DNA of 64,000 nt from an uncultured Erysipelotrichaceae bacterium (lineage in GTDB: Bacteria; Bacillota_I; Bacilli_A; RF39; UBA660). The translations under genes and the position numbers were made by a program. Position 1 is the first letter of the stretch. Each line of letters opens with the position of its first letter. The stretch covers positions 3,917 to 67,916 of the forward strand of contig CADANC010000008.1 of the NCBI GenBank assembly GCA_902789225.1. The letters run 5' to 3'. Below the pieces are notes generated by a model. The model did no database searches. It was not told where the DNA came from and saw only the letters and a program-made list of their open reading frames with translations. Shown piece after piece: positions 1 to 64,000 of this stretch.

Positions 1-469
1 CTATTCCTTTTTCATTTGGTTCATAGATAACACTTCTCATCTTAGTACCAAATACATGTTTTTCTTTTGCTTCTTCTATTTGTGAAGTTAAATCAGGTAT
101 TTCTTTCATTAACTTAACTCCATTTTCTTCTTCTGCTAATCCTTTGTCTACTTTTAGGAATGCAACAATTTCTTTTTCTTCCCATAGATAATCAGCAGTA
201 TATTTTCCTTCAATTTCTGAATTCATAGTTTTATAGAATAAAATTGTTCCTAAAATTCTATCTTTTGTAAATGCAGGTGAAGTAATTACTCTTTTTCTCA
301 TCTCATGTATTAGATCAAACATTTCTTCATCTGTTGAATATGAATCTTTTGGGATACCATATTTTTCTAATGTTTTTCCACTTGATCCACCACTTTGATC
401 TAATGCAGCAATAAATCCCTTTCTATTTCTTACAATGTTTAATTTTTCTTCATCAATATAACTATTCAT
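1..469 (-). CDS. fda: Class I fructose-bisphosphate aldolase, N-terminal ~156 codons (gene runs off the window start)
   Basis: Not in the ORF track. My reverse-complement translation from the ATG at 469-467 gives [40 protein letters not shown]... The [13 protein letters not shown] motif and the following [11 protein letters not shown] / FGTKMRS stretches match staphylococcal-type class I FBA. AGGAGG lies 5 nt upstream. Confidence 0.85.
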
Positions 470-482
470 ATATACCTCCTAC

Positions 483-1307
483 TTATTTAATCATAAAATA
501 AATTAATACTAATAATCCTAATACTATTCTATACCATCCAAATACTTGGAAATCATGTTTTTTGATATAGTTCATTAAGAACTTAATTACTACAATACTT
601 ATTATAAAGGCAACTATACATCCTACTATTAAGATAGACCATTCTAGTGATGTGAATATTGCACCTGTTTTTAAGAAATATTTTAATATTTTTAAAAGTG
701 ATGCTCCTACCATAACTGGTATTGCTAAAAAGAATGTAAATGTTGCAGCAACTTTTCTATCTAATCCTACTAGTAATCCTCCAATTATTGTTGAACCACT
801 ACGTGATGTACCTGGTACTAGTGATAGTAATTGAAACAATCCTACTTGGAAAGCTTGTTTATAACTAATATCATCTATTGATTTAGTTTTTCTAGTTCCA
901 ACCTTTTTTCTTTCAATAATTATGAAAATAATACCATAAACTATTAGAGCTAGAGCTACTACTACACTATTATATAGATGTGCATCTAACCAATCATCTA
1001 AGAGTAATCCTAATACTGCAGCTGGTATACATGCTACTAATATTTTCCCCCATAGATTTAGTGTCTTTTTTGTATCGTTTTTATTTTTTCCAAATCCCCA
1101 AGGAAATATTTCTTTAAAATATATTAATACTACTGCTAAGATAGCTCCTAATTGAATTACTACTTCAAACATTGAATAGAATTCATCAGTAACATTTAGT
1201 TTTATAAGGTCATTTAATAAAATCATATGGCCTGTTGATGATATAGGAAGCCATTCTGTTATTCCTTCTACTATACCAAATAATATTGCTTTTAAAATTT
1301 CTATCAT
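483..1307 (-). CDS. uppP: Undecaprenyl-diphosphate phosphatase (BacA/UppP)
   Basis: 274-aa polytopic membrane protein. The GIVEGITEWLPISSTGHM and PGTSRSGSTIIGG motifs are typical of UppP. Confidence 0.9.
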   Translation of the reverse strand: MIEILKAILFGIVEGITEWLPISSTGHMILLNDLIKLNVTDEFYSMFEVVIQLGAILAVVLIYFKEIFPWGFGKNKNDTKKTLNLWGKILVACIPAAVLGLLLDDWLDAHLYNSVVVALALIVYGIIFIIIERKKVGTRKTKSIDDISYKQAFQVGLFQLLSLVPGTSRSGSTIIGGLLVGLDRKVAATFTFFLAIPVMVGASLLKILKYFLKTGAIFTSLEWSILIVGCIVAFIISIVVIKFLMNYIKKHDFQVFGWYRIVLGLLVLIYFMIK

Positions 1308-1358
1308 CTAATCACCATTATTATTATAACATTAATATAAAAAATGAAGAAGATAATA

Positions 1359-1781
1359 TTAAATTTTCTTCTTCATTAAATAGCCTGAATTTCTATATTC
1401 CAATTTTTTATAGAATTCTTCACATTCTTTTTCTTCTAACATACTTTCAGTGAATTTCATATGATAATAATCTTCAAAAGCATTCTTGTTTCTTAATACA
1501 TACTGCATAATAGAAGTACCGTATCCTTCATGTTGATATTTTGGATCAATAAATAAGTATTCTATATATAATGATTTTAAACTACTAGAAATAACACATC
1601 CTCCTATTAACTTATTTTCTAAACTTAGTCCTACAACTAAATAATCACCATTCATTATCTTTTTATATATGAGTGAATCTTCTATATTGTCATATGCTTT
1701 TCTTGCTTTAAAACTTTCTAATCTTATTTCTTCAAGTCTTTTAATATCATCTTTTGAATCACAAAAATTTATACTTTCCAT
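1359..1781 (-). CDS. GNAT-family N-acetyltransferase
   Basis: 140 aa. IEYLFIDPKYQHEGYGTSIM resembles the GNAT acetyl-CoA binding motif A (Q/R-x-x-G-x-G/A). Confidence 0.65.
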   Translation of the reverse strand: MESINFCDSKDDIKRLEEIRLESFKARKAYDNIEDSLIYKKIMNGDYLVVGLSLENKLIGGCVISSSLKSLYIEYLFIDPKYQHEGYGTSIMQYVLRNKNAFEDYYHMKFTESMLEEKECEEFYKKLEYRNSGYLMKKKI

Positions 1782-1804
1782 TTTTCCCCCTAAATACGGG
1801 GCAT

Positions 1805-1833
1805 ATTATATCACTTTTTTTATTAATTGTAAA
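1805..1833 (-). promoter_or_regulatory. Sigma-A type promoter for the GNAT gene (TTTACA-N17-TATAAT)
   Basis: Read on the minus strand: -35 TTTACA at 1833-1828, a 17-nt spacer, -10 TATAAT at 1810-1805, about 23 nt upstream of the ATG. Confidence 0.5.
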
Positions 1834-1860
1834 TAAAAAGACAAATTCTAGATTTGCCTA
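1834..1860 (-). terminator. Putative rho-independent terminator after eno
   Basis: Minus strand reads AGGCAAAT-CTAGA-ATTTGTCT followed by TTTTT. The stem has one mismatch. Confidence 0.45.
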
Positions 1861-1872
1861 AAATTTGCTTTT

Positions 1873-3180
<1,308 letters not shown>

Positions 3181-5025
3181 TTATTTTTCCTCCTTATTAG
3201 GTTTTTCATCATCAATTTTATCTATAATATCATCTGATATTACTTCCATTGTAATTGTTTTAGAGTCATCTTTTTCAAATACTCTATTTTTATTCTTTGC
3301 TTCTTCTTCATGTATTAAGACATTGTACGCTACTTTTCCTACTAATGTTTTTGGTAATTCATCTCTAAACTCATATTCATATGGCCAAGAAAATCTAGAT
3401 AAGTTCTTTTCACAATGTTCTTTTATACTTTGAAGCGTTTCATCGTTTTCTTTACTTGGGTCTTTTAATACGATAAATGCTTTAGCAACTTGTACTTTAT
3501 ATGGATGCGATATTCCAATTACACAACTCATCAAAACATCTTTATGACCATCTATTACATTTTCTATATATTGAGGATAAATACAATATCCTGATGATAC
3601 TATCATTCTCTTTATTCTTTGTTTGTAATATACGAATCCATCTTTGTCCATCAAGCCTTGATCACCTGTATATAACCAAATTCGACCATCTTTATGTTTT
3701 TTTAGAGTTTCTCTTGTTTCTTTTCTACTCTTTAGGTAACCATGCATTACAGTTGGACCACTGATAACAATTTCTCCCTCTTGTCCATATGGTAATTCTT
3801 TTTCTGTTTGAGGTTCAACTATTTTATAATATGTGTCTGGGTATGGAATACCAATTGATCCTTCTCTATATGAATTCACTGGAGTTAAGCATGAAGCTGA
3901 TGCACATTCTGTTAGTCCATATCCTTCTCTAATTTGAATGTTTGCTCCATGAGATTTGAAAAAATTATCAATTTTTCTTTTTAATTCTATCGATAATGAA
4001 TCCCCACCAGAAATAGCACATTTTAGAAATGGCATTTCATAGTTATTCATATTCTTATTTTTTAATAATGCTTCATATAAAGTAGGTACTCCTACTAATA
4101 CATTGGGTTCATATTTTTTAATCAATTTATCAAAAGTTTTAGCACTAAATTGTGGAAGCAAAATTGAAGTACCTCCAAAATATTGAACTGTATGAATACA
4201 GACACCTAATCCAAACCCATGGAAAATTGGCATAATTGCTAGAACTTTATCTTTTTCTCTTAGATTTGCTACTGCTTCGAATGATTGCATTGCTAGAGCG
4301 TTTACATTTAAATTAGTAAGTTCAACTCCTTTTGGAGCTCCACTTGTTCCACCTGAATATAGGATTGTTGCAATTTCTTTTTCTGAAAAGTTATCTTCTA
4401 TTTCTTTAGTATATCTTCTTCCTAATTTTATAAAATCATTCCATTTAATTACTAAATCACTATTTTTACTATTGAAAGCTTTATATATATTTACTGCTGT
4501 TTTATATGCATTCATTGTTCTGTACGCTATTTTTAATGGATTAGGCATTGAATTATCAACAGATACTGAAATAATATTTTTTATTTTTGTATTATTAACT
4601 ATATTATCAATTTTTTCTAAAGCTATATCTATAACAATTATATATCTACTATTGGAATTGTTTAAGAAATCTTTTATCTCATTTTCTCCAGATAAAGGAT
4701 GAATCATGTTTGATATAGCACCAATTTTATTAATTGCATAAAAAGCTATTATCGCCTCAGGTGTATTTGGCATACAAATACTTACAATTTCTTTATGCTT
4801 TATTCCTAATGCCTTGAATGCTCTTGCTGCTTCATCTATTTGTTTCAAAAATTGATAGTATGTTACTTTCGTTCCATAATAATTATAACTTATATTATTT
4901 AAGTGTTTGCTTGAAGTATATTCTATTAATTTATACACTGAAAAATTTGGATATTCTAAGTGCTTTTTCATATTTCCATAATTATCATACCAAGGAGTTT
5001 TAATCTTCTTTTTCACTTTCATCAC
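3181..5025 (-). CDS. AMP-dependent acyl-CoA synthetase/ligase (long-chain-fatty-acid-CoA ligase-like)
   Basis: 614 aa. AMP-binding signature ILYSGGTSGAPKGV, plus GYGLTE and YTGDQG motifs. The stop abuts the eno start codon. Confidence 0.85.
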   Translation of the reverse strand: MMKVKKKIKTPWYDNYGNMKKHLEYPNFSVYKLIEYTSSKHLNNISYNYYGTKVTYYQFLKQIDEAARAFKALGIKHKEIVSICMPNTPEAIIAFYAINKIGAISNMIHPLSGENEIKDFLNNSNSRYIIVIDIALEKIDNIVNNTKIKNIISVSVDNSMPNPLKIAYRTMNAYKTAVNIYKAFNSKNSDLVIKWNDFIKLGRRYTKEIEDNFSEKEIATILYSGGTSGAPKGVELTNLNVNALAMQSFEAVANLREKDKVLAIMPIFHGFGLGVCIHTVQYFGGTSILLPQFSAKTFDKLIKKYEPNVLVGVPTLYEALLKNKNMNNYEMPFLKCAISGGDSLSIELKRKIDNFFKSHGANIQIREGYGLTECASASCLTPVNSYREGSIGIPYPDTYYKIVEPQTEKELPYGQEGEIVISGPTVMHGYLKSRKETRETLKKHKDGRIWLYTGDQGLMDKDGFVYYKQRIKRMIVSSGYCIYPQYIENVIDGHKDVLMSCVIGISHPYKVQVAKAFIVLKDPSKENDETLQSIKEHCEKNLSRFSWPYEYEFRDELPKTLVGKVAYNVLIHEEEAKNKNRVFEKDDSKTITMEVISDDIIDKIDDEKPNKEEK

Positions 5026-5044
5026 CTTTATTATTATATATTAT

Positions 5045-5392
5045 CTAGTCTTTATTTTCAAATCTTATAGGTTTTTCATTTATGCCTAAAATTAGTTCCA
5101 AATTATCAGGGTTATCAATCGAAGCTAATTTAGTATATTTATTTTTATTTGAATTAGTTGCTGTAACTAATACAATTTTATTATTTCCTTCTAGTAAAAT
5201 ATCGCCTGCGTTTAATTCTTTAGGAATAGTTTCATTTTTATCTAATTTATATTTTATATAGTATACATATGACTCTTTTTCTTTTTCCATATAAATACTA
5301 AGCGGCAATATTTCTAAAAACTCTTTTGCAGATAAATTATTTTCTACCGTTGTATTAAAGGTAATATCATTGATTATCGTCCTTATTTTCAT
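5045..5392 (-). CDS. Cyclophilin-like fold protein (small beta-barrel family)
   Basis: 115 aa. The pattern ...F..T.ENN.SAKEFLEILPL...M......Y.......L......P.ELNAGDILL.GNN.IVL... resembles the cyclophilin-like 2 family, recalled from memory. Confidence 0.5.
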   Translation of the reverse strand: MKIRTIINDITFNTTVENNLSAKEFLEILPLSIYMEKEKESYVYYIKYKLDKNETIPKELNAGDILLEGNNKIVLVTATNSNKNKYTKLASIDNPDNLELILGINEKPIRFENKD

Positions 5393-5936
5393 AGACTAAC
5401 TTCCTTCCTTTATTATCTTTATTCTTAGTAGATTCTTTTAATCTTTTAAACTTCTCATCTAACAAATATGTATAGTAATCAATTGTTTCTTCATTTAATT
5501 GTGGGTTTAGTCTTTTCTCAAGTTCATGGTATTCTCTTACTCTTTCTTGAAGAGTATCGAGTTCATATTGAATTGTATTACTTATATATTGATTTCTTTT
5601 AAAGCCTTCATTTCTTTTTTCTATAATATCTCTATTTCTATTATAAGATGTTTCTAATGCTATAGTTTCACTTGAAAATATCTCATTAACATAAATAGAG
5701 TTGATTGGTCTTTTTATTCCTTGCCTATTACTAAATATTGGCTTTTGCTCTCTTATCTCTTTATAATTATCTATTGTAAAAACCGGTACCACCTCATAGA
5801 ATGGATTACTTCCATCTGCCGGAATTATTGTACTAATTAATTGTGCCTCTTCAACAATTGTAGTTACTGGAATGTTGAATTCACCATCATAATAATCTTC
5901 TTCTGTCATTTTTCTTATTATATATATCCTATTCAT
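5367..5936 (-). CDS. Hypothetical protein
   Basis: 189-aa ORF co-oriented with its neighbours. No recognisable motifs. Confidence 0.45.
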   Translation of the reverse strand: MNRIYIIRKMTEEDYYDGEFNIPVTTIVEEAQLISTIIPADGSNPFYEVVPVFTIDNYKEIREQKPIFSNRQGIKRPINSIYVNEIFSSETIALETSYNRNRDIIEKRNEGFKRNQYISNTIQYELDTLQERVREYHELEKRLNPQLNEETIDYYTYLLDEKFKRLKESTKNKDNKGRKLVYENKDDNQ

Positions 5937-5983
5937 ATTACCTCTCCCTCACTCTTAATATACTATAATTTGGTGAATAATTC

Positions 5984-6011
5984 CACAAAAAAGGCATAGT
6001 CTTACTATGCC
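5984..6011 (-). terminator. Rho-independent terminator of the sigma-factor gene
   Basis: Minus strand reads GGCATAGT-AAG-ACTATGCC followed by TTTTTT. The hairpin overlaps the stop codon. Confidence 0.65.
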
Positions 6012-7891
6012 TCTTCTATAGAGAAATCTTTTAATCTACATCTACTTTTTACTCTTACTTTTCTTAATCCTGTTTTTTCTATTTGTCTTATTCTTTCTCT
6101 TGTTACTCCCATTATTCCTCCTACTTCTTCCAAAGTCTTAGATGATCCAGGTGTGAAGTATATACCAATAATGTCTAGGTCTTCTTGATAATCTCTTTTT
6201 AATAATAAATAAGTTCCTACATTAAGTGGTTCTTTGTGCAATACTTTGTCCTTTGGAAAAAGTAAATTATATTCTGCAACAGTTTCTAAAGCATCTCTAT
6301 ATTCTTTTGTCATTATTGTAGGATATGGGTTTCTTGCTTTTTCAATATTAATTAAGTCTTCTAATTGTTCTTTCTTATCTTTATTGGTCTTTATTTTAGG
6401 AATGAAAAAACTCGCTACTTTGTTTCTTGACATTTCATTTAACTTGCTATTTGTTTTTACATATTTTTCTTCGACTCTTGCTAGTTCATCAGAAAATCTT
6501 TTTTTTGTCATTCTTGATAATAAATATTTTAATTTCATTGCATCTATCTCATTACTACTAAATTCTTCAAATGTTCCAAATCTATTACCAATGACAAATC
6601 TTTCCTTATAAGGTAACTCATCATACATTTCTCCAACTATTTTAACCAATTCTTGTCTAAATACTAATTCTTCTGCACTTATCTCTGTTTCATCTTTTTG
6701 CATATCACCAATTGTTGTATCTTGATCTCCTTCTCCGTTCACAATTGGTTGATCTAAAGATACTAAAGAATTATTCATTTCTACAACTCTAAGTTCTTTT
6801 ATCTTTTCTACTGGTAATTCCATTAATTCTGCTAGTTCTTCATTGCTTGGAGTTCTTCCAAATTCTTGTGTATATTCTCTTATATGTCTTCTCATTTTAT
6901 TAATTTGTTCGTGTGTATGAACTGGAACGCGTATCATTCTACTATTATTAGCTATAGAGCGACCTACACATTGGTTAATCCACCATGTAGCATATGTTGA
7001 AAACTTAAATCCTTTACTAACTTCAAATCTTTCACATGCTTTCATAAGTCCGTCATTACCTTCTTGAATTAAGTCTAGGAAATCTACTCCTTTACCTACA
7101 CTTCTCTTAGCTATTGATACAACTAAACGTAGATTATGATTAACTATATCTTTCTTTAATTCGATTATTTCTTCTTCGATACTAGCTAATTCTTCTTTTG
7201 TTTTTTCATCTTGTGCTGTGTTTAAAGATTCTTTTAATAATTTTTGTTTTTCTCTTAATAAATCTAATTTTTCAAATTTAATTCTTTCTTGAGTTCTTGT
7301 CAAAATAGGATATTGAGCAATATCTCTTAAATACATTTTTACTGGGTCTTCTAAAGCAGCTGATTCTTTATCTGTTGCTGTTATATTACTATATATTCTT
7401 TTTGCTAAAGATTTTATTCTACTATCATCTATTTGTTCTAAAATTCCGAATTTTTCAAAATCAGATCTTATGATTCTTTCTACCTCAGAAGGCTCACAAT
7501 CATATATATCTATTTTACCTGCAATCCCTACTATTTCTTCATTTGGTATACTAATATGATTCTCCTTCAAAAATGTAACTAATGATTTAAATATATTTGT
7601 ATATTTTCTACTGTTTTCGTTAACAATTTCGTTAATTTCACTATGTTCTTCAGCATTTACTTCTTCTTCTAATCTGTCTAACCTTAACTCATCAGTTTCT
7701 TTTGATTTTTCTTCTTTATCTATCATTATATTCTTGGAATCTAGATAATCCATTAATGCTTGTGTACTATTTTCATCAAAATTGAATTCTTTTATTATCT
7801 CTTGTAAATCACTTTCAGTTATCACACTAAATTCTTTGTTAACTTTTGATTGTATTTTCTTAATCATTTTATTATATTCTTCTCTAGTCAT
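6005..7891 (-). CDS. rpoD: RpoD-like sigma-70 family factor, unusually long (628 aa) with a large insertion in region 4
   Basis: Region 1.2 is DPVKMYLRDI. Region 2 is NLRLVVSIAKR...DLIQEGNDGLMKACERF...FSTYATWWINQ. Region 3 is IRVPVH...LSLDQPI. Region 4.2 is KTLEEVGGIMGVTRERIRQIEKTGLRKVR. Confidence 0.9.
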   Translation of the reverse strand: MTREEYNKMIKKIQSKVNKEFSVITESDLQEIIKEFNFDENSTQALMDYLDSKNIMIDKEEKSKETDELRLDRLEEEVNAEEHSEINEIVNENSRKYTNIFKSLVTFLKENHISIPNEEIVGIAGKIDIYDCEPSEVERIIRSDFEKFGILEQIDDSRIKSLAKRIYSNITATDKESAALEDPVKMYLRDIAQYPILTRTQERIKFEKLDLLREKQKLLKESLNTAQDEKTKEELASIEEEIIELKKDIVNHNLRLVVSIAKRSVGKGVDFLDLIQEGNDGLMKACERFEVSKGFKFSTYATWWINQCVGRSIANNSRMIRVPVHTHEQINKMRRHIREYTQEFGRTPSNEELAELMELPVEKIKELRVVEMNNSLVSLDQPIVNGEGDQDTTIGDMQKDETEISAEELVFRQELVKIVGEMYDELPYKERFVIGNRFGTFEEFSSNEIDAMKLKYLLSRMTKKRFSDELARVEEKYVKTNSKLNEMSRNKVASFFIPKIKTNKDKKEQLEDLINIEKARNPYPTIMTKEYRDALETVAEYNLLFPKDKVLHKEPLNVGTYLLLKRDYQEDLDIIGIYFTPGSSKTLEEVGGIMGVTRERIRQIEKTGLRKVRVKSRCRLKDFSIEEA

Positions 7892-7943
7892 TTTAATTCC
7901 CCTTTCTATAGATTATCATCTAATCCTCCAAAAAAGCACGTAT

Positions 7944-7972
7944 ATTATACTATTTTTTCCCGTTTTAGTCAA
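7944..7972 (-). promoter_or_regulatory. Near-consensus sigma-A promoter of the sigma-factor gene (TTGACT-N17-TATAAT)
   Basis: Minus strand: TTGACT at 7972-7967, a 17-nt spacer, TATAAT at 7949-7944. Confidence 0.7.
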
Positions 7973-7974
7973 TT

Positions 7975-8011
7975 AAAAAAGAAAAGAAGCATAATAATCA
8001 TTACTATGCTT
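7975..8011 (-). terminator. Rho-independent terminator after the DUF2130 gene
   Basis: Minus strand has a long hairpin, AAGCATAGTAAT/ATTATTATGCTT with one mismatch, followed by CTTTTCTTTTTT. Confidence 0.6.
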
Positions 8012-8041
8012 TGAACTACTATTTTTTATATAATTATATTT

Positions 8042-9325
8042 TTAACTTTTCTTTTCTTCATTTTTAAACATTTCTCTCATCGTTGGACTATTTTTTGTAA
8101 GTTTATTTATTGTTAAATCATCTGCTTTATTGTTTGCTATTCTTAGATTGTTTTCACTTGATAATAGCGCTTCTTTAGTTTTTTGCAAGTGATCAATTGT
8201 CTTATCAATTTCTTCTATTGCTTTTTTGAATTTAGTAGATGCTAATTGATAGTTTCTAGAAAAACTTTCTTTAAATGCATTCATATTTTCTTCAAAATGT
8301 GAAATATCGATATTTTGATTTTGAATTATTTGTAATTCCTTCTTATATTCTAATGTATTTAGTGAAGCACCTCTTAACAATGTAATTAATGGTATAAAGA
8401 ATTGTGGCCTTATTACGTACATTTTACTATACTTGTGAGACACATCAACTATTCCAACATTGTAATAATCATTATCTATTTCTAAAAGAGATACTAATAC
8501 TGCATATTCACAATTTTTTTCTTTACGATCCTTATCTAATTCTTTGAAAAAATCTTCATTTTTATGTTTTGTAGAAGTCTCATCAGCTTCATTTTTCATC
8601 TCGAACATAATAGATAATACTTCTATACCAGAATCATCGTATTCTCTGAAAATAAAGTCTCCTTTTGAACCTGTTTTAGCATCATTATCTTTTTCAAAAT
8701 ATACATTTTTAAATAATGGTCTAAGTTTATTAAATTCATTATTACAATGTTGTTCTAATGATTCTCCAATCATCTTTGTAGATTGTTTTGCTTTAAAATC
8801 TTTATAATAAGCAATTTGTTCATCTTTATCTTTTATTTTATCTTCATATTTTTCTTTTAAATTTTGTTCTTTTAATATATGTTCATTTTTTGTAGTTTCT
8901 ATTTTTGTATTTAGTTCACTTATTTCTTTTTCTTTTTCTACTAAAGCATTTTTTATTTTTAATTCTTCTTCTTTATCTTTTAACTTAATTTTATTTTTTA
9001 AATCATTTATTTCTAAGTTTTTATTTGATAATTCTTCTGAATACTTTTTTTCTAGTTTTGTTGTTATATCAGTTTCTGCAATTTTTAGTTTATTTTTTAA
9101 CTCAGTTATTACTATATCTCTTTTATTAATTTCTTCTGTATTTGCTGCTTTTAATTCTGCTTCTTGTATTTTTAAAGTTTTTTCTTTATCATCTTGAAAT
9201 TGCTTTTCTCTTGTTTTTATTTCTCTTTCAAATTCATTATCTCTTATTTGCTTTACAATAGAATCATAGTCTTGTTCATTAATCTGAAAAACTGTTTTAC
9301 AATTTGGGCATTTTATCTCATTCAT
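8042..9325 (-). CDS. DUF2130-family coiled-coil protein
   Basis: 427 aa. The N-terminal zinc-ribbon-like CPNCKTVFQINEQDYDSIVKQIRDNEF, a long coiled coil and a C-terminal nuclease-like region are as recalled for DUF2130. Confidence 0.7.
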   Translation of the reverse strand: MNEIKCPNCKTVFQINEQDYDSIVKQIRDNEFEREIKTREKQFQDDKEKTLKIQEAELKAANTEEINKRDIVITELKNKLKIAETDITTKLEKKYSEELSNKNLEINDLKNKIKLKDKEEELKIKNALVEKEKEISELNTKIETTKNEHILKEQNLKEKYEDKIKDKDEQIAYYKDFKAKQSTKMIGESLEQHCNNEFNKLRPLFKNVYFEKDNDAKTGSKGDFIFREYDDSGIEVLSIMFEMKNEADETSTKHKNEDFFKELDKDRKEKNCEYAVLVSLLEIDNDYYNVGIVDVSHKYSKMYVIRPQFFIPLITLLRGASLNTLEYKKELQIIQNQNIDISHFEENMNAFKESFSRNYQLASTKFKKAIEEIDKTIDHLQKTKEALLSSENNLRIANNKADDLTINKLTKNSPTMREMFKNEEKKS

Positions 9326-11177
9326 GATTTACCTCCTTTTTTATGTCATCAACTATACTTTGAAGATCTAATTTATATTTCTTTTCTAATTCATCTACTT
9401 TTCCATGTTCAATAAATTTGTCTGGATAAGCATAAGACTTAATTTTTATATTATTTAGATTATTATTTACTATTAATTCCTTTATGGATGAAGATAAACC
9501 ACCTATTATTGTATTATCTTCAATAGTTATTACATTTTTTGTCTTTTTTATCGAATTTATTATTGTTACCTCATCTAATGGTTTTAAAAATCTCATATTA
9601 ATAACGTCGCACTTAATATTTTTCTTTTCTAATATAGTTGCAACATCGATTGCTCTTGATACCATATTTCCTATAGCAATAATTGATATATCTTTTCCTT
9701 TTTTTAATACTTCTGCTTTAGCGTACTTAATGGGACTTGATGGCAAAATTTTTCCTTTTTCTCCACCTCTAGGATATCTTATTACTACTGGCTTGTTTAT
9801 TTTTATTGCATATTCTAACATTAATTCTAATTCTTCAAAATTCTTTGGAGCTAGAATAACTATGTTTGGAATAATTCTGAAAAAGGATAAATCAAATAAT
9901 CCTTGATGTGTTTCTCCATCACTTCCTACACAGCCAGCTCTATCTACACACATTACTACATGAAGATTTTGGGTGCATATATCATGAATTACTTGATCAT
10001 AACCTCTTTGATAAAATGAGGAATATATAGATACTACTGGTATCATACCATCTTTTGCTATTCCTGCAGCTAAAGTTAGTGCATGCTGTTCTGCTATTCC
10101 TACATCATAGAATCTTTCTTTATACATTTCAGAAAATTTTGATAATCCAGTGCCGTCCTTCATTGCTGCAGTTATAGCAACTATATTCTTGTTATTTTTT
10201 GCTAATTCACATAGTTTATCTCCAAATACGCTTGAGTATGTTTTAGTGCTACTTGATACTACTCCTGTATTGATATTGAATGGGCTAACCCCATGATATT
10301 TTTCTGGAGTCTCTTCTGCAAATTTGTATCCTTTCCCTTTTTTTGTAACAACATGTATTAAAACAGGTTCATCTATATTTTTTGCTTTTCTAAAAATTGT
10401 CTCTAGTTCTTCAATATTATGACCATCTATCGGCCCTATATATTTTAAACCAATCTCTTCAAAATACATACCAGGTATAAATAGCTGCTTTAATGTTTTC
10501 TTTAACTTCTTGATAATATATGTTAAATACTGACCAATTATAGGAATAGCATTGATTATTTTTTTTAATTTATTATTTGATTTCCTATACTTTTTCTTTA
10601 ATCTTAATTTAGTCAATAATTCATTCATTCCACTTATATTTTTTGAAATGCTCATCTCATTATCATTTAATATTATAATCATTTTTTTCTTTATACTACC
10701 AACGTGATTTAATGCTTCTAGTGCCATTCCTCCTGTTAGGGCACCGTCTCCAATTACTGAAACTATGTTATAATCTTCTTTTTTTAAATCTCTTGCTATA
10801 GCCATCCCAAGTGCTGCAGAAATAGAAGTTGATGAATGTCCGGTATTAAAGCAGTCCGTGTCTGACTCTTTAGTTTTTGGAAAACCACTAATATGTCCAA
10901 ATTGTCTAATTTTTTTTATTTTTTCTCTTCTTCCATTTATTATTTTATGAACATAACTTTGGTGCCCAACATCCCATATTATTTTATCTTTTGGCAAATT
11001 AAAAACTGACTCAAGTGCTATAGTTAATTCAACCACGCCTAAGTTTGAGGCCAAATGTCCTCCAGTTTTTGAAATTGTTTCTATAAGATATTCTCTTATT
11101 TCGTTAGCTAATTCTTTTTTTTCTTCATAATTCAATTTTTTTAAATCTTTATTATTGTTAACATTATTTATTATCAT
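9318..11177 (-). CDS. dxs: 1-deoxy-D-xylulose-5-phosphate synthase
   Basis: 619 aa with GGHLASNLGVVELT, DVGHQSY, the ThDP motif GDGALTGGMALEALN and AEQHA. Confidence 0.95.
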   Translation of the reverse strand: MIINNVNNNKDLKKLNYEEKKELANEIREYLIETISKTGGHLASNLGVVELTIALESVFNLPKDKIIWDVGHQSYVHKIINGRREKIKKIRQFGHISGFPKTKESDTDCFNTGHSSTSISAALGMAIARDLKKEDYNIVSVIGDGALTGGMALEALNHVGSIKKKMIIILNDNEMSISKNISGMNELLTKLRLKKKYRKSNNKLKKIINAIPIIGQYLTYIIKKLKKTLKQLFIPGMYFEEIGLKYIGPIDGHNIEELETIFRKAKNIDEPVLIHVVTKKGKGYKFAEETPEKYHGVSPFNINTGVVSSSTKTYSSVFGDKLCELAKNNKNIVAITAAMKDGTGLSKFSEMYKERFYDVGIAEQHALTLAAGIAKDGMIPVVSIYSSFYQRGYDQVIHDICTQNLHVVMCVDRAGCVGSDGETHQGLFDLSFFRIIPNIVILAPKNFEELELMLEYAIKINKPVVIRYPRGGEKGKILPSSPIKYAKAEVLKKGKDISIIAIGNMVSRAIDVATILEKKNIKCDVINMRFLKPLDEVTIINSIKKTKNVITIEDNTIIGGLSSSIKELIVNNNLNNIKIKSYAYPDKFIEHGKVDELEKKYKLDLQSIVDDIKKEVNHE

Positions 11178-11253
11178 GCAATTACCTCTTTTTTATTATA
11201 TCATGTTTTTGTTTTAATAAATTAATACCACTTTAATTATTAATAATCTTCTA

Positions 11254-11282
11254 TTGATAAGTAATTAATAATTAAGTATAAT
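11254..11282 (+). promoter_or_regulatory. Consensus-like sigma-A promoter (TTGATA-N17-TATAAT) for the SPFH gene
   Basis: TTGATA at 11254-11259, a 17-nt spacer, TATAAT at 11277-11282. The RBS AAAGGAG follows. Confidence 0.7.
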
Positions 11283-11302
11283 TTTATTAGAAAGGAGTAT
11301 GT

Positions 11303-12088
11303 ATGGAATTTTTAATACCAATATTGATTATTATCTTTATTATTGCAATTTGTTCTATTCGTCAAGTTAATGAATATGAAAGAGGTGTCTTATATGTTAT
11401 GGGACATTATAGAAAAATCCTTTTACCTGGATGGCATGTAATTTGGCCAATATTCTTCTCTTTCAAGAAAGTTGATATCAGGACTAAGGCAGTAGATGTT
11501 CCTGAACAAGAAGCAATAACTAAAGATAATGTTTCAGTTAAAATTAATGCTGTTCTTTATTACAACATTTTTGATTCCGCTAAAGCAATAAATGAAGTTG
11601 AAAACTTTAATTATGCTGTAAGTCAGTTGTCACAAACTACAATGAGAAATGCTGTTGGTGCTGTTACTTTAGATGAACTTTTATCAGAAAGAGAAAAAAT
11701 TTCTGATCAAATTTGTACTATTATTGATAAAGCAACAGATCCTTGGGGAATCAAAGTTGAAAATGTTGAACTAAAAGATGTATCACTACCTGAAGAAATG
11801 AAGCGCGTTATTGCTAAAGTTGCTGAAGCTGAAAGAGAAAAACAAGCTGTTATAACAAAATCAAAAGGAGAATTAGAGTCAGCTAATAATCTTGCTGAGG
11901 CTTCTGCAGTTATGGCTAGTTCACCTGGAGCATTACATTTAAGAACTTTAGCTACACTTAATGATTTAAGTAGTGATCAATCTAATACTATTATTTTTGC
12001 TATTCCAATTGAAGTGTTAAGAGCTTTTGAATCAGTTGATGCTTCTAAAGTTGTTAATGCAGTTAACAAATTAACTAATAAAGAATAA
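11303..12088 (+). CDS. SPFH/band-7 (stomatin/prohibitin-like) membrane protein
   Basis: 261 aa. An N-terminal TM segment is followed by the SPFH core (VNEYERGVLYVMG..., ITKDNVSVKINAVLYY, RNAVG..TLDELLSEREKI, AEAEREKQA). Confidence 0.85.
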   Translation: MEFLIPILIIIFIIAICSIRQVNEYERGVLYVMGHYRKILLPGWHVIWPIFFSFKKVDIRTKAVDVPEQEAITKDNVSVKINAVLYYNIFDSAKAINEVENFNYAVSQLSQTTMRNAVGAVTLDELLSEREKISDQICTIIDKATDPWGIKVENVELKDVSLPEEMKRVIAKVAEAEREKQAVITKSKGELESANNLAEASAVMASSPGALHLRTLATLNDLSSDQSNTIIFAIPIEVLRAFESVDASKVVNAVNKLTNKE

Positions 12089-12097
12089 TTTGAAATA

Positions 12098-12128
12098 AAA
12101 AAAAGATAACTTCGATTATCTTTTTTTA
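12098..12128 (+). terminator. Rho-independent terminator after the SPFH gene
   Basis: AAAAGATAA-CTTCGA-TTATCTTTTTTT. Confidence 0.7.
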
Positions 12129-12173
12129 TTATGTTTAATAACTTCCTAATAATATTTATGGGAGGTAATTTTT

Positions 12174-12899
12174 TTGAACGATTTTTATGAATTATATAAA
12201 AATTTTATGAGAATAAAAAAGATGGGGTGGATAAAGACTATGAGAAATGGCTCTACTGGTGTTGGTTATACTTTTGAAAGTCTTTTAAATAAGGATGAAG
12301 AGAGTTTTAATGTTCCTGATTTTGGTGATATAGAGATTAAAACAAAGCGTTATTTTACTAAAGGATATATAGAATTATTCAATGCTGTACCTGATGGAGA
12401 TTATTTATTTCCTATAAAAAATCTATTAAATAAATATGGTTATAAAACTAGAAAAAATCCTAATTCGAAAGCAATTGTTGGAGATGTTTATGCAAATAAA
12501 GATAGTATGATTGGATTATATTATGTCTATCGTTTAAAAGTAGATAGAAATTCAAAAATAATTAGACTATATATATCAGATTTTGAAGGAAATCTTTTAG
12601 ACTCTTCGGTTACATGGTCCTTTGCCTATCTAAAAGAGAAATTATATAGAAAATTAAAATATCTAGCATTGATTTATGCTAAAAGTAAATACATTAATGG
12701 TACAGAATATTTCTTATACAATAGAATATCATTTTATAAACTAATAGGATTTGATTCTTTTTTGGAATTGATAGAAGATGGAAAAATTCATATACAATTC
12801 AATGCAAGGTATATAGATAATGGTGTAACTAAAAAATATCATGATCATGGTACTGCATTCAAAATACATGAAAAAGATATACAATTCTTATTTAATTAA
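12174..12899 (+). CDS. MvaI/BcnI-family (MutH-related) restriction endonuclease-like protein
   Basis: 241 aa. GVGYTFESLLNKDEESFNVPDFGDIEIKTKR and the C-terminal HDHGTAFKI parallel my recalled BcnI blocks (GVVGQILERQFG...LGDLGEFELKGMR; HDRGPHLRI). The start is TTG in the ORF track. Confidence 0.55.
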   Translation: MNDFYELYKNFMRIKKMGWIKTMRNGSTGVGYTFESLLNKDEESFNVPDFGDIEIKTKRYFTKGYIELFNAVPDGDYLFPIKNLLNKYGYKTRKNPNSKAIVGDVYANKDSMIGLYYVYRLKVDRNSKIIRLYISDFEGNLLDSSVTWSFAYLKEKLYRKLKYLALIYAKSKYINGTEYFLYNRISFYKLIGFDSFLELIEDGKIHIQFNARYIDNGVTKKYHDHGTAFKIHEKDIQFLFN

Positions 12900-12933
12900 A
12901 TATAATGTTCTTTCTATGTTGGGCCAAGTGGTT

Positions 12934-12970
12934 AAAAAAAAGATAGAATACATATATATTCTATCTTTTT
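12934..12970. terminator. Bidirectional hairpin terminator between the endonuclease gene and the tRNA operon
   Basis: AAAAAAAAGATAGAAT-ACATATAT-ATTCTATCTTTTT, with A/T runs on both sides. Confidence 0.7.
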
Positions 12971-12978
12971 AATTCATA

Positions 12979-13055
12979 TGGTCGGGACGACAGGATTTGA
13001 ACCTGCAACCACTTGGTCCCAAACCAAGTGCTCTACCAAGTTGAGCCACGTCCCG
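12979..13055 (-). tRNA. tRNA-Pro (UGG)
   Basis: Reverse complement folds as a cloverleaf CGGGACG...CTTGG-TT[TGG]GA-CCAAG...CGTCCCGACCA. CCA is encoded. Confidence 0.95.
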
Positions 13056-13059
13056 AAAA

Positions 13060-13136
13060 TGGTGCGCTCGGAGGGATTCGAACCCCCGACCTCTTGGTTC
13101 GTAGCCAAACACTCTATCCAGCTGAGCTACGAGCGC
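13060..13136 (-). tRNA. tRNA-Arg (ACG)
   Basis: GCGCTCG...TTTGG-CT[ACG]AA-CCAAG...CGAGCGCACCA. CCA is encoded. Confidence 0.95.
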
Positions 13137-13171
13137 ATGACATACTTAAGCAGCACGCATTAATTTTAAAA

Positions 13172-13247
<76 letters not shown>

Positions 13248-13250
13248 AAA

Positions 13251-13327
13251 TGGCGGTTCCGACGGGGCTCGAACCCGCGATCTTCTGCGTGACAGGCAGA
13301 CGTGTTAACCAGCTGCACCACGGAACC
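13251..13327 (-). tRNA. tRNA-Asp (GUC)
   Basis: GGTTCCG...CTGC-CT[GTC]AC-GCAG...CGGAACCGCCA. The discriminator is G and CCA is encoded. Confidence 0.95.
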
Positions 13328-13329
13328 AT

Positions 13330-13406
13330 TGGTTGCGGAGACAGGATTTGAACCTGCGACCTTCGGGTTATGAGCCCAACGAGCTACCAGACTGCTCTAC
13401 TCCGCG
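13330..13406 (-). tRNA. Initiator tRNA-fMet (CAU)
   Basis: CGCGGAG...TTGGG-CT[CAT]AA-CCCGA...CTCCGCAACCA. The C1-A72 mismatch and three G-C pairs closing the anticodon stem are initiator hallmarks. Confidence 0.9.
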
Positions 13407-13425
13407 ATATTAATAAAATTGTAAA

Positions 13426-13518
13426 TGGCGGAGGAAAAGGGATTCGAACCCCTGCGCCGCTTGCACGACCTCCCGGTTTTCAAGACCGGTCCCTTCAACC
13501 AGACTTGGGTATTCCTCC
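13426..13518 (-). tRNA. tRNA-Ser (UGA), long variable arm
   Basis: 93 nt. GGAGGAA...CCGGT-CT[TGA]AA-ACCGG plus a long extra arm ...TTCCTCCGCCA. Confidence 0.93.
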
Positions 13519-13522
13519 TTAT

Positions 13523-13611
13523 TGGTGCCTGAGGCCGGACTTGAACCGGCACGAGTGGTTAAGCTCGCAGGATTTTAAGTCCTGTGCGTCTACCAGTTCC
13601 GCCACTCAGGC
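13523..13611 (-). tRNA. tRNA-Leu (UAA), long variable arm
   Basis: 89 nt. GCCTGAG...CAGGA-CT[TAA]AA-TCCTG plus an extra arm ...CTCAGGCACCA. Confidence 0.93.
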
Positions 13612-13617
13612 TTCAAA

Positions 13618-13693
13618 TGGTGACCCGTATGAGATTCGAACTCATGACCCTTTGATTAAAAGTCAAATGCTCTACCGACTGAGCTAACGGATC
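13618..13693 (-). tRNA. tRNA-Lys (UUU)
   Basis: GATCCGT...TTTGA-CT[TTT]AA-TCAAA...ACGGGTCACCA. Confidence 0.95.
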
Positions 13694-13701
13694 AATTTTA
13701 A

Positions 13702-13776
13702 TGGCTGCCTTGGCTAGATTCGAACTAGCGCATGTCAGAGTCAAAGTCTGATGCCTTACCACTTGGCTACAAGGCA
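13702..13776 (-). tRNA. tRNA-Gln (UUG)
   Basis: TGCCTTG...TCAGA-CT[TTG]AC-TCTGA...CAAGGCAGCCA. It has a U1-A72 pair. Confidence 0.95.
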
Positions 13777-13781
13777 ATGTA

Positions 13782-13866
13782 TGGTGGAGAGAGATGGATT
13801 CGAACCATCGAACTCAATGAGAACAGATTTACAGTCTGTCGCGTTTAGCCTCTTCGCTACCTCTCC
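13782..13866 (-). tRNA. tRNA-Tyr (GUA), long variable arm
   Basis: 85 nt. GGAGAGG...CAGA-CT[GTA]AA-TCTG plus an extra arm ...CTCTCCACCA. Confidence 0.93.
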
Positions 13867-13873
13867 AAAAAAA

Positions 13874-13949
<76 letters not shown>

Positions 13950-13950
13950 A

Positions 13951-14027
13951 TGGTGGGCGATACAGGACTCGAACCTGTGACCCCCTGCTTGTAAGGCAGG
14001 TGCTCTAACCAACTGAGCTAATCGCCC
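13951..14027 (-). tRNA. tRNA-Val (UAC)
   Basis: GGGCGAT...CTGC-CT[TAC]AA-GCAG...ATCGCCCACCA. Confidence 0.95.
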
Positions 14028-14049
14028 GATACACCAGTTGACGTTATTA

Positions 14050-14078
14050 AATATACCAATTATTCTTATGTTTGTCAA
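14050..14078 (-). promoter_or_regulatory. Consensus-like sigma-A promoter of the 12-tRNA operon (TTGACA-N17-TATATT)
   Basis: Minus strand: TTGACA at 14078-14073, a 17-nt spacer, TATATT at 14055-14050, about 22 nt upstream of tRNA-Val. Confidence 0.7.
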
Positions 14079-14095
14079 TTATTTTTAGCTTTTTT

Positions 14096-14455
14096 TTATT
14101 TATTTTCTTCTATTTCTTTAATTTTTTCTTTTTCCCATTTTGATAGTTTTTCTTTTAATGTTTTAAATTGATTTTTTGTTTCTTTTATCTTTTTCAATTT
14201 TTTTGTTCCAATTTGATAATCTATGTCTTTAATAGATAGTTTTATATGCTTATTATCTTCATCTTTTTCTATAACCTTACATTTTATTGTTTGCCCTATT
14301 TCTACATAATCATTAATCTCTCTAACGTATAGATTTGAAATTTCTGATATATGAATTAACCCGGTATAATACTCGTCTAAATTTACAAATATTCCATATT
14401 TTTCTATACCAGTTACACAACCAACAACTATATCTCCTACTTCATATTTTGACAT
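14096..14455 (-). CDS. S1 RNA-binding domain protein
   Basis: 119 aa. GDIVVGCVTGIEKYGIFVNLDEYYTGLIHISEIS...IKCKVIEKDEDNKHIKLSIK is a canonical S1 OB fold. Confidence 0.8.
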   Translation of the reverse strand: MSKYEVGDIVVGCVTGIEKYGIFVNLDEYYTGLIHISEISNLYVREINDYVEIGQTIKCKVIEKDEDNKHIKLSIKDIDYQIGTKKLKKIKETKNQFKTLKEKLSKWEKEKIKEIEENK

Positions 14456-14557
14456 ATTATCGCCTCTGTCATATTATATCACTCATGCTTTCGATTAACA
14501 AGTTTAATCTTTACTTTATTTATTATTTGATATAATATATTTTTGGGTGATTTAATA

Positions 14558-14812
14558 ATGAATAATGATGTTGAAGACAAAATTAGGATATTAATAGATA
14601 AAATTAGACCATATTTAATTAGTGATGGTGGAAATTTAGAATTTATAAAATATGAAGATAATATAGTTTATGTGCAACTAATGGGGGCATGTGATGGATG
14701 TCCTTTGATTGATGTTACTTTAAAAGATGGTATAGAAGAAATGATATGTTCTGAAATACCTGAAGTAAAAGAAGTAAAACTATATGAACCTGAAAATCAT
14801 AATAATACTTAA
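14558..14812 (+). CDS. NifU-like (Nfu C-terminal domain) Fe-S scaffold/carrier protein
   Basis: IRPYLISDGGNLEFIKYEDNIVYVQLMGACDGCP...TLKDGIEEMI carries the Nfu CxxC motif. I prefer the ATG at 14558 over the TTG at 14543 in the ORF track. Confidence 0.8.
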   Translation: MNNDVEDKIRILIDKIRPYLISDGGNLEFIKYEDNIVYVQLMGACDGCPLIDVTLKDGIEEMICSEIPEVKEVKLYEPENHNNT

Positions 14813-14826
14813 TAATTTATAAACAA

Positions 14827-14866
14827 AACCTCGTTTCTTTTATATAGAAACGAGGTTTATTTTTTT
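14827..14866. terminator. Bidirectional terminator between convergent genes
   Basis: AACCTCGTTTCT-TTTATAT-AGAAACGAGGTT followed by TATTTTTTT. Confidence 0.75.
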
Positions 14867-16514
14867 ATTTACTTTTTTTTGATTCTGTTGATTCTTCTTT
14901 CTTCATTGAATTTAGCATTTCTTTTATATATTCATCTTGTGAAGATATTGTTTCGTTTGCTTCGTCTCTCTTCTTATATGCAGCGGCTTTTCTTTCGTTG
15001 TTCCTTTCTGTTTCTTGCATTGATGCATCTTTAATTTGTTGTTCCTTCTCTTTTGCACTTTTTATATCTTCTTCTGTTTCTTCTATTTCTTTTTTCATTC
15101 CTTCTATATATGCATTAAATTGTTCTATAACTAAATCCATTGCTTCTTGTTTTTTTCTTCTTAATTCTTCTGCTTTTGCTTTTTCTTCTTCTGCTCTTTT
15201 TATTTCTTCTTTTTCAATTTTTCTTTTTTCTTCTGCTTCTCTTTCTGCTTCTTCTACACTCTCGTTAGCTCTTCTTTTTGCCTCTTTAGTTGCTTTTACT
15301 TGTTCTCTGTATTTTTCTCCTAATTCTTTTAATCTATTAATTTCTTCTCTATAGTTTCGTTCTTTTGGTTTTTCTTGTGTTTCTTCTTTTGGTTCATTAT
15401 CCTCTTTCTTGCCACTTATAGTTCTATAATAGTCTTCTCTTAAGTTTTTATAGAACTCATCTAAATATCTTTCGTATTCTCTTGATGTCTCTCCTTCATT
15501 ACGTTCTCTTGGCACTCCTGCTTTAAATGTAGTTGTTTTTTCTTTTGTTTTAGGAGCTGTCTCTTCTAATAATTTTTTAGATGCTTCAATTTCTTCATCT
15601 GTCATTCCTTGAGCTATTACACCTTTATCGTCTTTTGATTTATTATATTCCTCTATTGCCTTTAAAGGTATACTTAATATTTCTTTTTTATCTTCTTTTT
15701 CTTTTTGTTTATTGTTATATTTTTCAACTTCTGCTATTGGAATTCTTAATATAGTTTTATCTTTCTTATTTTCTTGCTTTTGTGCATTTTGCTCATAATA
15801 TCTATTGATGTCTATTGCAGGAATAACTATAGTTGGTTTTCTTTTTTCCTTTGCTTCTTCAACTTCTAAATCCACTTCTGCTGCACTATCAAGTTCTGAA
15901 GGATCATCAATTTCTTGCTTTTCTTCCTCTTCTTCTGGAACTTCACTAACGATTTCTTCTTGAACTAGTTCATTTTCACTAGATTCTTCTACAGCCTCAG
16001 TTGCTTTTTGTTCTGCTTTTACTCTTTCTATTTCTGCTTCTAATTCTTCTCTTTCTTCTTCAGATATAGTTCCTGCATTTTTTCTAGTTATTGCTTCTTT
16101 CTTTGCTTCTCTATCTAGTTCTTTCAAAATAACACTTACTCTTCCGTTAGCATTATCTATCATTCCTTGATTTAATCTAATTGCTCTTCTTGCTATTATT
16201 TCAGGAGATTCACCTTCGTTTGTTTTTAAGAATTTATATTTACTCATTAATATAGCTATATCAGCAGATAAATCTTCTCTTTTTTCTTCGCTAACTTCTT
16301 CATCATATGATCTTATTTTTTCTTCAATTTTTGACTTTAAACCACGTCTCATTCTCCATGCTTCAAACTTTGATTTTGCTGCAGTATAAGTAATGTTTTG
16401 AAATCTTAATTTGTTAACTTCTGTCATTTGCTGAGGCTTATCTTTGATTACTTGGTTATCTATAAATTCAAAATCATACTTTTCACTCAACATATCTAGT
16501 ATTCTATCATTCAT
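14865..16514 (-). CDS. Highly charged Glu/Lys-rich coiled-coil protein, function unknown
   Basis: 549-aa ORF with a globular N-terminal ~130 aa followed by E/K-rich low complexity. There are three copies of an I-x-I-P-x-x-x-I-x-x-Y motif. Confidence 0.55.
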   Translation of the reverse strand: MNDRILDMLSEKYDFEFIDNQVIKDKPQQMTEVNKLRFQNITYTAAKSKFEAWRMRRGLKSKIEEKIRSYDEEVSEEKREDLSADIAILMSKYKFLKTNEGESPEIIARRAIRLNQGMIDNANGRVSVILKELDREAKKEAITRKNAGTISEEEREELEAEIERVKAEQKATEAVEESSENELVQEEIVSEVPEEEEEKQEIDDPSELDSAAEVDLEVEEAKEKRKPTIVIPAIDINRYYEQNAQKQENKKDKTILRIPIAEVEKYNNKQKEKEDKKEILSIPLKAIEEYNKSKDDKGVIAQGMTDEEIEASKKLLEETAPKTKEKTTTFKAGVPRERNEGETSREYERYLDEFYKNLREDYYRTISGKKEDNEPKEETQEKPKERNYREEINRLKELGEKYREQVKATKEAKRRANESVEEAEREAEEKRKIEKEEIKRAEEEKAKAEELRRKKQEAMDLVIEQFNAYIEGMKKEIEETEEDIKSAKEKEQQIKDASMQETERNNERKAAAYKKRDEANETISSQDEYIKEMLNSMKKEESTESKKSK

Positions 16515-16531
16515 TATAAAAACCTCCCTAA

Positions 16532-16837
16532 TTATTGTTCAGATTTTGATAATTCTCTTAACACATCTTTAATTCTATTCCATTCATTCTCATCATCAAC
16601 ACCATATAGTTTAGTATTTCCAGATGAACGATCTACATTAGATATATATACAGTTATTAGTCCCTTATCATCTCTTTCATTTTTTGTATAAATTATATAT
16701 TCTTTATTTGTATCCTTAAATTTAAAAGCAATTATTACTTCTACTTCTTCTTCTGTTCCATCTTGAGCGATGATAGTCATCATATTTTTTTCTTTATTTT
16801 GTTCTGACATATCGATTTTCCTCCCTTTATTATTCAC
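16532..16837 (-). CDS. DUF1292 (UPF0473)-like small protein
   Basis: 101 aa. The DGTEEEVEVIIAFKFKDTNKEYIIYT pattern is typical of DUF1292. Confidence 0.65.
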   Translation of the reverse strand: MNNKGRKIDMSEQNKEKNMMTIIAQDGTEEEVEVIIAFKFKDTNKEYIIYTKNERDDKGLITVYISNVDRSSGNTKLYGVDDENEWNRIKDVLRELSKSEQ

Positions 16838-16877
16838 TATATTTAGTTTATCATAAATTGAATAATTTACAAGTTTT

Positions 16878-17198
16878 TTACTTTATTTTTTTTAAAATAA
16901 AAATGTTTGATCCCTGCTGACAATAATTTTTTATATAATCATCTATTGTGCTATAATCATTTATCTTATTTTTTTTCTTATTTTTAGAATCATAATATCC
17001 TTTTAATCGAACTTTTTCATATGCTATATCTCCCATGATATAGTCATAGTCATCAAAATAATTTGTTTCTTTTATTCTTTCACTAACTTCAGTTTGATTA
17101 AAACAATCATTATCATTTCTAATAATTTCATAATTTATTTCTCTTAGTTTTATAACCTTACTTTTCAATCCAATCAGCTCCTTTAAAATTTCCATCAT
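16878..17198 (-). CDS. YutD-like (DUF1027) protein
   Basis: 106 aa. YDYIMGDIAYEKVRLKGYYD matches the YutD signature YDYIVGDWGY.QLRLKGF, recalled from memory. Confidence 0.6.
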   Translation of the reverse strand: MMEILKELIGLKSKVIKLREINYEIIRNDNDCFNQTEVSERIKETNYFDDYDYIMGDIAYEKVRLKGYYDSKNKKKNKINDYSTIDDYIKNYCQQGSNIFILKKIK

Positions 17199-17676
17199 TT
17201 GGTTCTTCTCTTAAAAGTCCATAATAATCTTGTTGTCGAAGTACTTCATATATTGCTATTGCTACACTATTTGATAAATTTAGTGCTCTAACGTTATCTG
17301 TCATTGGAATTCTCATACAATTATCTATATGGTTTTTTAATATTTCTTTTGGTATGCCTGTTGATTCTTTTCCAAATATTAAGTATATATTATTATCTTT
17401 GTTTGAAAAGTCAAATTCAGTATGGGGTTTTCTTCCATATCTTGTGAAGAAATAGTATTCCCCTTTGTTTTTGTCTTGAAAATCTTCAAAATTCTCATAT
17501 ATTTCATAATCTAGTTTATCAATATAATTAACTCCACTTCTTTTTAAGTGTGCATCATCTATAATAAAACCTAGTGGCTTAATTAAATGAAGTTTAGTTC
17601 CTGTTGCTACACATGTTCTCATTATATTTCCTGTATTACCAGGTATTTCAGGTTGATATAAAACTATATTATTCAT
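17158..17676 (-). CDS. trmL: tRNA (cytidine/uridine-34 2'-O)-methyltransferase, SpoU/TrmL family
   Basis: 172 aa with IVLYQPEIPGNTGNIMRTC, LHLIKPLGF..DD..LKRSGVNY, LIFGKESTGIP and LNLSNSVAIAIYE. Confidence 0.85.
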   Translation of the reverse strand: MNNIVLYQPEIPGNTGNIMRTCVATGTKLHLIKPLGFIIDDAHLKRSGVNYIDKLDYEIYENFEDFQDKNKGEYYFFTRYGRKPHTEFDFSNKDNNIYLIFGKESTGIPKEILKNHIDNCMRIPMTDNVRALNLSNSVAIAIYEVLRQQDYYGLLREEPNDGNFKGADWIEK

Positions 17677-17704
17677 ATTCTTTTCCTCTACTCAAAATAG
17701 GAGA

Positions 17705-18226
17705 TTAATCTCCTATTTTATTCTTTTCTATAAAATCTTTTGCTTTTGATAGTGTTAATTTGTTTGAGCTTGTCCCTTCAATCATATCACTTATTTTTCC
17801 ATCATTAAAATATATAAGTGCTGGATAATTTGGAGTTAGTTTTGTTTTGTATTCGTAATTGTTATTAAACTCTTTTACAAATTTAACTTGATTAACGTTT
17901 GTTAGATTAACATATACTATGTAATTCTCCATTGAGTTTTTTATTATATATTTTTTAAAATCTTTTTCAAAGTTACGACATTTCATATTATCTGATGTGC
18001 ATAAATATAATAAGGTAGTTGGATTTTCTAACACATAATTATTTAATTCTTGTGATGATATTTCAGGTATGATGCCTCTTATGACTGGTGTTTGTTTTTT
18101 TTCTGTATCAATAACTTCATACCATTTACAAAAGTACATTGTTAATCCAATACCAATTAAGAATATAAATGCTAATATAAAATAATTTTTTACTGGAATT
18201 TTGTTTTCTTTCATTTGTTTCTCCAA
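17705..18226 (-). CDS. N-terminally membrane-anchored hypothetical protein (possible thioredoxin-like fold without CxxC)
   Basis: 173-aa ORF with one N-terminal TM segment. No catalytic motif is recognised. Confidence 0.45.
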   Translation of the reverse strand: MEKQMKENKIPVKNYFILAFIFLIGIGLTMYFCKWYEVIDTEKKQTPVIRGIIPEISSQELNNYVLENPTTLLYLCTSDNMKCRNFEKDFKKYIIKNSMENYIVYVNLTNVNQVKFVKEFNNNYEYKTKLTPNYPALIYFNDGKISDMIEGTSSNKLTLSKAKDFIEKNKIGD

Positions 18227-18246
18227 TCATTTTTATTTTAACATAA

Positions 18247-20421
18247 TTATCTAAAGTTGAATATCTTTTTTATTTCTTTTGTTGTTTCTTCATAGAAATC
18301 ATATCTTAATGTTACGTAATCTTTTATTAAGTCTTTTTTCTTAAAATCAATTTTTTCATGATTATAGATATGAGTATTAATTCCATCGAAATAAACTGGG
18401 AATTTTCTTCCTTTTGGATCTTTTATGTAATAATTAATATCATTTGAAACGATATCTAGTATATTTCCCTTAATTACCATGTTTTCTACTCTGCCATATA
18501 CTAACACTTCAAATCTTGGATATTGTTTAAAAGTAGATATATATTTATTAATCATGTTTATTATTTCATCTTCTGATAGTTCAACTGAAGGAGTAACAAC
18601 TTTTATTCCTTTTTTATATAAATAATATGCTGTATATATATTTGTTACATTTAAACCATAATCTCCAACTACAACATCTTTTCTTGTGAAATCAAAATAG
18701 TCATTAGTTATAGTTCTTTCTTTTGCTGAATCAATAGGTGTTCTAGAACATCTTGTTAGTTTGTAGAATGCTTTTGAATCTAAATTTCTATCTCTAAATT
18801 GTTTAGTATTAGAAATATATGTTCTTAGAATTTCTCTTCTATTTAATATATTACTTTGTTCTTCATTTATTACATTTGCTGTTATACCTGTTTCTTTATC
18901 TGTTCCTGGTAGTTCTAAATTATTATTTAATATAATTGGATCTTTTTTTGATGTCATCCTTATATTCATTAATTCATTTACTACAGAACGCCTTAATTCA
19001 TTTATTTCACTTATTGATATAAATATACCTTCATCAGCATCTATTACTGTTGCTTTTGATACAAAAGGTGTTCCTCCTAGTTTCTCAATTTGTTCACGTA
19101 TTCTTTCTTCAGTTGTTGGTGATGTCTTAGAAGCTTCTATTATAGTTCCTTCTCCTTTTACATTATGTTCACCATCACTTATTTCTACCGAAATTTTTTG
19201 TCCTAAATGAGCCTCTACCCTAAAAGTGATAGGTATTTGTCTTGCAGGTAATTTTTGTAAATCTTGATTTAATTTATAATCCGTTGTTTTCATTACTTTA
19301 TCTAATATATCTAGTTTTACTTTATTATCTACATATACGATATCGCCTTCAGTTGCTCCACTTATATAGTTACCTTGTTCATCATATAAATAATTAACTA
19401 TGAAACCTTCTCCTGATTTTAGAAATCTAATTCCATCATTTTGATTTAAATCTCTTTTTAATTTTATTTTTATTTTATCATCAGTAAATCCTATTACCTT
19501 TCCAATTTCTAGTCCTATATGATTAGGATTTTCTGTATTTAATATATCATTTGATGAGAATAGATATCCTTCTGTAAACCCTCTATTATAGATTGTTTTT
19601 AATCCATCATTTAATCCATCTATATCTACATTTTCACAATTATTATCAATTAAAGTTCTATACATTCTTGTAATATAACCTACATATTCTGGTGATTTCA
19701 TTCTTCCTTCAATTTTGAAACAATCAATCTTACTGTCTAATAATTCTTTAAATCTAGTTGATGTATTTAATTCTTTCATACTAAGAAGATATTGTGGCTT
19801 TTTTAGTATATGGTCATTTTTTTCTAAAGTATATTGTAATCTGCAACATCCTGCACATTCTCCTCGATTTGCACTTCTTCCTCCAATTGATGATGACATT
19901 AGACAACATCCTGAATATGATACACATAATGCTCCATGTATAAATACTTCTTTTTCAACTGGGGCTGTTATATTTTTAATTTCATTCAATGTCATTTCAC
20001 GTGAAAAAACTACTCTTTTGGCTCCACATTCTGCTAAAAATTTAGCTGTGTCATTTGATGAAACATTTGCTTGTGTAGAGGCATGAATTTCTAGATTTGG
20101 ATATTTTTCATGACAAAGATTCAACATTCCAAAGTCTTGGATTAATATTGCATCTATTCCATTTTTATATAAAAATTCTACTTGCTTTAAGAAATCTAAT
20201 ACTTCATCATCTTTTACTAAAGTATTCATGGTTGCATATAGTTTTACTCCATATAAATGGCATAGTTTTATTGCATATATCATTTCATCGTTAGTAAAGT
20301 TTTTAGCAAATTTTCTAGCCCCAAAGTTTTCACATCCACAGTATACTGCATCTGCTCCATTAGCTACTGCTTGTTTTAGCGAATCCATATCTCCTGCTGG
20401 TGAAAGTAATTCATGTTTCAT
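18247..20421 (-). CDS. Long peptidase-U32 family protein (YdcP/RlhA-like architecture)
   Basis: ELLSPAGD...AVANGADAVYCG, IHASTQ, the Cys cluster GECAGCCRLQY and IEGRMKSPEY are U32 hallmarks. The ATG at 20421 is preferred: AGGAAG lies 8 nt upstream, and the GTG at 20430 sits just after the RBS. Confidence 0.85.
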   Translation of the reverse strand: MKHELLSPAGDMDSLKQAVANGADAVYCGCENFGARKFAKNFTNDEMIYAIKLCHLYGVKLYATMNTLVKDDEVLDFLKQVEFLYKNGIDAILIQDFGMLNLCHEKYPNLEIHASTQANVSSNDTAKFLAECGAKRVVFSREMTLNEIKNITAPVEKEVFIHGALCVSYSGCCLMSSSIGGRSANRGECAGCCRLQYTLEKNDHILKKPQYLLSMKELNTSTRFKELLDSKIDCFKIEGRMKSPEYVGYITRMYRTLIDNNCENVDIDGLNDGLKTIYNRGFTEGYLFSSNDILNTENPNHIGLEIGKVIGFTDDKIKIKLKRDLNQNDGIRFLKSGEGFIVNYLYDEQGNYISGATEGDIVYVDNKVKLDILDKVMKTTDYKLNQDLQKLPARQIPITFRVEAHLGQKISVEISDGEHNVKGEGTIIEASKTSPTTEERIREQIEKLGGTPFVSKATVIDADEGIFISISEINELRRSVVNELMNIRMTSKKDPIILNNNLELPGTDKETGITANVINEEQSNILNRREILRTYISNTKQFRDRNLDSKAFYKLTRCSRTPIDSAKERTITNDYFDFTRKDVVVGDYGLNVTNIYTAYYLYKKGIKVVTPSVELSEDEIINMINKYISTFKQYPRFEVLVYGRVENMVIKGNILDIVSNDINYYIKDPKGRKFPVYFDGINTHIYNHEKIDFKKKDLIKDYVTLRYDFYEETTKEIKKIFNFR

Positions 20422-20461
20422 TATACACACTTCCTATCATATAAATTATACCAAATTAATT

Positions 20462-20490
20462 AAAAAAAAAGAATGGTTTTTACCATTCTT
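20462..20490 (-). terminator. Rho-independent terminator after rubrerythrin
   Basis: Minus strand reads AAGAATGGT-AAAA-ACCATTCTT followed by TTTTTTT. It overlaps the stop codon. Confidence 0.7.
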
Positions 20491-21028
20491 AATAATTTTC
20501 GCTTTTTAATTCAAAATAACTTTGTGGATGTGCGCATACTGGGCATACTTTTGGTGCTTTTTTGCCAACAACTATATGTCCACAATTACGACAAATCCAG
20601 ATACAGTCTTCATCCTTTGAGAATACTACTTCATCTTCAATATTCTTTAATAGTTTTCTATATCTTTCTTCGTGATGTTTTTCAATTTCTCCTACTGCTT
20701 TAAATTTCTTTGCTAAATCTTTAAATCCTTCTTCTTCAGCAACTCTAGCAAATTCTTCATACATGTCAGTCCATTCATAGTTTTCACCATCTGCTGCTTC
20801 ATTAAGGTTTTCAATTGTTGAAGGTATTTCTCCTCCTTTTAATTCCTTATACCACATTTTTGCATGTTCTTTTTCATTGTTTGCTGTTTCTTCGAATATA
20901 GCAGCGATTTGTTCATAGCCATCTTTCTTAGCTTTACTTGCAAAGTATGTGTATTTATTTCTTGCTTGTGATTCTCCAGCAAATGCAGTCATTAAGTTTT
21001 GTTCTGTTTTACTTCCTTTTAGTTCCAT
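20489..21028 (-). CDS. rbr: Rubrerythrin
   Basis: 179 aa. It has a ferritin-like diiron domain (EXXH motifs EKEHAKMW and IEKHHEERY) and a C-terminal rubredoxin-like CRNCG...CPVC. Confidence 0.9.
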
Positions 21029-21058
21029 ATTTTTTTCCTCCTACTTTTATAGTATATC

Positions 21059-21730
21059 TTATTTTTTTAAATCAGTCATCGTCTTTATTAAACTTTGATG
21101 GTATCTTTTTTTGAAAATTCCCTTCGTTGGGGCATTTTCATTTAATTTTAATAATGTATTATCATATACAACTTTATCTTGAAATATTTGGGGACATCTA
21201 TCTATGAAATATTCAGTTTCTGAAAATACTGAACCATTTACATAATCATCATTTTGCCCTGCTTTTAAACTGCTTATATAAATGATATCATTTTGTAATA
21301 AATTTTTTAATTCATCATCTGTTCTTATTCTCATTCTCCTTAACGCTTCTTGCATAGAAGCATATAGAATATAGTTTAATTGTTTTTCTTCAGTACTTTG
21401 ATGTTGTAATTGATTAAACTCTATAATTATAGCATTCATCCTATCAATTTGATTTTTTCTATCAGTATCTCTATATTCTACAAAGAACGTTTCAATTTTT
21501 TCAATAGTATCGTCTGTATTAACATAGAAGAATAATTTATCATTTTCTAATTCATTTTCTGTTAACAATAATAATAAGTCTAAAGCATCGTTTGATTCAC
21601 CTAGATTTTCTTTTAATGATTTATAATCATTTCCTAGCATTAAATTTTTAAAAACGCATGAATTTATAAATGATTCTTGACTTGGATAAGTTGGAAGACA
21701 TTTTGTTCTTTCCATTATTAGTTTTATCAT
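21059..21730 (-). CDS. Hypothetical protein
   Basis: 223-aa ORF downstream of lon. No recognised motifs. Confidence 0.45.
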   Translation of the reverse strand: MIKLIMERTKCLPTYPSQESFINSCVFKNLMLGNDYKSLKENLGESNDALDLLLLLTENELENDKLFFYVNTDDTIEKIETFFVEYRDTDRKNQIDRMNAIIIEFNQLQHQSTEEKQLNYILYASMQEALRRMRIRTDDELKNLLQNDIIYISSLKAGQNDDYVNGSVFSETEYFIDRCPQIFQDKVVYDNTLLKLNENAPTKGIFKKRYHQSLIKTMTDLKK

Positions 21731-21736
21731 ACTTTA

Positions 21737-24034
21737 CTACCTATATATTCTTCCATATATTTCTTTATATGTACTTACAGATATAAATTTAATATCTTTT
21801 TTTACTTCCTCTGGAATTTCATCCAAGTCTACTAAATTTTCATTTGGAATAAATATTTTTTTTATCCCTGCTCGATGAGCACCAATTACTTTTTCTTTTA
21901 ATCCACCTATAGGTAAAACTTTACCTCTTAGTGTTATTTCTCCTGTCATAGCAATGCTATTATCTACTGCTTTATTTTTTAATAATGATATTAATGCTGT
22001 TGTTACAGTTACTCCTGCAGAAGGACCATCTTTAGATATTGCACCTTCTGGTACATGAATGTGAATATCATTTTCCTTTAATATTTTTTCATCTATTTTG
22101 AAATTCTTTGTATTTGCTTTTATGTAACTTAATGCTATTTGACATGATTCTTGCATTACTTCTCCTAAAGATCCTGTAAGAATCAAATCACCTTTACCTT
22201 TGTATAAAGTTACTTCAATTGGTAATATATCTCCTCCAAATACTGTATAAGCAAGTCCGTTTACTACTCCAATGTCACCTTTTGTTGCTTTTTTCAAATA
22301 TGAATATTTGGGTTTTCCTAAGAAATGTTCAACTTCTTTTATATCAATTGAATAAAAATTATTTTTTTGTTCTACCAATATTTCTTTTACTATTTTTCTT
22401 AATAATGTAGCAATCATTCTTTCAAGTTCTCTTACTCCTGCTTCTTTTGTGTATCCTCTAATAATGTGCATGATTGCTTCATCTTCAATTACTACTTGTA
22501 ATGGAGTAAGTCCATGTTCATCTAATTCTTTTGGTACTAGATGCGTTTTTGCTATATCTAATTTTTCATATTCTGTATAACTTGATACATTAATTATTTC
22601 AAGTCTATCTTTTAATTCATATGGAATTTGATCTAAATAATTTGCTGTTGCGATAAACATAACTTGTGATAGGTCAAATTCTTCTTCAATGTAATGATCT
22701 GAAAAATGTGCATTTTGTTCTGGATCTAATACTTCAAGTAGAGCTGATGCTGGATCTCCTTTTATGTCTTTTGTCATTTTATCTATTTCATCAATTATAA
22801 ATACTGGGTTTGTAGTACCTGCTCTTTTGATACCTTGTATTATTCTTCCTGGATTTGCTCCAATATATGTTCTTCTATGACCAATTATTTCTGCTTCATC
22901 ATTAATCCCACCTACACTTATTTTGGCATAGTTTCTACCTAGTGCATTTGCTATAGCTATAGCTAAGGAGGTTTTTCCTACTCCAGGTGGTCCTACTAAA
23001 CATAATATAGGACTTCTTAAATTGTTAGTATTTTGCTTTACTGATAAGTATTCTAAGATTCTTTCTTTAACTTCATCTAATGCGTAGTGACTAGCATCTA
23101 ATGATTCTTTTACTTTCTTTATAGAAGATTCATCTTTAGTATATTTTTTCCATGGAAGATTTAACATCCAATCAAGATATTCTCTTATTACTGCTAATTC
23201 TGGTGAAGCTTGTGGTGTTGTTTCAAATCTAGCAATTTCATCACGAATTCTTGTAGTTATTTTAGTTGGACATTTTAGTTTAGATGCTTTTTTCTTTAAA
23301 TTACGTATTTCGTCATCTTTACTAGATACTTCTCCTAATTCTTCTTCTATTACACGTAATCTTTCACGTAAATAATATTCTTTTTGTTGTTCATTAAGAC
23401 CTTTTTCAACTGATATTTCAATTTTTCTTTCAAGATCAATTAATCTTAAATCTTCAGTCATATCTTCTATTAATAACTCAGTTCTTTTGATTGGATCAAT
23501 TGCTTCTATATATTTTTTCTTACGATTAAAATCCAAATTAATATAAGTAGTTACTAAATCACATAGTTCTCCTAATGAATATGTTTTATCTATTTGTGAC
23601 ATAATAGCATTACCCATATTTGGAACTTTATCTATGTATTTATCAATGAATTTAATAAGAACATTATAATAGTCTTTTTCTTTTTTAGAAGTAGTTTTCT
23701 TTGGAAATTTATAATTTGCGACATATAGAGCATCTGACTTTTCATAGTCATATATTTCAACTCTAGAGATTCCTTCAATTACTACTCTTGTTTTACCGTT
23801 TGGAACATTTAATTTTAATTTTAGTCGGGCTAAAACACCTACTTTTGGAAGTTGGGTAATATTAAAACTTTCTCCATCATTGATAGGATTTACTAGTAAC
23901 ATTTCTTCATCGATAGTATTAATTAAGTCTAATATTTCTTTATCATAAATGTTATCATATTCCATCCTAATCTCATTTTTTGGAAAGAGAACCATGTCAT
24001 TTAGAACTAAAACTTTTAATTTACCATTTTCCAA
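21737..24034 (-). CDS. lon: ATP-dependent Lon protease (LonA)
   Basis: 765 aa. It has an N-terminal LON domain, Walker A GPPGVGKTS, Walker B IIDEIDK and the protease site KDGPSAGVT. Confidence 0.97.
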   Translation of the reverse strand: MENGKLKVLVLNDMVLFPKNEIRMEYDNIYDKEILDLINTIDEEMLLVNPINDGESFNITQLPKVGVLARLKLKLNVPNGKTRVVIEGISRVEIYDYEKSDALYVANYKFPKKTTSKKEKDYYNVLIKFIDKYIDKVPNMGNAIMSQIDKTYSLGELCDLVTTYINLDFNRKKKYIEAIDPIKRTELLIEDMTEDLRLIDLERKIEISVEKGLNEQQKEYYLRERLRVIEEELGEVSSKDDEIRNLKKKASKLKCPTKITTRIRDEIARFETTPQASPELAVIREYLDWMLNLPWKKYTKDESSIKKVKESLDASHYALDEVKERILEYLSVKQNTNNLRSPILCLVGPPGVGKTSLAIAIANALGRNYAKISVGGINDEAEIIGHRRTYIGANPGRIIQGIKRAGTTNPVFIIDEIDKMTKDIKGDPASALLEVLDPEQNAHFSDHYIEEEFDLSQVMFIATANYLDQIPYELKDRLEIINVSSYTEYEKLDIAKTHLVPKELDEHGLTPLQVVIEDEAIMHIIRGYTKEAGVRELERMIATLLRKIVKEILVEQKNNFYSIDIKEVEHFLGKPKYSYLKKATKGDIGVVNGLAYTVFGGDILPIEVTLYKGKGDLILTGSLGEVMQESCQIALSYIKANTKNFKIDEKILKENDIHIHVPEGAISKDGPSAGVTVTTALISLLKNKAVDNSIAMTGEITLRGKVLPIGGLKEKVIGAHRAGIKKIFIPNENLVDLDEIPEEVKKDIKFISVSTYKEIYGRIYR

Positions 24035-24128
24035 GTGTGTTCACCCCCAAGTTTTTAAATATGCTTACTATTATATATTAAATTTTATTTATTTCAACCA
24101 ATAAAAGTAAAAAAAGTAAGTTTTTTAT

Positions 24129-24163
24129 AAAAAAAATAAGAGTTTAAAATATAAACTCTTATT
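24129..24163 (-). terminator. Rho-independent terminator after tig
   Basis: Minus strand reads AATAAGAGTTT-ATATTTT-AAACTCTTATT followed by TTTTTTT. It overlaps the stop codon. Confidence 0.7.
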
Positions 24164-25475
24164 TATTTAATTCTTTGATTCTATCAATAGTTTTTTTCAT
24201 TTCTATTTGATATTCAATTTCTTCTTTACCGATACTTTGAAGAACTTGATCTTTTGTTATTTGATATTCTTCAGCAGTCTTATCTAATTCTTCATTTATT
24301 TCTTCATCTGTTGCTTTAATTTCTTCTAGATTTTTAATTTCTTCTAACATTAATCTATATAATGTTGATTGATAAGCTTCTTTTTCTAATTGATTTTCTA
24401 AATCTTTTTCTGTAGTACCAGTAAATTTATAGTACATATCTAAAGTTATTCCTTGATGAGACATTTCATGTTCAAATCTATGTTTTAGATTATCAATTTC
24501 TTCTTGTACCATTTCTTCTGGAATATCAACTTCTACTGATTTAGAAATTTCTTCTATTAAAGCATCAATGTATGCATTTTCTACTTCTAGTTCTCTTTGA
24601 GTTTTAATGCTCTTTTCAATGCTTGCACGTAACTCTTTTTCATTAGTTACATCTTTCATTCCTAAATCTTCAAAGAAATCTTCATCTAATTTACGATTAA
24701 TTTTTTCTTTAATTTCATTTACTTTAACCTTGAATACTACTTTTTGACCTGCTAAATCTTCTACACCATAATCTTCTGGGAAAGTTAAATCTATATCTTT
24801 TTCTTCTCCAGTTTTCATTCCGATAACAGCATCTTCAAATCCTGGAATAAAAGTATTTGATCCTATTTCTAATGAATAGTTTTCTCCTTTTCCACCATCG
24901 AATGCTACACCATCTTTGAATCCTTCGAAATCAATTATAGCGATATTTCCACTTTCAACTTTTCCTTTTTCTTTAGTTGCTAATTCAGCATAATGTTCTA
25001 GTAAATGTTCAATTTCATGATCTACTTCTTCTTTTGTAACTTTAACTTCTTGTTTTTCTACTTTTAGACCTTTATATTTTTTTACTTTAACATCAGGTTT
25101 AGTAATAATTCTAAATTTGAATTCACAATGATCTTCTCCTATAGAAGATAAGTCTACTGCTGGTTTAACAACAGGAATTAATTTAGACTCAGATAATGCA
25201 GTTAGATATGCTTCTTGTAATACTCTATCAGCTGCATCTAAGAATAATGATTCTTTTCCGAAATGTTTTTCATAGATAGCTCTAGGTACTTTTCCTGCTC
25301 TAAATCCATCAACTTTAGCAGTTTTTTGTTTTTCTTTGAATACAGCATCTACTGCTTCTTTCCATTTATCTCCGTCTATTTTAATTACTACTTCATGTGA
25401 ATAATCTTTTTTAGTTTCTTTTTTTGTATTTTTCTTTTCTTCAGTTTTTGTAACTTTTTCTTCTTTTTTAGCCAT
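24159..25475 (-). CDS. tig: Trigger factor
   Basis: 438 aa with GFRAGKVPRAIYEKHFG (ribosome-binding TF signature), an FKBP-type middle domain (IDFEGF.DGV.FDGG) and a C-terminal arm. Confidence 0.95.
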   Translation of the reverse strand: MAKKEEKVTKTEEKKNTKKETKKDYSHEVVIKIDGDKWKEAVDAVFKEKQKTAKVDGFRAGKVPRAIYEKHFGKESLFLDAADRVLQEAYLTALSESKLIPVVKPAVDLSSIGEDHCEFKFRIITKPDVKVKKYKGLKVEKQEVKVTKEEVDHEIEHLLEHYAELATKEKGKVESGNIAIIDFEGFKDGVAFDGGKGENYSLEIGSNTFIPGFEDAVIGMKTGEEKDIDLTFPEDYGVEDLAGQKVVFKVKVNEIKEKINRKLDEDFFEDLGMKDVTNEKELRASIEKSIKTQRELEVENAYIDALIEEISKSVEVDIPEEMVQEEIDNLKHRFEHEMSHQGITLDMYYKFTGTTEKDLENQLEKEAYQSTLYRLMLEEIKNLEEIKATDEEINEELDKTAEEYQITKDQVLQSIGKEEIEYQIEMKKTIDRIKELNK

Positions 25476-25533
25476 AATATTCCTCCAACGCTTAATATTA
25501 TATCTTATTATTTGATTTAAGACAATAATTAAT

Positions 25534-27279
25534 TTATCTTAGTTTGATATGTGATTCTCTTAATTGTAGTTCTGTTACTTCACTTGGAGCGTTCATTAAT
25601 TGATCAGCTCCACTAGCACTTAATGGGAAAGCAATTGTTTCTCTTATTGAGTCTTCTTCTAATAACATCATTAGTATTCTATCTATTCCTGGAGCCATTC
25701 CTGCGTGAGGTGGTGCACCATATTTAAAGGCTTCATATAAAGCTTGGAATCTCTTTTCTATTTCACTTTCTTTGTAGCCTGCTATTTCAAATACTTTTTT
25801 CATTATTTCAATGTCATGGTTTCTTACAGCACCACTTGCCATTTCAATTCCGTTACATACAAAATCATATTGATAAGCTAATATTTCTTCTGGATCTAGT
25901 TTATCCATTTCTTTGATACTAACTTGTGGCATTGAGAATGGGTTGTGCATAAAATCATATTTACTTTCTTCATCAGAGTACTCGAACATTGGAAAATCAT
26001 TTATGATACAGAATTTATATTCATCATCTTTAATAAGATCTAATTTTCTTCCTAATTCATCTCTAATTTGAGAAGCAAATTTATAAGCTTTTTTTCTATC
26101 AGCTATGAAGAAAATAACACTATTTGGCTTTAATTTAGCAACTTTAATTAAGTCTTCTCTTTCTTCTTCTGTTAAAAACTTATCAATTGGACCTGCGAAT
26201 GAAAGATCTTCATTTACTTTAAAATATCCTATTCCTGGCATTCCTATATCATTTGCAAAATCTACTAATTCATTGAACCATGAGTTAGATTTATCTGCTA
26301 TATCTTCTACAACTATTCCTTCTACTTGTACTCCTCTAAATGGACGGAATGTTGTCTCTTCAAAGACATCAGTTAAGTCTATTAATTCAAGATGGTTTCT
26401 AAGATCTGGTTTATCTGTTCCATATCTTTTCATAGATTCTTTATAGGAAATAATAGGAAAATCTTTTGATATTTTTTTATCTCCAAATTTAGAAAATACT
26501 TCATAGAATATTTTTTTACCTACTTCAAGAACATCTTTTTCTTCGGCAAAAGACATTTCTAAATCTAATTGATAGAATTCTCCATATACTCTATCACTTC
26601 TTGCATCTTCATCTCTGAAACATGGAGCAATTTGGAAATATTTATCGAATCCTCCACACATTAGTAATTGTTTAAATTGTTGTGGTGCTTGTGGAAGAGC
26701 ATAGAATTTTCCTTTGAATTTTCTTGATGGAACAATAAAGTCTCTAGCTCCTTCAGGAGAAGATGCTGTAAGTATAGGTGTTGTTATTTCTAAAAAATCT
26801 TCTTTTTTCATTATTTTTCTTATGAAATCAATTACTTCTGTTCTAAATATAATATTTTTTCTTACTTTAGGGTTTCTTAAATCTAAATATCTATATTTTA
26901 ATCTAGTGTCTTCAGATACCTCTTTTGATGTTGCGACTTCAAATGGTAATACATTTTTAGCTTTTCCTAAAGTTACTAAGTCTTCCTCTTTTTCTACTAA
27001 TAATTCTATTGTTCCTGTTGATATTTTTTCGTTGTAATCTTCAGGAGATCTCTTTCTAATTTTTCCTGTAATAGACATAGAAGATTGTTTTGTAATTTTA
27101 TCAAATATACCTTCAATGTTACTTACTATTTGTATTTCACCAGTAAAATCACGTAGATCTAGGAATAATACTCCACCATGATCACGGATGTTTTCAACAA
27201 AACCAGCTACTTTTACAGTTTTTCCTATTTCTTTTTCTGTTAATTTATCACAATAATGATCTCTATATTTATTTTTCAT
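25534..27279 (-). CDS. aspS: Aspartyl-tRNA synthetase (bacterial type; possibly non-discriminating)
   Basis: 581 aa. An N-terminal OB fold (GWV...RDHGGVLFLDLRD) is followed by class II motifs FRDED, GGFDKYFQIAPCFRDE and GIDRI. Confidence 0.95.
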   Translation of the reverse strand: MKNKYRDHYCDKLTEKEIGKTVKVAGFVENIRDHGGVLFLDLRDFTGEIQIVSNIEGIFDKITKQSSMSITGKIRKRSPEDYNEKISTGTIELLVEKEEDLVTLGKAKNVLPFEVATSKEVSEDTRLKYRYLDLRNPKVRKNIIFRTEVIDFIRKIMKKEDFLEITTPILTASSPEGARDFIVPSRKFKGKFYALPQAPQQFKQLLMCGGFDKYFQIAPCFRDEDARSDRVYGEFYQLDLEMSFAEEKDVLEVGKKIFYEVFSKFGDKKISKDFPIISYKESMKRYGTDKPDLRNHLELIDLTDVFEETTFRPFRGVQVEGIVVEDIADKSNSWFNELVDFANDIGMPGIGYFKVNEDLSFAGPIDKFLTEEEREDLIKVAKLKPNSVIFFIADRKKAYKFASQIRDELGRKLDLIKDDEYKFCIINDFPMFEYSDEESKYDFMHNPFSMPQVSIKEMDKLDPEEILAYQYDFVCNGIEMASGAVRNHDIEIMKKVFEIAGYKESEIEKRFQALYEAFKYGAPPHAGMAPGIDRILMMLLEEDSIRETIAFPLSASGADQLMNAPSEVTELQLRESHIKLR

Positions 27280-28693
27280 TTTTTCTCCTTTCTAGTTCTT
27301 CTTTAATTAGAACCATACTTCTATTTGGGTTTGCACTCCTCTTTGTAGTTTGCATTACTTTTCCAATAAAGAAATTTACTACATGAGTATTATCTTCTTC
27401 TATGTATTGTCTAACTTGTTCAGAGTTTTCATCCATAATAGAAGTTATTATTTTTAATAATTCTTTGTCATCTGATATTTGACTTTCTGTCTTTTTAATT
27501 AATTCTTTTGGATCTTTCTTTTTATCAATTGCTTCATAAAGTAATTTTTTACCTTTATCAAGTGACATTTTTTTAGATTCTATTTCTTTTAGAATTGTTC
27601 CTAACATTTCAGGGGTAATAAATAATTCTTTAATAGATATATCTAATTTATTTAATGTAGAAAGTATACCTGTAGTCATAAAGTTAACTGCTAATTTAGT
27701 ATCTTTTATGTAAGATAAGACTTCATCAAAATAATCAGATATTTCTTTTTCTTTAGATAAAGTTTTTGCATCTTCTTTATCTATACCTAGACTTTGATAG
27801 CGATCGAATCTTGATAGTTTTAATTCTGGAAGAGAATCCTTTAATTCTTTAATATAATCATCTTCAATTTTTATAGGTGGGATGTTTGGTTCTACAAAAT
27901 ATTTGTAATCTAGTGCATCTACTTTTTTTCTCATTGAATATGTTTTTCCGTCTGTTGCTATACGTCTTGTTTCTTGTACTACTTCTTTTCCTTCTTCTAA
28001 TAGTTTTGTTTGTCTTTCTATTTCATATTTGATAGCTTGTTCAACTGAAGAAAAAGCATTTATATTTTTCATTTCTACTTTAGTTCCTAATTCTTTTGTA
28101 TCACTTAAAGATATGTTTACATCACATCTCATTTCTCCATAGTTTGATCTTGCTTCACTTACTTCTAAAAACAAGAATAAATCTCTTAAATCTTCTAGAA
28201 ATGTTACTGCTTCTTCGGCACTATGAATACATGGGTCTGTTACAACTTCTATTAGGGGTACTCCACTACGGTTATAGTCTATTAGAGAATAACCATTTCT
28301 ATGTTCAAGAGAAGCTGTATCTTCTTCTAGGTGAATATCATGAATTGTTACTCTTTTTACTTCATCATTTACTAAAATATCTAAGTAACCTTTTATTCCT
28401 ACTGGCTTTGTATTTTGAGTAATTTGATATCCTTTAGGAAGGTCTGGATAATAGTAGTTTTTTCTATCAAATAATACTTCATCAGGAGTTATACAGTTTA
28501 ATGCAAGACTTGTAAGAAGAGCCTTTCTAATAGCCTCTTTGTTAGCAATAGGTAATATTCCTGGTAGACCTAAATCAACTGGCGCAACATGAGTGTTTGG
28601 AAATTTAGTAAATTCGTTTGGTGCAGAAGAAAAGTTTTTTGTATTAGTTTTTAATTCACAATGTACTTCTAGTCCTATTGTTGCTTTATACAT
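27269..28693 (-). CDS. gatB: Asp/Glu-tRNA amidotransferase subunit B
   Basis: 474 aa with IGLEVHCEL.T..K.F, VDLGLPG.LP, YYYPDLPKGYQITQ and a C-terminal YqeY-like tail. Confidence 0.95.
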   Translation of the reverse strand: MYKATIGLEVHCELKTNTKNFSSAPNEFTKFPNTHVAPVDLGLPGILPIANKEAIRKALLTSLALNCITPDEVLFDRKNYYYPDLPKGYQITQNTKPVGIKGYLDILVNDEVKRVTIHDIHLEEDTASLEHRNGYSLIDYNRSGVPLIEVVTDPCIHSAEEAVTFLEDLRDLFLFLEVSEARSNYGEMRCDVNISLSDTKELGTKVEMKNINAFSSVEQAIKYEIERQTKLLEEGKEVVQETRRIATDGKTYSMRKKVDALDYKYFVEPNIPPIKIEDDYIKELKDSLPELKLSRFDRYQSLGIDKEDAKTLSKEKEISDYFDEVLSYIKDTKLAVNFMTTGILSTLNKLDISIKELFITPEMLGTILKEIESKKMSLDKGKKLLYEAIDKKKDPKELIKKTESQISDDKELLKIITSIMDENSEQVRQYIEEDNTHVVNFFIGKVMQTTKRSANPNRSMVLIKEELERRKNEK

Positions 28694-28694
28694 A

Positions 28695-30149
28695 TTAATC
28701 TACCTCCTTATATATATCTTTTAATCCTGTAACTTTTTCTATTTCATGAGCAATATTTAGTGTTTTACAATCTTCTTTTGCTTTGCATGTAATGTTAACT
28801 CCTACTGGTAATCCATTAACAATAGTAAATGGAATTGTAATTGATGGCATTCCTCCAAAGTTTGCGATTGCTAGATGGTTTTCTAGTACTACTTCATCGT
28901 CTGTTACTTCTTCTGTTGTTCCCTCTATTTTTGGAGCTGGTCCACCTGATGCAGGTAAGATCATCGCATCATACTCTTCAAATAATTTGTTTATTTTATC
29001 TACAATTATTCTTCTTACTCTGCCTGCATTTAAGAATAATTTTTCTTGGTTTTCTTTTTGTAAGATATAACTTCCTAATATAAATCTTCTTTTTATTAAT
29101 TCACTAAATCCTTTAGTTCTTGCTTTAAACATTAAATCATCTACATTGTCTGCTTTTGGACGTGGTCCAAATTGAATTCCTGTTAGGTTTGAGTTATTAG
29201 ATGTAGCTTCTGCACATGATATAGTCATATATGTTGGATAAATTGCTTCAAGTAGTTTTTTATCAATTGATACTTCTTCTACAATGAATCCCAATTCTCT
29301 ACATTTGTCTAAAAGGATTTTAAAATCACTTAGAGTTTCTTTTAATTCAGTACTTTGTTTTGGATATTCTTCTAAATTACATATTTCTTTAATATAGAAT
29401 AACTTTTTTCCTTTGATGCTATCTTCTAAGTGAGAAGCATACTCTGTCCTATCAGTTTTTAGAGTAGTCATATCATTTTCATCTTTTCCTTTAAGCACGT
29501 CTGTTACTATAGCTGCATCTTCTACATTACGAGTTAGAATTCCTACGTGATCTAAGCTTGATGCAAAAGCAAATAATCCATAACGAGAAATTCTTCCGTA
29601 AGTTGGTTTGAATCCTACTATTCCTCCGTGAGAGGCTGGTTTTCTAACTGAGTCTCCTGTATCTGATCCTATAGCAAATGGAGTTATTCCTAGGGCAACA
29701 GATGATGCTGCTCCGGCAGATGATCCTCCTATTAGTCTTTCTTTATCATAAGGGTTTCTTACTATACCAGTTGCGGCAGTAGTTCCTGTTCCTCCCATAG
29801 CTAATTCATCTAGAGTTGTTTTTCCTATTAAGGTTGCTCCTGCTTTTTTTAATTTTTTATAAACAGTCGCATCATATACAGGAATGTAGTCTTTTAAAAT
29901 ATTAGATGAAGCTGTAGTTAGAATATTACTTGTTGAAAAGCTATCTTTTAGTGAATATGGGATTCCATCTAATATTGAATCTGAATCTTTACTTTTGAAT
30001 TTATCAAGAATTGTTACAAATGAGTTATAGTCTTCTTGGTATTTTTTTGCTAGTGATGTTGATTCTTCAAATAATTCTTCTTTTGTTACTTTTTTATCAT
30101 CTAGTAGTTTTCTTAATTCTTTTATTGATTTAGCTTTATACATCTTCAT
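28695..30149 (-). CDS. gatA: Asp/Glu-tRNA amidotransferase subunit A
   Basis: 484 aa. It carries the amidase signature GGSSAGAASSVA...GSDTGDSVRKPAS. Confidence 0.95.
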   Translation of the reverse strand: MKMYKAKSIKELRKLLDDKKVTKEELFEESTSLAKKYQEDYNSFVTILDKFKSKDSDSILDGIPYSLKDSFSTSNILTTASSNILKDYIPVYDATVYKKLKKAGATLIGKTTLDELAMGGTGTTAATGIVRNPYDKERLIGGSSAGAASSVALGITPFAIGSDTGDSVRKPASHGGIVGFKPTYGRISRYGLFAFASSLDHVGILTRNVEDAAIVTDVLKGKDENDMTTLKTDRTEYASHLEDSIKGKKLFYIKEICNLEEYPKQSTELKETLSDFKILLDKCRELGFIVEEVSIDKKLLEAIYPTYMTISCAEATSNNSNLTGIQFGPRPKADNVDDLMFKARTKGFSELIKRRFILGSYILQKENQEKLFLNAGRVRRIIVDKINKLFEEYDAMILPASGGPAPKIEGTTEEVTDDEVVLENHLAIANFGGMPSITIPFTIVNGLPVGVNITCKAKEDCKTLNIAHEIEKVTGLKDIYKEVD

Positions 30150-30435
30150 CCACCACCTTTGGTACTTTTACTTGATCATCTACTTCTTCTTTAGCATTAT
30201 CTAATACTTCTCCTACTGTTAAGTATGCTCCTACTTCATCTTCTCTAAGTGTTGCATCATCATTTAAAAATGGAAATGTCATTGGTTCTACTTTTTCAAT
30301 ATCTTTAATTTCAGCAATATGATCCATTTGTTTTAGTATAGTTTTAAATTCTTTTTCTAAAGTATCGTACTCATCTTCATCCATATCAAACATAAGTAAG
30401 TTTGCATATCTTTTTAAGTCTTCTTTTTTTATCAT
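30136..30435 (-). CDS. gatC: Asp/Glu-tRNA amidotransferase subunit C
   Basis: 99 aa. The size, its position ahead of gatA/gatB, and LREDEV motifs fit GatC. Confidence 0.88.
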   Translation of the reverse strand: MIKKEDLKRYANLLMFDMDEDEYDTLEKEFKTILKQMDHIAEIKDIEKVEPMTFPFLNDDATLREDEVGAYLTVGEVLDNAKEEVDDQVKVPKVVDEDV

Positions 30436-30455
30436 TTATATCTCCTCCTTTATAA

Positions 30456-30750
30456 ACAAAAAACACTAGTTCATCATCCCATTAACAAAAATGTTAATCA
30501 TGGGACGAAAACTAGTGTTCCGCGGTGCCACCCGATTTATTATAAAGTAATTATATTTATAATCTCTCTTTAGGTTCTATCAAACCCTAGTACTTTTAAC
30601 GGTATACTCTTCCGGCTTAGTCTACTCGGTTTCCCTTTCGGTAAGCAGCTCATGAGTGTTCTTTCATTTAACTTATATTATTAGACTTCCACCAACTCTA
30701 ACTCGCTTGAATACTTGTTAAATTACTTTTCTCATTCATCGCTATCGGTA
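30456..30750 (-). promoter_or_regulatory. T-box riboswitch leader of the gatCAB-aspS operon, specifier AAC (Asn)
   Basis: All elements are read on the minus strand. The K-turn is AGCGATGAATGAG...CTCATGAGC. The Stem I distal motifs are TTAGAG/TGGTGGAA. The specifier loop 3' side is GAAAG-AAC-A, with the codon at 30660-30658. A CCGTTA F-box is present. The T-box is AAATCGGGTGGCACCGCGG at 30538-30520. The terminator is AACACTAGTT...AACTAGTGTTTTTT at 30520-30456. Confidence 0.85.
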
Positions 30751-30753
30751 TTA

Positions 30754-30782
30754 ATTTTATAACAAAATCCTTGTTTTGTCAA
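30754..30782 (-). promoter_or_regulatory. Consensus sigma-A promoter (TTGACA-N17-TAAAAT) driving the T-box leader
   Basis: Minus strand: TTGACA at 30782-30777, a 17-nt spacer, TAAAAT at 30759-30754, just upstream of the first Stem I residues. Confidence 0.75.
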
Positions 30783-30840
30783 ATTTCACTTTATTTTTAG
30801 GCATTATTTCGATAAAATATTATTGAAAGGAAGTAATTTT

Positions 30841-31842
30841 ATGAAGACAATTTTAACTGGTATTAGGCCAACTGGTAACTTACATTTAGGTCATTTATTT
30901 GGAGCTGGTCAAAATTGGGTTAAGTTACAAGATGACTATGATTTCTATTTAGAAATAGCAGATGTTCAAGCTTTAACTGATAATTTTAATGATCCTCAAA
31001 AAGTTAGAGATAACGTAGATAATATTGTTAAAGACTTATTATCTGTTGGAATAGATCCTCAAAAAGTACATATATTTATTCAATCTAGAATTCCTGAAAT
31101 AGCAGAATTAACTGTATTTTATTCTAATCTTGTAACTGTTGCGAGATTACAAAGAAATCCTACTGTTAAAACAGAAATTAGTCAAAAGAAAGAGTTATTT
31201 GGAAATGAAGGAGAATCTATTACTTATGGATTCTTAGGATATCCTGTTTCTCAAGCTGCTGATATAACTTGTTTTAATGGAGAGTTAGTTCCTGTAGGTG
31301 AAGATCAAGAACCACTTCTTGAACAATGCAGAGAAATAGTTAGAAAGTTTAATAATATATATGGTAATACATTAAATGAACCTGAAGGAATGTTTACTGA
31401 AACTAAGAGAGTTAAGGGATTAGATGGTAATGAAAAGATGGGTAAATCTTTAGGAAATGCTATATTCTTAGTAGATGATGAAGAAACTATTTCTAAAAAG
31501 ATTATGAATGCTGTAACTGATTCTAATAAGATTAGAAAAGATGATCCTGCTGATCCTGATAAATGTATGGTTTATTATTATCATAGATTAGTTAATAGTG
31601 ATGATAATCTTAAAACTATATGTAGTGAATGTAAGAAAGGTTCTCGTGGATGTGTTCAATGTAAAAAAGAACTTATTGCTAAAATGAATGAGTTCTTAGA
31701 ACCTATCAGAGAAAAGAGAAAATACTATGATGAACATCCTGATGAAGTAAAACAAATTCTAGATGAAGGAACTGAGGCTGCTAGAGAAGTTGCTAAAGAA
31801 CAAATGAAGAAAATAAAAAAGGCTATGATGATAGATTATTAA
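30841..31842 (+). CDS. trpS: Tryptophanyl-tRNA synthetase with a C-terminal Cys cluster
   Basis: 333 aa from the ATG at 30841 (RBS GAAAGGAAG; the ORF-track TTG at 30823 is rejected). HIGH motif TGNLHLGH, KMSKS variant KMGKS, and the cluster C-x18-C-x2-C-x6-C-x2-C near residues 242-274. Confidence 0.92.
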   Translation: MKTILTGIRPTGNLHLGHLFGAGQNWVKLQDDYDFYLEIADVQALTDNFNDPQKVRDNVDNIVKDLLSVGIDPQKVHIFIQSRIPEIAELTVFYSNLVTVARLQRNPTVKTEISQKKELFGNEGESITYGFLGYPVSQAADITCFNGELVPVGEDQEPLLEQCREIVRKFNNIYGNTLNEPEGMFTETKRVKGLDGNEKMGKSLGNAIFLVDDEETISKKIMNAVTDSNKIRKDDPADPDKCMVYYYHRLVNSDDNLKTICSECKKGSRGCVQCKKELIAKMNEFLEPIREKRKYYDEHPDEVKQILDEGTEAAREVAKEQMKKIKKAMMIDY

Positions 31843-32921
31843 TCATAGTCTTTTTCTTCTGTAGTTAAAGATTTCATATCTACTTTATTAATTGTTTCAA
31901 ATTTCTTAGATATTTTATTTGTAGTAATTGATACACTTTCTATATCTTTATTTACTGTTTCTATAGATCTAGTTAGTTTATCCCATCTTTCTTTATATCT
32001 AGAGAATTCTAAACCTAATTTATTTAATTCATCATGTATAATTTTTGCATATTTATCTTTTTCCATATTCATGATAATCATTTCTATTACTGTTAAAGTT
32101 GAAATTAGAGTTGTTGGTGATGTTATCCACACTTTTTTATTATATGCATAATTTATTATATCTTCATGATATGCATTTATTTCTGCAAATATTGCTTCTG
32201 CAGGTAAAAATAGTATTGCTTGATTAGATGTTTCTCCTGGAATAATATATTTTGAACTAATCGCATCAATATGTTTTTTCATATCCAATTTAAATAGTTT
32301 TTCTGCTTTTATTCTTTCTTCATTAGTTAGTTTTTTATCTACCATTAATTCATAATGTTCTAATGGGAATTTTGAATCTATTATGATTGTTCCTAGAGGT
32401 TCTGGAGCAAATACTACTGAATCTGCTATAGTACCATTTGATAATTTATATTGTAATCTATAAATGTTATCATTCTTTTCTCCAAATACATTACTTAATA
32501 TATGTGTTAGAGTAACTTCTCCATATATTCCTCTTGTCTTCTTATCAGTTAATATACTTTGTAGTGAAACAATATCAGTAGATAAAGTTTCTATTTTCTT
32601 TTGAGCTTCATCTATCTTAGATAATCTTTCTATAACATTCATAAATGTTTTATTAGTCTTTTCAAAATTTTGATCAAGTCGCTCATTTACTTTTTCATTG
32701 ATTGCTAGAAGTCTTCTTTCAATTGTTTCATTTAATTTATTAAAATTATCATTTTGATCTTTATTAATATCATTTTTAAATTCACCTAATTCTTTAGTTA
32801 AACTTAATTCTAATTTACCTAATCTTTCAGTTATATTTGATTCATTAATATTTTTCATTAATGAAATAATTACTAATATTATTAATATTACTAATAAGCC
32901 TATAATTATATAATCTATCAT
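31839..32921 (-). CDS. rmuC: DNA recombination protein RmuC
   Basis: 360 aa with an N-terminal TM segment, a coiled coil and a C-terminal nuclease-like core (IIDSKFPLE.Y, ILFLPAEAIFAEI). Confidence 0.85.
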   Translation of the reverse strand: MIDYIIIGLLVILIILVIISLMKNINESNITERLGKLELSLTKELGEFKNDINKDQNDNFNKLNETIERRLLAINEKVNERLDQNFEKTNKTFMNVIERLSKIDEAQKKIETLSTDIVSLQSILTDKKTRGIYGEVTLTHILSNVFGEKNDNIYRLQYKLSNGTIADSVVFAPEPLGTIIIDSKFPLEHYELMVDKKLTNEERIKAEKLFKLDMKKHIDAISSKYIIPGETSNQAILFLPAEAIFAEINAYHEDIINYAYNKKVWITSPTTLISTLTVIEMIIMNMEKDKYAKIIHDELNKLGLEFSRYKERWDKLTRSIETVNKDIESVSITTNKISKKFETINKVDMKSLTTEEKDYD

Positions 32922-32965
32922 TCTATCACCTAATTATATTATATACCGAACATTCTTTCTATACA

Positions 32966-32995
32966 ATAAAAAAGATTTGTTATTTTAACAAATCT
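32966..32995 (-). terminator. Putative rho-independent terminator upstream of rmuC
   Basis: Minus strand reads AGATTTGTT-AAAAT-AACAAATCT followed by TTTTTT. It overlaps the 3' end of the 74-aa ORF. Confidence 0.5.
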
Positions 32996-33204
32996 TTTGT
33001 AATCTTTAATGATAAGATTTTAATTATATTATCATCTTTAACTTTTACTAATTTTTTTCCTTTTAGATAACAAAACATGTACAGTTTAGGATTTAATTCA
33101 TCACATAATAAATAATATTCAATATCATTATGTTCAATAATAGATCCAACAACATACTTATTATTATTATCTAAAGTTATTAAATCATATAAATCTATTT
33201 TCAT
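32980..33204 (-). CDS. Small hypothetical protein
   Basis: 74-aa ORF with no motif. Confidence 0.4.
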   Translation of the reverse strand: MKIDLYDLITLDNNNKYVVGSIIEHNDIEYYLLCDELNPKLYMFCYLKGKKLVKVKDDNIIKILSLKITKDLLK

Positions 33205-33213
33205 TATAAATAC

Positions 33214-33501
33214 CTACTTTTTTAGATATTTTATTCTTTTATTAACATCTTTGATTTGATTAGCTGCCATTTTAGAAGAGACTCCAAACGTAATAGATAT
33301 TAATATGTGAGTTATTGCTACAGGTATTTTATCATTACTTACACAAATTATTCCAGATGTCATAGATAATGCTGAAGAAATGGCATATAAAGTAGATGTT
33401 GCTACAGCTAATTTCTTTTCTCTTTCAAGATTTTTCTCTATTCTAATTATTTCAAATTCTTCTTGATTTTTCATATTTTCACTCCACTCATATTGCTGCA
33501 T
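33214..33501 (-). CDS. Small two-TM membrane protein, paralog A
   Basis: 95 aa. It shares QEEFEI..I.K.LE.E.K.A and the C-terminal K.IK.LKK with the adjacent ORF. Confidence 0.5.
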   Translation of the reverse strand: MQQYEWSENMKNQEEFEIIRIEKNLEREKKLAVATSTLYAISSALSMTSGIICVSNDKIPVAITHILISITFGVSSKMAANQIKDVNKRIKYLKK

Positions 33502-33523
33502 TTATATCATTATTAATTATGAA

Positions 33524-33793
33524 TTATTTTTTTAATGATTTTATTTTTTCTTTAATATTATAACTTTTTTCCAACTCTATTCCAGATAGCGTTCCTGTAA
33601 GTATAGACAATGTTCCCATACCTATTGCGTGTGACATATTATGCTTATAAGCAAGTATTAATCCTGCAGTCATACATATTGGTGTTGCAATTTCTAATAA
33701 AGTATATTTAACTATAGCTTCTTTACTTTCTTTTTCAAGATCTTTCTGTATTTTTAGTATTTCAAATTCTTCTTGTTTTTCCATTTTCCCCAC
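33524..33793 (-). CDS. Small two-TM membrane protein, paralog B
   Basis: 89 aa. Tandem paralog of 33214-33501. An extended -10 (TGATATAAT) lies upstream. Confidence 0.5.
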   Translation of the reverse strand: MGKMEKQEEFEILKIQKDLEKESKEAIVKYTLLEIATPICMTAGLILAYKHNMSHAIGMGTLSILTGTLSGIELEKSYNIKEKIKSLKK

Positions 33794-33823
33794 CTCATAT
33801 TTCCGTGTATTATATCATTCAAA

Positions 33824-33848
33824 AGAAAAAAAGTCAATTTAATTGACT
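33824..33848 (-). terminator. Rho-independent terminator closing the Tad/T4SS locus
   Basis: Minus strand reads AGTCAATT-A-AATTGACT followed by TTTTTTT, immediately after the stop of the 422-aa ORF. Confidence 0.6.
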
Positions 33849-33849
33849 C

Positions 33850-35118
33850 TTATTTAATCTTATATGGTTTTTCGTATGTACCTTTTCCACTCTTGAAGTA
33901 TACATTTTCTTTTAAGTGAACTACAGGTCTAATATAACAACTATTTATAGCATGTTTTACTTCTATATTTCCATCTTCTGTTACTCCATATACATCATAT
34001 GTATTAGTTGAATCTCCTGTTGCTAGACAGAATTTATATTTATCTGTACCATTAATTCCTGATTTTAAATAGTTATAATTTTGACATGATTCACTTAAAG
34101 TATTAGTACAATTTACATCTAATGATGCATTCATATATTCACTAACTGTTAATAATCCTACGTATTGATTTTGTATTTTTTCAATACATTCTGTTTCATT
34201 ATTCTTTGAAGTATCTTCATGAGAACGTTTTCCTACACACATGTCAAATGGTGCTAATTTAGCCTTATTTGCTGCACTCATTACAGTTATTTCTCTAGAA
34301 TCTCTTTCTCTTTGATACTTTCCTTTAAATATTGTTTCTAATTTTTCTCTTACTCTACTATTTTGATATGAATTTATACCAATTTCATATCCTTTGTCAG
34401 TATTAAATCTATCATCCCAACTACTTTGTAAGTCTCTTATTCCTTCTGCAAATACTAAAGTAATTGTATTATCATTATTAATTCTAACTATTTGCCATAA
34501 ATAATCACCTAATTGTACGTAATTATTTACATTATCTCCTTTGAATACATATGCTCCATTTATTGCATATAAACCATATCCAGAAGTAACTATATTATCA
34601 TCATTAGCTACTACTTTATATAGTTCTGTTGTCACATAACTATCTCCACAATCTAGATATGGACTATATACATATTTACCAGCAGAATTTTCTACTGTTA
34701 CGTATGAAGTTCCACTATTACATGTAACATTTTCATCTGGTATTAATACTGAAAAATCTTTCATATATTCTTCATTTATTAAATTAGATGCAGGAATATC
34801 AATAATATCTCCTTCTTCAGGTAAGTATTCTGAATGGTCCTCCATATACTTTTCTCCTGCTTCTTTCATTATTTTTTCAACATCTGAAAATGATCTACTT
34901 CTTTTAGTAGTTAAAGATAAAACTAACATTATTAAGAAGAATAATACTAATAATACAGCAATTATTCCCATAAATTTTATTAATTGTTTTTTTAGTTCTG
35001 CATTTTGTTTCTTTTGTTGTTTTCTTCTTACCTCTTGTTCATCATCGTCATCATCTTCTATTATATCTTCTTCTTCAATTCTATCTACTTTTTTCCCTGT
35101 ATTAAAATTAATATTCAT
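33850..35118 (-). CDS. N-anchored Cys-containing surface protein, paralog of the 602-aa ORF
   Basis: 422 aa. An acidic/basic N-terminus and one TM segment are followed by modules shared with 57139-58947: ...YLDCG..., NNY(V/I).L...(W/F)(Q/R)I(V/I), and a C-terminal KSGKGTYEKPYKIK. Confidence 0.55.
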   Translation of the reverse strand: MNINFNTGKKVDRIEEEDIIEDDDDDEQEVRRKQQKKQNAELKKQLIKFMGIIAVLLVLFFLIMLVLSLTTKRSRSFSDVEKIMKEAGEKYMEDHSEYLPEEGDIIDIPASNLINEEYMKDFSVLIPDENVTCNSGTSYVTVENSAGKYVYSPYLDCGDSYVTTELYKVVANDDNIVTSGYGLYAINGAYVFKGDNVNNYVQLGDYLWQIVRINNDNTITLVFAEGIRDLQSSWDDRFNTDKGYEIGINSYQNSRVREKLETIFKGKYQRERDSREITVMSAANKAKLAPFDMCVGKRSHEDTSKNNETECIEKIQNQYVGLLTVSEYMNASLDVNCTNTLSESCQNYNYLKSGINGTDKYKFCLATGDSTNTYDVYGVTEDGNIEVKHAINSCYIRPVVHLKENVYFKSGKGTYEKPYKIK

Positions 35119-35126
35119 AATACCTC

Positions 35127-37433
35127 CTAATTATCAAAGAAATCATCAAAGAAATCATCGTCATCTTCTTCTTCATCTAATGTTAAATCTGGTTCTTTAA
35201 TCTCTTTTGCTATATTTGTATTTGTATTAGTTTTAATCTCATTTGTCTCAATCTTTGGAGCAGTTTGTTCGATTTGTACAGTTTCCTTTTTACTAGCTGT
35301 ACCACTTCTAGTTCTCGCTTTTGCTTCTCGTTCTTTTTCTTCTCTTTCTTCTCTTTCTAATTCAGCAATTTTTGCATCTATTTTTCTTACTAATTCATCT
35401 ACATCAAAATCATCATTGTCATCATCTTCAAATGAAGGCATTGGTTTTCTAATTGGTGGAGATGATACTCTATTTTCAGATGGTGTAGGAAATTGAATAT
35501 TTGGTCTGATAGGAGTCTCTTCTTCTTTCTTTGCAAATATTGGTCTTATTTCTTCACTAGGTCTTTCTGAAGTTGCGATAGGTGGTCCAAAATTACTTGG
35601 TAGATTACTTGGAAGTGGTCTTCTTGAACTCATTCCAGTTTGTCTTTCCATCATTGCTCTTGTTGAACCTGCTGTTCCATCTTTTCCTTCTTGTTTTTCT
35701 TTATTCATCATTTCAAGAAGTTTTTTCTTCTTAGTTTGTCTTACAAATTCTTTAATATCAAAAGTTTGTACTTTTCTCTTTTGTCTTGTTGGATATTCTG
35801 TTGGAGGATAATTATCTCCCCAGTCTAATTTAAAGTTTGGAGTAAAGTGTGTTTTAAATGGTTGTAATCTCGTACGTAATATAATTACATCGAATTGTTT
35901 CATTCTTTGTAAGTCAGATACTGTAACTAATGGAGTTGATGCTGTCTTATCATCTTTTTTAGATTTAACCTCTCCACACATTTTAGATATTTCTTCTAAA
36001 GCTTTAAGTTCTGTAGTTAACAAGTAAATTAAGTTACCACAGTTACCTCTTATAGTTTCTGCTTCTTCTTTACCATAAACTTGATCTAATTGAGCAAAGT
36101 TTTGAATTATCATTGTAAATCTAATATGTCTTGAACGAGCTGCTGTAATCATAGTTGTTACATCTTTTAATGGTGGCATGTTAGCAAACTCATCTAGTAA
36201 GAAGTTTGTTCTTATAGGTAAATGTCCACCATGTCTTTGAGCAACAGCAATTAAAGTTTCATAGATTTGTTTTAAAAGAATAGTTGCTAAAGCATGGTAT
36301 GTTTTCTTTTCATCTTGAATAACTATGAACACAGCTGTTTTCTTTTCTCCGATACTTTCTAAATTGATATCAGAGTATGATAACATCTCACTTAAGTTTT
36401 CACGAGATGCAAATAATTTTATTTTTTGTTTGAATACTGAAAGAATTGAATCCTTTGTTTCATCTGGTGCCATTATAGTAGCAGATGCATCTATAGCAGC
36501 TGCACTATTAGGATCTTTTTCAGCAAAGTATTCTTTTATGAATGTTGATCCACCAAACTTTTCCTCACCTACTGTAGTAGCAAGTGAAATTGAGTTAATA
36601 TTAATCTCTTCTGGCTTAGCATCTTCAAATAATCCTAGAGCAACTCCAGCAAAATAATCTGCTGCTGTTTTTTCCCAGAAAGGATCTGAATTCTTATTTG
36701 ATGAATCATACAATATATTTAAAGCTAAGTCATCTAATAACTCTATTGACTTATCTTGATTTCCTTTTTTATACAATTCATAAGGTAATGACATAGGGTT
36801 CCATGAATTACCTTTTTGAGGATCACGGAAGTTTAATACTAATACTTGGTATCCTCTTTTTCTAAGCATGGTTCCAGTTTCTTCATATATCTCACCTTTA
36901 GGGTCAGTTATAATCATACTTTCTCCATGTCTAGCTAGAATTTTTACTGTAGGAAAAATTACTGTTTGAGTTTTACCTGAACCAGTAGAACCTATAACTA
37001 ATGTGTGATATTCACCATTATCAACATATAATTTATCATCTTTAATAATTAAAGGAATTCCTGCAGCATTAGTTTTCTTATCATAGACATTTACTTCTGC
37101 TATTTTAGGATCACTTTTAATATCTTTTTCTTTTGCCCAACGAGAATAACCTTTAGATAGTTTTTCTGTAGTTAAACCTACTCCTTCTTCTCTTTCGAAA
37201 ATATATGATTTTACACTAAATAGTAATACTCCTAATGCTATAGCATAAATACCTAAAGTTATACCTATTTTCTCTGGCGCAAAAGCAGGGAACGGATTTA
37301 ATCCAGCTAATTCTGCATCACTTGCAAAAGCTGAAATATTAACAACTATTAAAGCAACTATATACAATAAGAATATAGCAAATACTCCAAATATTAATAA
37401 ATCGTCTGGATCTATACGCAATTTTAATTTCAT
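35127..37433 (-). CDS. Type IV coupling protein (VirD4/TraG/TcpA-like)
   Basis: 768 aa with two N-terminal TM segments, Walker A VIGSTGSGKTQT, TDPKGE, NSWNPM, Walker B FLLDEFANMP and RSRHIRFTMIIQNFAQL..YG...A..I.GNCGN. A ~200-aa disordered tail ends in EEEDDDDFFDDFFDN. Confidence 0.9.
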   Translation of the reverse strand: MKLKLRIDPDDLLIFGVFAIFLLYIVALIVVNISAFASDAELAGLNPFPAFAPEKIGITLGIYAIALGVLLFSVKSYIFEREEGVGLTTEKLSKGYSRWAKEKDIKSDPKIAEVNVYDKKTNAAGIPLIIKDDKLYVDNGEYHTLVIGSTGSGKTQTVIFPTVKILARHGESMIITDPKGEIYEETGTMLRKRGYQVLVLNFRDPQKGNSWNPMSLPYELYKKGNQDKSIELLDDLALNILYDSSNKNSDPFWEKTAADYFAGVALGLFEDAKPEEININSISLATTVGEEKFGGSTFIKEYFAEKDPNSAAAIDASATIMAPDETKDSILSVFKQKIKLFASRENLSEMLSYSDINLESIGEKKTAVFIVIQDEKKTYHALATILLKQIYETLIAVAQRHGGHLPIRTNFLLDEFANMPPLKDVTTMITAARSRHIRFTMIIQNFAQLDQVYGKEEAETIRGNCGNLIYLLTTELKALEEISKMCGEVKSKKDDKTASTPLVTVSDLQRMKQFDVIILRTRLQPFKTHFTPNFKLDWGDNYPPTEYPTRQKRKVQTFDIKEFVRQTKKKKLLEMMNKEKQEGKDGTAGSTRAMMERQTGMSSRRPLPSNLPSNFGPPIATSERPSEEIRPIFAKKEEETPIRPNIQFPTPSENRVSSPPIRKPMPSFEDDDNDDFDVDELVRKIDAKIAELEREEREEKEREAKARTRSGTASKKETVQIEQTAPKIETNEIKTNTNTNIAKEIKEPDLTLDEEEDDDDFFDDFFDN

Positions 37434-37483
37434 ATTTGTCTTCCCTTTCTATGTAATATTATATCTTAACTTTAATAAATAGT

Positions 37484-38287
37484 CTATTGATTAGAAACCA
37501 CAAGTTTAAATTCGTCAACCGAATTAACATGTTTAAATTTATATATATAATTTTTTTGTTGTCTAGCTGATAAACCTCCACAAGCAAAGATTATTTCTTG
37601 TTCTCCATCTAAGTCATAATCAAGAACTGCTCTCATGAAAGGTTTACATCCATCAGAATTTTCCATTTCTTGAATATCAGTAAATATACGATATATTTCT
37701 CCTTGTTTTTCCATGAAAACTATTGTGAAATTAAAGTTTTCTGGATTATCCAAAGGTAAGGAATTACTAATGAAATAAATATTTTCATCTTTTGAATCAT
37801 TATCTATGTCAATAGATACTACTTGATCGACTGTTAAATAAGATGCTTCTATTCCATAACTATCTAGTACTGCATTTACATAACTATAATCTACTATTTT
37901 TTTTGACTCAAAAGGTGTCAATTTAATTGATGTATCTGCTCTTAGAGCAATAAAATCTTCTGTTACTGTGACAGGCTTACGATGTTCTTCATCACCATCA
38001 AAAATATACCATTTATCATTATGCCACATGCTATAATTTCCTAATAGTTCATTGTTTTCATAAACATCATATTTTAACCAGTTTAATTTATCATATGTAG
38101 ATTCAAATTCTACATATGTCCAAAAACTACCATTATACGTAAATGTAGCATTATCTCCCATAATGATAGTTATTTGGTTATTAGTCTTATTAAATTTTTT
38201 TGTACCACCTAGTACTAGAAACATAATTAGAGCATAAACTGCTAGGACAACGAGCATTATAATTATTATTTTTTTATTTTTACTCAT
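37484..38287 (-). CDS. N-anchored extracytoplasmic protein of the T4SS module (candidate VirB8/TcpC-position protein)
   Basis: 267 aa with a single N-terminal TM segment. Its position between hydrolase and T4CP is the only basis. No motif is recognised. Confidence 0.35.
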   Translation of the reverse strand: MSKNKKIIIIMLVVLAVYALIMFLVLGGTKKFNKTNNQITIIMGDNATFTYNGSFWTYVEFESTYDKLNWLKYDVYENNELLGNYSMWHNDKWYIFDGDEEHRKPVTVTEDFIALRADTSIKLTPFESKKIVDYSYVNAVLDSYGIEASYLTVDQVVSIDIDNDSKDENIYFISNSLPLDNPENFNFTIVFMEKQGEIYRIFTDIQEMENSDGCKPFMRAVLDYDLDGEQEIIFACGGLSARQQKNYIYKFKHVNSVDEFKLVVSNQ

Positions 38288-38296
38288 AATGCCCTC

Positions 38297-40768
38297 CTAT
38301 ACTTTTTGATAATATGCATATGTTGAAGTGTTTTGCCAATTATATTGTTTCCACATATCAGTTGATGATGATGCTGGATCCATCATAGTAATTGTATCTC
38401 CTGATACTGAAACTACGGCTACCCAGTGTTGTCCGGTATTACCTTTTACTTCAGCTACTACATAATATCCTTTATCTACTAATTCTTTTAATTTACTTAA
38501 TTTTTGTTCTTTTGTATAACCTGAAACTGATTCTTGTCCTAAATATTTGAAACTAGGTACAACTGTTGTTACAGTATTCCAATATAGTGCTCCACCTGAT
38601 GTAAATCCATTATGTTTATTTAGAGCTTCAACAAATGTTCCAGGGTTAAAATCGTCTCCAACAATAGAGGTATCAACATTAGATCTTGCTATTTGCATAG
38701 CTATAGATGTTACTAAACATCCTATTTCTCCTAAAGTTTCTCCTGATGAACCCATTGGAGTAGATGACCATTTAGGATCTGATTGCATCCATTGCATGTA
38801 ATCTCCATTTAACATATTACATGTATTAGCGTCTGAACCACAATTATTCTTTTTAATATCTGAACTTCCACCATACATTGATAATAAGATTTGCTTGTAA
38901 TCATTTCCTGAATTTGCTAAAGAAATCATTCTATTTGTTTCAGATGATTTATAATCTGAATAATAGACATTTCCTGAAGAGTTTACTAAAACTTCTCCTT
39001 CTACTTCACTTGCCCATTTTCTTAGTTTTGAGTCTTCTGGCATTGGGTCTCTTACTTTATTTGGATGATCTAGTCCAGGATATACCATACCATTTTGACC
39101 ATCTATATTTGATGAGCATCCCATATCAGGATCACAATATACTTGATCTTGTGTACATGCTGCAACTTGTAAAACCCATCCATCTCCTTCTTGCTTAAGA
39201 GAATGCCATCCTCCCATATCTGTAGGACGAGCTAAAATATAACTTCTTGCAGCTACTAATTGAGCTTTAAATGCTTGTTCTGGTGCGTCATCACCTATTT
39301 CTTGATAAGCAACACCTAATATATATTTTTCAAATGGAACTAAATCTGCACCTTCTAGAGGTTTACCATCAGTTCCTCCATAACTTCCACCACATTGCAT
39401 TAATCTAACACTAATTTCATTAATACTCAAGTTTTTAGATACATTTCCTCTTCCGGGTATATAGAAACCTTTAATATCATATGAACATTTACCTGAACCT
39501 TCAACACACTCTTCATCTAATTTATTCTTACCAATGAAACTATAATATTTTCTCATATATTCATATACATCATCGGCCATTTTTTCATTTTCACCATCTG
39601 TATTGTCAGGAAAATAATCAGGAAATACTTTATAGGCTAAATTGTATTTTGAGTCTTCTTCACTTTCTACGAAAGCATTTGCAATTTTTCTAAGTCTATT
39701 TTTTGAATAATATTCATAAGTATATTTAGAATCTTTTTGGTAAATTATGTGGTATACAGCAACTATTTTTAATGTTTTATTTAGGTCTCCTGATGAGACA
39801 TCATTTCCGGCTACTTCAACTACTCGATCCATAAAATCTTCTCTTTCGTCATCTGTAACTACGTAATCAACATTACCGGTATCTCCTCCAGCAGCTTGGT
39901 TTGCAGCTAGGGCATCATCATATTCTCCAGAGACAATATTTCCTCCACCGACTACTATGATAGCTGCTAAAAAAGAGAAAACTATAGGAAATAAAAGTAT
40001 TACAACTATAATTGCATTTTTTCTTATAAAAGCTGTTACTTTTCCTCCACTCATTGTGCCATCATCTTGGCTTAGTGGAGTGTCTTTTTCTTTATCATCA
40101 CTAGGTTTACTACTATTTCCATCTTTACCATTATCTTTTCTAGAATTAGAAAAATCAGGTGCGGATTGGGCACCTGTATATGAAGCTGGCATTGATCCGT
40201 GGATTTTCATTTCACCATTATTACTTGCTATTTCACTTCCAGGATTTGGCTTTCCACCAGCGGCTCCAGCTTTACCCATGTTAGTTGCTCCAGCGCCACC
40301 TGCAGCTCCATTTGCACCACTTGCTCCTCCTGTTGCGCCTCCGGCAGCTCCACCGCCATTTTTGGCACTCATCATTCTTGCGCCTTGGCCTATTTTATCA
40401 CTTGCACCACTTTCACTAAGTTTGTTTGATGCATCTTGAATCTTTTTTCCTCCAGGAGCTACTTTATTTGCTTTATTCATTGCCTTTCCTAAAGCTTCAG
40501 TAGATTTACCTCCTGTTATTTTATCTGCTCCTTTTACAACAGCACCTGCAGCCATTGCATAAGGATTTTTAGAAGCGATTGCGACATCAGCGGCATTTCT
40601 AATATTATTAGCATTATTTTTGGCATTTCTTTCATCTTGTGACATTTGATTGTCATTACCATTACCACTATCTCTCATGCTTGCAGATTGGCTTGGATTG
40701 TAATAATTTGATCCACGTGTCCCATCTCCACCATTTCTACTTGCTTGATAAGCCACTGATATCACCAC
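38297..40768 (-). CDS. T4SS-associated bifunctional cell-wall hydrolase (SpoIID-like domain plus C-terminal papain-fold C39/CHAP-like cysteine peptidase)
   Basis: 823 aa. The N-terminal ~250 aa are Gly/Ala/Asn-rich low complexity and are followed by a TM segment. YILGVAYQEIGDDAPEQAFKAQLVAARSYILARP resembles the SpoIID/LytB core. The C-terminal ...LGEIGCLVTSIAMQI...GQHWVAVVSVSGDTITMMDP is a Cys/His peptidase pattern. The start is uncertain (GTG at 40768 or 40759). Confidence 0.7.
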   Translation of the reverse strand: MVISVAYQASRNGGDGTRGSNYYNPSQSASMRDSGNGNDNQMSQDERNAKNNANNIRNAADVAIASKNPYAMAAGAVVKGADKITGGKSTEALGKAMNKANKVAPGGKKIQDASNKLSESGASDKIGQGARMMSAKNGGGAAGGATGGASGANGAAGGAGATNMGKAGAAGGKPNPGSEIASNNGEMKIHGSMPASYTGAQSAPDFSNSRKDNGKDGNSSKPSDDKEKDTPLSQDDGTMSGGKVTAFIRKNAIIVVILLFPIVFSFLAAIIVVGGGNIVSGEYDDALAANQAAGGDTGNVDYVVTDDEREDFMDRVVEVAGNDVSSGDLNKTLKIVAVYHIIYQKDSKYTYEYYSKNRLRKIANAFVESEEDSKYNLAYKVFPDYFPDNTDGENEKMADDVYEYMRKYYSFIGKNKLDEECVEGSGKCSYDIKGFYIPGRGNVSKNLSINEISVRLMQCGGSYGGTDGKPLEGADLVPFEKYILGVAYQEIGDDAPEQAFKAQLVAARSYILARPTDMGGWHSLKQEGDGWVLQVAACTQDQVYCDPDMGCSSNIDGQNGMVYPGLDHPNKVRDPMPEDSKLRKWASEVEGEVLVNSSGNVYYSDYKSSETNRMISLANSGNDYKQILLSMYGGSSDIKKNNCGSDANTCNMLNGDYMQWMQSDPKWSSTPMGSSGETLGEIGCLVTSIAMQIARSNVDTSIVGDDFNPGTFVEALNKHNGFTSGGALYWNTVTTVVPSFKYLGQESVSGYTKEQKLSKLKELVDKGYYVVAEVKGNTGQHWVAVVSVSGDTITMMDPASSSTDMWKQYNWQNTSTYAYYQKV

Positions 40769-40790
40769 CTAACTTTTTATATTGTTATTA

Positions 40791-42581
40791 TTAGAATCCT
40801 CCACCTGTACCGAATGATTCTAATTCATCTTTTGTTACTGTAACATTAATTTGCATTCTTCTATTTCCGCATACAAATAATGCTTCACCTTGAGAGTATC
40901 TCTTGATACCTTCTTTTTCACTTTCATTTAAATCAATTAATAATGATAAATCTTCTACTGCTTGTTTTCTTAATCCCATTACTAAGTAATAAGAAGAGTT
41001 ATCAAATATTGCTTTTCCTTGAGTAATTACAGCAGGATCTGAGAAATCAGATGGTTGTTGTGTAATAATTATTGTACCTGTATTATATTTACGTGCACGA
41101 CGTTGAACTTGTGCTAAGAAGTCAGCTCCTTGAGAGTTCTTGTCACCTAATAATACATGTGCTTCATCAACCATTAATACTGTATTTACATTAAAATCTA
41201 AACATAGACCCCAAGCGTATTTTAATACATTGAAGAATAATGCGTTTCTAACATTTGAGTCTGAATTCATTAATTCTTTAATATTAAATACCATGAAATC
41301 TGAATCTTTTCTTAATGTTGTTTTACCATCAAAGTAGAATTTTAATTCATTTGTAATTGGTCTAACTTTTAACTCTAGACGTTCCATAATATCACGTTCT
41401 TGAGTTTGATCTGTCATTGCCATTAACTTACCTTTGATAGTTGCATATACATCACTGAATGTTGGGTAATCAGCAGATGTAAATCTTGAGAAATCTGTAT
41501 TAAAATCTATACCAAATCTTTTATATGTTTCTTGAACTATTTCAGAGAACATTGTTAATACATCTTCTTCAATAGATGGATCGTAGTATACCATAAATGC
41601 TTTTAAGAATTGAAGAGTTCTTGTTAATACTGTATAACCTAAACCCTGTTTAATTTCTTCTTCATCAGCATCTATAATAACTTCCAATGGGTTAATTAAA
41701 CCAAATTCTCCACCTTTACCTATATCTACTGTATCTCCACCAAATGTTTCAGTCATTTCTCTAAACTCATCTTCTGGGTCAATTATTACTATTTGACAAC
41801 CATTTCTAATATGAGTTCTTAACATTAGTTTAGCTGCTGTAGATTTACCTGAACCTGATGTACCTAGAATAATCATATTAGCATTATTTCTATTATTTTC
41901 TTTTCTTATTTTATATAAGAATTGGTTAAATAGAATAACTCCTCCAGAGAAGTCTACTCCTAATAATGTTGATAATCCTGGGTCTTTTATACTATCGAAG
42001 ATAAATGGATACATAGCTGATATAGTAACACTAGGAATTGGAGTACCAATTCTTTCTTCAATTTCTTGTTTAGGGAAAATTGGAAGAATAGATTTAAGAA
42101 CCTTTTCTTGTTCAAATCTTAATGATACAGCTTTTAATTCCATAGCATCTAGATAGTTTTTAACATTAACTTTCTTTAATTCTAAGTCTTCTTTTGTATC
42201 AGCAGTTATCATGATATGCATTTGAAAATCGAATATTCTTGCTTGAGAACCTGCTAACATAGATGTGAAATATTCTAAACTTTCAGCATCTTGTCTAATA
42301 CGTTCTTTTGCTGTTTGATCATGTTCATTTTTATAATCTTCTTTTAATTCAGCTACTTGTTTATTTAACATTTTAGCCATTTGACTAAAAGGTACTGGAA
42401 TATGTTTTACAACAACTTTTATTCCAGACATATTTGTTAATGAAGATAAATATCCTGGCATTATGTACTTAGGATATGAAACTACTGTCATGATAGTTGC
42501 ATATTTATCGCTTATAAAGAATTCACTTGCTGAGAAGTGTAATCCTTTAGGAGCTAATTGTGATTTCATATTCATACTCAT
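40791..42581 (-). CDS. VirB4-family T4SS ATPase (core part)
   Basis: 596 aa. Walker A ILGTSGSGKSTAAK, IIDPEDE, Walker B LMVDEAH, RKYNTGTIIITQ, and an N-terminal ...APKGLHFSASEFFISDKYATIMTVVSYP block typical of Gram-positive VirB4 proteins. Confidence 0.9.
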   Translation of the reverse strand: MSMNMKSQLAPKGLHFSASEFFISDKYATIMTVVSYPKYIMPGYLSSLTNMSGIKVVVKHIPVPFSQMAKMLNKQVAELKEDYKNEHDQTAKERIRQDAESLEYFTSMLAGSQARIFDFQMHIMITADTKEDLELKKVNVKNYLDAMELKAVSLRFEQEKVLKSILPIFPKQEIEERIGTPIPSVTISAMYPFIFDSIKDPGLSTLLGVDFSGGVILFNQFLYKIRKENNRNNANMIILGTSGSGKSTAAKLMLRTHIRNGCQIVIIDPEDEFREMTETFGGDTVDIGKGGEFGLINPLEVIIDADEEEIKQGLGYTVLTRTLQFLKAFMVYYDPSIEEDVLTMFSEIVQETYKRFGIDFNTDFSRFTSADYPTFSDVYATIKGKLMAMTDQTQERDIMERLELKVRPITNELKFYFDGKTTLRKDSDFMVFNIKELMNSDSNVRNALFFNVLKYAWGLCLDFNVNTVLMVDEAHVLLGDKNSQGADFLAQVQRRARKYNTGTIIITQQPSDFSDPAVITQGKAIFDNSSYYLVMGLRKQAVEDLSLLIDLNESEKEGIKRYSQGEALFVCGNRRMQINVTVTKDELESFGTGGGF

Positions 42582-43180
42582 ACTGGCATCACCGTTCCAA
42601 ATCCTGTAGTAGTTCCACCGTTTAAGAAGTTATCTAAAATAACTCTTAAATCTTCGTTACTAACTTGACTTGCATTTAATCCACATGTAGCAAGCCCATT
42701 TATCATCATTCTTATTCTTTTATCAATTACATCTCGATCTTTTTCTTTGAATAGGAAGAAGTATTCTGTATCAACTATGTTATTTCTAATAAATGTTTGT
42801 CCTTTTTCCATATCTTGTGCAATTACTTTTCTAATTGCTGGAGCACTAGCTTCATTGTATAGAAGCTGTAATTGAGACATATATACACTAATATCAACTG
42901 GTCTATCAGCTACAACTAACCAGAATTCAAAATCTAACATATTGTAAAAATTCTTTAATCCAGTCAATACTCTATTTTGACTATCTGCATCTAAGATAAA
43001 GATATTTCTAGGAGATATTTTTACTCCTGTAACTAATTCTCTTCTAGTTGTAACTATACAATTATTTTGTATACCACGAACTGGTAACCAATCTTCAGTC
43101 CATTGACTAGATGTAGCTTTTTTACTAGTGCTACTGCTTTTTTTGCTGCTTACTGATTGTTTTTTTACTGTTGTTGCCAT
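42578..43180 (-). CDS. T4SS protein resembling the detached N-terminal domain of Gram-positive VirB4 (Tn916 Orf16/TcpF type)
   Basis: 200 aa. WLPVRGIQNNCIVTTRRELVTGVKISPRNIFILDADSQNRVLTGLKNFYNMLDFEFWLVV parallels my recalled N-terminus of Tn916 Orf16. The stop overlaps the virB4 ATG (ATGA). Confidence 0.45.
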   Translation of the reverse strand: MATTVKKQSVSSKKSSSTSKKATSSQWTEDWLPVRGIQNNCIVTTRRELVTGVKISPRNIFILDADSQNRVLTGLKNFYNMLDFEFWLVVADRPVDISVYMSQLQLLYNEASAPAIRKVIAQDMEKGQTFIRNNIVDTEYFFLFKEKDRDVIDKRIRMMINGLATCGLNASQVSNEDLRVILDNFLNGGTTTGFGTVMPV

Positions 43181-43475
43181 AGTCTACACACCAACCTCTC
43201 CATTTATATTGTTGTCTATTGCTTAAAAATTCCACTAAATCCATAATTATTTGTAACATATTATGATAGTAAGGCACAGGAAGAACTAGGAATGCACATA
43301 TTAATCCTGGTGCCAAAGCTAGTATAACTAGCGTTAATTGTGTTAATGGAACTACTAGTAATAGTACTAATGATAATCCTATACCACTAGCAAGAAGAAT
43401 TAAATCGAAAGGTCTAAATAGACCTAAGATTAATTGTCCTTGCTTTGTGTTTGCAGGAATTAGAAAATTATTCAC
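43131..43475 (-). CDS. VirB3/PrgI/TcpE-like small two-TM T4SS protein
   Basis: 114 aa. The N-terminal ...NTKQGQLILGLFRPFDLILL is followed by two TM helices. It lies directly upstream of the VirB4 genes. Confidence 0.5.
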   Translation of the reverse strand: MNNFLIPANTKQGQLILGLFRPFDLILLASGIGLSLVLLLVVPLTQLTLVILALAPGLICAFLVLPVPYYHNMLQIIMDLVEFLSNRQQYKWRGWCVDYGNNSKKTISKQQKKQ

Positions 43476-43495
43476 TTATATCACACTCCTTAATC

Positions 43496-45760
43496 CTATG
43501 GTGTAGGACCTCCAGGTGGTCCAACTGGTCCACCGCCTACAGGGTTGTTTTGTCCTTGACCAACACTTACACCAGCAACTTGAGTAAATCCTGTTTCTGC
43601 TTCATTAGAAGCATCTTTAACTGAATTTGGATCCCATCTGTTGTCTGTTCTTGCTGTTCTATCATCAGTCCAGTTCTCTCTAGTTCCTGTAATTCTACTT
43701 GGTAGATCTTGATGTTGAGTACCAGGATTAAATACAACTTCATTATTAAAGTCATACTCATAACGATAATCAGAAGCTCCTGGTCCAGTAGGTATACGTC
43801 TAGATACACTTGTATTTGTTCCATGGATAAAGTATTCATCATATCCATTTGCATCAGTTCTTCTATCATATAGAACATTTCCTTGTCTATCGATTAAGTT
43901 ACCGCTTTTATCTTGAACATACATATCTGGTCTACGACTAGCTGCTTCAGCTGGTGCTGCTCTACCAGGTATATGAGCTTGTCTAACACGTTCTCTAAGA
44001 CTTGGTCTATGTTCTTCTTCAAATGTAGGAGAAACTCTGTGAGTATCTGCGTATTTTTTACCTTCTTCATATTTTGATTTAGCTTTAGCAGCAGCAGTTT
44101 CTGCAGCTGTTTTTCTATCCCATAAGTCGTTAAGAGTTTGTGTATCTGCTCCTCTTTGTACAGCTTGTTGATAATTTGCTGCAGCAAAGTCTGCTTCAGC
44201 TTGTGTTCTTTGCATTTTATTCTTGGCATTTTCTAAACCTTGAGCAGTAACTCCGTAACGTCTTGCCATAGCTACATTTGCTCCACGATTAAGTCTATCT
44301 TGAATATCATTCATTAGACCACCTTGAGCTTTTGGATCTCCTGTTCTAAGTGCTGCTGCAAAGTTTGCTCCACTGTTCCATGCTGCTCCTAATGGTTGAG
44401 GTTTTCCTTCAGCTGCTCCTTGGTTAGCAGTTCTTCCTGCTTGGAATCCAGCAGCAACAGCTCCTCTTAATCCTCCACCATTTACTAATGATGCAGCTCC
44501 ACCTAATATTGCAGATAAACCAATATTTGATCCTAATGATTTAATACCTAATACATCAACTATAAATTTAGGTGCTTGTCTTGCAAATAAGAATAAACCA
44601 ATCCAGATAAAGATTATTGAAATAACTCCAATTAATCCACCTGATCCAGTAGACATTACAACACCATTAACAATCATATCTTGAATTAAGAATGTTATGA
44701 AATAGATGATTGCTAAACGAACGAATATATCTAAGTAAGTTGATACTACTGCTTTAGTCCAGTTATTAAATGATGCATTATCTTTTGAAGATGGTCCCAT
44801 ATAAGCAATAACTGGTATAGGTGCTATTAATCTAAGTACAGCTAATTTAATAGCACGAATTGCAATATCAACAGTAAATCCTAATAATATAATTGTAAAT
44901 ACTATTGCCATTACTAATGGTATGAAGAATATGTATGTAAACATATATCTGTCTTGACCTGTAATTCTTGAACCTATATCTCCTAATGCTCCAAAGAAGT
45001 TACTTGTATTACCTTGAGCACAACTTAGGTTTATCATTTCTGGTTCTAATAGTATCATTGGATCTGCGTCTAACGCAGTATATTTATCCAAAATTTTCTG
45101 GTCTATATCGTGACACATCCAGTTTTCACGAAGTTTTGCTCCTTCTTCTGTATGGTCTTCTTTTAGATTAATTCTCATAAATGCTTTAACGATGGATGCT
45201 GTAAATATTCTTGCTGAACGCTTAATTCTATCGTGATCATTAGTTGTCTGATCTGTAGTATTCGTAGCACCATCCGTTGTACCGAGGACAATTCTACCTA
45301 TTGTATTGTTAGCTAAGATTCTATATTGCAAGTCATATAAGACTCCGAATAATAAACCATTATTATTAATTTCAATTGATAATGAATTCATTCCTGAAGC
45401 ATCACCAGGAATATTAATTGGTGTTAATGCTCCAAGTAAAAGAAGTCCAATAATTATTCTTTTTATTACTGCTTGGAATCCTTCGTTCTTATCATTCATT
45501 TTCTCTGGATCAACAATTATCTGGAGTACAGTAATAGTTAATCTAAATACCATAAAAACTCCAAGTATTATTTGGACTCTACTATAAAAATTCTTAATTG
45601 TGGCATTTGTAAACAATTCAGCTGTTGCAACATTGAAAAAGATCTCATATACAACGCCTAAAAGCCAGAAGGCTGGCCTATCTAGCAAAGTAAAAACTGT
45701 TCTAACTAAGTCGTTTAAGACGTTCGCATGAGTTTCAGTTGTTTCTATATCCAAAATCAT
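43496..45760 (-). CDS. VirB6/TcpH/Orf15-like polytopic T4SS channel protein
   Basis: 754 aa with about 7-8 predicted TM helices in the first ~440 aa. A long Ala/Gly/Gln/Pro-rich soluble C-terminal region ends in GGGPVGPPGGPTP. Confidence 0.6.
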   Translation of the reverse strand: MILDIETTETHANVLNDLVRTVFTLLDRPAFWLLGVVYEIFFNVATAELFTNATIKNFYSRVQIILGVFMVFRLTITVLQIIVDPEKMNDKNEGFQAVIKRIIIGLLLLGALTPINIPGDASGMNSLSIEINNNGLLFGVLYDLQYRILANNTIGRIVLGTTDGATNTTDQTTNDHDRIKRSARIFTASIVKAFMRINLKEDHTEEGAKLRENWMCHDIDQKILDKYTALDADPMILLEPEMINLSCAQGNTSNFFGALGDIGSRITGQDRYMFTYIFFIPLVMAIVFTIILLGFTVDIAIRAIKLAVLRLIAPIPVIAYMGPSSKDNASFNNWTKAVVSTYLDIFVRLAIIYFITFLIQDMIVNGVVMSTGSGGLIGVISIIFIWIGLFLFARQAPKFIVDVLGIKSLGSNIGLSAILGGAASLVNGGGLRGAVAAGFQAGRTANQGAAEGKPQPLGAAWNSGANFAAALRTGDPKAQGGLMNDIQDRLNRGANVAMARRYGVTAQGLENAKNKMQRTQAEADFAAANYQQAVQRGADTQTLNDLWDRKTAAETAAAKAKSKYEEGKKYADTHRVSPTFEEEHRPSLRERVRQAHIPGRAAPAEAASRRPDMYVQDKSGNLIDRQGNVLYDRRTDANGYDEYFIHGTNTSVSRRIPTGPGASDYRYEYDFNNEVVFNPGTQHQDLPSRITGTRENWTDDRTARTDNRWDPNSVKDASNEAETGFTQVAGVSVGQGQNNPVGGGPVGPPGGPTP

Positions 45761-45782
45761 AAAATCACTTCTTTTCTATTAA

Positions 45783-46247
45783 TTAACCACCTATTCCACA
45801 CATTGGATCTGATGTTAGATTAAATACGTCTAATAATAGTTTTACTACTGATGGTATTAAGAATAATAATCCTGCCATTACCAATCTGGTTGTTAAATGT
45901 CCTTTAGCTTTCTTCATTGTATCATCATCACTCTTAACTATAGCTTGAGCAAATTCTATACCACTAAGTACGATTACTGCTAGAGGTCCTAATACTCTCA
46001 TCCAGTTTAAAACAGTAAATAATAGCCAAGCGACTGAATTTGGATCACTAGGACTTCCTAGTAGTGAATTACAGTCTCCTGTACTCTGATTATTTACTTC
46101 ATTATTATAATCATTAATCCATGCGGTATCATTCTCATCTGCTATTTGAACATAATCAGATAATGTTACAGCATGAACATTTATATTAACACTATTTATT
46201 ATAAAAAGTGAAAAAATTGTTATAAAAATAATTAAAATCTTCTTCAT
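45783..46247 (-). CDS. VirB2/TrbC-like hairpin (pilin-like) protein with signal peptide
   Basis: 154 aa with a signal peptide (...NINVHA/VT), then TM, a short charged loop (KSDDDTMKKAKGHLTTR) and a second TM. Cys residues flank the hairpin. Confidence 0.5.
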   Translation of the reverse strand: MKKILIIFITIFSLFIINSVNINVHAVTLSDYVQIADENDTAWINDYNNEVNNQSTGDCNSLLGSPSDPNSVAWLLFTVLNWMRVLGPLAVIVLSGIEFAQAIVKSDDDTMKKAKGHLTTRLVMAGLLFLIPSVVKLLLDVFNLTSDPMCGIGG

Positions 46248-46274
46248 ATTACATCTCTTATTCCTATCATAATT

Positions 46275-46303
46275 AGTATATCAAACTAAAATTAAAATAT
46301 CAA
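46275..46303 (-). promoter_or_regulatory. Sigma-A promoter (TTGATA-N17-TATACT) for the T4SS operon
   Basis: Minus strand: TTGATA at 46303-46298, a 17-nt spacer, TATACT at 46280-46275. Confidence 0.6.
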
Positions 46304-46344
46304 TTATTTTACAATGTAATTTTGGCCTATTTTTTTTCTATTTA

Positions 46345-46375
46345 CATAAAAAAAAATAGCAAAAATTGCTATTTG
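46345..46375 (-). terminator. Rho-independent terminator after the 107-aa pilin-like gene
   Basis: Minus strand reads AAATAGCAA-TTT-TTGCTATTT followed by TTTTTTT. Confidence 0.65.
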
Positions 46376-46385
46376 TTTTTTATTA

Positions 46386-46709
46386 CTAAACTGTATCCCA
46401 ACAATCAAGCCATAAATTAGTTCCGTCAGCACCTTGAGCAACTAAATCCATAACTAAAGTTACTAAAGTTACCATTAAGAATACTAATGCTGCATAAATA
46501 AATCTCTTAATTAATTTACTTTGTGCTTCTTTGATTTCTTTTTCATCACTTGCAATAACAGCTTTTCCTAAATCAACTGTTCCGAATAAGATCAAAGCAA
46601 TTGGGATGATTACTCTAAATATTGGAAGAATTCCTTTTTTTACTATCTTTATGAAAGGTCTTAAGTTTTCGCAAGCATCTCCTATTAATAAAAAATTATT
46701 CATAAACAT
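46386..46709 (-). CDS. VirB2/TrbC-like hairpin (pilin-like) protein, short paralog
   Basis: 107 aa (or 105 from the ATG at 46703). It has TM, loop ASDEKEIKEAQSKLIKR and a second TM, in the same layout as 45783-46247, with flanking Cys residues. It has its own promoter and terminator. Confidence 0.5.
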   Translation of the reverse strand: MFMNNFLLIGDACENLRPFIKIVKKGILPIFRVIIPIALILFGTVDLGKAVIASDEKEIKEAQSKLIKRFIYAALVFLMVTLVTLVMDLVAQGADGTNLWLDCWDTV

Positions 46710-46728
46710 CTCTCCTCCTCTTAATATT

Positions 46729-46737
46729 ATTATACCA
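46729..46737 (-). promoter_or_regulatory. Extended -10 promoter element (TGGTATAAT) for the 107-aa pilin-like gene
   Basis: Minus strand reads TG-G-TATAAT, about 20 nt upstream of the ATG. The nearby TTGACA is only 12 nt away, so it is not counted as a -35. Confidence 0.5.
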
Positions 46738-46755
46738 TAATTATTTTGTCAATCT

Positions 46756-47766
46756 TTATCTTCTAAACAATCCAAAGATAGATTTGTCTTCATTTCCAGA
46801 TGGTCTTTGAACTAAATTTATTCTTCCTAAAAAGTCCACAATTATTTCATTATTTTTTCTATCATTTAAAGGTGGCATATTATAGAAGAATCTTAGTCCT
46901 GATTCATATTCTAAATCATTTACATCTTTATTTGATAATAGACTATTGTTTAACATTACTCTTTCATTTCTTAATTTATCAAGTAAAGTACGATGTCTAT
47001 CAATCATTTTATTTAATTTTAGTGTACTTGGCTCCACTAAATATATTATTGCATTACACATTGATGTGTCTTCTGAGTTATTTAAATCTATCAATGCAAA
47101 TCTAATTCTTTTATCTCTAGAAATTAATAATCTCATATCATTTTCTGTAGTAGATACCATATTAGATCTATTGAAATATTTAAAATCACTCTTTTGCAAT
47201 TCTAACGCTAAAACCTTATCTGCTCCATATATAGAAGACAAAGCTTTTGTCATCATATATATAAGAGTTGTTGCTCCAGCATGTTCTGTAGCACTTTTGA
47301 TTCCAATAACTATTGCAGGTCCATTACTTGGAGCTTGTGATTCACCAACTGTAACAGCTTCTTGACTTGCTTCAGCTCCTGTTGGTTCTATACCTTGAAT
47401 ATGTGATACATCTTCATAAGTATTAGTCTTTTTTAATAAATATCTTACACCCTCTAAATTAGTTGTAAAATTATATAATCCTGCATGTACCAATAATGAC
47501 AAGTATTGAGTTGTACAATATTCCGAATTTTCAGGCAAAAATATAATTATCTTATCTGCTTCTAAAGAGTTTGCTAAGGTTTCTAATGATCTAATATCTT
47601 TATTTCTATCTATAGCTGTGATATCAATTATCATTTTATTATAGAAAAATGTTTTAAACATATCACCTATTTCTTGTGATTTGAATGTACCTGAAATATG
47701 TTTGATGATATCTATATCTAATGAGGATAATCGATTCTCTTGTCTATTAGTTATTAATACATTCAT
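46756..47766 (-). CDS. TadZ/CpaE-like ParA-fold protein with degenerate Walker A (tentative)
   Basis: 336 aa. A receiver-like N-terminal ~110 aa is followed by IVIGIKSATEHAGATTLIYMMTKAL...KVLALEL, which has the layout of ParA/MinD-type TadZ but lacks the KGGxGK lysines. Confidence 0.35.
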   Translation of the reverse strand: MNVLITNRQENRLSSLDIDIIKHISGTFKSQEIGDMFKTFFYNKMIIDITAIDRNKDIRSLETLANSLEADKIIIFLPENSEYCTTQYLSLLVHAGLYNFTTNLEGVRYLLKKTNTYEDVSHIQGIEPTGAEASQEAVTVGESQAPSNGPAIVIGIKSATEHAGATTLIYMMTKALSSIYGADKVLALELQKSDFKYFNRSNMVSTTENDMRLLISRDKRIRFALIDLNNSEDTSMCNAIIYLVEPSTLKLNKMIDRHRTLLDKLRNERVMLNNSLLSNKDVNDLEYESGLRFFYNMPPLNDRKNNEIIVDFLGRINLVQRPSGNEDKSIFGLFRR

Positions 47767-47801
47767 ATACTCCCTCTACCCTTTTTATTTTTATTCTATT
47801 T

Positions 47802-48317
47802 TTAATGTGTTTTTGTCTTTATATTCATTGGAATATCCTTTGTATCTCCAGTTACTTGAAATATACTTAAATTTGGTAACAATTTATTGATTATTGGTAA
47901 ATCAATATATACTTGAGTAACTATTCTGAAGGATTTATATTCTATTGAAGTTATTGTTGAATCTATTCCATCAACAACTTTTTTTTGTGACTCTAGCCAA
48001 CAAAATCCTAATGCTTGATTACACTTACAATCTGTATATCCTTCTGTACTTGATTTACTACAGATTGAAGCTTGTGACATATTTACATTTGCTTGATATC
48101 CAATTGTCTTTTCATAATTTAACACATCCTTATAACATGTGTTTTCTGCATTATTAAAGTCACAGCTTCCATTATAATTTTCAATAGTTGAAATTATTTT
48201 GTTCTTTACTTTAAAAGCTTTAGCATAACTTACGTTAAATGCTAAGTAACCTGATACTAAGGTCATAAATACAACTATTATAACTATGTTTAATAATCCT
48301 CCAAAGGCATCTCTCAT
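47802..48317 (-). CDS. N-anchored pseudopilin-like (TadE/F-position) Cys-rich protein
   Basis: 171 aa. The N-terminal MRDAFGG/LLNIVIIVVFMTLV hydrophobic helix is followed by 6 Cys. It lies directly downstream of the pilin-like ORF. Confidence 0.35.
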   Translation of the reverse strand: MRDAFGGLLNIVIIVVFMTLVSGYLAFNVSYAKAFKVKNKIISTIENYNGSCDFNNAENTCYKDVLNYEKTIGYQANVNMSQASICSKSSTEGYTDCKCNQALGFCWLESQKKVVDGIDSTITSIEYKSFRIVTQVYIDLPIINKLLPNLSIFQVTGDTKDIPMNIKTKTH

Positions 48318-48346
48318 AAATTATGCTCTCCTTTTTTTTTTAATTA

Positions 48347-48514
48347 TTAACCAACACTTCCTGGTTGTTCGCCGTGATATGTTGAAATATTATTCCATTG
48401 GTTGTTAATTGTATTTCTAATTGTAGGCCACATTACCCAGAAAAATGCGATTACTGCTCCAACTGCTAATAGAGTAATAACTGTTAAATTTAATTCTCCT
48501 GTAGCTGCTTTCAT
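48347..48514 (-). CDS. flp: 55-aa Flp-type pilin candidate (absent from ORF track)
   Basis: My translation is MKAATGELNLTVITLLAVGAVIAFFWVMWPTIRNTINNQWNNISTYHGEQPGSVG. A short leader ending in Gly precedes a hydrophobic helix. The RBS is AGGAAAGGAGA and the gene has its own promoter. It sits between the tadC-like gene and the pseudopilin-like gene. Confidence 0.45.
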   Translation of the reverse strand: MKAATGELNLTVITLLAVGAVIAFFWVMWPTIRNTINNQWNNISTYHGEQPGSVG

Positions 48515-48545
48515 TTAATCTTATCTCCTTTCCTACTATAACTTT

Positions 48546-48574
48546 AGTATAGCAAAAATTTTTTTTTTTTACAA
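48546..48574 (-). promoter_or_regulatory. Sigma-A promoter of the pilin-like ORF (TTGTAA-N17-TATACT) with an A/T homopolymer spacer
   Basis: Minus strand: TTGTAA at 48574-48569, spacer A10-T5-GC, TATACT at 48551-48546. The genomic tract is T12 at 48559-48570 plus A5 at 48554-48558. Confidence 0.55.
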
Positions 48575-48603
48575 TCTATTTATTATATTTTACATGTTCG
48601 TTT

Positions 48604-49395
48604 TTATGCTGAGAATATCATCATCATAGATACCAAAATTATAAACATAACTATTACACCTGTAACAACAAGCATAATCATTGTTTGATTTTCCATGTGA
48701 TCTAATCTAGCTTTATATTTTGTTTCTCTTGCTTTGTTTTGAAGTGATGATACTGTTCTTGAAAATGTCATTAATCTTTCTTCTTTGTTTTCTTGTGAAC
48801 CAATTCCTAAACGATAAAGAAGACGCATCATTCTCATTGAATCTCTAACAGGATATGTATTAGCAAATTCCATATATGGATCTACTGAAGAATCTCCTGA
48901 ATTAATTCTATCGATCATCTTTCTTAATCCTGGTCTAAATATCTCAGGTGCATCTGGAATTGATTTACCTAATGCAACAGGAACAGTATAATGTTGAATT
49001 AAAATCTCTAAAGATTTTAAGTAATATGGTAACATTACGTCTATTTCATTTAAATGCTTTTTATAGAATGATTTTAATGATCTATATTGCATTTTAAATA
49101 CTAATGCTGCTATAGCTACTGAAATTACTACATTTAGTATTACATTGGCTCCAGTACTACTTAGTGTAAATATTAATACTACTAAGAATACTATTACTGC
49201 CATCATTGCTCTTTTCATATACACAGCATCAACATCTACTTCATCACCGTATTTTGCGTATAGTAAGAAGTTATAATCTTCTTCTCTAAATACTTCTAAA
49301 TATTTTTCATTGTCTGCTATAAATTTATCTTTATCTATAGTGTTATTATAGAAAAATATAAATAAAAGTATAGCTCCTATAACTAGTATTTCCAT
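48604..49395 (-). CDS. tadC: TadC-like T2SS-F family membrane protein
   Basis: 263 aa with N-terminal TM segments, a cytoplasmic helical domain (LPYYLKSLEILIQHYTVPVALGKSI...) and a C-terminal TM segment. It is adjacent to the tadB-like and tadA genes. Confidence 0.65.
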   Translation of the reverse strand: MEILVIGAILLFIFFYNNTIDKDKFIADNEKYLEVFREEDYNFLLYAKYGDEVDVDAVYMKRAMMAVIVFLVVLIFTLSSTGANVILNVVISVAIAALVFKMQYRSLKSFYKKHLNEIDVMLPYYLKSLEILIQHYTVPVALGKSIPDAPEIFRPGLRKMIDRINSGDSSVDPYMEFANTYPVRDSMRMMRLLYRLGIGSQENKEERLMTFSRTVSSLQNKARETKYKARLDHMENQTMIMLVVTGVIVMFIILVSMMMIFSA

Positions 49396-49403
49396 ATGAC
49401 CTC

Positions 49404-50306
49404 CTACTCTGCACCTACATTCTCATTGTAATACTTTTCTCCTTTTAGTAAGAAGTATGTATTTACAATAAGAGCTATATGTAAAAGTATTGGTACAAAT
49501 CCTTGATCAAGGAGTTTCAGGTATGTTTCTCTTCCTAATAGGTATTGTACTAACATTACCATCAAGTAAAGCATTATACCGAATTGTAAGAAGTTTTTAT
49601 GGAAATTAGCTCTTTCAATTCTATCTCGGTATACACTTTCGATAAGCATATCTATATCGTTTTGCATGTTTTCTAATGAATCAGCAGAGTTTCTTGCACC
49701 TTCTTTTGTAATTTGTAAGAATAATTGGTGCATATTCTTAACTATATAGAATGGATATAGTTGAGTCATATAAACTAAAGCTTCATCAATTGTACCATTG
49801 TCATAACACATATCAATCATGTGTTGAACATCACTTTTAACTGGATTATCTAAAACTCCAGAATTAACAACTCCTTCTAATGATTTAACAAAAGATTGAG
49901 TTGTAGCAAACTCCATAATTACGTTTGATGTATATGTCTGTATTTGCTCAAATATAAATTCAGAATAAATTCTTTTTGACCTTAAATATGATAAGTAAGG
50001 TACTACAAGTACAGATAAGAATACATAAACTATAGAGATTAATAAATTATAAAAATATAGATATGTTACTACAGCAGTAAATCCTCCTATAGCAATTACT
50101 TGAATAGTATATTGTCTAGGAGTATATTCTTGTCCTAATTCCTTAGTTTTTTCTCTTACTGCGTTATATGAATAAGGAGCAAATTTATCATACAATCCTT
50201 GAAAATTATTTTGAAAGAATTTTCCTACATTTTGGTCTTTTTTATTTCTATAAAAATATAGACCAAATACTACCACTGCTATAAATAAGAGTTCTTCAAT
50301 ATGCAT
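49404..50306 (-). CDS. tadB: TadB-like T2SS-F family membrane protein
   Basis: 300 aa with the same TM / cytoplasmic domain / TM topology. It lies immediately downstream of the ATPase. Confidence 0.65.
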   Translation of the reverse strand: MHIEELLFIAVVVFGLYFYRNKKDQNVGKFFQNNFQGLYDKFAPYSYNAVREKTKELGQEYTPRQYTIQVIAIGGFTAVVTYLYFYNLLISIVYVFLSVLVVPYLSYLRSKRIYSEFIFEQIQTYTSNVIMEFATTQSFVKSLEGVVNSGVLDNPVKSDVQHMIDMCYDNGTIDEALVYMTQLYPFYIVKNMHQLFLQITKEGARNSADSLENMQNDIDMLIESVYRDRIERANFHKNFLQFGIMLYLMVMLVQYLLGRETYLKLLDQGFVPILLHIALIVNTYFLLKGEKYYNENVGAE

Positions 50307-50319
50307 AAAATACTCCTTT

Positions 50320-51615
50320 CTATTCGTCTAATTTAGCTAAAACAGGTTGTTTAGTTTCTGTTGATGGTTGAGGCACTTCAGGTGATGCACTTTGAATAAG
50401 TGGCTCTTCAACAGGTGTTGATATTAATGGCTCTTCTGTAGTCATTTCAGGTAATTCTGAAGTAACTACTTCTTTTCTTTGTATATCGTCAGATTTATTA
50501 TCTGAAACATTTTTTTCTATCAAATCACCAGTTTCATTGTTATGAATCTCAAACTCATCATCTAGACCATCAACTATTGAATGAACATCTATATTTTGAT
50601 TATCTAGATATTCTATTAGGTGGTCACTTGGTTTAATCATAACACCATCAATTTCATTATTTTTTCTATATATTGTTCTTGATACAGGCTTATTATCATC
50701 ATCAACATAGAATTCTGTAACTTCATCTACCTCACGGTGGAAATTATTATACTTCTTACTATAATAAGCTCTAATGTGGACACCTATTTGAATATAACGA
50801 TATATTGTATTCAAAAATTGATCAACTTCTAAATCTGTTTCCATTAATGAATAAAGACGATATGGAATAGATGCTGCCTTGTCGGCATGGATTGTTGATA
50901 AAATGTTGTGTCCTGATGAAATTGAGTTACGTACTGCAGAAACGGCTTCTGCTGAACGAACTTCTGATAGTAAAATCCATTTTGGATTTTGACGCATACA
51001 TGTAACAAGAACGTCTGTATATGAAGCTACATTATTAGTCTTCATAGCAACTATATCTCTTTGTGGAAATATCTTGTCTAAGTGAAGTTCTAATGTATCT
51101 TCGATAGTTATTATTTTTTCTTTTGTTTCTGTATGTGATGCAAGATATTTTACAAATTCTGTTTTACCTGAACCAGTTTCTCCAGCAACAATAATATTAC
51201 AATGTCCTAATACACATTTTATTAAGAAGTCGTGAATACTAGCATTAAAATAATCTTCTTTTATTAACTTATCTTTATTAAGTCTTATTTTAGCTGGAGT
51301 TTTACGTATAACCAACGCTATTCCATTAGTTGCTATAGACTGATGTACGAAGTTAAGACGTAATTCAGAACTTTCTGCATCTAGAAAAGGTTTTGCATTA
51401 TTAAATGTTGTACCCATAACATTTGAACATTGAAAAGCAAGGCGTTCAACAAATTCTGGAGTAGCGCCTTGTATTTCAACATGCATTGAACCCTGTTGTA
51501 ACGAACGGATCCAAATTTGTCCGCCGTTACAATAGGAAATATCTGTTATGTCATCATTTTCTAATAGTGGTTTGAATGGACCAAAGTCTAATTTATCAAA
51601 TATATTTTCATTCAT
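50320..51615 (-). CDS. tadA: TadA/CpaF-type secretion ATPase
   Basis: 431 aa. Walker A AGETGSGKTEF, Asp box ITIEDTLEL, Walker B ILLSEVRSAEA, His box STIHA. The acidic/Pro-rich C-terminal ~80 aa carry an EEPLI duplication. Confidence 0.88.
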   Translation of the reverse strand: MNENIFDKLDFGPFKPLLENDDITDISYCNGGQIWIRSLQQGSMHVEIQGATPEFVERLAFQCSNVMGTTFNNAKPFLDAESSELRLNFVHQSIATNGIALVIRKTPAKIRLNKDKLIKEDYFNASIHDFLIKCVLGHCNIIVAGETGSGKTEFVKYLASHTETKEKIITIEDTLELHLDKIFPQRDIVAMKTNNVASYTDVLVTCMRQNPKWILLSEVRSAEAVSAVRNSISSGHNILSTIHADKAASIPYRLYSLMETDLEVDQFLNTIYRYIQIGVHIRAYYSKKYNNFHREVDEVTEFYVDDDNKPVSRTIYRKNNEIDGVMIKPSDHLIEYLDNQNIDVHSIVDGLDDEFEIHNNETGDLIEKNVSDNKSDDIQRKEVVTSELPEMTTEEPLISTPVEEPLIQSASPEVPQPSTETKQPVLAKLDE

Positions 51616-51645
51616 TTTTCCACTTCCCTTTTTATCTTTTTTATT

Positions 51646-52449
51646 TTATTGTCCTGTACCTTCAACAACAGTGATCTCATTAATATAATTAACTAGTTCT
51701 TCAGATGAGATTGCAACCTCTCCTGGATTTTCTTTTAATGATTCATTTGTTGGTACTGGAATTAATTCAGCAGAGTAAGAACCTAAGTTTTCAGTTTTTG
51801 TTAGTAATATAAACATGTCACTAGGTACTGCAAATACTACCATTGCTGGAGTTCTTTGTTCATCTAGATTAGCAAATACTGCTTGTCCAGATGCATCTTT
51901 TACAGCTAGTACTTTAACATTTTCTAACAATTTTGATACTCTGATGAAGTTTGATTGTTGTTGACCTTCTTCTCTTCTCTCAACAATTTTTACATAAATA
52001 TCAATGTAGTTTCCTGGATATACTGAGTTACCATATGTACTTGAAGTATTAACTGCCATGTTATATAGAACATATCCATTTGGATAACTTAATATGATAT
52101 TTGCAGGTAATTGTTCTTTTTCTACTACTTGTCTTTCGTAGAATAAACTTCCGGCAGGTATTAATGTATCTGCATTTGAATATTTATCTATAACTGCAGA
52201 TGCACTTCTAACTACATCTCCTTGTAACATTGAAGGAGGTACTTGTCTAGTTCCTACCATACTCTCAGTTATTTGTGTACCTGGAGAAATTTGTTGTCTA
52301 GCATATGGTACAGTTACTGGATTAGTTGCTTGATTAACACGCCAGTTGTAAGCAAAGTATAGTACAAATATTGCTACTACAATACCTACAACGGTTACTG
52401 TGTTCTTATTTGACAAGAATTTTTTTAATCCGCTTGATATATTTCCCAT
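51646..52449 (-). CDS. cpaB: CpaB/RcpC-like Flp pilus assembly protein (SAF domain)
   Basis: 267 aa. An N-terminal TM segment is followed by the SAF-like VPYARQQISPGTQITESMV. It lies upstream of tadA. Confidence 0.65.
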   Translation of the reverse strand: MGNISSGLKKFLSNKNTVTVVGIVVAIFVLYFAYNWRVNQATNPVTVPYARQQISPGTQITESMVGTRQVPPSMLQGDVVRSASAVIDKYSNADTLIPAGSLFYERQVVEKEQLPANIILSYPNGYVLYNMAVNTSSTYGNSVYPGNYIDIYVKIVERREEGQQQSNFIRVSKLLENVKVLAVKDASGQAVFANLDEQRTPAMVVFAVPSDMFILLTKTENLGSYSAELIPVPTNESLKENPGEVAISSEELVNYINEITVVEGTGQ

Positions 52450-52468
52450 TTTTATCCCCTTTCAATGT

Positions 52469-52993
52469 TTAATCTACTCTATTAATTATTTCTTCATTTC
52501 TTACAACTTTATAAACTCCATCTTGTTTTACCAAACTAATTGGTTTTCCTATAGATGAATTTTTGTTTTGAAATTGTTTCTTTAAATAATCATTTGTAGT
52601 AGTGTTGCTTTGAACTAACTCACTAATTGATGTTGTTATTTCTGCTGCTTGACCATCAAAACTTAAAGTTGTAAGTGAATCGACTTTTATTGTTACTTTT
52701 GGTGGTACTTCATTCAATGCATAGAATGTAATTTTGTACTCTCTTGTATCATTTATATTATTAGCAAATCTTCTAATAAATGATTCTACAAATTTCTCTT
52801 TATCCATTCTTACAATACCGTTCATTGCTTGAAAGTTTGTATCAAGAGAATCTTGCATTGCTGCTTCTGTAGTTTCTTTTACTAGATAATAGTCTAGTTC
52901 TCCACCAGTAGCATAATTATTTAAAACATTTATTAGTAGGAGGGCCAAAACGGCCAAGAATATAATTCCTACTGATAACATCGCTTTGTTCAT
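52469..52993 (-). CDS. N-anchored small protein (pseudopilin-like/assembly factor, unknown)
   Basis: 174 aa with an N-terminal hydrophobic helix, MNKAMLSVGIIFLAVLALLLINVL. Confidence 0.35.
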   Translation of the reverse strand: MNKAMLSVGIIFLAVLALLLINVLNNYATGGELDYYLVKETTEAAMQDSLDTNFQAMNGIVRMDKEKFVESFIRRFANNINDTREYKITFYALNEVPPKVTIKVDSLTTLSFDGQAAEITTSISELVQSNTTTNDYLKKQFQNKNSSIGKPISLVKQDGVYKVVRNEEIINRVD

Positions 52994-53011
52994 ATATTAT
53001 TACCCTCCTAT

Positions 53012-56000
53012 CTACTCTAATGAGCCTTGTGCTCTATAGTTTTTAGCTCTCATTGATCCTCTATCTTGTGATCTTGGTGTTACTACTCTTGTTCCATCTT
53101 TTAAAGTTAGTGTTTCAAGTTGATCTAAGAATTTACTTTCGTAGTATTGAACTCCTGTTTCTCTTGAAACTTGAGGATCCTCTACTTTTGCATCGAATGC
53201 ATAATTTCTATGATCTCTATTATATTGTCTAATAAAGTTAATTACATCAGTATCCATTATGAATTCGTAGTCTATTTGTTCTTCACTAAATGTTTGTCCG
53301 CTTTCAGCGTTATTTATTATTTCTTGTAATAATCTTTCTGGGTTATTGTCATAACCACCTGCTGCAAAATATTTCATTGTAGCATCTTTTGACCAGTTGA
53401 ATGGTAAGTTTTCTAAATTAGATAATAGTGTACCATCTTCTAGAATTACTCTTGTTTGTGTAGAATTTACAATTGGATTCTTTTCATCAAAACTTCTTGC
53501 TGTATAGTTTGTTGTATCGTTATCACATGGTGGATTATCACATTGATCAGTTGGACATTCATCTCCAACACAACATGGTTGTGTATTACAGCTTGTTGTT
53601 TCATTACTTATTGCATAGAAGCAAGATACTGAGAATTTCCATCCGAAGTATCCGAATCCTCCAGCTGCTCCTTCACCAGTTGCTTCTCCATAAATATTAT
53701 ATCCTTCTAATCTAGATTCACTATTTACAGCGTTTTCACTGTATTTTTTCTTACTAAATTTACCTGAGAATGATGGTGAATAATCATCAGATACAAATGA
53801 TTTTAGATATTCATTTGCCCATGCTTTATTTGTTTCATATACATATGGTGATAAACAAACTTGTCCTTCTAAATATGTCCATCCAGTTTGACCAGCTGCT
53901 GGTTTATCATAAGATGCATATTGATGTTTATTTTCTTGCCATGTTCCTGGTGTTGTCCATTCAGTTTGATACCATCTCTTACCATCGACATTACCATAAC
54001 ATCCACCATAACTTAATATAGTTCCTGGTTTAATATCATTTTTAACTACTTTATTAATATGACTTGTTTTATTGTTTGTATTTGTATCAACTTCTATTAT
54101 CTTCTTGCTTGTTCCTTTTGTTCCATCTTCTTGATATTTAAATTTAATTGTATAAGTTGCTTCAGAATTTGCACATGTTGTTGCTGCTTTACATGCTCTA
54201 ACTGCAGCTTGATATCTCTTTTCATTATATTCACAATCTTTTGCTTGTAAATCATCAGCTGTACATATATCTACTGTATCAGTAGCTCCTGTATCAGCAT
54301 TATAGTAATTAACTGTTACTTTAGCTCCTGGTTGAATATTACAATCAAAATCTAAATATGTATTATTGCTTTCACATCCTGACCAGAAACAATTGTCTGT
54401 ACAGTTAGGATTTCTAATAATACCATTTGTATTAACCATATATCCACTAGTTGAATTAGCTTTTACTATATAATTTGCTCTTAAATACCATAAACCTGGT
54501 GTAGTTCCAAATGCAGATGCTGAGTATCCAGCTCCTCCAATTGTACTATGGCCTGGACTGTTAAATCTAACTCCTCCTCCTCTTACATAATGATACATAC
54601 CACTAAGATTTGCAGTATTTGTATTTGCTAATTGAACTGTTCTAACATTATTTAAAGTATTTAATCCCATTTGTTTAGCAGTTGCACTTGTGTTATTTTC
54701 ATATACTTCGCTATAACACTTTTCGCTACATGCGTCTGTATATTTACCTCCATCACAATTCATAACACATGCATCAAATTCTTCATTTGGTCCACCTTGA
54801 TGACTTTGAGGAGGTACATTAGTTGGAGTATCTGGTGTAGATCCATATCCATTTGAACTTCTTAATGTTCCACCTACTCTATATCCATTACATATTGGAA
54901 CAGGTAAACAAATATTTTGATCACACTTAGGTGTTTTAATATGAGAAGTATCTGCTTCACAGTTTACAATAGAACTTACTTTGATTCTATATTCGAAACA
55001 CATACCACCTCTTGAATATACAGGAGGACCATAATCAACTTTTACTACTTCATTACATGTTCTTAAGCAATATCCAGCATCTTCTGTAACTTGATTATTA
55101 CTGTAATTATATATATATTTTCCAATTTTATATTTGAATACTTGAACACCTTTAAAATATGTTGTGTTTGATTCATCATAATAATATTGTGTTAATTCTG
55201 CTGTATGTTGATCTTCATGATATTTCTTTGCTGTTTGTCTATTATATGCTTCTATTAATTTAATTTCATCTTTTGTTAAATTTTCATCACAATATAGTGA
55301 TATTTTTTCACTAATTTTATCTGGTTTTATTGCATCAGCAGATGCAACTTCTTTTTCTGCAAATTTATATGAGTAAGCACGATCATTGATTTTCTTAAGT
55401 TTTCCAACTTCTCCAAAGCAAGAATCTCCACTGCATCCAGCTTTTGCTTCAAATGCACTATTATATTCGTTATAAGAATATGAAATTGATGCTAAATCAG
55501 TTCCTTCACTTACTTCATAGTTAGTAGATGTTGAATCTCTTGATACTGCTGTAGGAACTCCTTCTTGTGCTGATTGTTTAGCAATTGTTGTATTGATTTG
55601 AGCTAAATTTTCTGGATATAATCCGCTAATTTTATAACCATCCATATGTTCATTAGGATCATCAGTTGATGTTTCACTAATTGGTGTAATTGTTCTTGAA
55701 CCAGTTGCAGTTCTTACATATGGTTCTGTTAGAGAATATCCATTACCAGATGTTCCTATTTCAATAGTACCGTATGATGTTTTCCATGTTGCATTCTTAC
55801 AATAACCTTTTCCTTCTTCTCTATCTTCTTCTTTTGGAACATAGAAGTCTATGTTCAACTCAATATTTGTTGCTTTTTTTGTATCTTTTGGAGTGAATTT
55901 TTCATTTGTTGTTATTCCATCTTTACAAGTGATAGTTCCATCATTAATATTTTCACCTGAAACTTTAATTTTTACTGTTGAACCATTAGCTATAGTTTTT

Positions 56001-56386
56001 ACAGCATTACTTTTAGGCTTACATTCTAATGTTACTTTTGTTACTTTTGATTCGTCTTCTTTGTCTTTAGTGTAAGTAACTGTTAGATTTAAATCTTCTA
56101 ATTCTTGTCCACATCTTTTTTTAGTAGCCTTTTCTTCATCTGCGCTAAGTTCTCCATTGTGCTCTATTTCAAGTTTGTCAAAAGCATCCAGACCAATTGT
56201 ATCTGATTTTGTACTAGTATCAGTTTTATTTACTGCTTTTTCTTCATTTTCAATAGTTTCTTCTTTTGCTGCATTGTTGCTTTTTTCATTAAATATAATT
56301 CCAACACTAACTAATACGAATAACATAACAATTAATAATGGAATTAATTTAAGATTGCCCTTCTTTTTATGCATTTTGTTCATCAC
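53012..56386 (-). CDS. Giant N-anchored Cys-rich extracellular protein (candidate adhesin/tip component)
   Basis: 1124 aa with a single N-terminal TM segment and about 35 Cys by manual count, including the cluster CNTQPCCVGDECPTDQCDNPPCDN. There is no C-terminal sorting signal. Confidence 0.55.
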   Translation of the reverse strand: MMNKMHKKKGNLKLIPLLIVMLFVLVSVGIIFNEKSNNAAKEETIENEEKAVNKTDTSTKSDTIGLDAFDKLEIEHNGELSADEEKATKKRCGQELEDLNLTVTYTKDKEDESKVTKVTLECKPKSNAVKTIANGSTVKIKVSGENINDGTITCKDGITTNEKFTPKDTKKATNIELNIDFYVPKEEDREEGKGYCKNATWKTSYGTIEIGTSGNGYSLTEPYVRTATGSRTITPISETSTDDPNEHMDGYKISGLYPENLAQINTTIAKQSAQEGVPTAVSRDSTSTNYEVSEGTDLASISYSYNEYNSAFEAKAGCSGDSCFGEVGKLKKINDRAYSYKFAEKEVASADAIKPDKISEKISLYCDENLTKDEIKLIEAYNRQTAKKYHEDQHTAELTQYYYDESNTTYFKGVQVFKYKIGKYIYNYSNNQVTEDAGYCLRTCNEVVKVDYGPPVYSRGGMCFEYRIKVSSIVNCEADTSHIKTPKCDQNICLPVPICNGYRVGGTLRSSNGYGSTPDTPTNVPPQSHQGGPNEEFDACVMNCDGGKYTDACSEKCYSEVYENNTSATAKQMGLNTLNNVRTVQLANTNTANLSGMYHYVRGGGVRFNSPGHSTIGGAGYSASAFGTTPGLWYLRANYIVKANSTSGYMVNTNGIIRNPNCTDNCFWSGCESNNTYLDFDCNIQPGAKVTVNYYNADTGATDTVDICTADDLQAKDCEYNEKRYQAAVRACKAATTCANSEATYTIKFKYQEDGTKGTSKKIIEVDTNTNNKTSHINKVVKNDIKPGTILSYGGCYGNVDGKRWYQTEWTTPGTWQENKHQYASYDKPAAGQTGWTYLEGQVCLSPYVYETNKAWANEYLKSFVSDDYSPSFSGKFSKKKYSENAVNSESRLEGYNIYGEATGEGAAGGFGYFGWKFSVSCFYAISNETTSCNTQPCCVGDECPTDQCDNPPCDNDTTNYTARSFDEKNPIVNSTQTRVILEDGTLLSNLENLPFNWSKDATMKYFAAGGYDNNPERLLQEIINNAESGQTFSEEQIDYEFIMDTDVINFIRQYNRDHRNYAFDAKVEDPQVSRETGVQYYESKFLDQLETLTLKDGTRVVTPRSQDRGSMRAKNYRAQGSLE

Positions 56387-57176
56387 CTTTCATTAATTTT
56401 TCAATTTTTTTATAATTATCTGTTTTTGCAACAGTATAATCCGTAACTTTTTCCCCATTTCTTAGCATTCTTCCTTCTATTACAAATGAGGAATGGTAAG
56501 AACCTCCATACATTCTAGTACATGTTACCAGAGTGATGAGATTATCATTACCATTTACATCTACATCTAGCTTATATATACTTTCTTCTTTAACTTTTTT
56601 TATATATTCATCTCTTTCTTTTTGTGAAAGATTGCTTGATATTGTTTCACTTTTATCTTGATAATCTAAATTAGTTGTTACAGCATAAATCTTATATAAG
56701 TAATTTTTATTATCAATAGTATATTGAATATATTTATTTTCTTTAACAAAATCATAATATATATACGCCATTAAATCATCAAATCTAGTGTACATTTTTT
56801 TGTTTACTCCAGGTGTTGCAGATAGATTTAATAGATTATGTCCTATGATAACAGTTCTATTTTCTAATTTTTTAGAATCACTTAAATTCCAAACATAATT
56901 TTTATTAATAAAACTTCCATCATATTCATCTGTATAATATATTACTTGGCTATCTATATTTGTTCCTTGAACTCTCAACCAGCCAGTTGTTTTATACATT
57001 TTTGTATCTTTTTGTTTTTCTTCTTGGATATTCTTTGTTCTATCTTCTATTTTATATATTTCTTCTTTTCCAGTGTTGATATATATTAATGATGCTATTA
57101 TGAAGATAATTATTAATATGGGTATGATTATTTCTTTTTTATCTACTGATGACATATGGATCATTGAATGAACCAC
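56367..57176 (-). CDS. Sortase, class-B-like
   Basis: 269 aa with an N-terminal TM segment, GWLRVQGTNIDSQVIYY (SrtB-like), catalytic His (VIIGHN), TLVTC and a downstream Arg (VIEGRML). The start is uncertain (57176, 57164 or 57155). Confidence 0.85.
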   Translation of the reverse strand: MVHSMIHMSSVDKKEIIIPILIIIFIIASLIYINTGKEEIYKIEDRTKNIQEEKQKDTKMYKTTGWLRVQGTNIDSQVIYYTDEYDGSFINKNYVWNLSDSKKLENRTVIIGHNLLNLSATPGVNKKMYTRFDDLMAYIYYDFVKENKYIQYTIDNKNYLYKIYAVTTNLDYQDKSETISSNLSQKERDEYIKKVKEESIYKLDVDVNGNDNLITLVTCTRMYGGSYHSSFVIEGRMLRNGEKVTDYTVAKTDNYKKIEKLMKGDEQNA

Positions 57177-58947
57177 TTCCAGTTACTATTGTAGCATCTT
57201 TTGCTAAGAATGCTTCTACTCTAACTGATTTTTCTGTAGCACTAGAATATGGATCTGTTACTATGACTCCAAGATTTGCCATATATGTATATTCAGTTTT
57301 GCTATTAGTATAATTCATAACCCAGTATTCTCTCATTCCTTCTCCTCTTGTTTCAAACACATTATATAAATCAAATATATCTGGAGCAAATAATTTTGTT
57401 TTGTATTCTTTAGTTTCTTTTTCTTTTCCATAAGCTATATTATCTTTATATATTGGAACATTTATTGTAGAAGATACTAAATATTTTGTATTAATAAATT
57501 CACTTGCTTTATTCTTAATAAAATATCCTATATTTCCACTTTCGTTTGGATTATAAGTATATCTATCTTGTGATTTTCCATCGTTTTTTGCTGTAATTTC
57601 ATATCCATTTGTGTCTCTTAAGATATCTGTTGAGATTATTCTAGTAGGTTCTTCTTTTTTAGTTTCTACTATTCTCCACTTGTAGTTATTTATTTGAATA
57701 TACTCTCCTGGGAATCTTTCATTTACTAAAGTTCCTGATTTTCCAGGTTTTACATCTTCAGTCAATATATATGGATTGTTTTCAGTTCCATTACCAGATT
57801 TTAATAATGCATTACCATCAATTGTAAATGTAGGTCTTACTCCATTTATATGTTTAACTGGTTCAGTAAATATTTTAGTATCATTAAATACATTAAACAT
57901 TCTTGCTACATAAGCATTATCTTCATCTAATTTATTACCTAGCCAATCCATTGATTCTGTCAACATCCATGTTTCTTCTTCTTTTGTTCTATTATAGTCT
58001 ACAACTGAGTTTATGTATATATTTCTTTCATCTGTATAACTAGAACATTCAGTTGTATCTAGATTTTCTACACTTAATACATCTTTACAATATTTTTCTT
58101 TAACAATTAATTTTCTTGTTTCTGGTGCTAGTGACTTATAATACTTTTCTAAATAACTATCTAAACCAGTGTAATTTACATGGCCTATTGTGTCTTCTGT
58201 AGTTACTCTAACATTTCCATTACTATCAAGTCCTATTATTCTAAATAAACTTCCAGATAGTCGGATATAGTTATTACTAGCATCTCTTCCTTTGTACATT
58301 CCTGTTTCTGTACTTTCTTTTATTGTAGATTTTATTACTTCAACTACCTTTATTGTTCTTTTTATCTCTGTTTGATTGCTTAAACTATCGAATGCTGTAT
58401 AAGTAATAGTATATGTTCCAACTCTTGATGTATCAACCTCTCCTTTTATTGAAACATCTTCTACCTTTAATTTTCCATCCACATTATCAACCACAGCTTT
58501 TACACCAGGATCTTTGAAATTTTCATTTTTGTTTATTCTCATTGTTTCTTCACCATTTAGCACTATTGTAGGGCCTTCATGGTCTATGTTTGATTTTAAT
58601 GCTCCACAATCTAAATAAACATAATATTTATAATTTGTTCCATCTTTTCTAACTTTTACCCAACTCTTTGTTGTAGAACAATACTTGCCATTTAGAGGTG
58701 ATTTAAAGTCATCTTGAATGTATTTTTCATTATATAAAGTTGACAATTTTACAACTGATATTCTTTTTCCTGTAGGAAGTCTTGTTTCATTTATTTGAAA
58801 ATATCTTTCTGCGGCTTTCTTCATTGTACTTTCATATGTCTTAAACTTTACATAAGGTCTAATTAGCAAGAAATAAGCCAATCCTACTATAATAGCAACA
58901 ATTATTATATTTCGAATTGTTTTTTTATAGTTTTTTTTCTCTCCCAT
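57139..58947 (-). CDS. N-anchored surface protein with Ig-like (DUF5011-type) domain, paralog of the 422-aa ORF
   Basis: 602 aa. HEGPTIVLNGEE...FKDPGVKAVVDNVDGKL...GEVDTSRVGTYTITYTAFDSLSNQTEIKRTIKV fits a bacterial Ig-like domain. It has two G-x-G-(S/T)-x-x-(N/D)-P-Y motifs and shares the YLDCG and NNYI.L...FRII modules. Confidence 0.55.
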   Translation of the reverse strand: MGEKKNYKKTIRNIIIVAIIVGLAYFLLIRPYVKFKTYESTMKKAAERYFQINETRLPTGKRISVVKLSTLYNEKYIQDDFKSPLNGKYCSTTKSWVKVRKDGTNYKYYVYLDCGALKSNIDHEGPTIVLNGEETMRINKNENFKDPGVKAVVDNVDGKLKVEDVSIKGEVDTSRVGTYTITYTAFDSLSNQTEIKRTIKVVEVIKSTIKESTETGMYKGRDASNNYIRLSGSLFRIIGLDSNGNVRVTTEDTIGHVNYTGLDSYLEKYYKSLAPETRKLIVKEKYCKDVLSVENLDTTECSSYTDERNIYINSVVDYNRTKEEETWMLTESMDWLGNKLDEDNAYVARMFNVFNDTKIFTEPVKHINGVRPTFTIDGNALLKSGNGTENNPYILTEDVKPGKSGTLVNERFPGEYIQINNYKWRIVETKKEEPTRIISTDILRDTNGYEITAKNDGKSQDRYTYNPNESGNIGYFIKNKASEFINTKYLVSSTINVPIYKDNIAYGKEKETKEYKTKLFAPDIFDLYNVFETRGEGMREYWVMNYTNSKTEYTYMANLGVIVTDPYSSATEKSVRVEAFLAKDATIVTGSGSFNDPYVISR

Positions 58948-58961
58948 AATATTCTTACCTC

Positions 58962-60515
58962 TTATTTAATCTTGTAAATATACCTTTTATTTCTAATAGT
59001 AAATTGGATGTACAATTCATTAGATTGTTCTACTTCTCTTGGAACAAGCGTGTAATAATACTTTCCACTGTACGTCTCTCTTGTCATAGATTTCATGCTT
59101 ATTGCCTGTTTCTTACCATTACTATCTATATAAATAATTTTACCATAATCAGTTGAAAAGTCAATTATATCTTTAGCCTCATAATCATCTGTTCCGTAAG
59201 ATAATATCATTATTTTTTTGTCCTCTGTAGAAGCTAAATCTCTATTAATATTTTCACATCCTGTGTTCTCATTACATTTCGTTAAAACATAGTAAGAATT
59301 TTCATAAAAATCAACACCATCTAGGATAATATTTTCATCTTTTCCTTTTATTGTTATAGTGAAATCATCACCTAATGACATATCCTTTTGTGTTTTTATT
59401 TTACTTAGATTATTTACTTTTAGTTTTATTTTTCTTAAATAAGTGTTAGAGCCGTTATATTCTTGATAAAATAGTACGAATCTACTTGGTCTTAAATTTT
59501 TTTTAACTTTAAATATCATTAGGAATGTTTTAGATTTGCCTCTTCCTAATTCAGAACCATCATATATTGGGCCCATATCTTTGAAATATTTTTCATTTGT
59601 TTTTGAAGATTCTGTATAATCAGACACTCCATTGAATAAGTGAAAATGATCAATATTAACAACCCTCATAGTAGCATTATTTGTTATTGTTACATCTACT
59701 ATTACATAGGCATTAGTATCTGAAATTATATCACCATTAAAAGATTTATCTGTATAATATACATTATTTACTTTTATAGTATAGCCGTTAGCTGTATAGG
59801 TATCTCCTTGTGAGTATGATTTATGAGATGCTATTGTAGTTATTGTATTCCTAACTAAAATTATTGAAAAAACTATTATAACTACATAGACAATTATTTT
59901 ATGTTCCATGTAGAAATAATTTAAGTTTCTTAGTATCTTTCTTCCAAAACGTTCAATAGAATGTTTGTCGAAATCAATGTTTATTTCAAATTCGCCCTGA
60001 TCTTCTTGACTTAATTCTAAATATTCTTTATCTAGTTGGAAATTAAATTTTTTTAAGTCTACTCCTAATATCCTCACTATAAATAGAATGAGTGAAGGAA
60101 ACTCTAAAACATTTATAAATATTGCTATATCTCTATACAGAGTTATTTGGCTTCTTTCATAAGCTCCTGAAAAGCTATTGAAGTATATACTAATCAAGGC
60201 ATTTATAAGAAACATTACAAAATATGTAATAAATGGTACTAAATATAATTTCCATGGTTTATTTTTTCTTTTTAATAATAAGATAAAAATAAAACACGTT
60301 ATTGCTACAAGAAGAATGATTATTTGCAAGTAAAAAGGAATATAATGAGATATTGGGTCATTTGTTTTATCATATACACCAAGATCCATGTATTCATTTA
60401 AGAAGCTCATTATTCTTGAATAACGTAAATATATGAATATAGATACAATTAGTAAAGCTATATGTATACGTTTAAAATACTTAATAAAAAAAGTATAAGG
60501 CTTTCTTATTATCAT
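58962..60515 (-). CDS. Polytopic membrane protein with extracellular DUF4352-like beta domain; first gene of the locus
   Basis: 517 aa with about 5 TM helices, followed by ...YVIVDVTITNNATMRVVNIDHFHLF..., which resembles DUF4352 Ig-like domains. Confidence 0.5.
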   Translation of the reverse strand: MIIRKPYTFFIKYFKRIHIALLIVSIFIYLRYSRIMSFLNEYMDLGVYDKTNDPISHYIPFYLQIIILLVAITCFIFILLLKRKNKPWKLYLVPFITYFVMFLINALISIYFNSFSGAYERSQITLYRDIAIFINVLEFPSLILFIVRILGVDLKKFNFQLDKEYLELSQEDQGEFEINIDFDKHSIERFGRKILRNLNYFYMEHKIIVYVVIIVFSIILVRNTITTIASHKSYSQGDTYTANGYTIKVNNVYYTDKSFNGDIISDTNAYVIVDVTITNNATMRVVNIDHFHLFNGVSDYTESSKTNEKYFKDMGPIYDGSELGRGKSKTFLMIFKVKKNLRPSRFVLFYQEYNGSNTYLRKIKLKVNNLSKIKTQKDMSLGDDFTITIKGKDENIILDGVDFYENSYYVLTKCNENTGCENINRDLASTEDKKIMILSYGTDDYEAKDIIDFSTDYGKIIYIDSNGKKQAISMKSMTRETYSGKYYYTLVPREVEQSNELYIQFTIRNKRYIYKIK

Positions 60516-60550
60516 AAATATTCTCCTATTCTCTATAAGTATACAATAAA

Positions 60551-60580
60551 ATTATATTAAATTAAAGCATTTATTTACAA
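60551..60580 (-). promoter_or_regulatory. Sigma-A promoter (TTGTAA-N18-TATAAT) heading the Tad/T4SS locus
   Basis: Minus strand: TTGTAA at 60580-60575, an 18-nt spacer, TATAAT at 60556-60551. The RBS TAGGAGAA precedes the ATG at 60515. Confidence 0.55.
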
Positions 60581-60617
60581 AAAAAAATATAGCTTTTTTT
60601 AATTAGCTATATTTTTT
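60579..60617 (-). terminator. Rho-independent terminator of greA
   Basis: Minus strand reads ATATAGCT-AATTAAAAAA-AGCTATAT followed by TTTTTTTT. Confidence 0.7.
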
Positions 60618-61088
60618 TTATTTAATTTCAGTTATTACTAAATCGTAAGATCCATTAGGTGATTCTACTGTTACTGTATCTCCTACCTTATGATCTAATA
60701 AAGCTTGAGCAATTGGGCTTTCATTTGAAATTTTTCCTTCAAATGGATCTGCTTCTTGTGAACCAACTATTCTATATTCGTCTTCATCATCTTCATCTAC
60801 ATACTTTACAGATACAACATTTCCTATTCCAACGCTATCTGTTTTTATTTCTTTGATGATTGAAACATTTTCTAACATTCTTTCTAGTTCTTTTACTCTA
60901 GCTTCTATTTGAGCTTGTTCATTACGAGCAGCATCATATTCAGCATTTTCAGATAAGTCTCCATATGATCTAGCTTCTTTTATTGCTTGAATGTTTGCTG
61001 GACGCTTTACATTTATTAATTCATCTAATTCTCTCTTTAAATCATTTAACCCTTCTTCAGTTAAATATACTTCTTTGTTATTTGCCAT
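60618..61088 (-). CDS. greA: Transcription elongation factor GreA
   Basis: 156 aa from the ATG at 61088; the GTG at 61097 lies inside the RBS GAGGTGA. It contains LTEEG...L..EL..L....RP.....I..AR..GDLSENAEYDAA and a C-terminal FKBP-like domain. Confidence 0.93.
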   Translation of the reverse strand: MANNKEVYLTEEGLNDLKRELDELINVKRPANIQAIKEARSYGDLSENAEYDAARNEQAQIEARVKELERMLENVSIIKEIKTDSVGIGNVVSVKYVDEDDEDEYRIVGSQEADPFEGKISNESPIAQALLDHKVGDTVTVESPNGSYDLVITEIK

Positions 61089-61290
61089 GGTTTTCACCTC
61101 ATTTTATTAATATTTTTTTGTGTTAAATTTTAGCCTTAACATGTGGTAATATATCATATTTAATTATTCTAATCAAGAAATTATTTCTAGTTATTTTCTA
61201 TTTTCTTTTTAGATAATTATTAATATATGATACCCCTCTCACAAACAGGTATAATTATAGCACAATTCACTAAATTTATCAAGTATTTTG

Positions 61291-62412
61291 TTAATCTTTT
61301 ATACGTTTAATCTCATTATTGAAGTATGTATCTGTCATACCTGCTATATAATCAATTACTATTCTTTTATTATTAGTATTTGCTTTATATTCTTCTGATT
61401 GATCTTTTAGAAATTCATTTATAATTTTTGAATCTTTATTATTAGTTTCTAAATCATTTAAGTATTCTTTATATATTTTATTCATTCCTGATTCATAATA
61501 ATCAAGTTCTTCTGAAGTCATACTTTTATTATATATATTATTATAATTAAATTTCTTTAATTCTAGTAAAGCTTTATATACTTCGTCACTCAATTTTATA
61601 TATGGCTTATTCATACTATTTTGAATTATATCAAGAATTACTCTATTTATTATATCTTTATTTGTTTCTCCTAGAACTTCTGATATTTCTTTAGGAATTG
61701 ATTTTTCTTTAATTACTCCTAATCTTACAGCATCTTCTATATCTCTTCCAACATAAGCTATGATATCTGAAATTCTAACAACACATCCTTCTAGTGTCAT
61801 TGCTGAATACTTTTTAGATGCTTCTAAATCTTTATATGCTAGATTATACATATCTAAAAACTCTTCCTTTGTTTTCTTCATAGGTTTGTAGATAGGTTCT
61901 AATATTTCACCATTATGTGTAAATATTCCATCTAATACTTGAACTGATAAATTTAGTCCTTCACCTGCTTTTTCTATATACATTAGATTTCTTACACTTT
62001 GAACATTATGTGCAAAATAAGATATTCTATTTAACATAGCTTCTCCTGCATGACCTAGAGGAGTATGACCTATATCATGTCCTAGTGCTATAGCTTCAAT
62101 TAAATCTTCATTTAAGTTTAAGGCTCTTCCTATTGTTCTTGCTATTTTAGATACAAATTGTACATGAATCATTCTATGAGAAACATGATCATTTTCTCTA
62201 AATGGAAATACCTGAGTTTTATTTTGATATCTTAAGAAACTTAATGAATATATAATTCTATCTATATCATGATAAAAAGATGGTCTTATATCTGATTGTT
62301 TTTCTTCATTAAATCTTACTGATTCATTAGACAAAGTTGCGTATTTACTTAAATCTTTTTCTTTATTAAAAAAATTATTTTTAGCTTCTTCTAAGTAATC
62401 CATATTAGGCAC
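61291..62412 (-). CDS. HD-domain dNTP triphosphohydrolase-like protein (dGTPase family)
   Basis: 373 aa with RMIHVQFVS...ALGHDIGHTPLGHAGE and a C-terminal DYIAGMTDTY. Confidence 0.8.
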   Translation of the reverse strand: MPNMDYLEEAKNNFFNKEKDLSKYATLSNESVRFNEEKQSDIRPSFYHDIDRIIYSLSFLRYQNKTQVFPFRENDHVSHRMIHVQFVSKIARTIGRALNLNEDLIEAIALGHDIGHTPLGHAGEAMLNRISYFAHNVQSVRNLMYIEKAGEGLNLSVQVLDGIFTHNGEILEPIYKPMKKTKEEFLDMYNLAYKDLEASKKYSAMTLEGCVVRISDIIAYVGRDIEDAVRLGVIKEKSIPKEISEVLGETNKDIINRVILDIIQNSMNKPYIKLSDEVYKALLELKKFNYNNIYNKSMTSEELDYYESGMNKIYKEYLNDLETNNKDSKIINEFLKDQSEEYKANTNNKRIVIDYIAGMTDTYFNNEIKRIKD

Positions 62413-63583
62413 CTCTTATTAATCTAATCATTGAATATTCTTCTACTTCTTTATCGAAAGGTAATTTTAATACTTCTTCTGGATGACGAGCAACATCTAA
62501 TTCATTCATATCTTCATCATAGATATTTTTTATTTTATATTCATATGTAGTTCCTGATGGAGTAAATATTTCTACTAAGTCACCTTTTTTAAAGTAATTT
62601 CTTTCTACTAGAACAATACATTTGTTTTCTTTATCATATCCTGTTATCAATCCAAGATAATCTTGATTAGATAATTCTTGTCTTCCTGTAAAATATTGAT
62701 CTTTTTCATCTGCTTCATGCATAAAGTAATGAGATGTTGTTTCTCTATTAGCTACTCTATTTAATCTTTCTTCATATACTTCCATTTTTTCTGGTGTTAG
62801 AGTATTATCATATAATTCGTCTACTATCTTTCTATATGTTCCTATTACTGTTGCTAGATAATAGATACTTCTCATTCTTCCTTCAACTTTCATTGAAGTT
62901 ACTCCTATATCAATTAAGTCTTTAATATATTTAGACATATTCATATCTTTAGTTGCTAGTGTGAAGTCTTCTCCATCTGTTTTGAATGCAAATCTACATA
63001 TTTGAGCACATCCTCCACGATTAGCATCTCTATTAGTTACATAATTTGATAGTGCACATCTTCCTGAAAAGCATGTACACATAGCCCCATGAATGAATAC
63101 TTCTATATCAGTATTTGTTTTATCAATTATTTCTTTAATTTCTTTTTTAGATAATTCACGAGCAAGTACTACTCTATCTACTCCATTCTTTTCGAAAAAT
63201 AATACTGTTTCATAATTTGTAGTAGAATTTTGAGTTGATAAATGAACTTCTACTTTTGGAAAGTTTTTCTTTATATAAGAAATAATAAATGGGTCACTTA
63301 CAATAAAAGCATCTATTCCACAAGCTACTACATCTTTAATATATTCTTCTACTCCTGCCATATCACTATTGTGGAATACAATATTTAATGTTAGATGGAC
63401 TCTTTTTCCTAGTTTATGAGCAAAATCACAAGCTTCTTTTATTTCTTCTAAACTAAAATTAGTTGCGTTTGCACGTAGTGAATATTTTTGTCCACCGATA
63501 TATACTGCATCTGCTCCATAAAGAAGAGTTACTTTTAATCTTTCTAGATCTCCTGCCGGAGATAATAATTCAATTTTTTTCAT
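62405..63583 (-). CDS. Peptidase U32 family protein (YrrO/TrhP-like size)
   Basis: 392 aa with ELLSPAGDLERLK, ADAVYIGG, HLSTQ, the Cys motifs CTCFSGRC and GGCAQICR, and VEGRMRSIYY. Confidence 0.85.
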   Translation of the reverse strand: MKKIELLSPAGDLERLKVTLLYGADAVYIGGQKYSLRANATNFSLEEIKEACDFAHKLGKRVHLTLNIVFHNSDMAGVEEYIKDVVACGIDAFIVSDPFIISYIKKNFPKVEVHLSTQNSTTNYETVLFFEKNGVDRVVLARELSKKEIKEIIDKTNTDIEVFIHGAMCTCFSGRCALSNYVTNRDANRGGCAQICRFAFKTDGEDFTLATKDMNMSKYIKDLIDIGVTSMKVEGRMRSIYYLATVIGTYRKIVDELYDNTLTPEKMEVYEERLNRVANRETTSHYFMHEADEKDQYFTGRQELSNQDYLGLITGYDKENKCIVLVERNYFKKGDLVEIFTPSGTTYEYKIKNIYDEDMNELDVARHPEEVLKLPFDKEVEEYSMIRLIRGA

Positions 63584-63584
63584 A

Positions 63585-64000
63585 TTACTTCACTTTATAC
63601 ATAGTTTCTTTAAAGAAGAAATTAGTATTATCTCCTAACTTTTTATATTTTTCTATATAATCATTATCTTTACATTCATTTTCAATGTACTCATGAGTAT
63701 CATTTACTAGTTCATCGAAATCAGGTATTCCTTCTTCTCTCATAATAATATATGGAGTATTTACTGAATATAAATCTTTAATTATAGATGTTCCATTCAT
63801 TATATCTTTAGTATAAAAACTTGTACCATTATTAGATTCTTTAACTATATAGTATTTATTAGATACTTTTTCTAAAATTTCTAGAGTATCCTTTTTATCT
63901 TTATTAATAGATTTAAAATAATTAGTTAATAGTTTTCTTTTTGAATATGCAATTGCAGGAGTTGATACTACTTCAACAATAGATGTTATTTTTGATTTTT
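63585..64000 (-). CDS. Partial ORF (C-terminal ~138 codons), unknown function; open to the window end
   Basis: The 71-aa ORF-track entry stays open in frame upstream to position 63998 (...KSKITSIVEVVSTPAIAYSKRKLLTNYF...), so the real gene probably starts beyond the window. Confidence 0.45.
   Translation of the reverse strand, partial: KSKITSIVEVVSTPAIAYSKRKLLTNYFKSINKDKKDTLEILEKVSNKYYIVKESNNGTSFYTKDIMNGTSIIKDLYSVNTPYIIMREEGIPDFDELVNDTHEYIENECKDNDYIEKYKKLGDNTNFFFKETMYKVK

Follow-up and report, generated by a model that had tools for sequence, protein, structure and literature searches.

A block of 22 co-directional ORFs on the minus strand of a 64-kb window from an uncultured gut bacterium (33850-60515; the window is the whole stretch of DNA analysed) combines a Tad-like filament module with a Gram-positive T4SS module. 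We propose, with a probability of roughly 60%, that this block is host-owned (domesticated), relaxase-less conjugation machinery of the pLS20/pXO type, now a fixed chromosomal feature of a large clade of uncultured gut Bacilli with small, AT-rich genomes.

All of the ORFs listed by the original prediction were found, with Shine-Dalgarno-like sequences 5' of them and intergenic gaps of -50 to +138 nt (Table 1), as was every motif that it had quoted from orf7, orf18 and orf21, and family searches agreed that the composite is real. The single cluster comprises three modules. The first, for surface functions or adhesion, contains a five-TM DUF4352 protein, an Ig-like protein, a sortase and a 1124-aa Cys-rich protein. 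The Tad-like module consists of DUF5411 and CpaB/RcpC proteins, a TadA/CpaF-VirB11-family ATPase, two paralogous polytopic proteins, a 55-aa pilin-like protein, a pseudopilin-like protein and a TadZ/CpaE-like protein. The T4SS module encodes two VirB2-like proteins, VirB6, VirB3, a split VirB4, a SpoIID/peptidase hydrolase, an N-anchored protein and VirD4. A near-consensus promoter had been proposed upstream of orf1; the hexamers are present, but 10/12 matches are no commoner in this region than in shuffled sequence. Similarly, the proposed terminator is visible as a hairpin with a T-run, but it has too few G-C pairs to have been picked up by a terminator scan. Both flanks are housekeeping genes, as predicted, and Pfam places bacA, eno, rpoD, dxs, lon, tig, aspS, gatCAB, trpS, rmuC, greA, an HD protein and two U32 peptidases outside the block, alongside one restriction endonuclease and 12 tRNAs.

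Table 1 Features of the block, in positions of the 64-kb window
Feature	Position	Strand	Length (aa)	Assignment	Basis
Promoter-like hexamers	60551..60580	-		Between greA hairpin and orf1	TTGTAA, 18-nt spacer, TATAAT; 10/12 consensus
orf1	58962..60515	-	517	Membrane protein with extracellular domain	Five N-terminal TM segments; DUF4352-like domain
orf2	57139..58947	-	602	N-anchored protein	Pfam Bact_surface_Ig-like 3.1e-19
orf3	56367..57176	-	269	Class-B-like sortase	Pfam Sortase 28.1 bits (cutoff 26.6)
orf4	53012..56386	-	1124	Large surface protein	N-anchored; 35 Cys
orf5	52469..52993	-	174	N-anchored protein	Pfam DUF5411 1.7e-42
orf6	51646..52449	-		CpaB/RcpC-like SAF protein	Pfam RcpC 35.5 bits (cutoff 28.8), SAF
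orf7	50320..51615	-		TadA/CpaF-FlaI-VirB11 superfamily secretion ATPase	Pfam T2SSE 5.5e-28
orf8	49404..50306	-	300	Polytopic membrane protein	Four predicted hydrophobic segments
orf9	48604..49395	-	263	Polytopic membrane protein, orf8 paralogue	Hydrophobic segments, hhalign, tblastn
orf10	48347..48514	-	55	Pilin-like	Near-invariant N-terminus MK[AE]A[TS]GELN[LM]TV, then hydrophobic helix
orf11	47802..48317	-	171	Pseudopilin-like	Short charged leader MRDAxGG, hydrophobic helix, Cys-rich ectodomain
orf12	46756..47766	-	336	Cytoplasmic TadZ/CpaE-like	Receiver-like N-domain, MinD/ParA-fold C-domain
orf13	46386..46709	-	107	VirB2/T4SS_pilin-like two-TM hairpin	Two hydrophobic segments; Pfam T4SS_pilin E = 0.13, sub-threshold
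orf14	45783..46247	-	154	VirB2/T4SS_pilin-like	Signal peptide, two-TM hairpin; T4SS_pilin E = 0.0087, under cutoff
orf15	43496..45760	-	754	Polytopic VirB6/TrbL-like channel protein	Six hydrophobic segments
orf16	43131..43475	-	114	Two-TM VirB3/PrgI-like	Mycoplasma-ICE VirB4 model positions 2-116, E = 0.0099, weak
orf17	42578..43180	-	200	VirB4 N-terminal domain as separate ORF	NF045975 positions 92-276, 1.7e-14
orf18	40791..42581	-	596	VirB4 ATPase	Pfam AAA_10, P-loop_TraG, DUF87
orf19	38297..40768	-	823	Bifunctional cell-wall hydrolase	Pfam SpoIID 1.9e-9; C-terminal Cys-peptidase-like domain
orf20	37484..38287	-	267	N-anchored protein; VirB8-like candidate	Position
orf21	35127..37433	-	768	VirD4 coupling protein	Pfam T4SS-DNA_transf 4.8e-55, TraG-D_C, TrwB_AAD_bind
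orf22	33850..35118	-	422	Single-TM protein	Acidic cytoplasmic N-terminus; Cys-containing ectodomain
Hairpin and T-run	33824..33848	-		Plausible terminator, 3' of orf22	AT-rich, AGTCAAT/ATTGACT, read directly

Profile searches upheld the T4SS assignments. The coupling protein orf21 has the motifs GSTGSGKT, TDPKGE and LLDEFANMP and an acidic C-terminal tail, and exceeds the NCBIfam cutoff for CD1115-family VirD4 (NF045973, 315 bits against 250). The VirB4 ATPase orf18 carries GTSGSGKS and VDEAH and scores 353 bits with NF045975 (cutoff 590) and 174 bits with the CD1110 family, and orthologues of orf17 match the TraC-like family PF26593. The family matches of orf15 are weak (Pfam TrbL_4, 25.7 bits with the cutoff at 27; NCBIfam MMCAP2_0566, from a Mycoplasma ICE, 1.2e-4). 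orf16 lies where PrgI or DUF5592 is encoded on pBMB67, pXO1 and pLS20, and orf13 is conserved in 70-74 related loci. The hydrolase orf19, an analogue of VirB1, has two hydrophobic segments at residues 242-280, and its orthologue in the related locus L089 carries Peptidase_C39_2. A profile search of orf20 against PDB sequences found nothing; in some relatives this protein is possibly a lipoprotein. The last conserved gene, orf22, recurs in 60 loci at 30-47% identity, with a sub-threshold match to DUF6273.

In the Tad-like half, the ATPase orf7 contains GETGSGKT, TIEDTLEL and STIHA, matches FlaI (7e-21), CpaF (4.5e-20) and VirB11 (3e-14) in the PDB, and is 32% identical to tadA (gene 37) of pLS20; its NCBIfam matches to VirB11 and TIGR03819 are both under cutoff. 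The plasmid literature names this ATPase "VirB11" (pLS20, PMC8557374; pAW63, PMC1196294). The SAF protein orf6 also matches TIGR03177 (2.5e-14) and, by hhalign, the SAF protein of pBMB67 (99.5%), and the DUF5411 domain of orf5 has been reported from CpaF/PilC operons of Clostridia (Miller et al. 2022, PMC9523054). A degenerate ParA-like TadZ candidate had been suggested, and for orf12 an alignment (degenerate P-loop, HAG[AS]TT), an AF2 model (pLDDT 74) and Foldseek concur, with probabilities of 0.99-1.0 for MinD, ParA, BcsQ and FleN and 0.99 for the CpaE2 N-domain (4myr). The two predicted T2SS-F proteins proved to be paralogous and polytopic but lack any Pfam T2SSF match, and their connection to TadB/TadC runs through remote profile chains only. 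By hhalign, orf8 matches the protein encoded after the pBMB67 ATPase (89%) and the orf9 family (93%), and with an enriched profile a Mycoplasmatota T2SSF pair (89-93%), its AF2 model being of poor quality; orf9 matches the second pBMB67 membrane protein (hhalign 94%; tblastn 4.8e-5). We therefore regard orf8 and orf9 as candidate TadB-like and TadC-like platform proteins, respectively. The N-terminal consensus of orf10, drawn from an alignment of 60 orthologues, lacks the Flp G/XXXXEY motif, and Pfam and NCBIfam searches gave no family match; orf11 likewise matched no family, and hhalign gave nothing significant against DUF4320 of pBMB67. Because the window encodes no prepilin peptidase, the Flp motif is absent from orf10 and the T2SSF connection of orf8 and orf9 is remote, the filament reading of this half is incomplete.

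Of the surface genes, orf1 is the first after greA; an orthologue with 37% identity adjoins greA in related loci L089 and L090, and genes of like size and position were called in L092 and L093. The Ig-like domain of orf2, a candidate adhesin by sequence, occurs at the equivalent position in L089, L092 and L093. The sortase orf3 matches TIGR03064 (4.6e-12, under the family cutoff), and alignment with its L089 orthologue shows conserved His (GHN), Cys (LVTCT) and Arg, leaving the catalytic triad intact by sequence; no LPXTG-type substrate was found within the block. Pfam and NCBIfam searches found no known domain in orf4, whose position is occupied in L089, L090, L092 and L093 by genes of 931-1052 aa.

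Among uncultured, AT-rich gut Bacilli, at least 528 genomes, each representing one species, encode a relative of the VirB4 protein orf18. The best 80 of these relatives are 77-90% identical; all but a few come from records titled as uncultured Bacilli or 'Tenericutes', the rest being probably mis-binned or mis-titled. Comparison of the greA-to-rmuC interval showed orf6-orf22 to be collinear across the loci fetched, with rmuC downstream in 43 of them, and the greA boundary together with orf1-orf5 to be conserved in one other genus, Ca. Faecimonas; orf1-orf5 are also conserved in two more lineages. All block genes that could be scored are under purifying selection, with dN/dS of 0.04-0.39 for 15 of the 17 genes from orf6 to orf22 (0.04 for orf18), whereas orf15 and orf19 gave no value.

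The block might instead be functional in DNA conjugation, with a relaxase and oriT at another chromosomal site or of an unrecognised type, and mobilise chromosomal DNA between cells as in Hfr strains or mycoplasma chromosomal transfer. Every one of its nearest characterised relatives is a conjugation system, its VirD4 passes the cutoff of a curated conjugative family, its best VirB4 model match is a Mycoplasma ICE family, and the sequence inspected amounts to about 20 kb round each homologue in genomes of roughly 1.5 Mb. We nevertheless consider this unlikely. As originally predicted, Pfam detects no relaxase, recombinase, replication or partition domain in the 64-kb window; homologues of the relaxases of the nearest plasmids (pLS20 MobL, pBMB67 MobP3) and of pXO1 DUF3854 are absent from 1.72 Mb of window and related loci; and the relaxase genes of pLS20 and pBMB67 adjoin the T4SS genes, whereas the chromosomal block has none in or near it.

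Less likely still is that a Tad-like pilus for adhesion, together with its surface proteins, merely neighbours a separate T4SS, without functional coupling. The halves are separable, since L078, L079 and L082 have the T4SS half without an adjacent Tad-like half (L082 with ComGC-type pilins instead) and L081 keeps only the TadZ-like gene of that half, and the DUF5411/CpaF/PilC operons of Clostridia are reported alone, with a T4SS component unmentioned (PMC9523054). However, the halves are retained together in most loci with enough upstream sequence, are contiguous and co-directional in the chromosomal clade with junction gaps of at most 46 nt, and are found paired again on four or more plasmids from different genera.

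An apparatus for DNA uptake or release, competence-like and comparable to H. pylori ComB, the Neisseria GGI or archaeal Ced/Ups, would fit a locus without a relaxase, and weak NCBIfam matches to CedB and CedD were seen; these are far under cutoff, however, and reflect a shared ATPase fold only. ComB operates without a coupling protein and GGI-type DNA release requires a relaxase. VirD4 is kept here and is among the best-conserved genes (median identity 66%, dN/dS 0.12), which argues against a ComB-type, uptake-only role. Transformation of Micrococcus luteus is described as requiring Tad pili (PMC4322843), yet we judge this reading very improbable. An ordinary or decaying ICE, with integrase and relaxase just beyond the window or recently lost, would suit gene content typical of Firmicutes conjugative elements but is close to refuted by the absence of relaxase and integrase from the window, of att-like or other direct repeats round the block and of foreign composition (GC 0.30 against 0.278 in the remainder), by core genes on both sides in a context shared with another genus at greA and with 43 loci at rmuC, by intact ORFs with dN/dS well under 1 and VirB4 relatives in at least 528 species, and by a 12-tRNA cluster that lies 20 kb off rather than next to the block.

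As domesticated conjugation machinery, the block would serve the host cell and not a mobile element. The hydrolase orf19 would open the cell wall, and the ATPase, platform proteins, CpaB and TadZ would build a short filament from orf10 and orf11, which with the surface proteins may make or stabilise contact with another cell. VirD4 would then pick cytoplasmic substrates for export through a VirB4/VirB3/VirB6 channel. As no relaxase is linked, protein is the most likely cargo, the alternative being DNA that an unlinked or unrecognised enzyme has processed. We count it against this explanation that no candidate for an effector or substrate was identified. DNA exchange or contact-dependent delivery, the putative function originally suggested, is plausible.

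The original prediction had regarded Tad pili and T4SS as normally separate machines and their pairing here as an unusual fusion, which proved incorrect. Co-occurrence of the two halves elsewhere, which speaks in favour of the originally proposed composite, is seen not only in related loci but also on pLS20 (B. subtilis), pXO1 (B. anthracis), pBMB67 (B. thuringiensis) and a Mycoplasmatota plasmid, three of which have an annotated or typed relaxase. On pLS20, tadA/'VirB11', two membrane proteins and small TM proteins precede VirD4, VirB6, DUF5592, VirB4 and MobL (Val-Calvo 2021, PMC8557374). pBMB67 encodes MobP3, VirD4, TrbL, PrgI and VirB4 and then a SAF protein, an AAA ATPase, a T2SSE ATPase, two membrane proteins and DUF4320, and pXO1 has cpaB, an AAA ATPase, CpaF/VirB11 and a membrane protein before PrgI and VirB4. 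Judged by its tra-gene layout, pBMB67 is pXO2/pAW63-like, and the pAW63 table lists 'VirB11' followed by conserved proteins of 278 and 250 aa (PMC1196294). Direct homology links the plasmids to orf6, orf7, orf9, orf17, orf18 and orf21 by tblastn, and to orf6, orf8 and orf9 by hhalign. IncI plasmids such as R64 provide an older precedent for combining a type IV pilus with a T4SS; their type IV thin pilus has a cell-contact role, presumably shared by the homologous pLS20/pXO module. A pilus of this kind is also described for the IncI2 plasmid TP114 (PMC9045228). The architecture is therefore that of a known family of conjugation systems, and what is new is that it is chromosomal, relaxase-less and vertically conserved. 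Conceptually, its closest analogue is the MPF_FATA-type T4SS of Patescibacteria, which is likewise chromosomal and without a relaxase (PMC12102498).

The block consists of 22 consecutive open reading frames (ORFs), numbered orf1 to orf22 from the greA side towards the rmuC side, with surface genes and a DUF5411 gene in orf1–orf5, a Tad-like half in orf6–orf12 and a type IV secretion system (T4SS) half in orf13–orf22. The original prediction of a 22-ORF minus-strand block agreed with the ORF table and with the purine-rich ribosome-binding sequences upstream of the ORFs, which are separated by intergenic gaps of −50 to +138 nt, and all of the sequence motifs it had quoted were present, each in the protein named. 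Its family labels were recovered by family searches for CpaB, the ATPase, the sortase, VirB4, SpoIID and VirD4, whereas the T2SS-F label of orf8 and orf9 found no direct family support. The proposed bounding signals stood in part: the promoter has a 10/12 consensus match, but such matches are no commoner in this region than in shuffled sequence, and the terminator can be read as an AT-rich hairpin with a T-run but was not called by a terminator scan. Family searches also identified orf3 as a sortase, orf5 as DUF5411 and a surface Ig-like domain in orf2; none of the cluster proteins was seen to carry an LPXTG or NPXTG signal on which the sortase could act, and no Rfam element was found within the block. 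Predicted extracellular proteins encoded here are unusually Cys-rich for a gut anaerobe. The GC content of the block (0.30) is close to that elsewhere in the window (0.278).

Coordinates of the features described, in the window unless a related locus or plasmid is named
Sequence	Coordinates	Strand	Feature
Window	60580–60551		Proposed promoter
Window	60515–33850	−	Block, orf1 to orf22
Window	53012–56386		Cys-rich predicted extracellular protein, 35 Cys
Window	50320–50620		C-terminal tail of orf7
Window	47802–48317		Cys-rich predicted extracellular protein, 6 Cys
Window	33850–35118		Cys-rich predicted extracellular protein, 8 Cys
Window	33824–33848		Proposed terminator
Window	33837–33809		Promoter-like site
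Window	32980–33793	−	Three small ORFs
Window	33214–33501 and 33524–33793		Tandem paralogues
Window	30498–30748	−	T-box leader
Window	14865–16514	−	Coiled-coil-like ORF
Window	12979–14027	−	tRNA cluster
Window	12174–12899	+	Restriction endonuclease ORF
L081	3134–4087		TadZ-like gene
L082	5593–6847		Two prepilin genes
L092	6960–8577		Tandem genes at the CpaB position
pXO1 (L091)	12782–16852		Tad-like genes
pXO1 (L091)	28484–31851		PrgI and VirB4 genes

The rest of the window carries housekeeping genes (bacA, enolase, an AMP-binding enzyme, rpoD, dxs, lon, trigger factor, aspS, gatCAB and trpS) together with rmuC, greA, an HD protein gene, two U32 peptidase genes, 12 tRNAs and one restriction endonuclease gene. 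The endonuclease belongs to the MvaI/BcnI family (1.5e-42) and its ORF adjoins an SPFH gene and the cluster of 12 tRNAs, with no methyltransferase gene visible beside it. The tRNA cluster, which explains a bump in GC at 12–15 kb, lies ~20 kb from the block and is not its integration boundary. A 549-aa coiled-coil-like ORF is extremely Glu/Lys-rich and has no family match, and a T-box leader that scores 119 bits (gathering score 93) sits directly 5′ of gatC, where it presumably regulates the operon gatC-gatA-gatB-aspS. Downstream of a strong promoter-like site (11/12 match, extended TG), the interval from the block to rmuC holds three small ORFs with no family match, two of them tandem paralogues (71% identity over 165 nt); they are absent from related loci, which have rhodanese and VTT-domain genes there.

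In the Tad-like half, orf6 matches Pfam RcpC (35.5 bits, cutoff 28.8) and SAF, with TIGR03177 at 53 bits, under its cutoff of 71. The ATPase orf7 matches Pfam T2SSE (98 bits); its best Protein Data Bank (PDB) matches are FlaI and CpaF, ~20 bits above VirB11, whereas among NCBIfam models it scores highest with VirB11 and ‘TadA family conjugal transfer-associated ATPase’. Because every NCBIfam equivalog scored below its cutoff, we place orf7 at superfamily level only, as by sequence a member of the TadA/CpaF–FlaI–VirB11 superfamily. Its C-terminal ~100 aa form a Pro/Glu-rich low-complexity tail, and orthologue length varies widely, from 406 to 527 aa. NCBIfam searches of orf5–orf14 gave matches to CpaB and ATPase models only, and Pfam, searched at E up to 10, gave no usable match for orf8–orf13, orf16, orf17, orf20 or orf22.

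The degenerate ParA-like TadZ candidate of the original prediction, orf12, held up at the level of fold. No sequence profile matched it (Pfam at E up to 10; profile against PDB sequences), and its 25 aligned orthologues share an alpha/beta domain at the N terminus, connected by a variable linker to a C-terminal domain whose P-loop (Walker A), HAG[AS]TT, is degenerate. In an AlphaFold (AF2) model with a pLDDT of 74, Foldseek matched the C-terminal domain to MinD, ParA, BcsQ and FleN (probability 0.99–1.0) and the N-terminal domain to the receiver-like domain of the CpaE2 pilus-assembly protein (probability 0.99). Because the model pairs a CpaE2-like receiver domain with a MinD/ParA-like C-terminal domain, we assign orf12 a predicted TadZ/CpaE identity, by fold and architecture only.

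The paralogues orf8 and orf9 (hhalign 71–93%) had no Pfam or NCBIfam match, T2SSF not being reached directly, and alignment profiles of orf8, orf9, orf12 and orf20 found nothing among PDB sequences. A remote profile chain leads from orf8 through pBMB67 and pXO1 proteins to a Mycoplasmatota T2SSF pair (89–94%). By hhalign, orf8 (89%) and orf9 (94%) match the pair of membrane proteins encoded after the ATPase gene on pBMB67, and their enriched profiles match a pair on a Mycoplasmatota plasmid (87–94%), one member of which has a significant T2SSF domain. Plasmid homologues of this T2SSF protein came to only two matches, and those of the pBMB67 TadB-like protein are all annotated as hypothetical. 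The AF2 model of orf8 was poor (pLDDT 61, from a 74-sequence but shallow alignment) and gave no meaningful Foldseek match. On the profile chain, orf8 and orf9 are likely TadB/TadC platform proteins.

The 55-aa orf10 is pilin-like in sequence: across 60 orthologues, a hydrophobic helix comes after a near-invariant N terminus, MK[AE]A[TS]GELN[LM]TV. It lacks the Flp G/XXXXEY motif, and no Flp or TadE family match was found. No window ORF matched the prepilin peptidase family (TadV/CpaA, Peptidase_A24), although the gene for such an enzyme might lie outside the window. Because the Flp motif is absent and the window has no prepilin peptidase, we call the module Tad-like rather than canonical Tad. 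A separate idea, that orf1 is a fused prepilin peptidase, was dropped, with no A24 match and no GxGD-type motif seen in a two-sequence alignment.

In the T4SS half, orf18 matches Pfam AAA_10 and P-loop_TraG (48 bits each) and DUF87, with NF045975 at 353 bits, below its cutoff of 590, and is the VirB4 ATPase of a Gram-positive conjugative T4SS (MPF_FATA-like, pLS20/pXO type). The VirD4-type coupling protein, orf21, scores above the curated threshold for CD1115-family VirD4 (NCBIfam NF045973, 315 bits versus 250) and matches Pfam T4SS-DNA_transf (188 bits), TraG-D_C and TrwB. Because orf16, orf17 and orf18 align collinearly along a fused mycoplasma-ICE VirB4 model (positions 2–116, 92–276 and 294–893), VirB3, the VirB4 N-terminal domain and the VirB4 ATPase appear to be three separate ORFs here, with orf16 matching the N terminus of the fused protein weakly (E = 0.0099). 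Topology and gene position fit a VirB6-like orf15 and a VirB3-like orf16; orf15 scored 25.7 bits against TrbL_4, just below the cutoff of 27, and 1.2e-4 against MMCAP2_0566. With a SpoIID domain, and a Peptidase_C39_2 domain on its orthologue in the greA-adjacent relative L089, orf19 is the VirB1-analogue cell-wall hydrolase. The N-anchored orf20 sits at the position expected of a VirB8-like (NTF2-fold) subunit, and its profile had no match among PDB sequences.

Close relatives of the VirB4 ATPase orf18 run to thousands in metagenomes, labelled at most ‘Bacilli bacterium’, and a scan of one genome per GTDB species found a relative in at least 528 species genomes; the scan used a 5-sequence alignment, a 13-sequence alignment being too divergent. 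The best 80 of these at least 528 relatives have 77–90% identity, include a closed 1.52-Mb MAG chromosome, and are nearly all labelled uncultured Bacilli, ‘Tenericutes’, ‘Mycoplasma sp. CAG:877’, ‘Clostridium sp. CAG:710’ or Ca. Onthousia, from animal guts; the few under other names (Muribaculaceae, Acidaminococcus) are probably mis-binned. The genomes with these closest relatives probably belong to RF39/RFN20-type reduced-genome Bacilli. The nearest outgroups found were Erysipelotrichales, and relatives at 44% and 41% identity lay on 2-kb contigs only. Genes orf6–orf22 are collinear in related loci, with rmuC downstream in 43 of them, and the greA boundary recurs in one other genus. In Ca. 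Faecimonas intestinavium the block begins directly after greA and includes orthologues of orf1–orf5, a set also present in two further lineages (L092 and L093). Codon comparison of orf6–orf22 could score 15 of these 17 genes, all but orf15 and orf19, with dN/dS values of 0.04–0.39; the genes scored are under purifying selection.

Divergent relatives vary in the Tad-like half. Two of them (L078 and L079) have the T4SS half only and no Tad-like gene; judged by its N-terminal sequence alone, an ~870-aa ORF directly upstream may encode a P-type ATPase. A third, L081, keeps only the TadZ-like gene of the Tad-like half, and in L082 two classical ComGC/T4aP-type prepilins (KGFTLIELLAV) lie directly upstream of the T4SS pilin gene. 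Tandem genes of 265 and 268 aa precede the ATPase in L092, with no Pfam match on record; we label them CpaB-like by position and size only.

The gene content, the homology to plasmid conjugation machinery, the fixation in the chromosome and purifying selection are shown, and so is the lack of any relaxase close by; the mechanism that we consider most likely goes beyond them. In it, the orf19 hydrolase would open the cell wall, and a short filament of the pilin-like orf10 and pseudopilin-like orf11 would be assembled by the ATPase and the pair of platform-like proteins with CpaB and the TadZ-like protein. Contact with another cell may be made or stabilized by this filament and by orf2 and orf4, the surface proteins associated with the sortase, and VirD4 would recruit cytoplasmic substrates to a VirB4/VirB3/VirB6 channel. 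A bolder, tentative reading, to which we give a probability of about 0.2, is that the block encodes a lineage-defining, host-owned, Tad-filament-assisted T4SS by which gut Bacilli with small genomes attach to other cells and trade macromolecules with them, be these effectors, nutrients or DNA. In function it would then correspond to the T4SS that has been reported to be essential when Saccharimonadia (Patescibacteria) grow as epibionts; a corollary is that the pLS20/pXO-type ‘VirB11’ would be the motor of a so-far unseen Gram-positive Tad-like conjugative pilus.

Domain scans of the 64-kb window found no relaxase, recombinase, replication or partition domain, as the original prediction, which also described core-gene flanks, had stated, and a search of 1.72 Mb of window and related loci for MobL, MobP3 and the DUF3854 protein of pXO1 found no homologues. 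A conjugative system would need a linked relaxase and oriT, and neither search found a linked relaxase. Because no relaxase is linked, the cargo is more likely to be protein than DNA. The block fits the description of a MOBless chromosomal T4SS (VirB4 and T4CP, lineage-wide, no nearby relaxase), which is a descriptive category and not a curated family. Chromosomal conjugation with a relaxase that is unlinked or unrecognized would be compatible with the VirB4 and coupling protein, and has these searches against it; we consider it unlikely, if conceivable.

The pairing of the two modules had been presented as an unusual fusion of normally separate machines, which proved mistaken, as the same pair occurs on pLS20, pBMB67, pXO1 and a Mycoplasmatota plasmid. 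On pLS20, tadA (gene 37), two membrane proteins and small transmembrane (TM) proteins are followed by VirD4, VirB6, DUF5592, VirB4 and the MobL relaxase. On pBMB67, the MobP3 relaxase, VirD4, TrbL, PrgI and VirB4 precede a SAF protein, an AAA ATPase, a T2SSE ATPase, two membrane proteins and DUF4320. On B. anthracis pXO1, cpaB, an AAA ATPase, CpaF/VirB11 and a membrane protein lie ~12 kb from PrgI and VirB4; a stop codon appears to cut short the ORF in the TadC-like position, and DUF4320 lies upstream. The pAW63 gene table likewise lists ‘VirB11’ and then two conserved proteins of 278 and 250 aa (PMC1196294), and the pLS20 family paper describes gene 37 as a VirB11 homologue, genes 38–41 as of unknown function and no pilus homologues as encoded (PMC8557374, Val-Calvo 2021). 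Because several plasmids carry it, the Tad-like and T4SS pair is a trait of a known family of Gram-positive conjugation systems. That the halves are two independent machines that happen to be neighbours would accord with the T4SS-only variants and with stand-alone DUF5411/CpaF operons in Clostridia (PMC9523054), but recurrence of the pair on four plasmids and the contiguity of the halves in the chromosome make this improbable.

A DNA uptake or release apparatus seems more doubtful still. ComB-type T4SSs work without a VirD4 coupling protein and are linked to competence genes; here VirD4 is present and strongly conserved, and the window has no competence genes. That the coupling protein is conserved favours an exporter over a ComB-type machine for uptake only. 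An ordinary or decaying ICE is very improbable, given the lack of a recombinase domain in the window and of direct repeats flanking the block, greA and rmuC boundaries that recur in relatives, intact ORFs and low dN/dS.

We class the block as a domesticated version of the pLS20/pXO-type apparatus, chromosomal, lineage-wide and relaxase-less, and not as a new kind of machine: its T4SS half has VirB4, VirD4 and a hydrolase, its Tad-like half has CpaB, the ATPase and TadZ but neither Flp motif nor prepilin peptidase, and the linked relaxase of a conjugative system is missing. The original prediction stands as an observation and, in part, as an interpretation. The pairing is not unprecedented; the value of the locus lies in the parallel with Patescibacteria and in the Tad-like context of the plasmid ‘VirB11’. 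If our reading is true, these Bacilli would be a second, independent reduced-genome lineage, after Patescibacteria, with a relaxase-less monoderm T4SS as a core chromosomal trait; two such lineages would suggest that co-opted conjugation machinery is linked in general to reduced genomes or to reliance on other cells, and the system would offer a way into the biology of uncultured Bacilli that are abundant in gut and rumen. In the part of the literature that our search covered, we found no paper on T4SSs in RF39/RFN20-type Bacilli and none that treats the pLS20/pXO module as a Tad pilus. By comparison with the block, the plasmid ‘VirB11’ module is a candidate Tad-like conjugative pilus, in which the pLS20-, pXO1- and pXO2-type ‘VirB11’ is embedded in a near-complete Tad-like set of CpaB, TadZ-like, two platform-like and small pilin-like proteins. 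The old question of whether Gram-positive conjugation systems build a pilus thereby becomes testable in a tractable model, pLS20 genes 37–41, and the chromosomal systems, with VirB4 in at least 528 species, provide natural variants for covariation analysis and structure prediction of the whole machine.

With the canonical Tad/Flp (type IVc) pilus of Aggregatibacter and Caulobacter, the block shares CpaB/RcpC, a TadA/CpaF-family ATPase and the predicted TadZ/CpaE architecture; it also has a pair of paralogous candidates for the platform proteins, a very small pilin-like protein and a pseudopilin-like one. It differs in having no Flp motif, no prepilin peptidase in the window, no direct T2SSF match, a degenerate P-loop in the TadZ-like protein and no secretin or TadD, the last two absences being expected of a monoderm. 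The IncI plasmids (R64, TP114) also encode a type IV pilus, the type IVb thin pilus, with a conjugative T4SS (MPF_I), and the thin pilus stabilizes mating pairs. For TP114, one paper ties pilus adhesins to conjugation specificity (PMC9045228). Unlike the block, the IncI systems are diderm and plasmid-borne with a relaxase, their pilus is a T4bP rather than Tad-like, and their components are unrelated in sequence. The T4SS of mycoplasma ICEs supplies the best curated-model match to the block's VirB4 (Mbov_0397 family, 353 bits, below the equivalog cutoff of 590), and orf15 matches its VirB6-like family (MMCAP2_0566). These ICEs are mobile and have a DDE recombinase, and we know of no Tad-like module in them.

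The plasmids pXO1 and pBMB67, with which pAW63, pXO2 and pBT9727 are grouped from literature descriptions, carry the full Tad-like set in the common order SAF/CpaB, AAA (TadZ-like) ATPase, CpaF/VirB11 ATPase and two membrane proteins, continued on pBMB67 by small proteins and DUF4320, as well as TrbL, PrgI and VirB4; VirD4 is annotated on pBMB67 only. Links by hhalign join the window to these B. cereus-group plasmids through orf6 (99.5%), orf8 (89%) and orf9 (94%). In contrast to the block, they have a MobP-type relaxase (annotated on pBMB67; by MOB-suite typing for pXO1), their two modules are several kb and other genes apart, the TadZ-like gene precedes the ATPase instead of following the pilins, and their VirB4 is only 28% identical to that of the window. 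The pLS20-family conjugation operon of B. subtilis (genes 28–74) resembles the block in its TadA/‘VirB11’-family ATPase (32% identity to orf7), followed by two membrane proteins of ~250–270 aa and small TM proteins, and in its CD1115-family VirD4, large VirB6, VirB3-like DUF5592, VirB4, wall hydrolase and upstream surface adhesin. It differs in being plasmid-borne, with the MobL relaxase, oriT and Rco/Rap/Phr control, in having no annotated CpaB or TadZ and in placing VirD4 before VirB6. The Patescibacteria T4SS, of MPF_FATA type, is chromosomal, widespread in a reduced-genome lineage and mostly without relaxase, and has been proposed as co-opted for a non-conjugative role in a host-dependent lifestyle (Quinonero-Coronel et al. 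2025, PMC12102498). It is of monoderm type, with VirB4, T4CP and VirB2-like (T4SS_pilin) proteins, belongs to another phylum and often lies near dnaA, and the text of that paper mentions no Tad module. We regard it as, by analogy, the block's nearest counterpart in concept.
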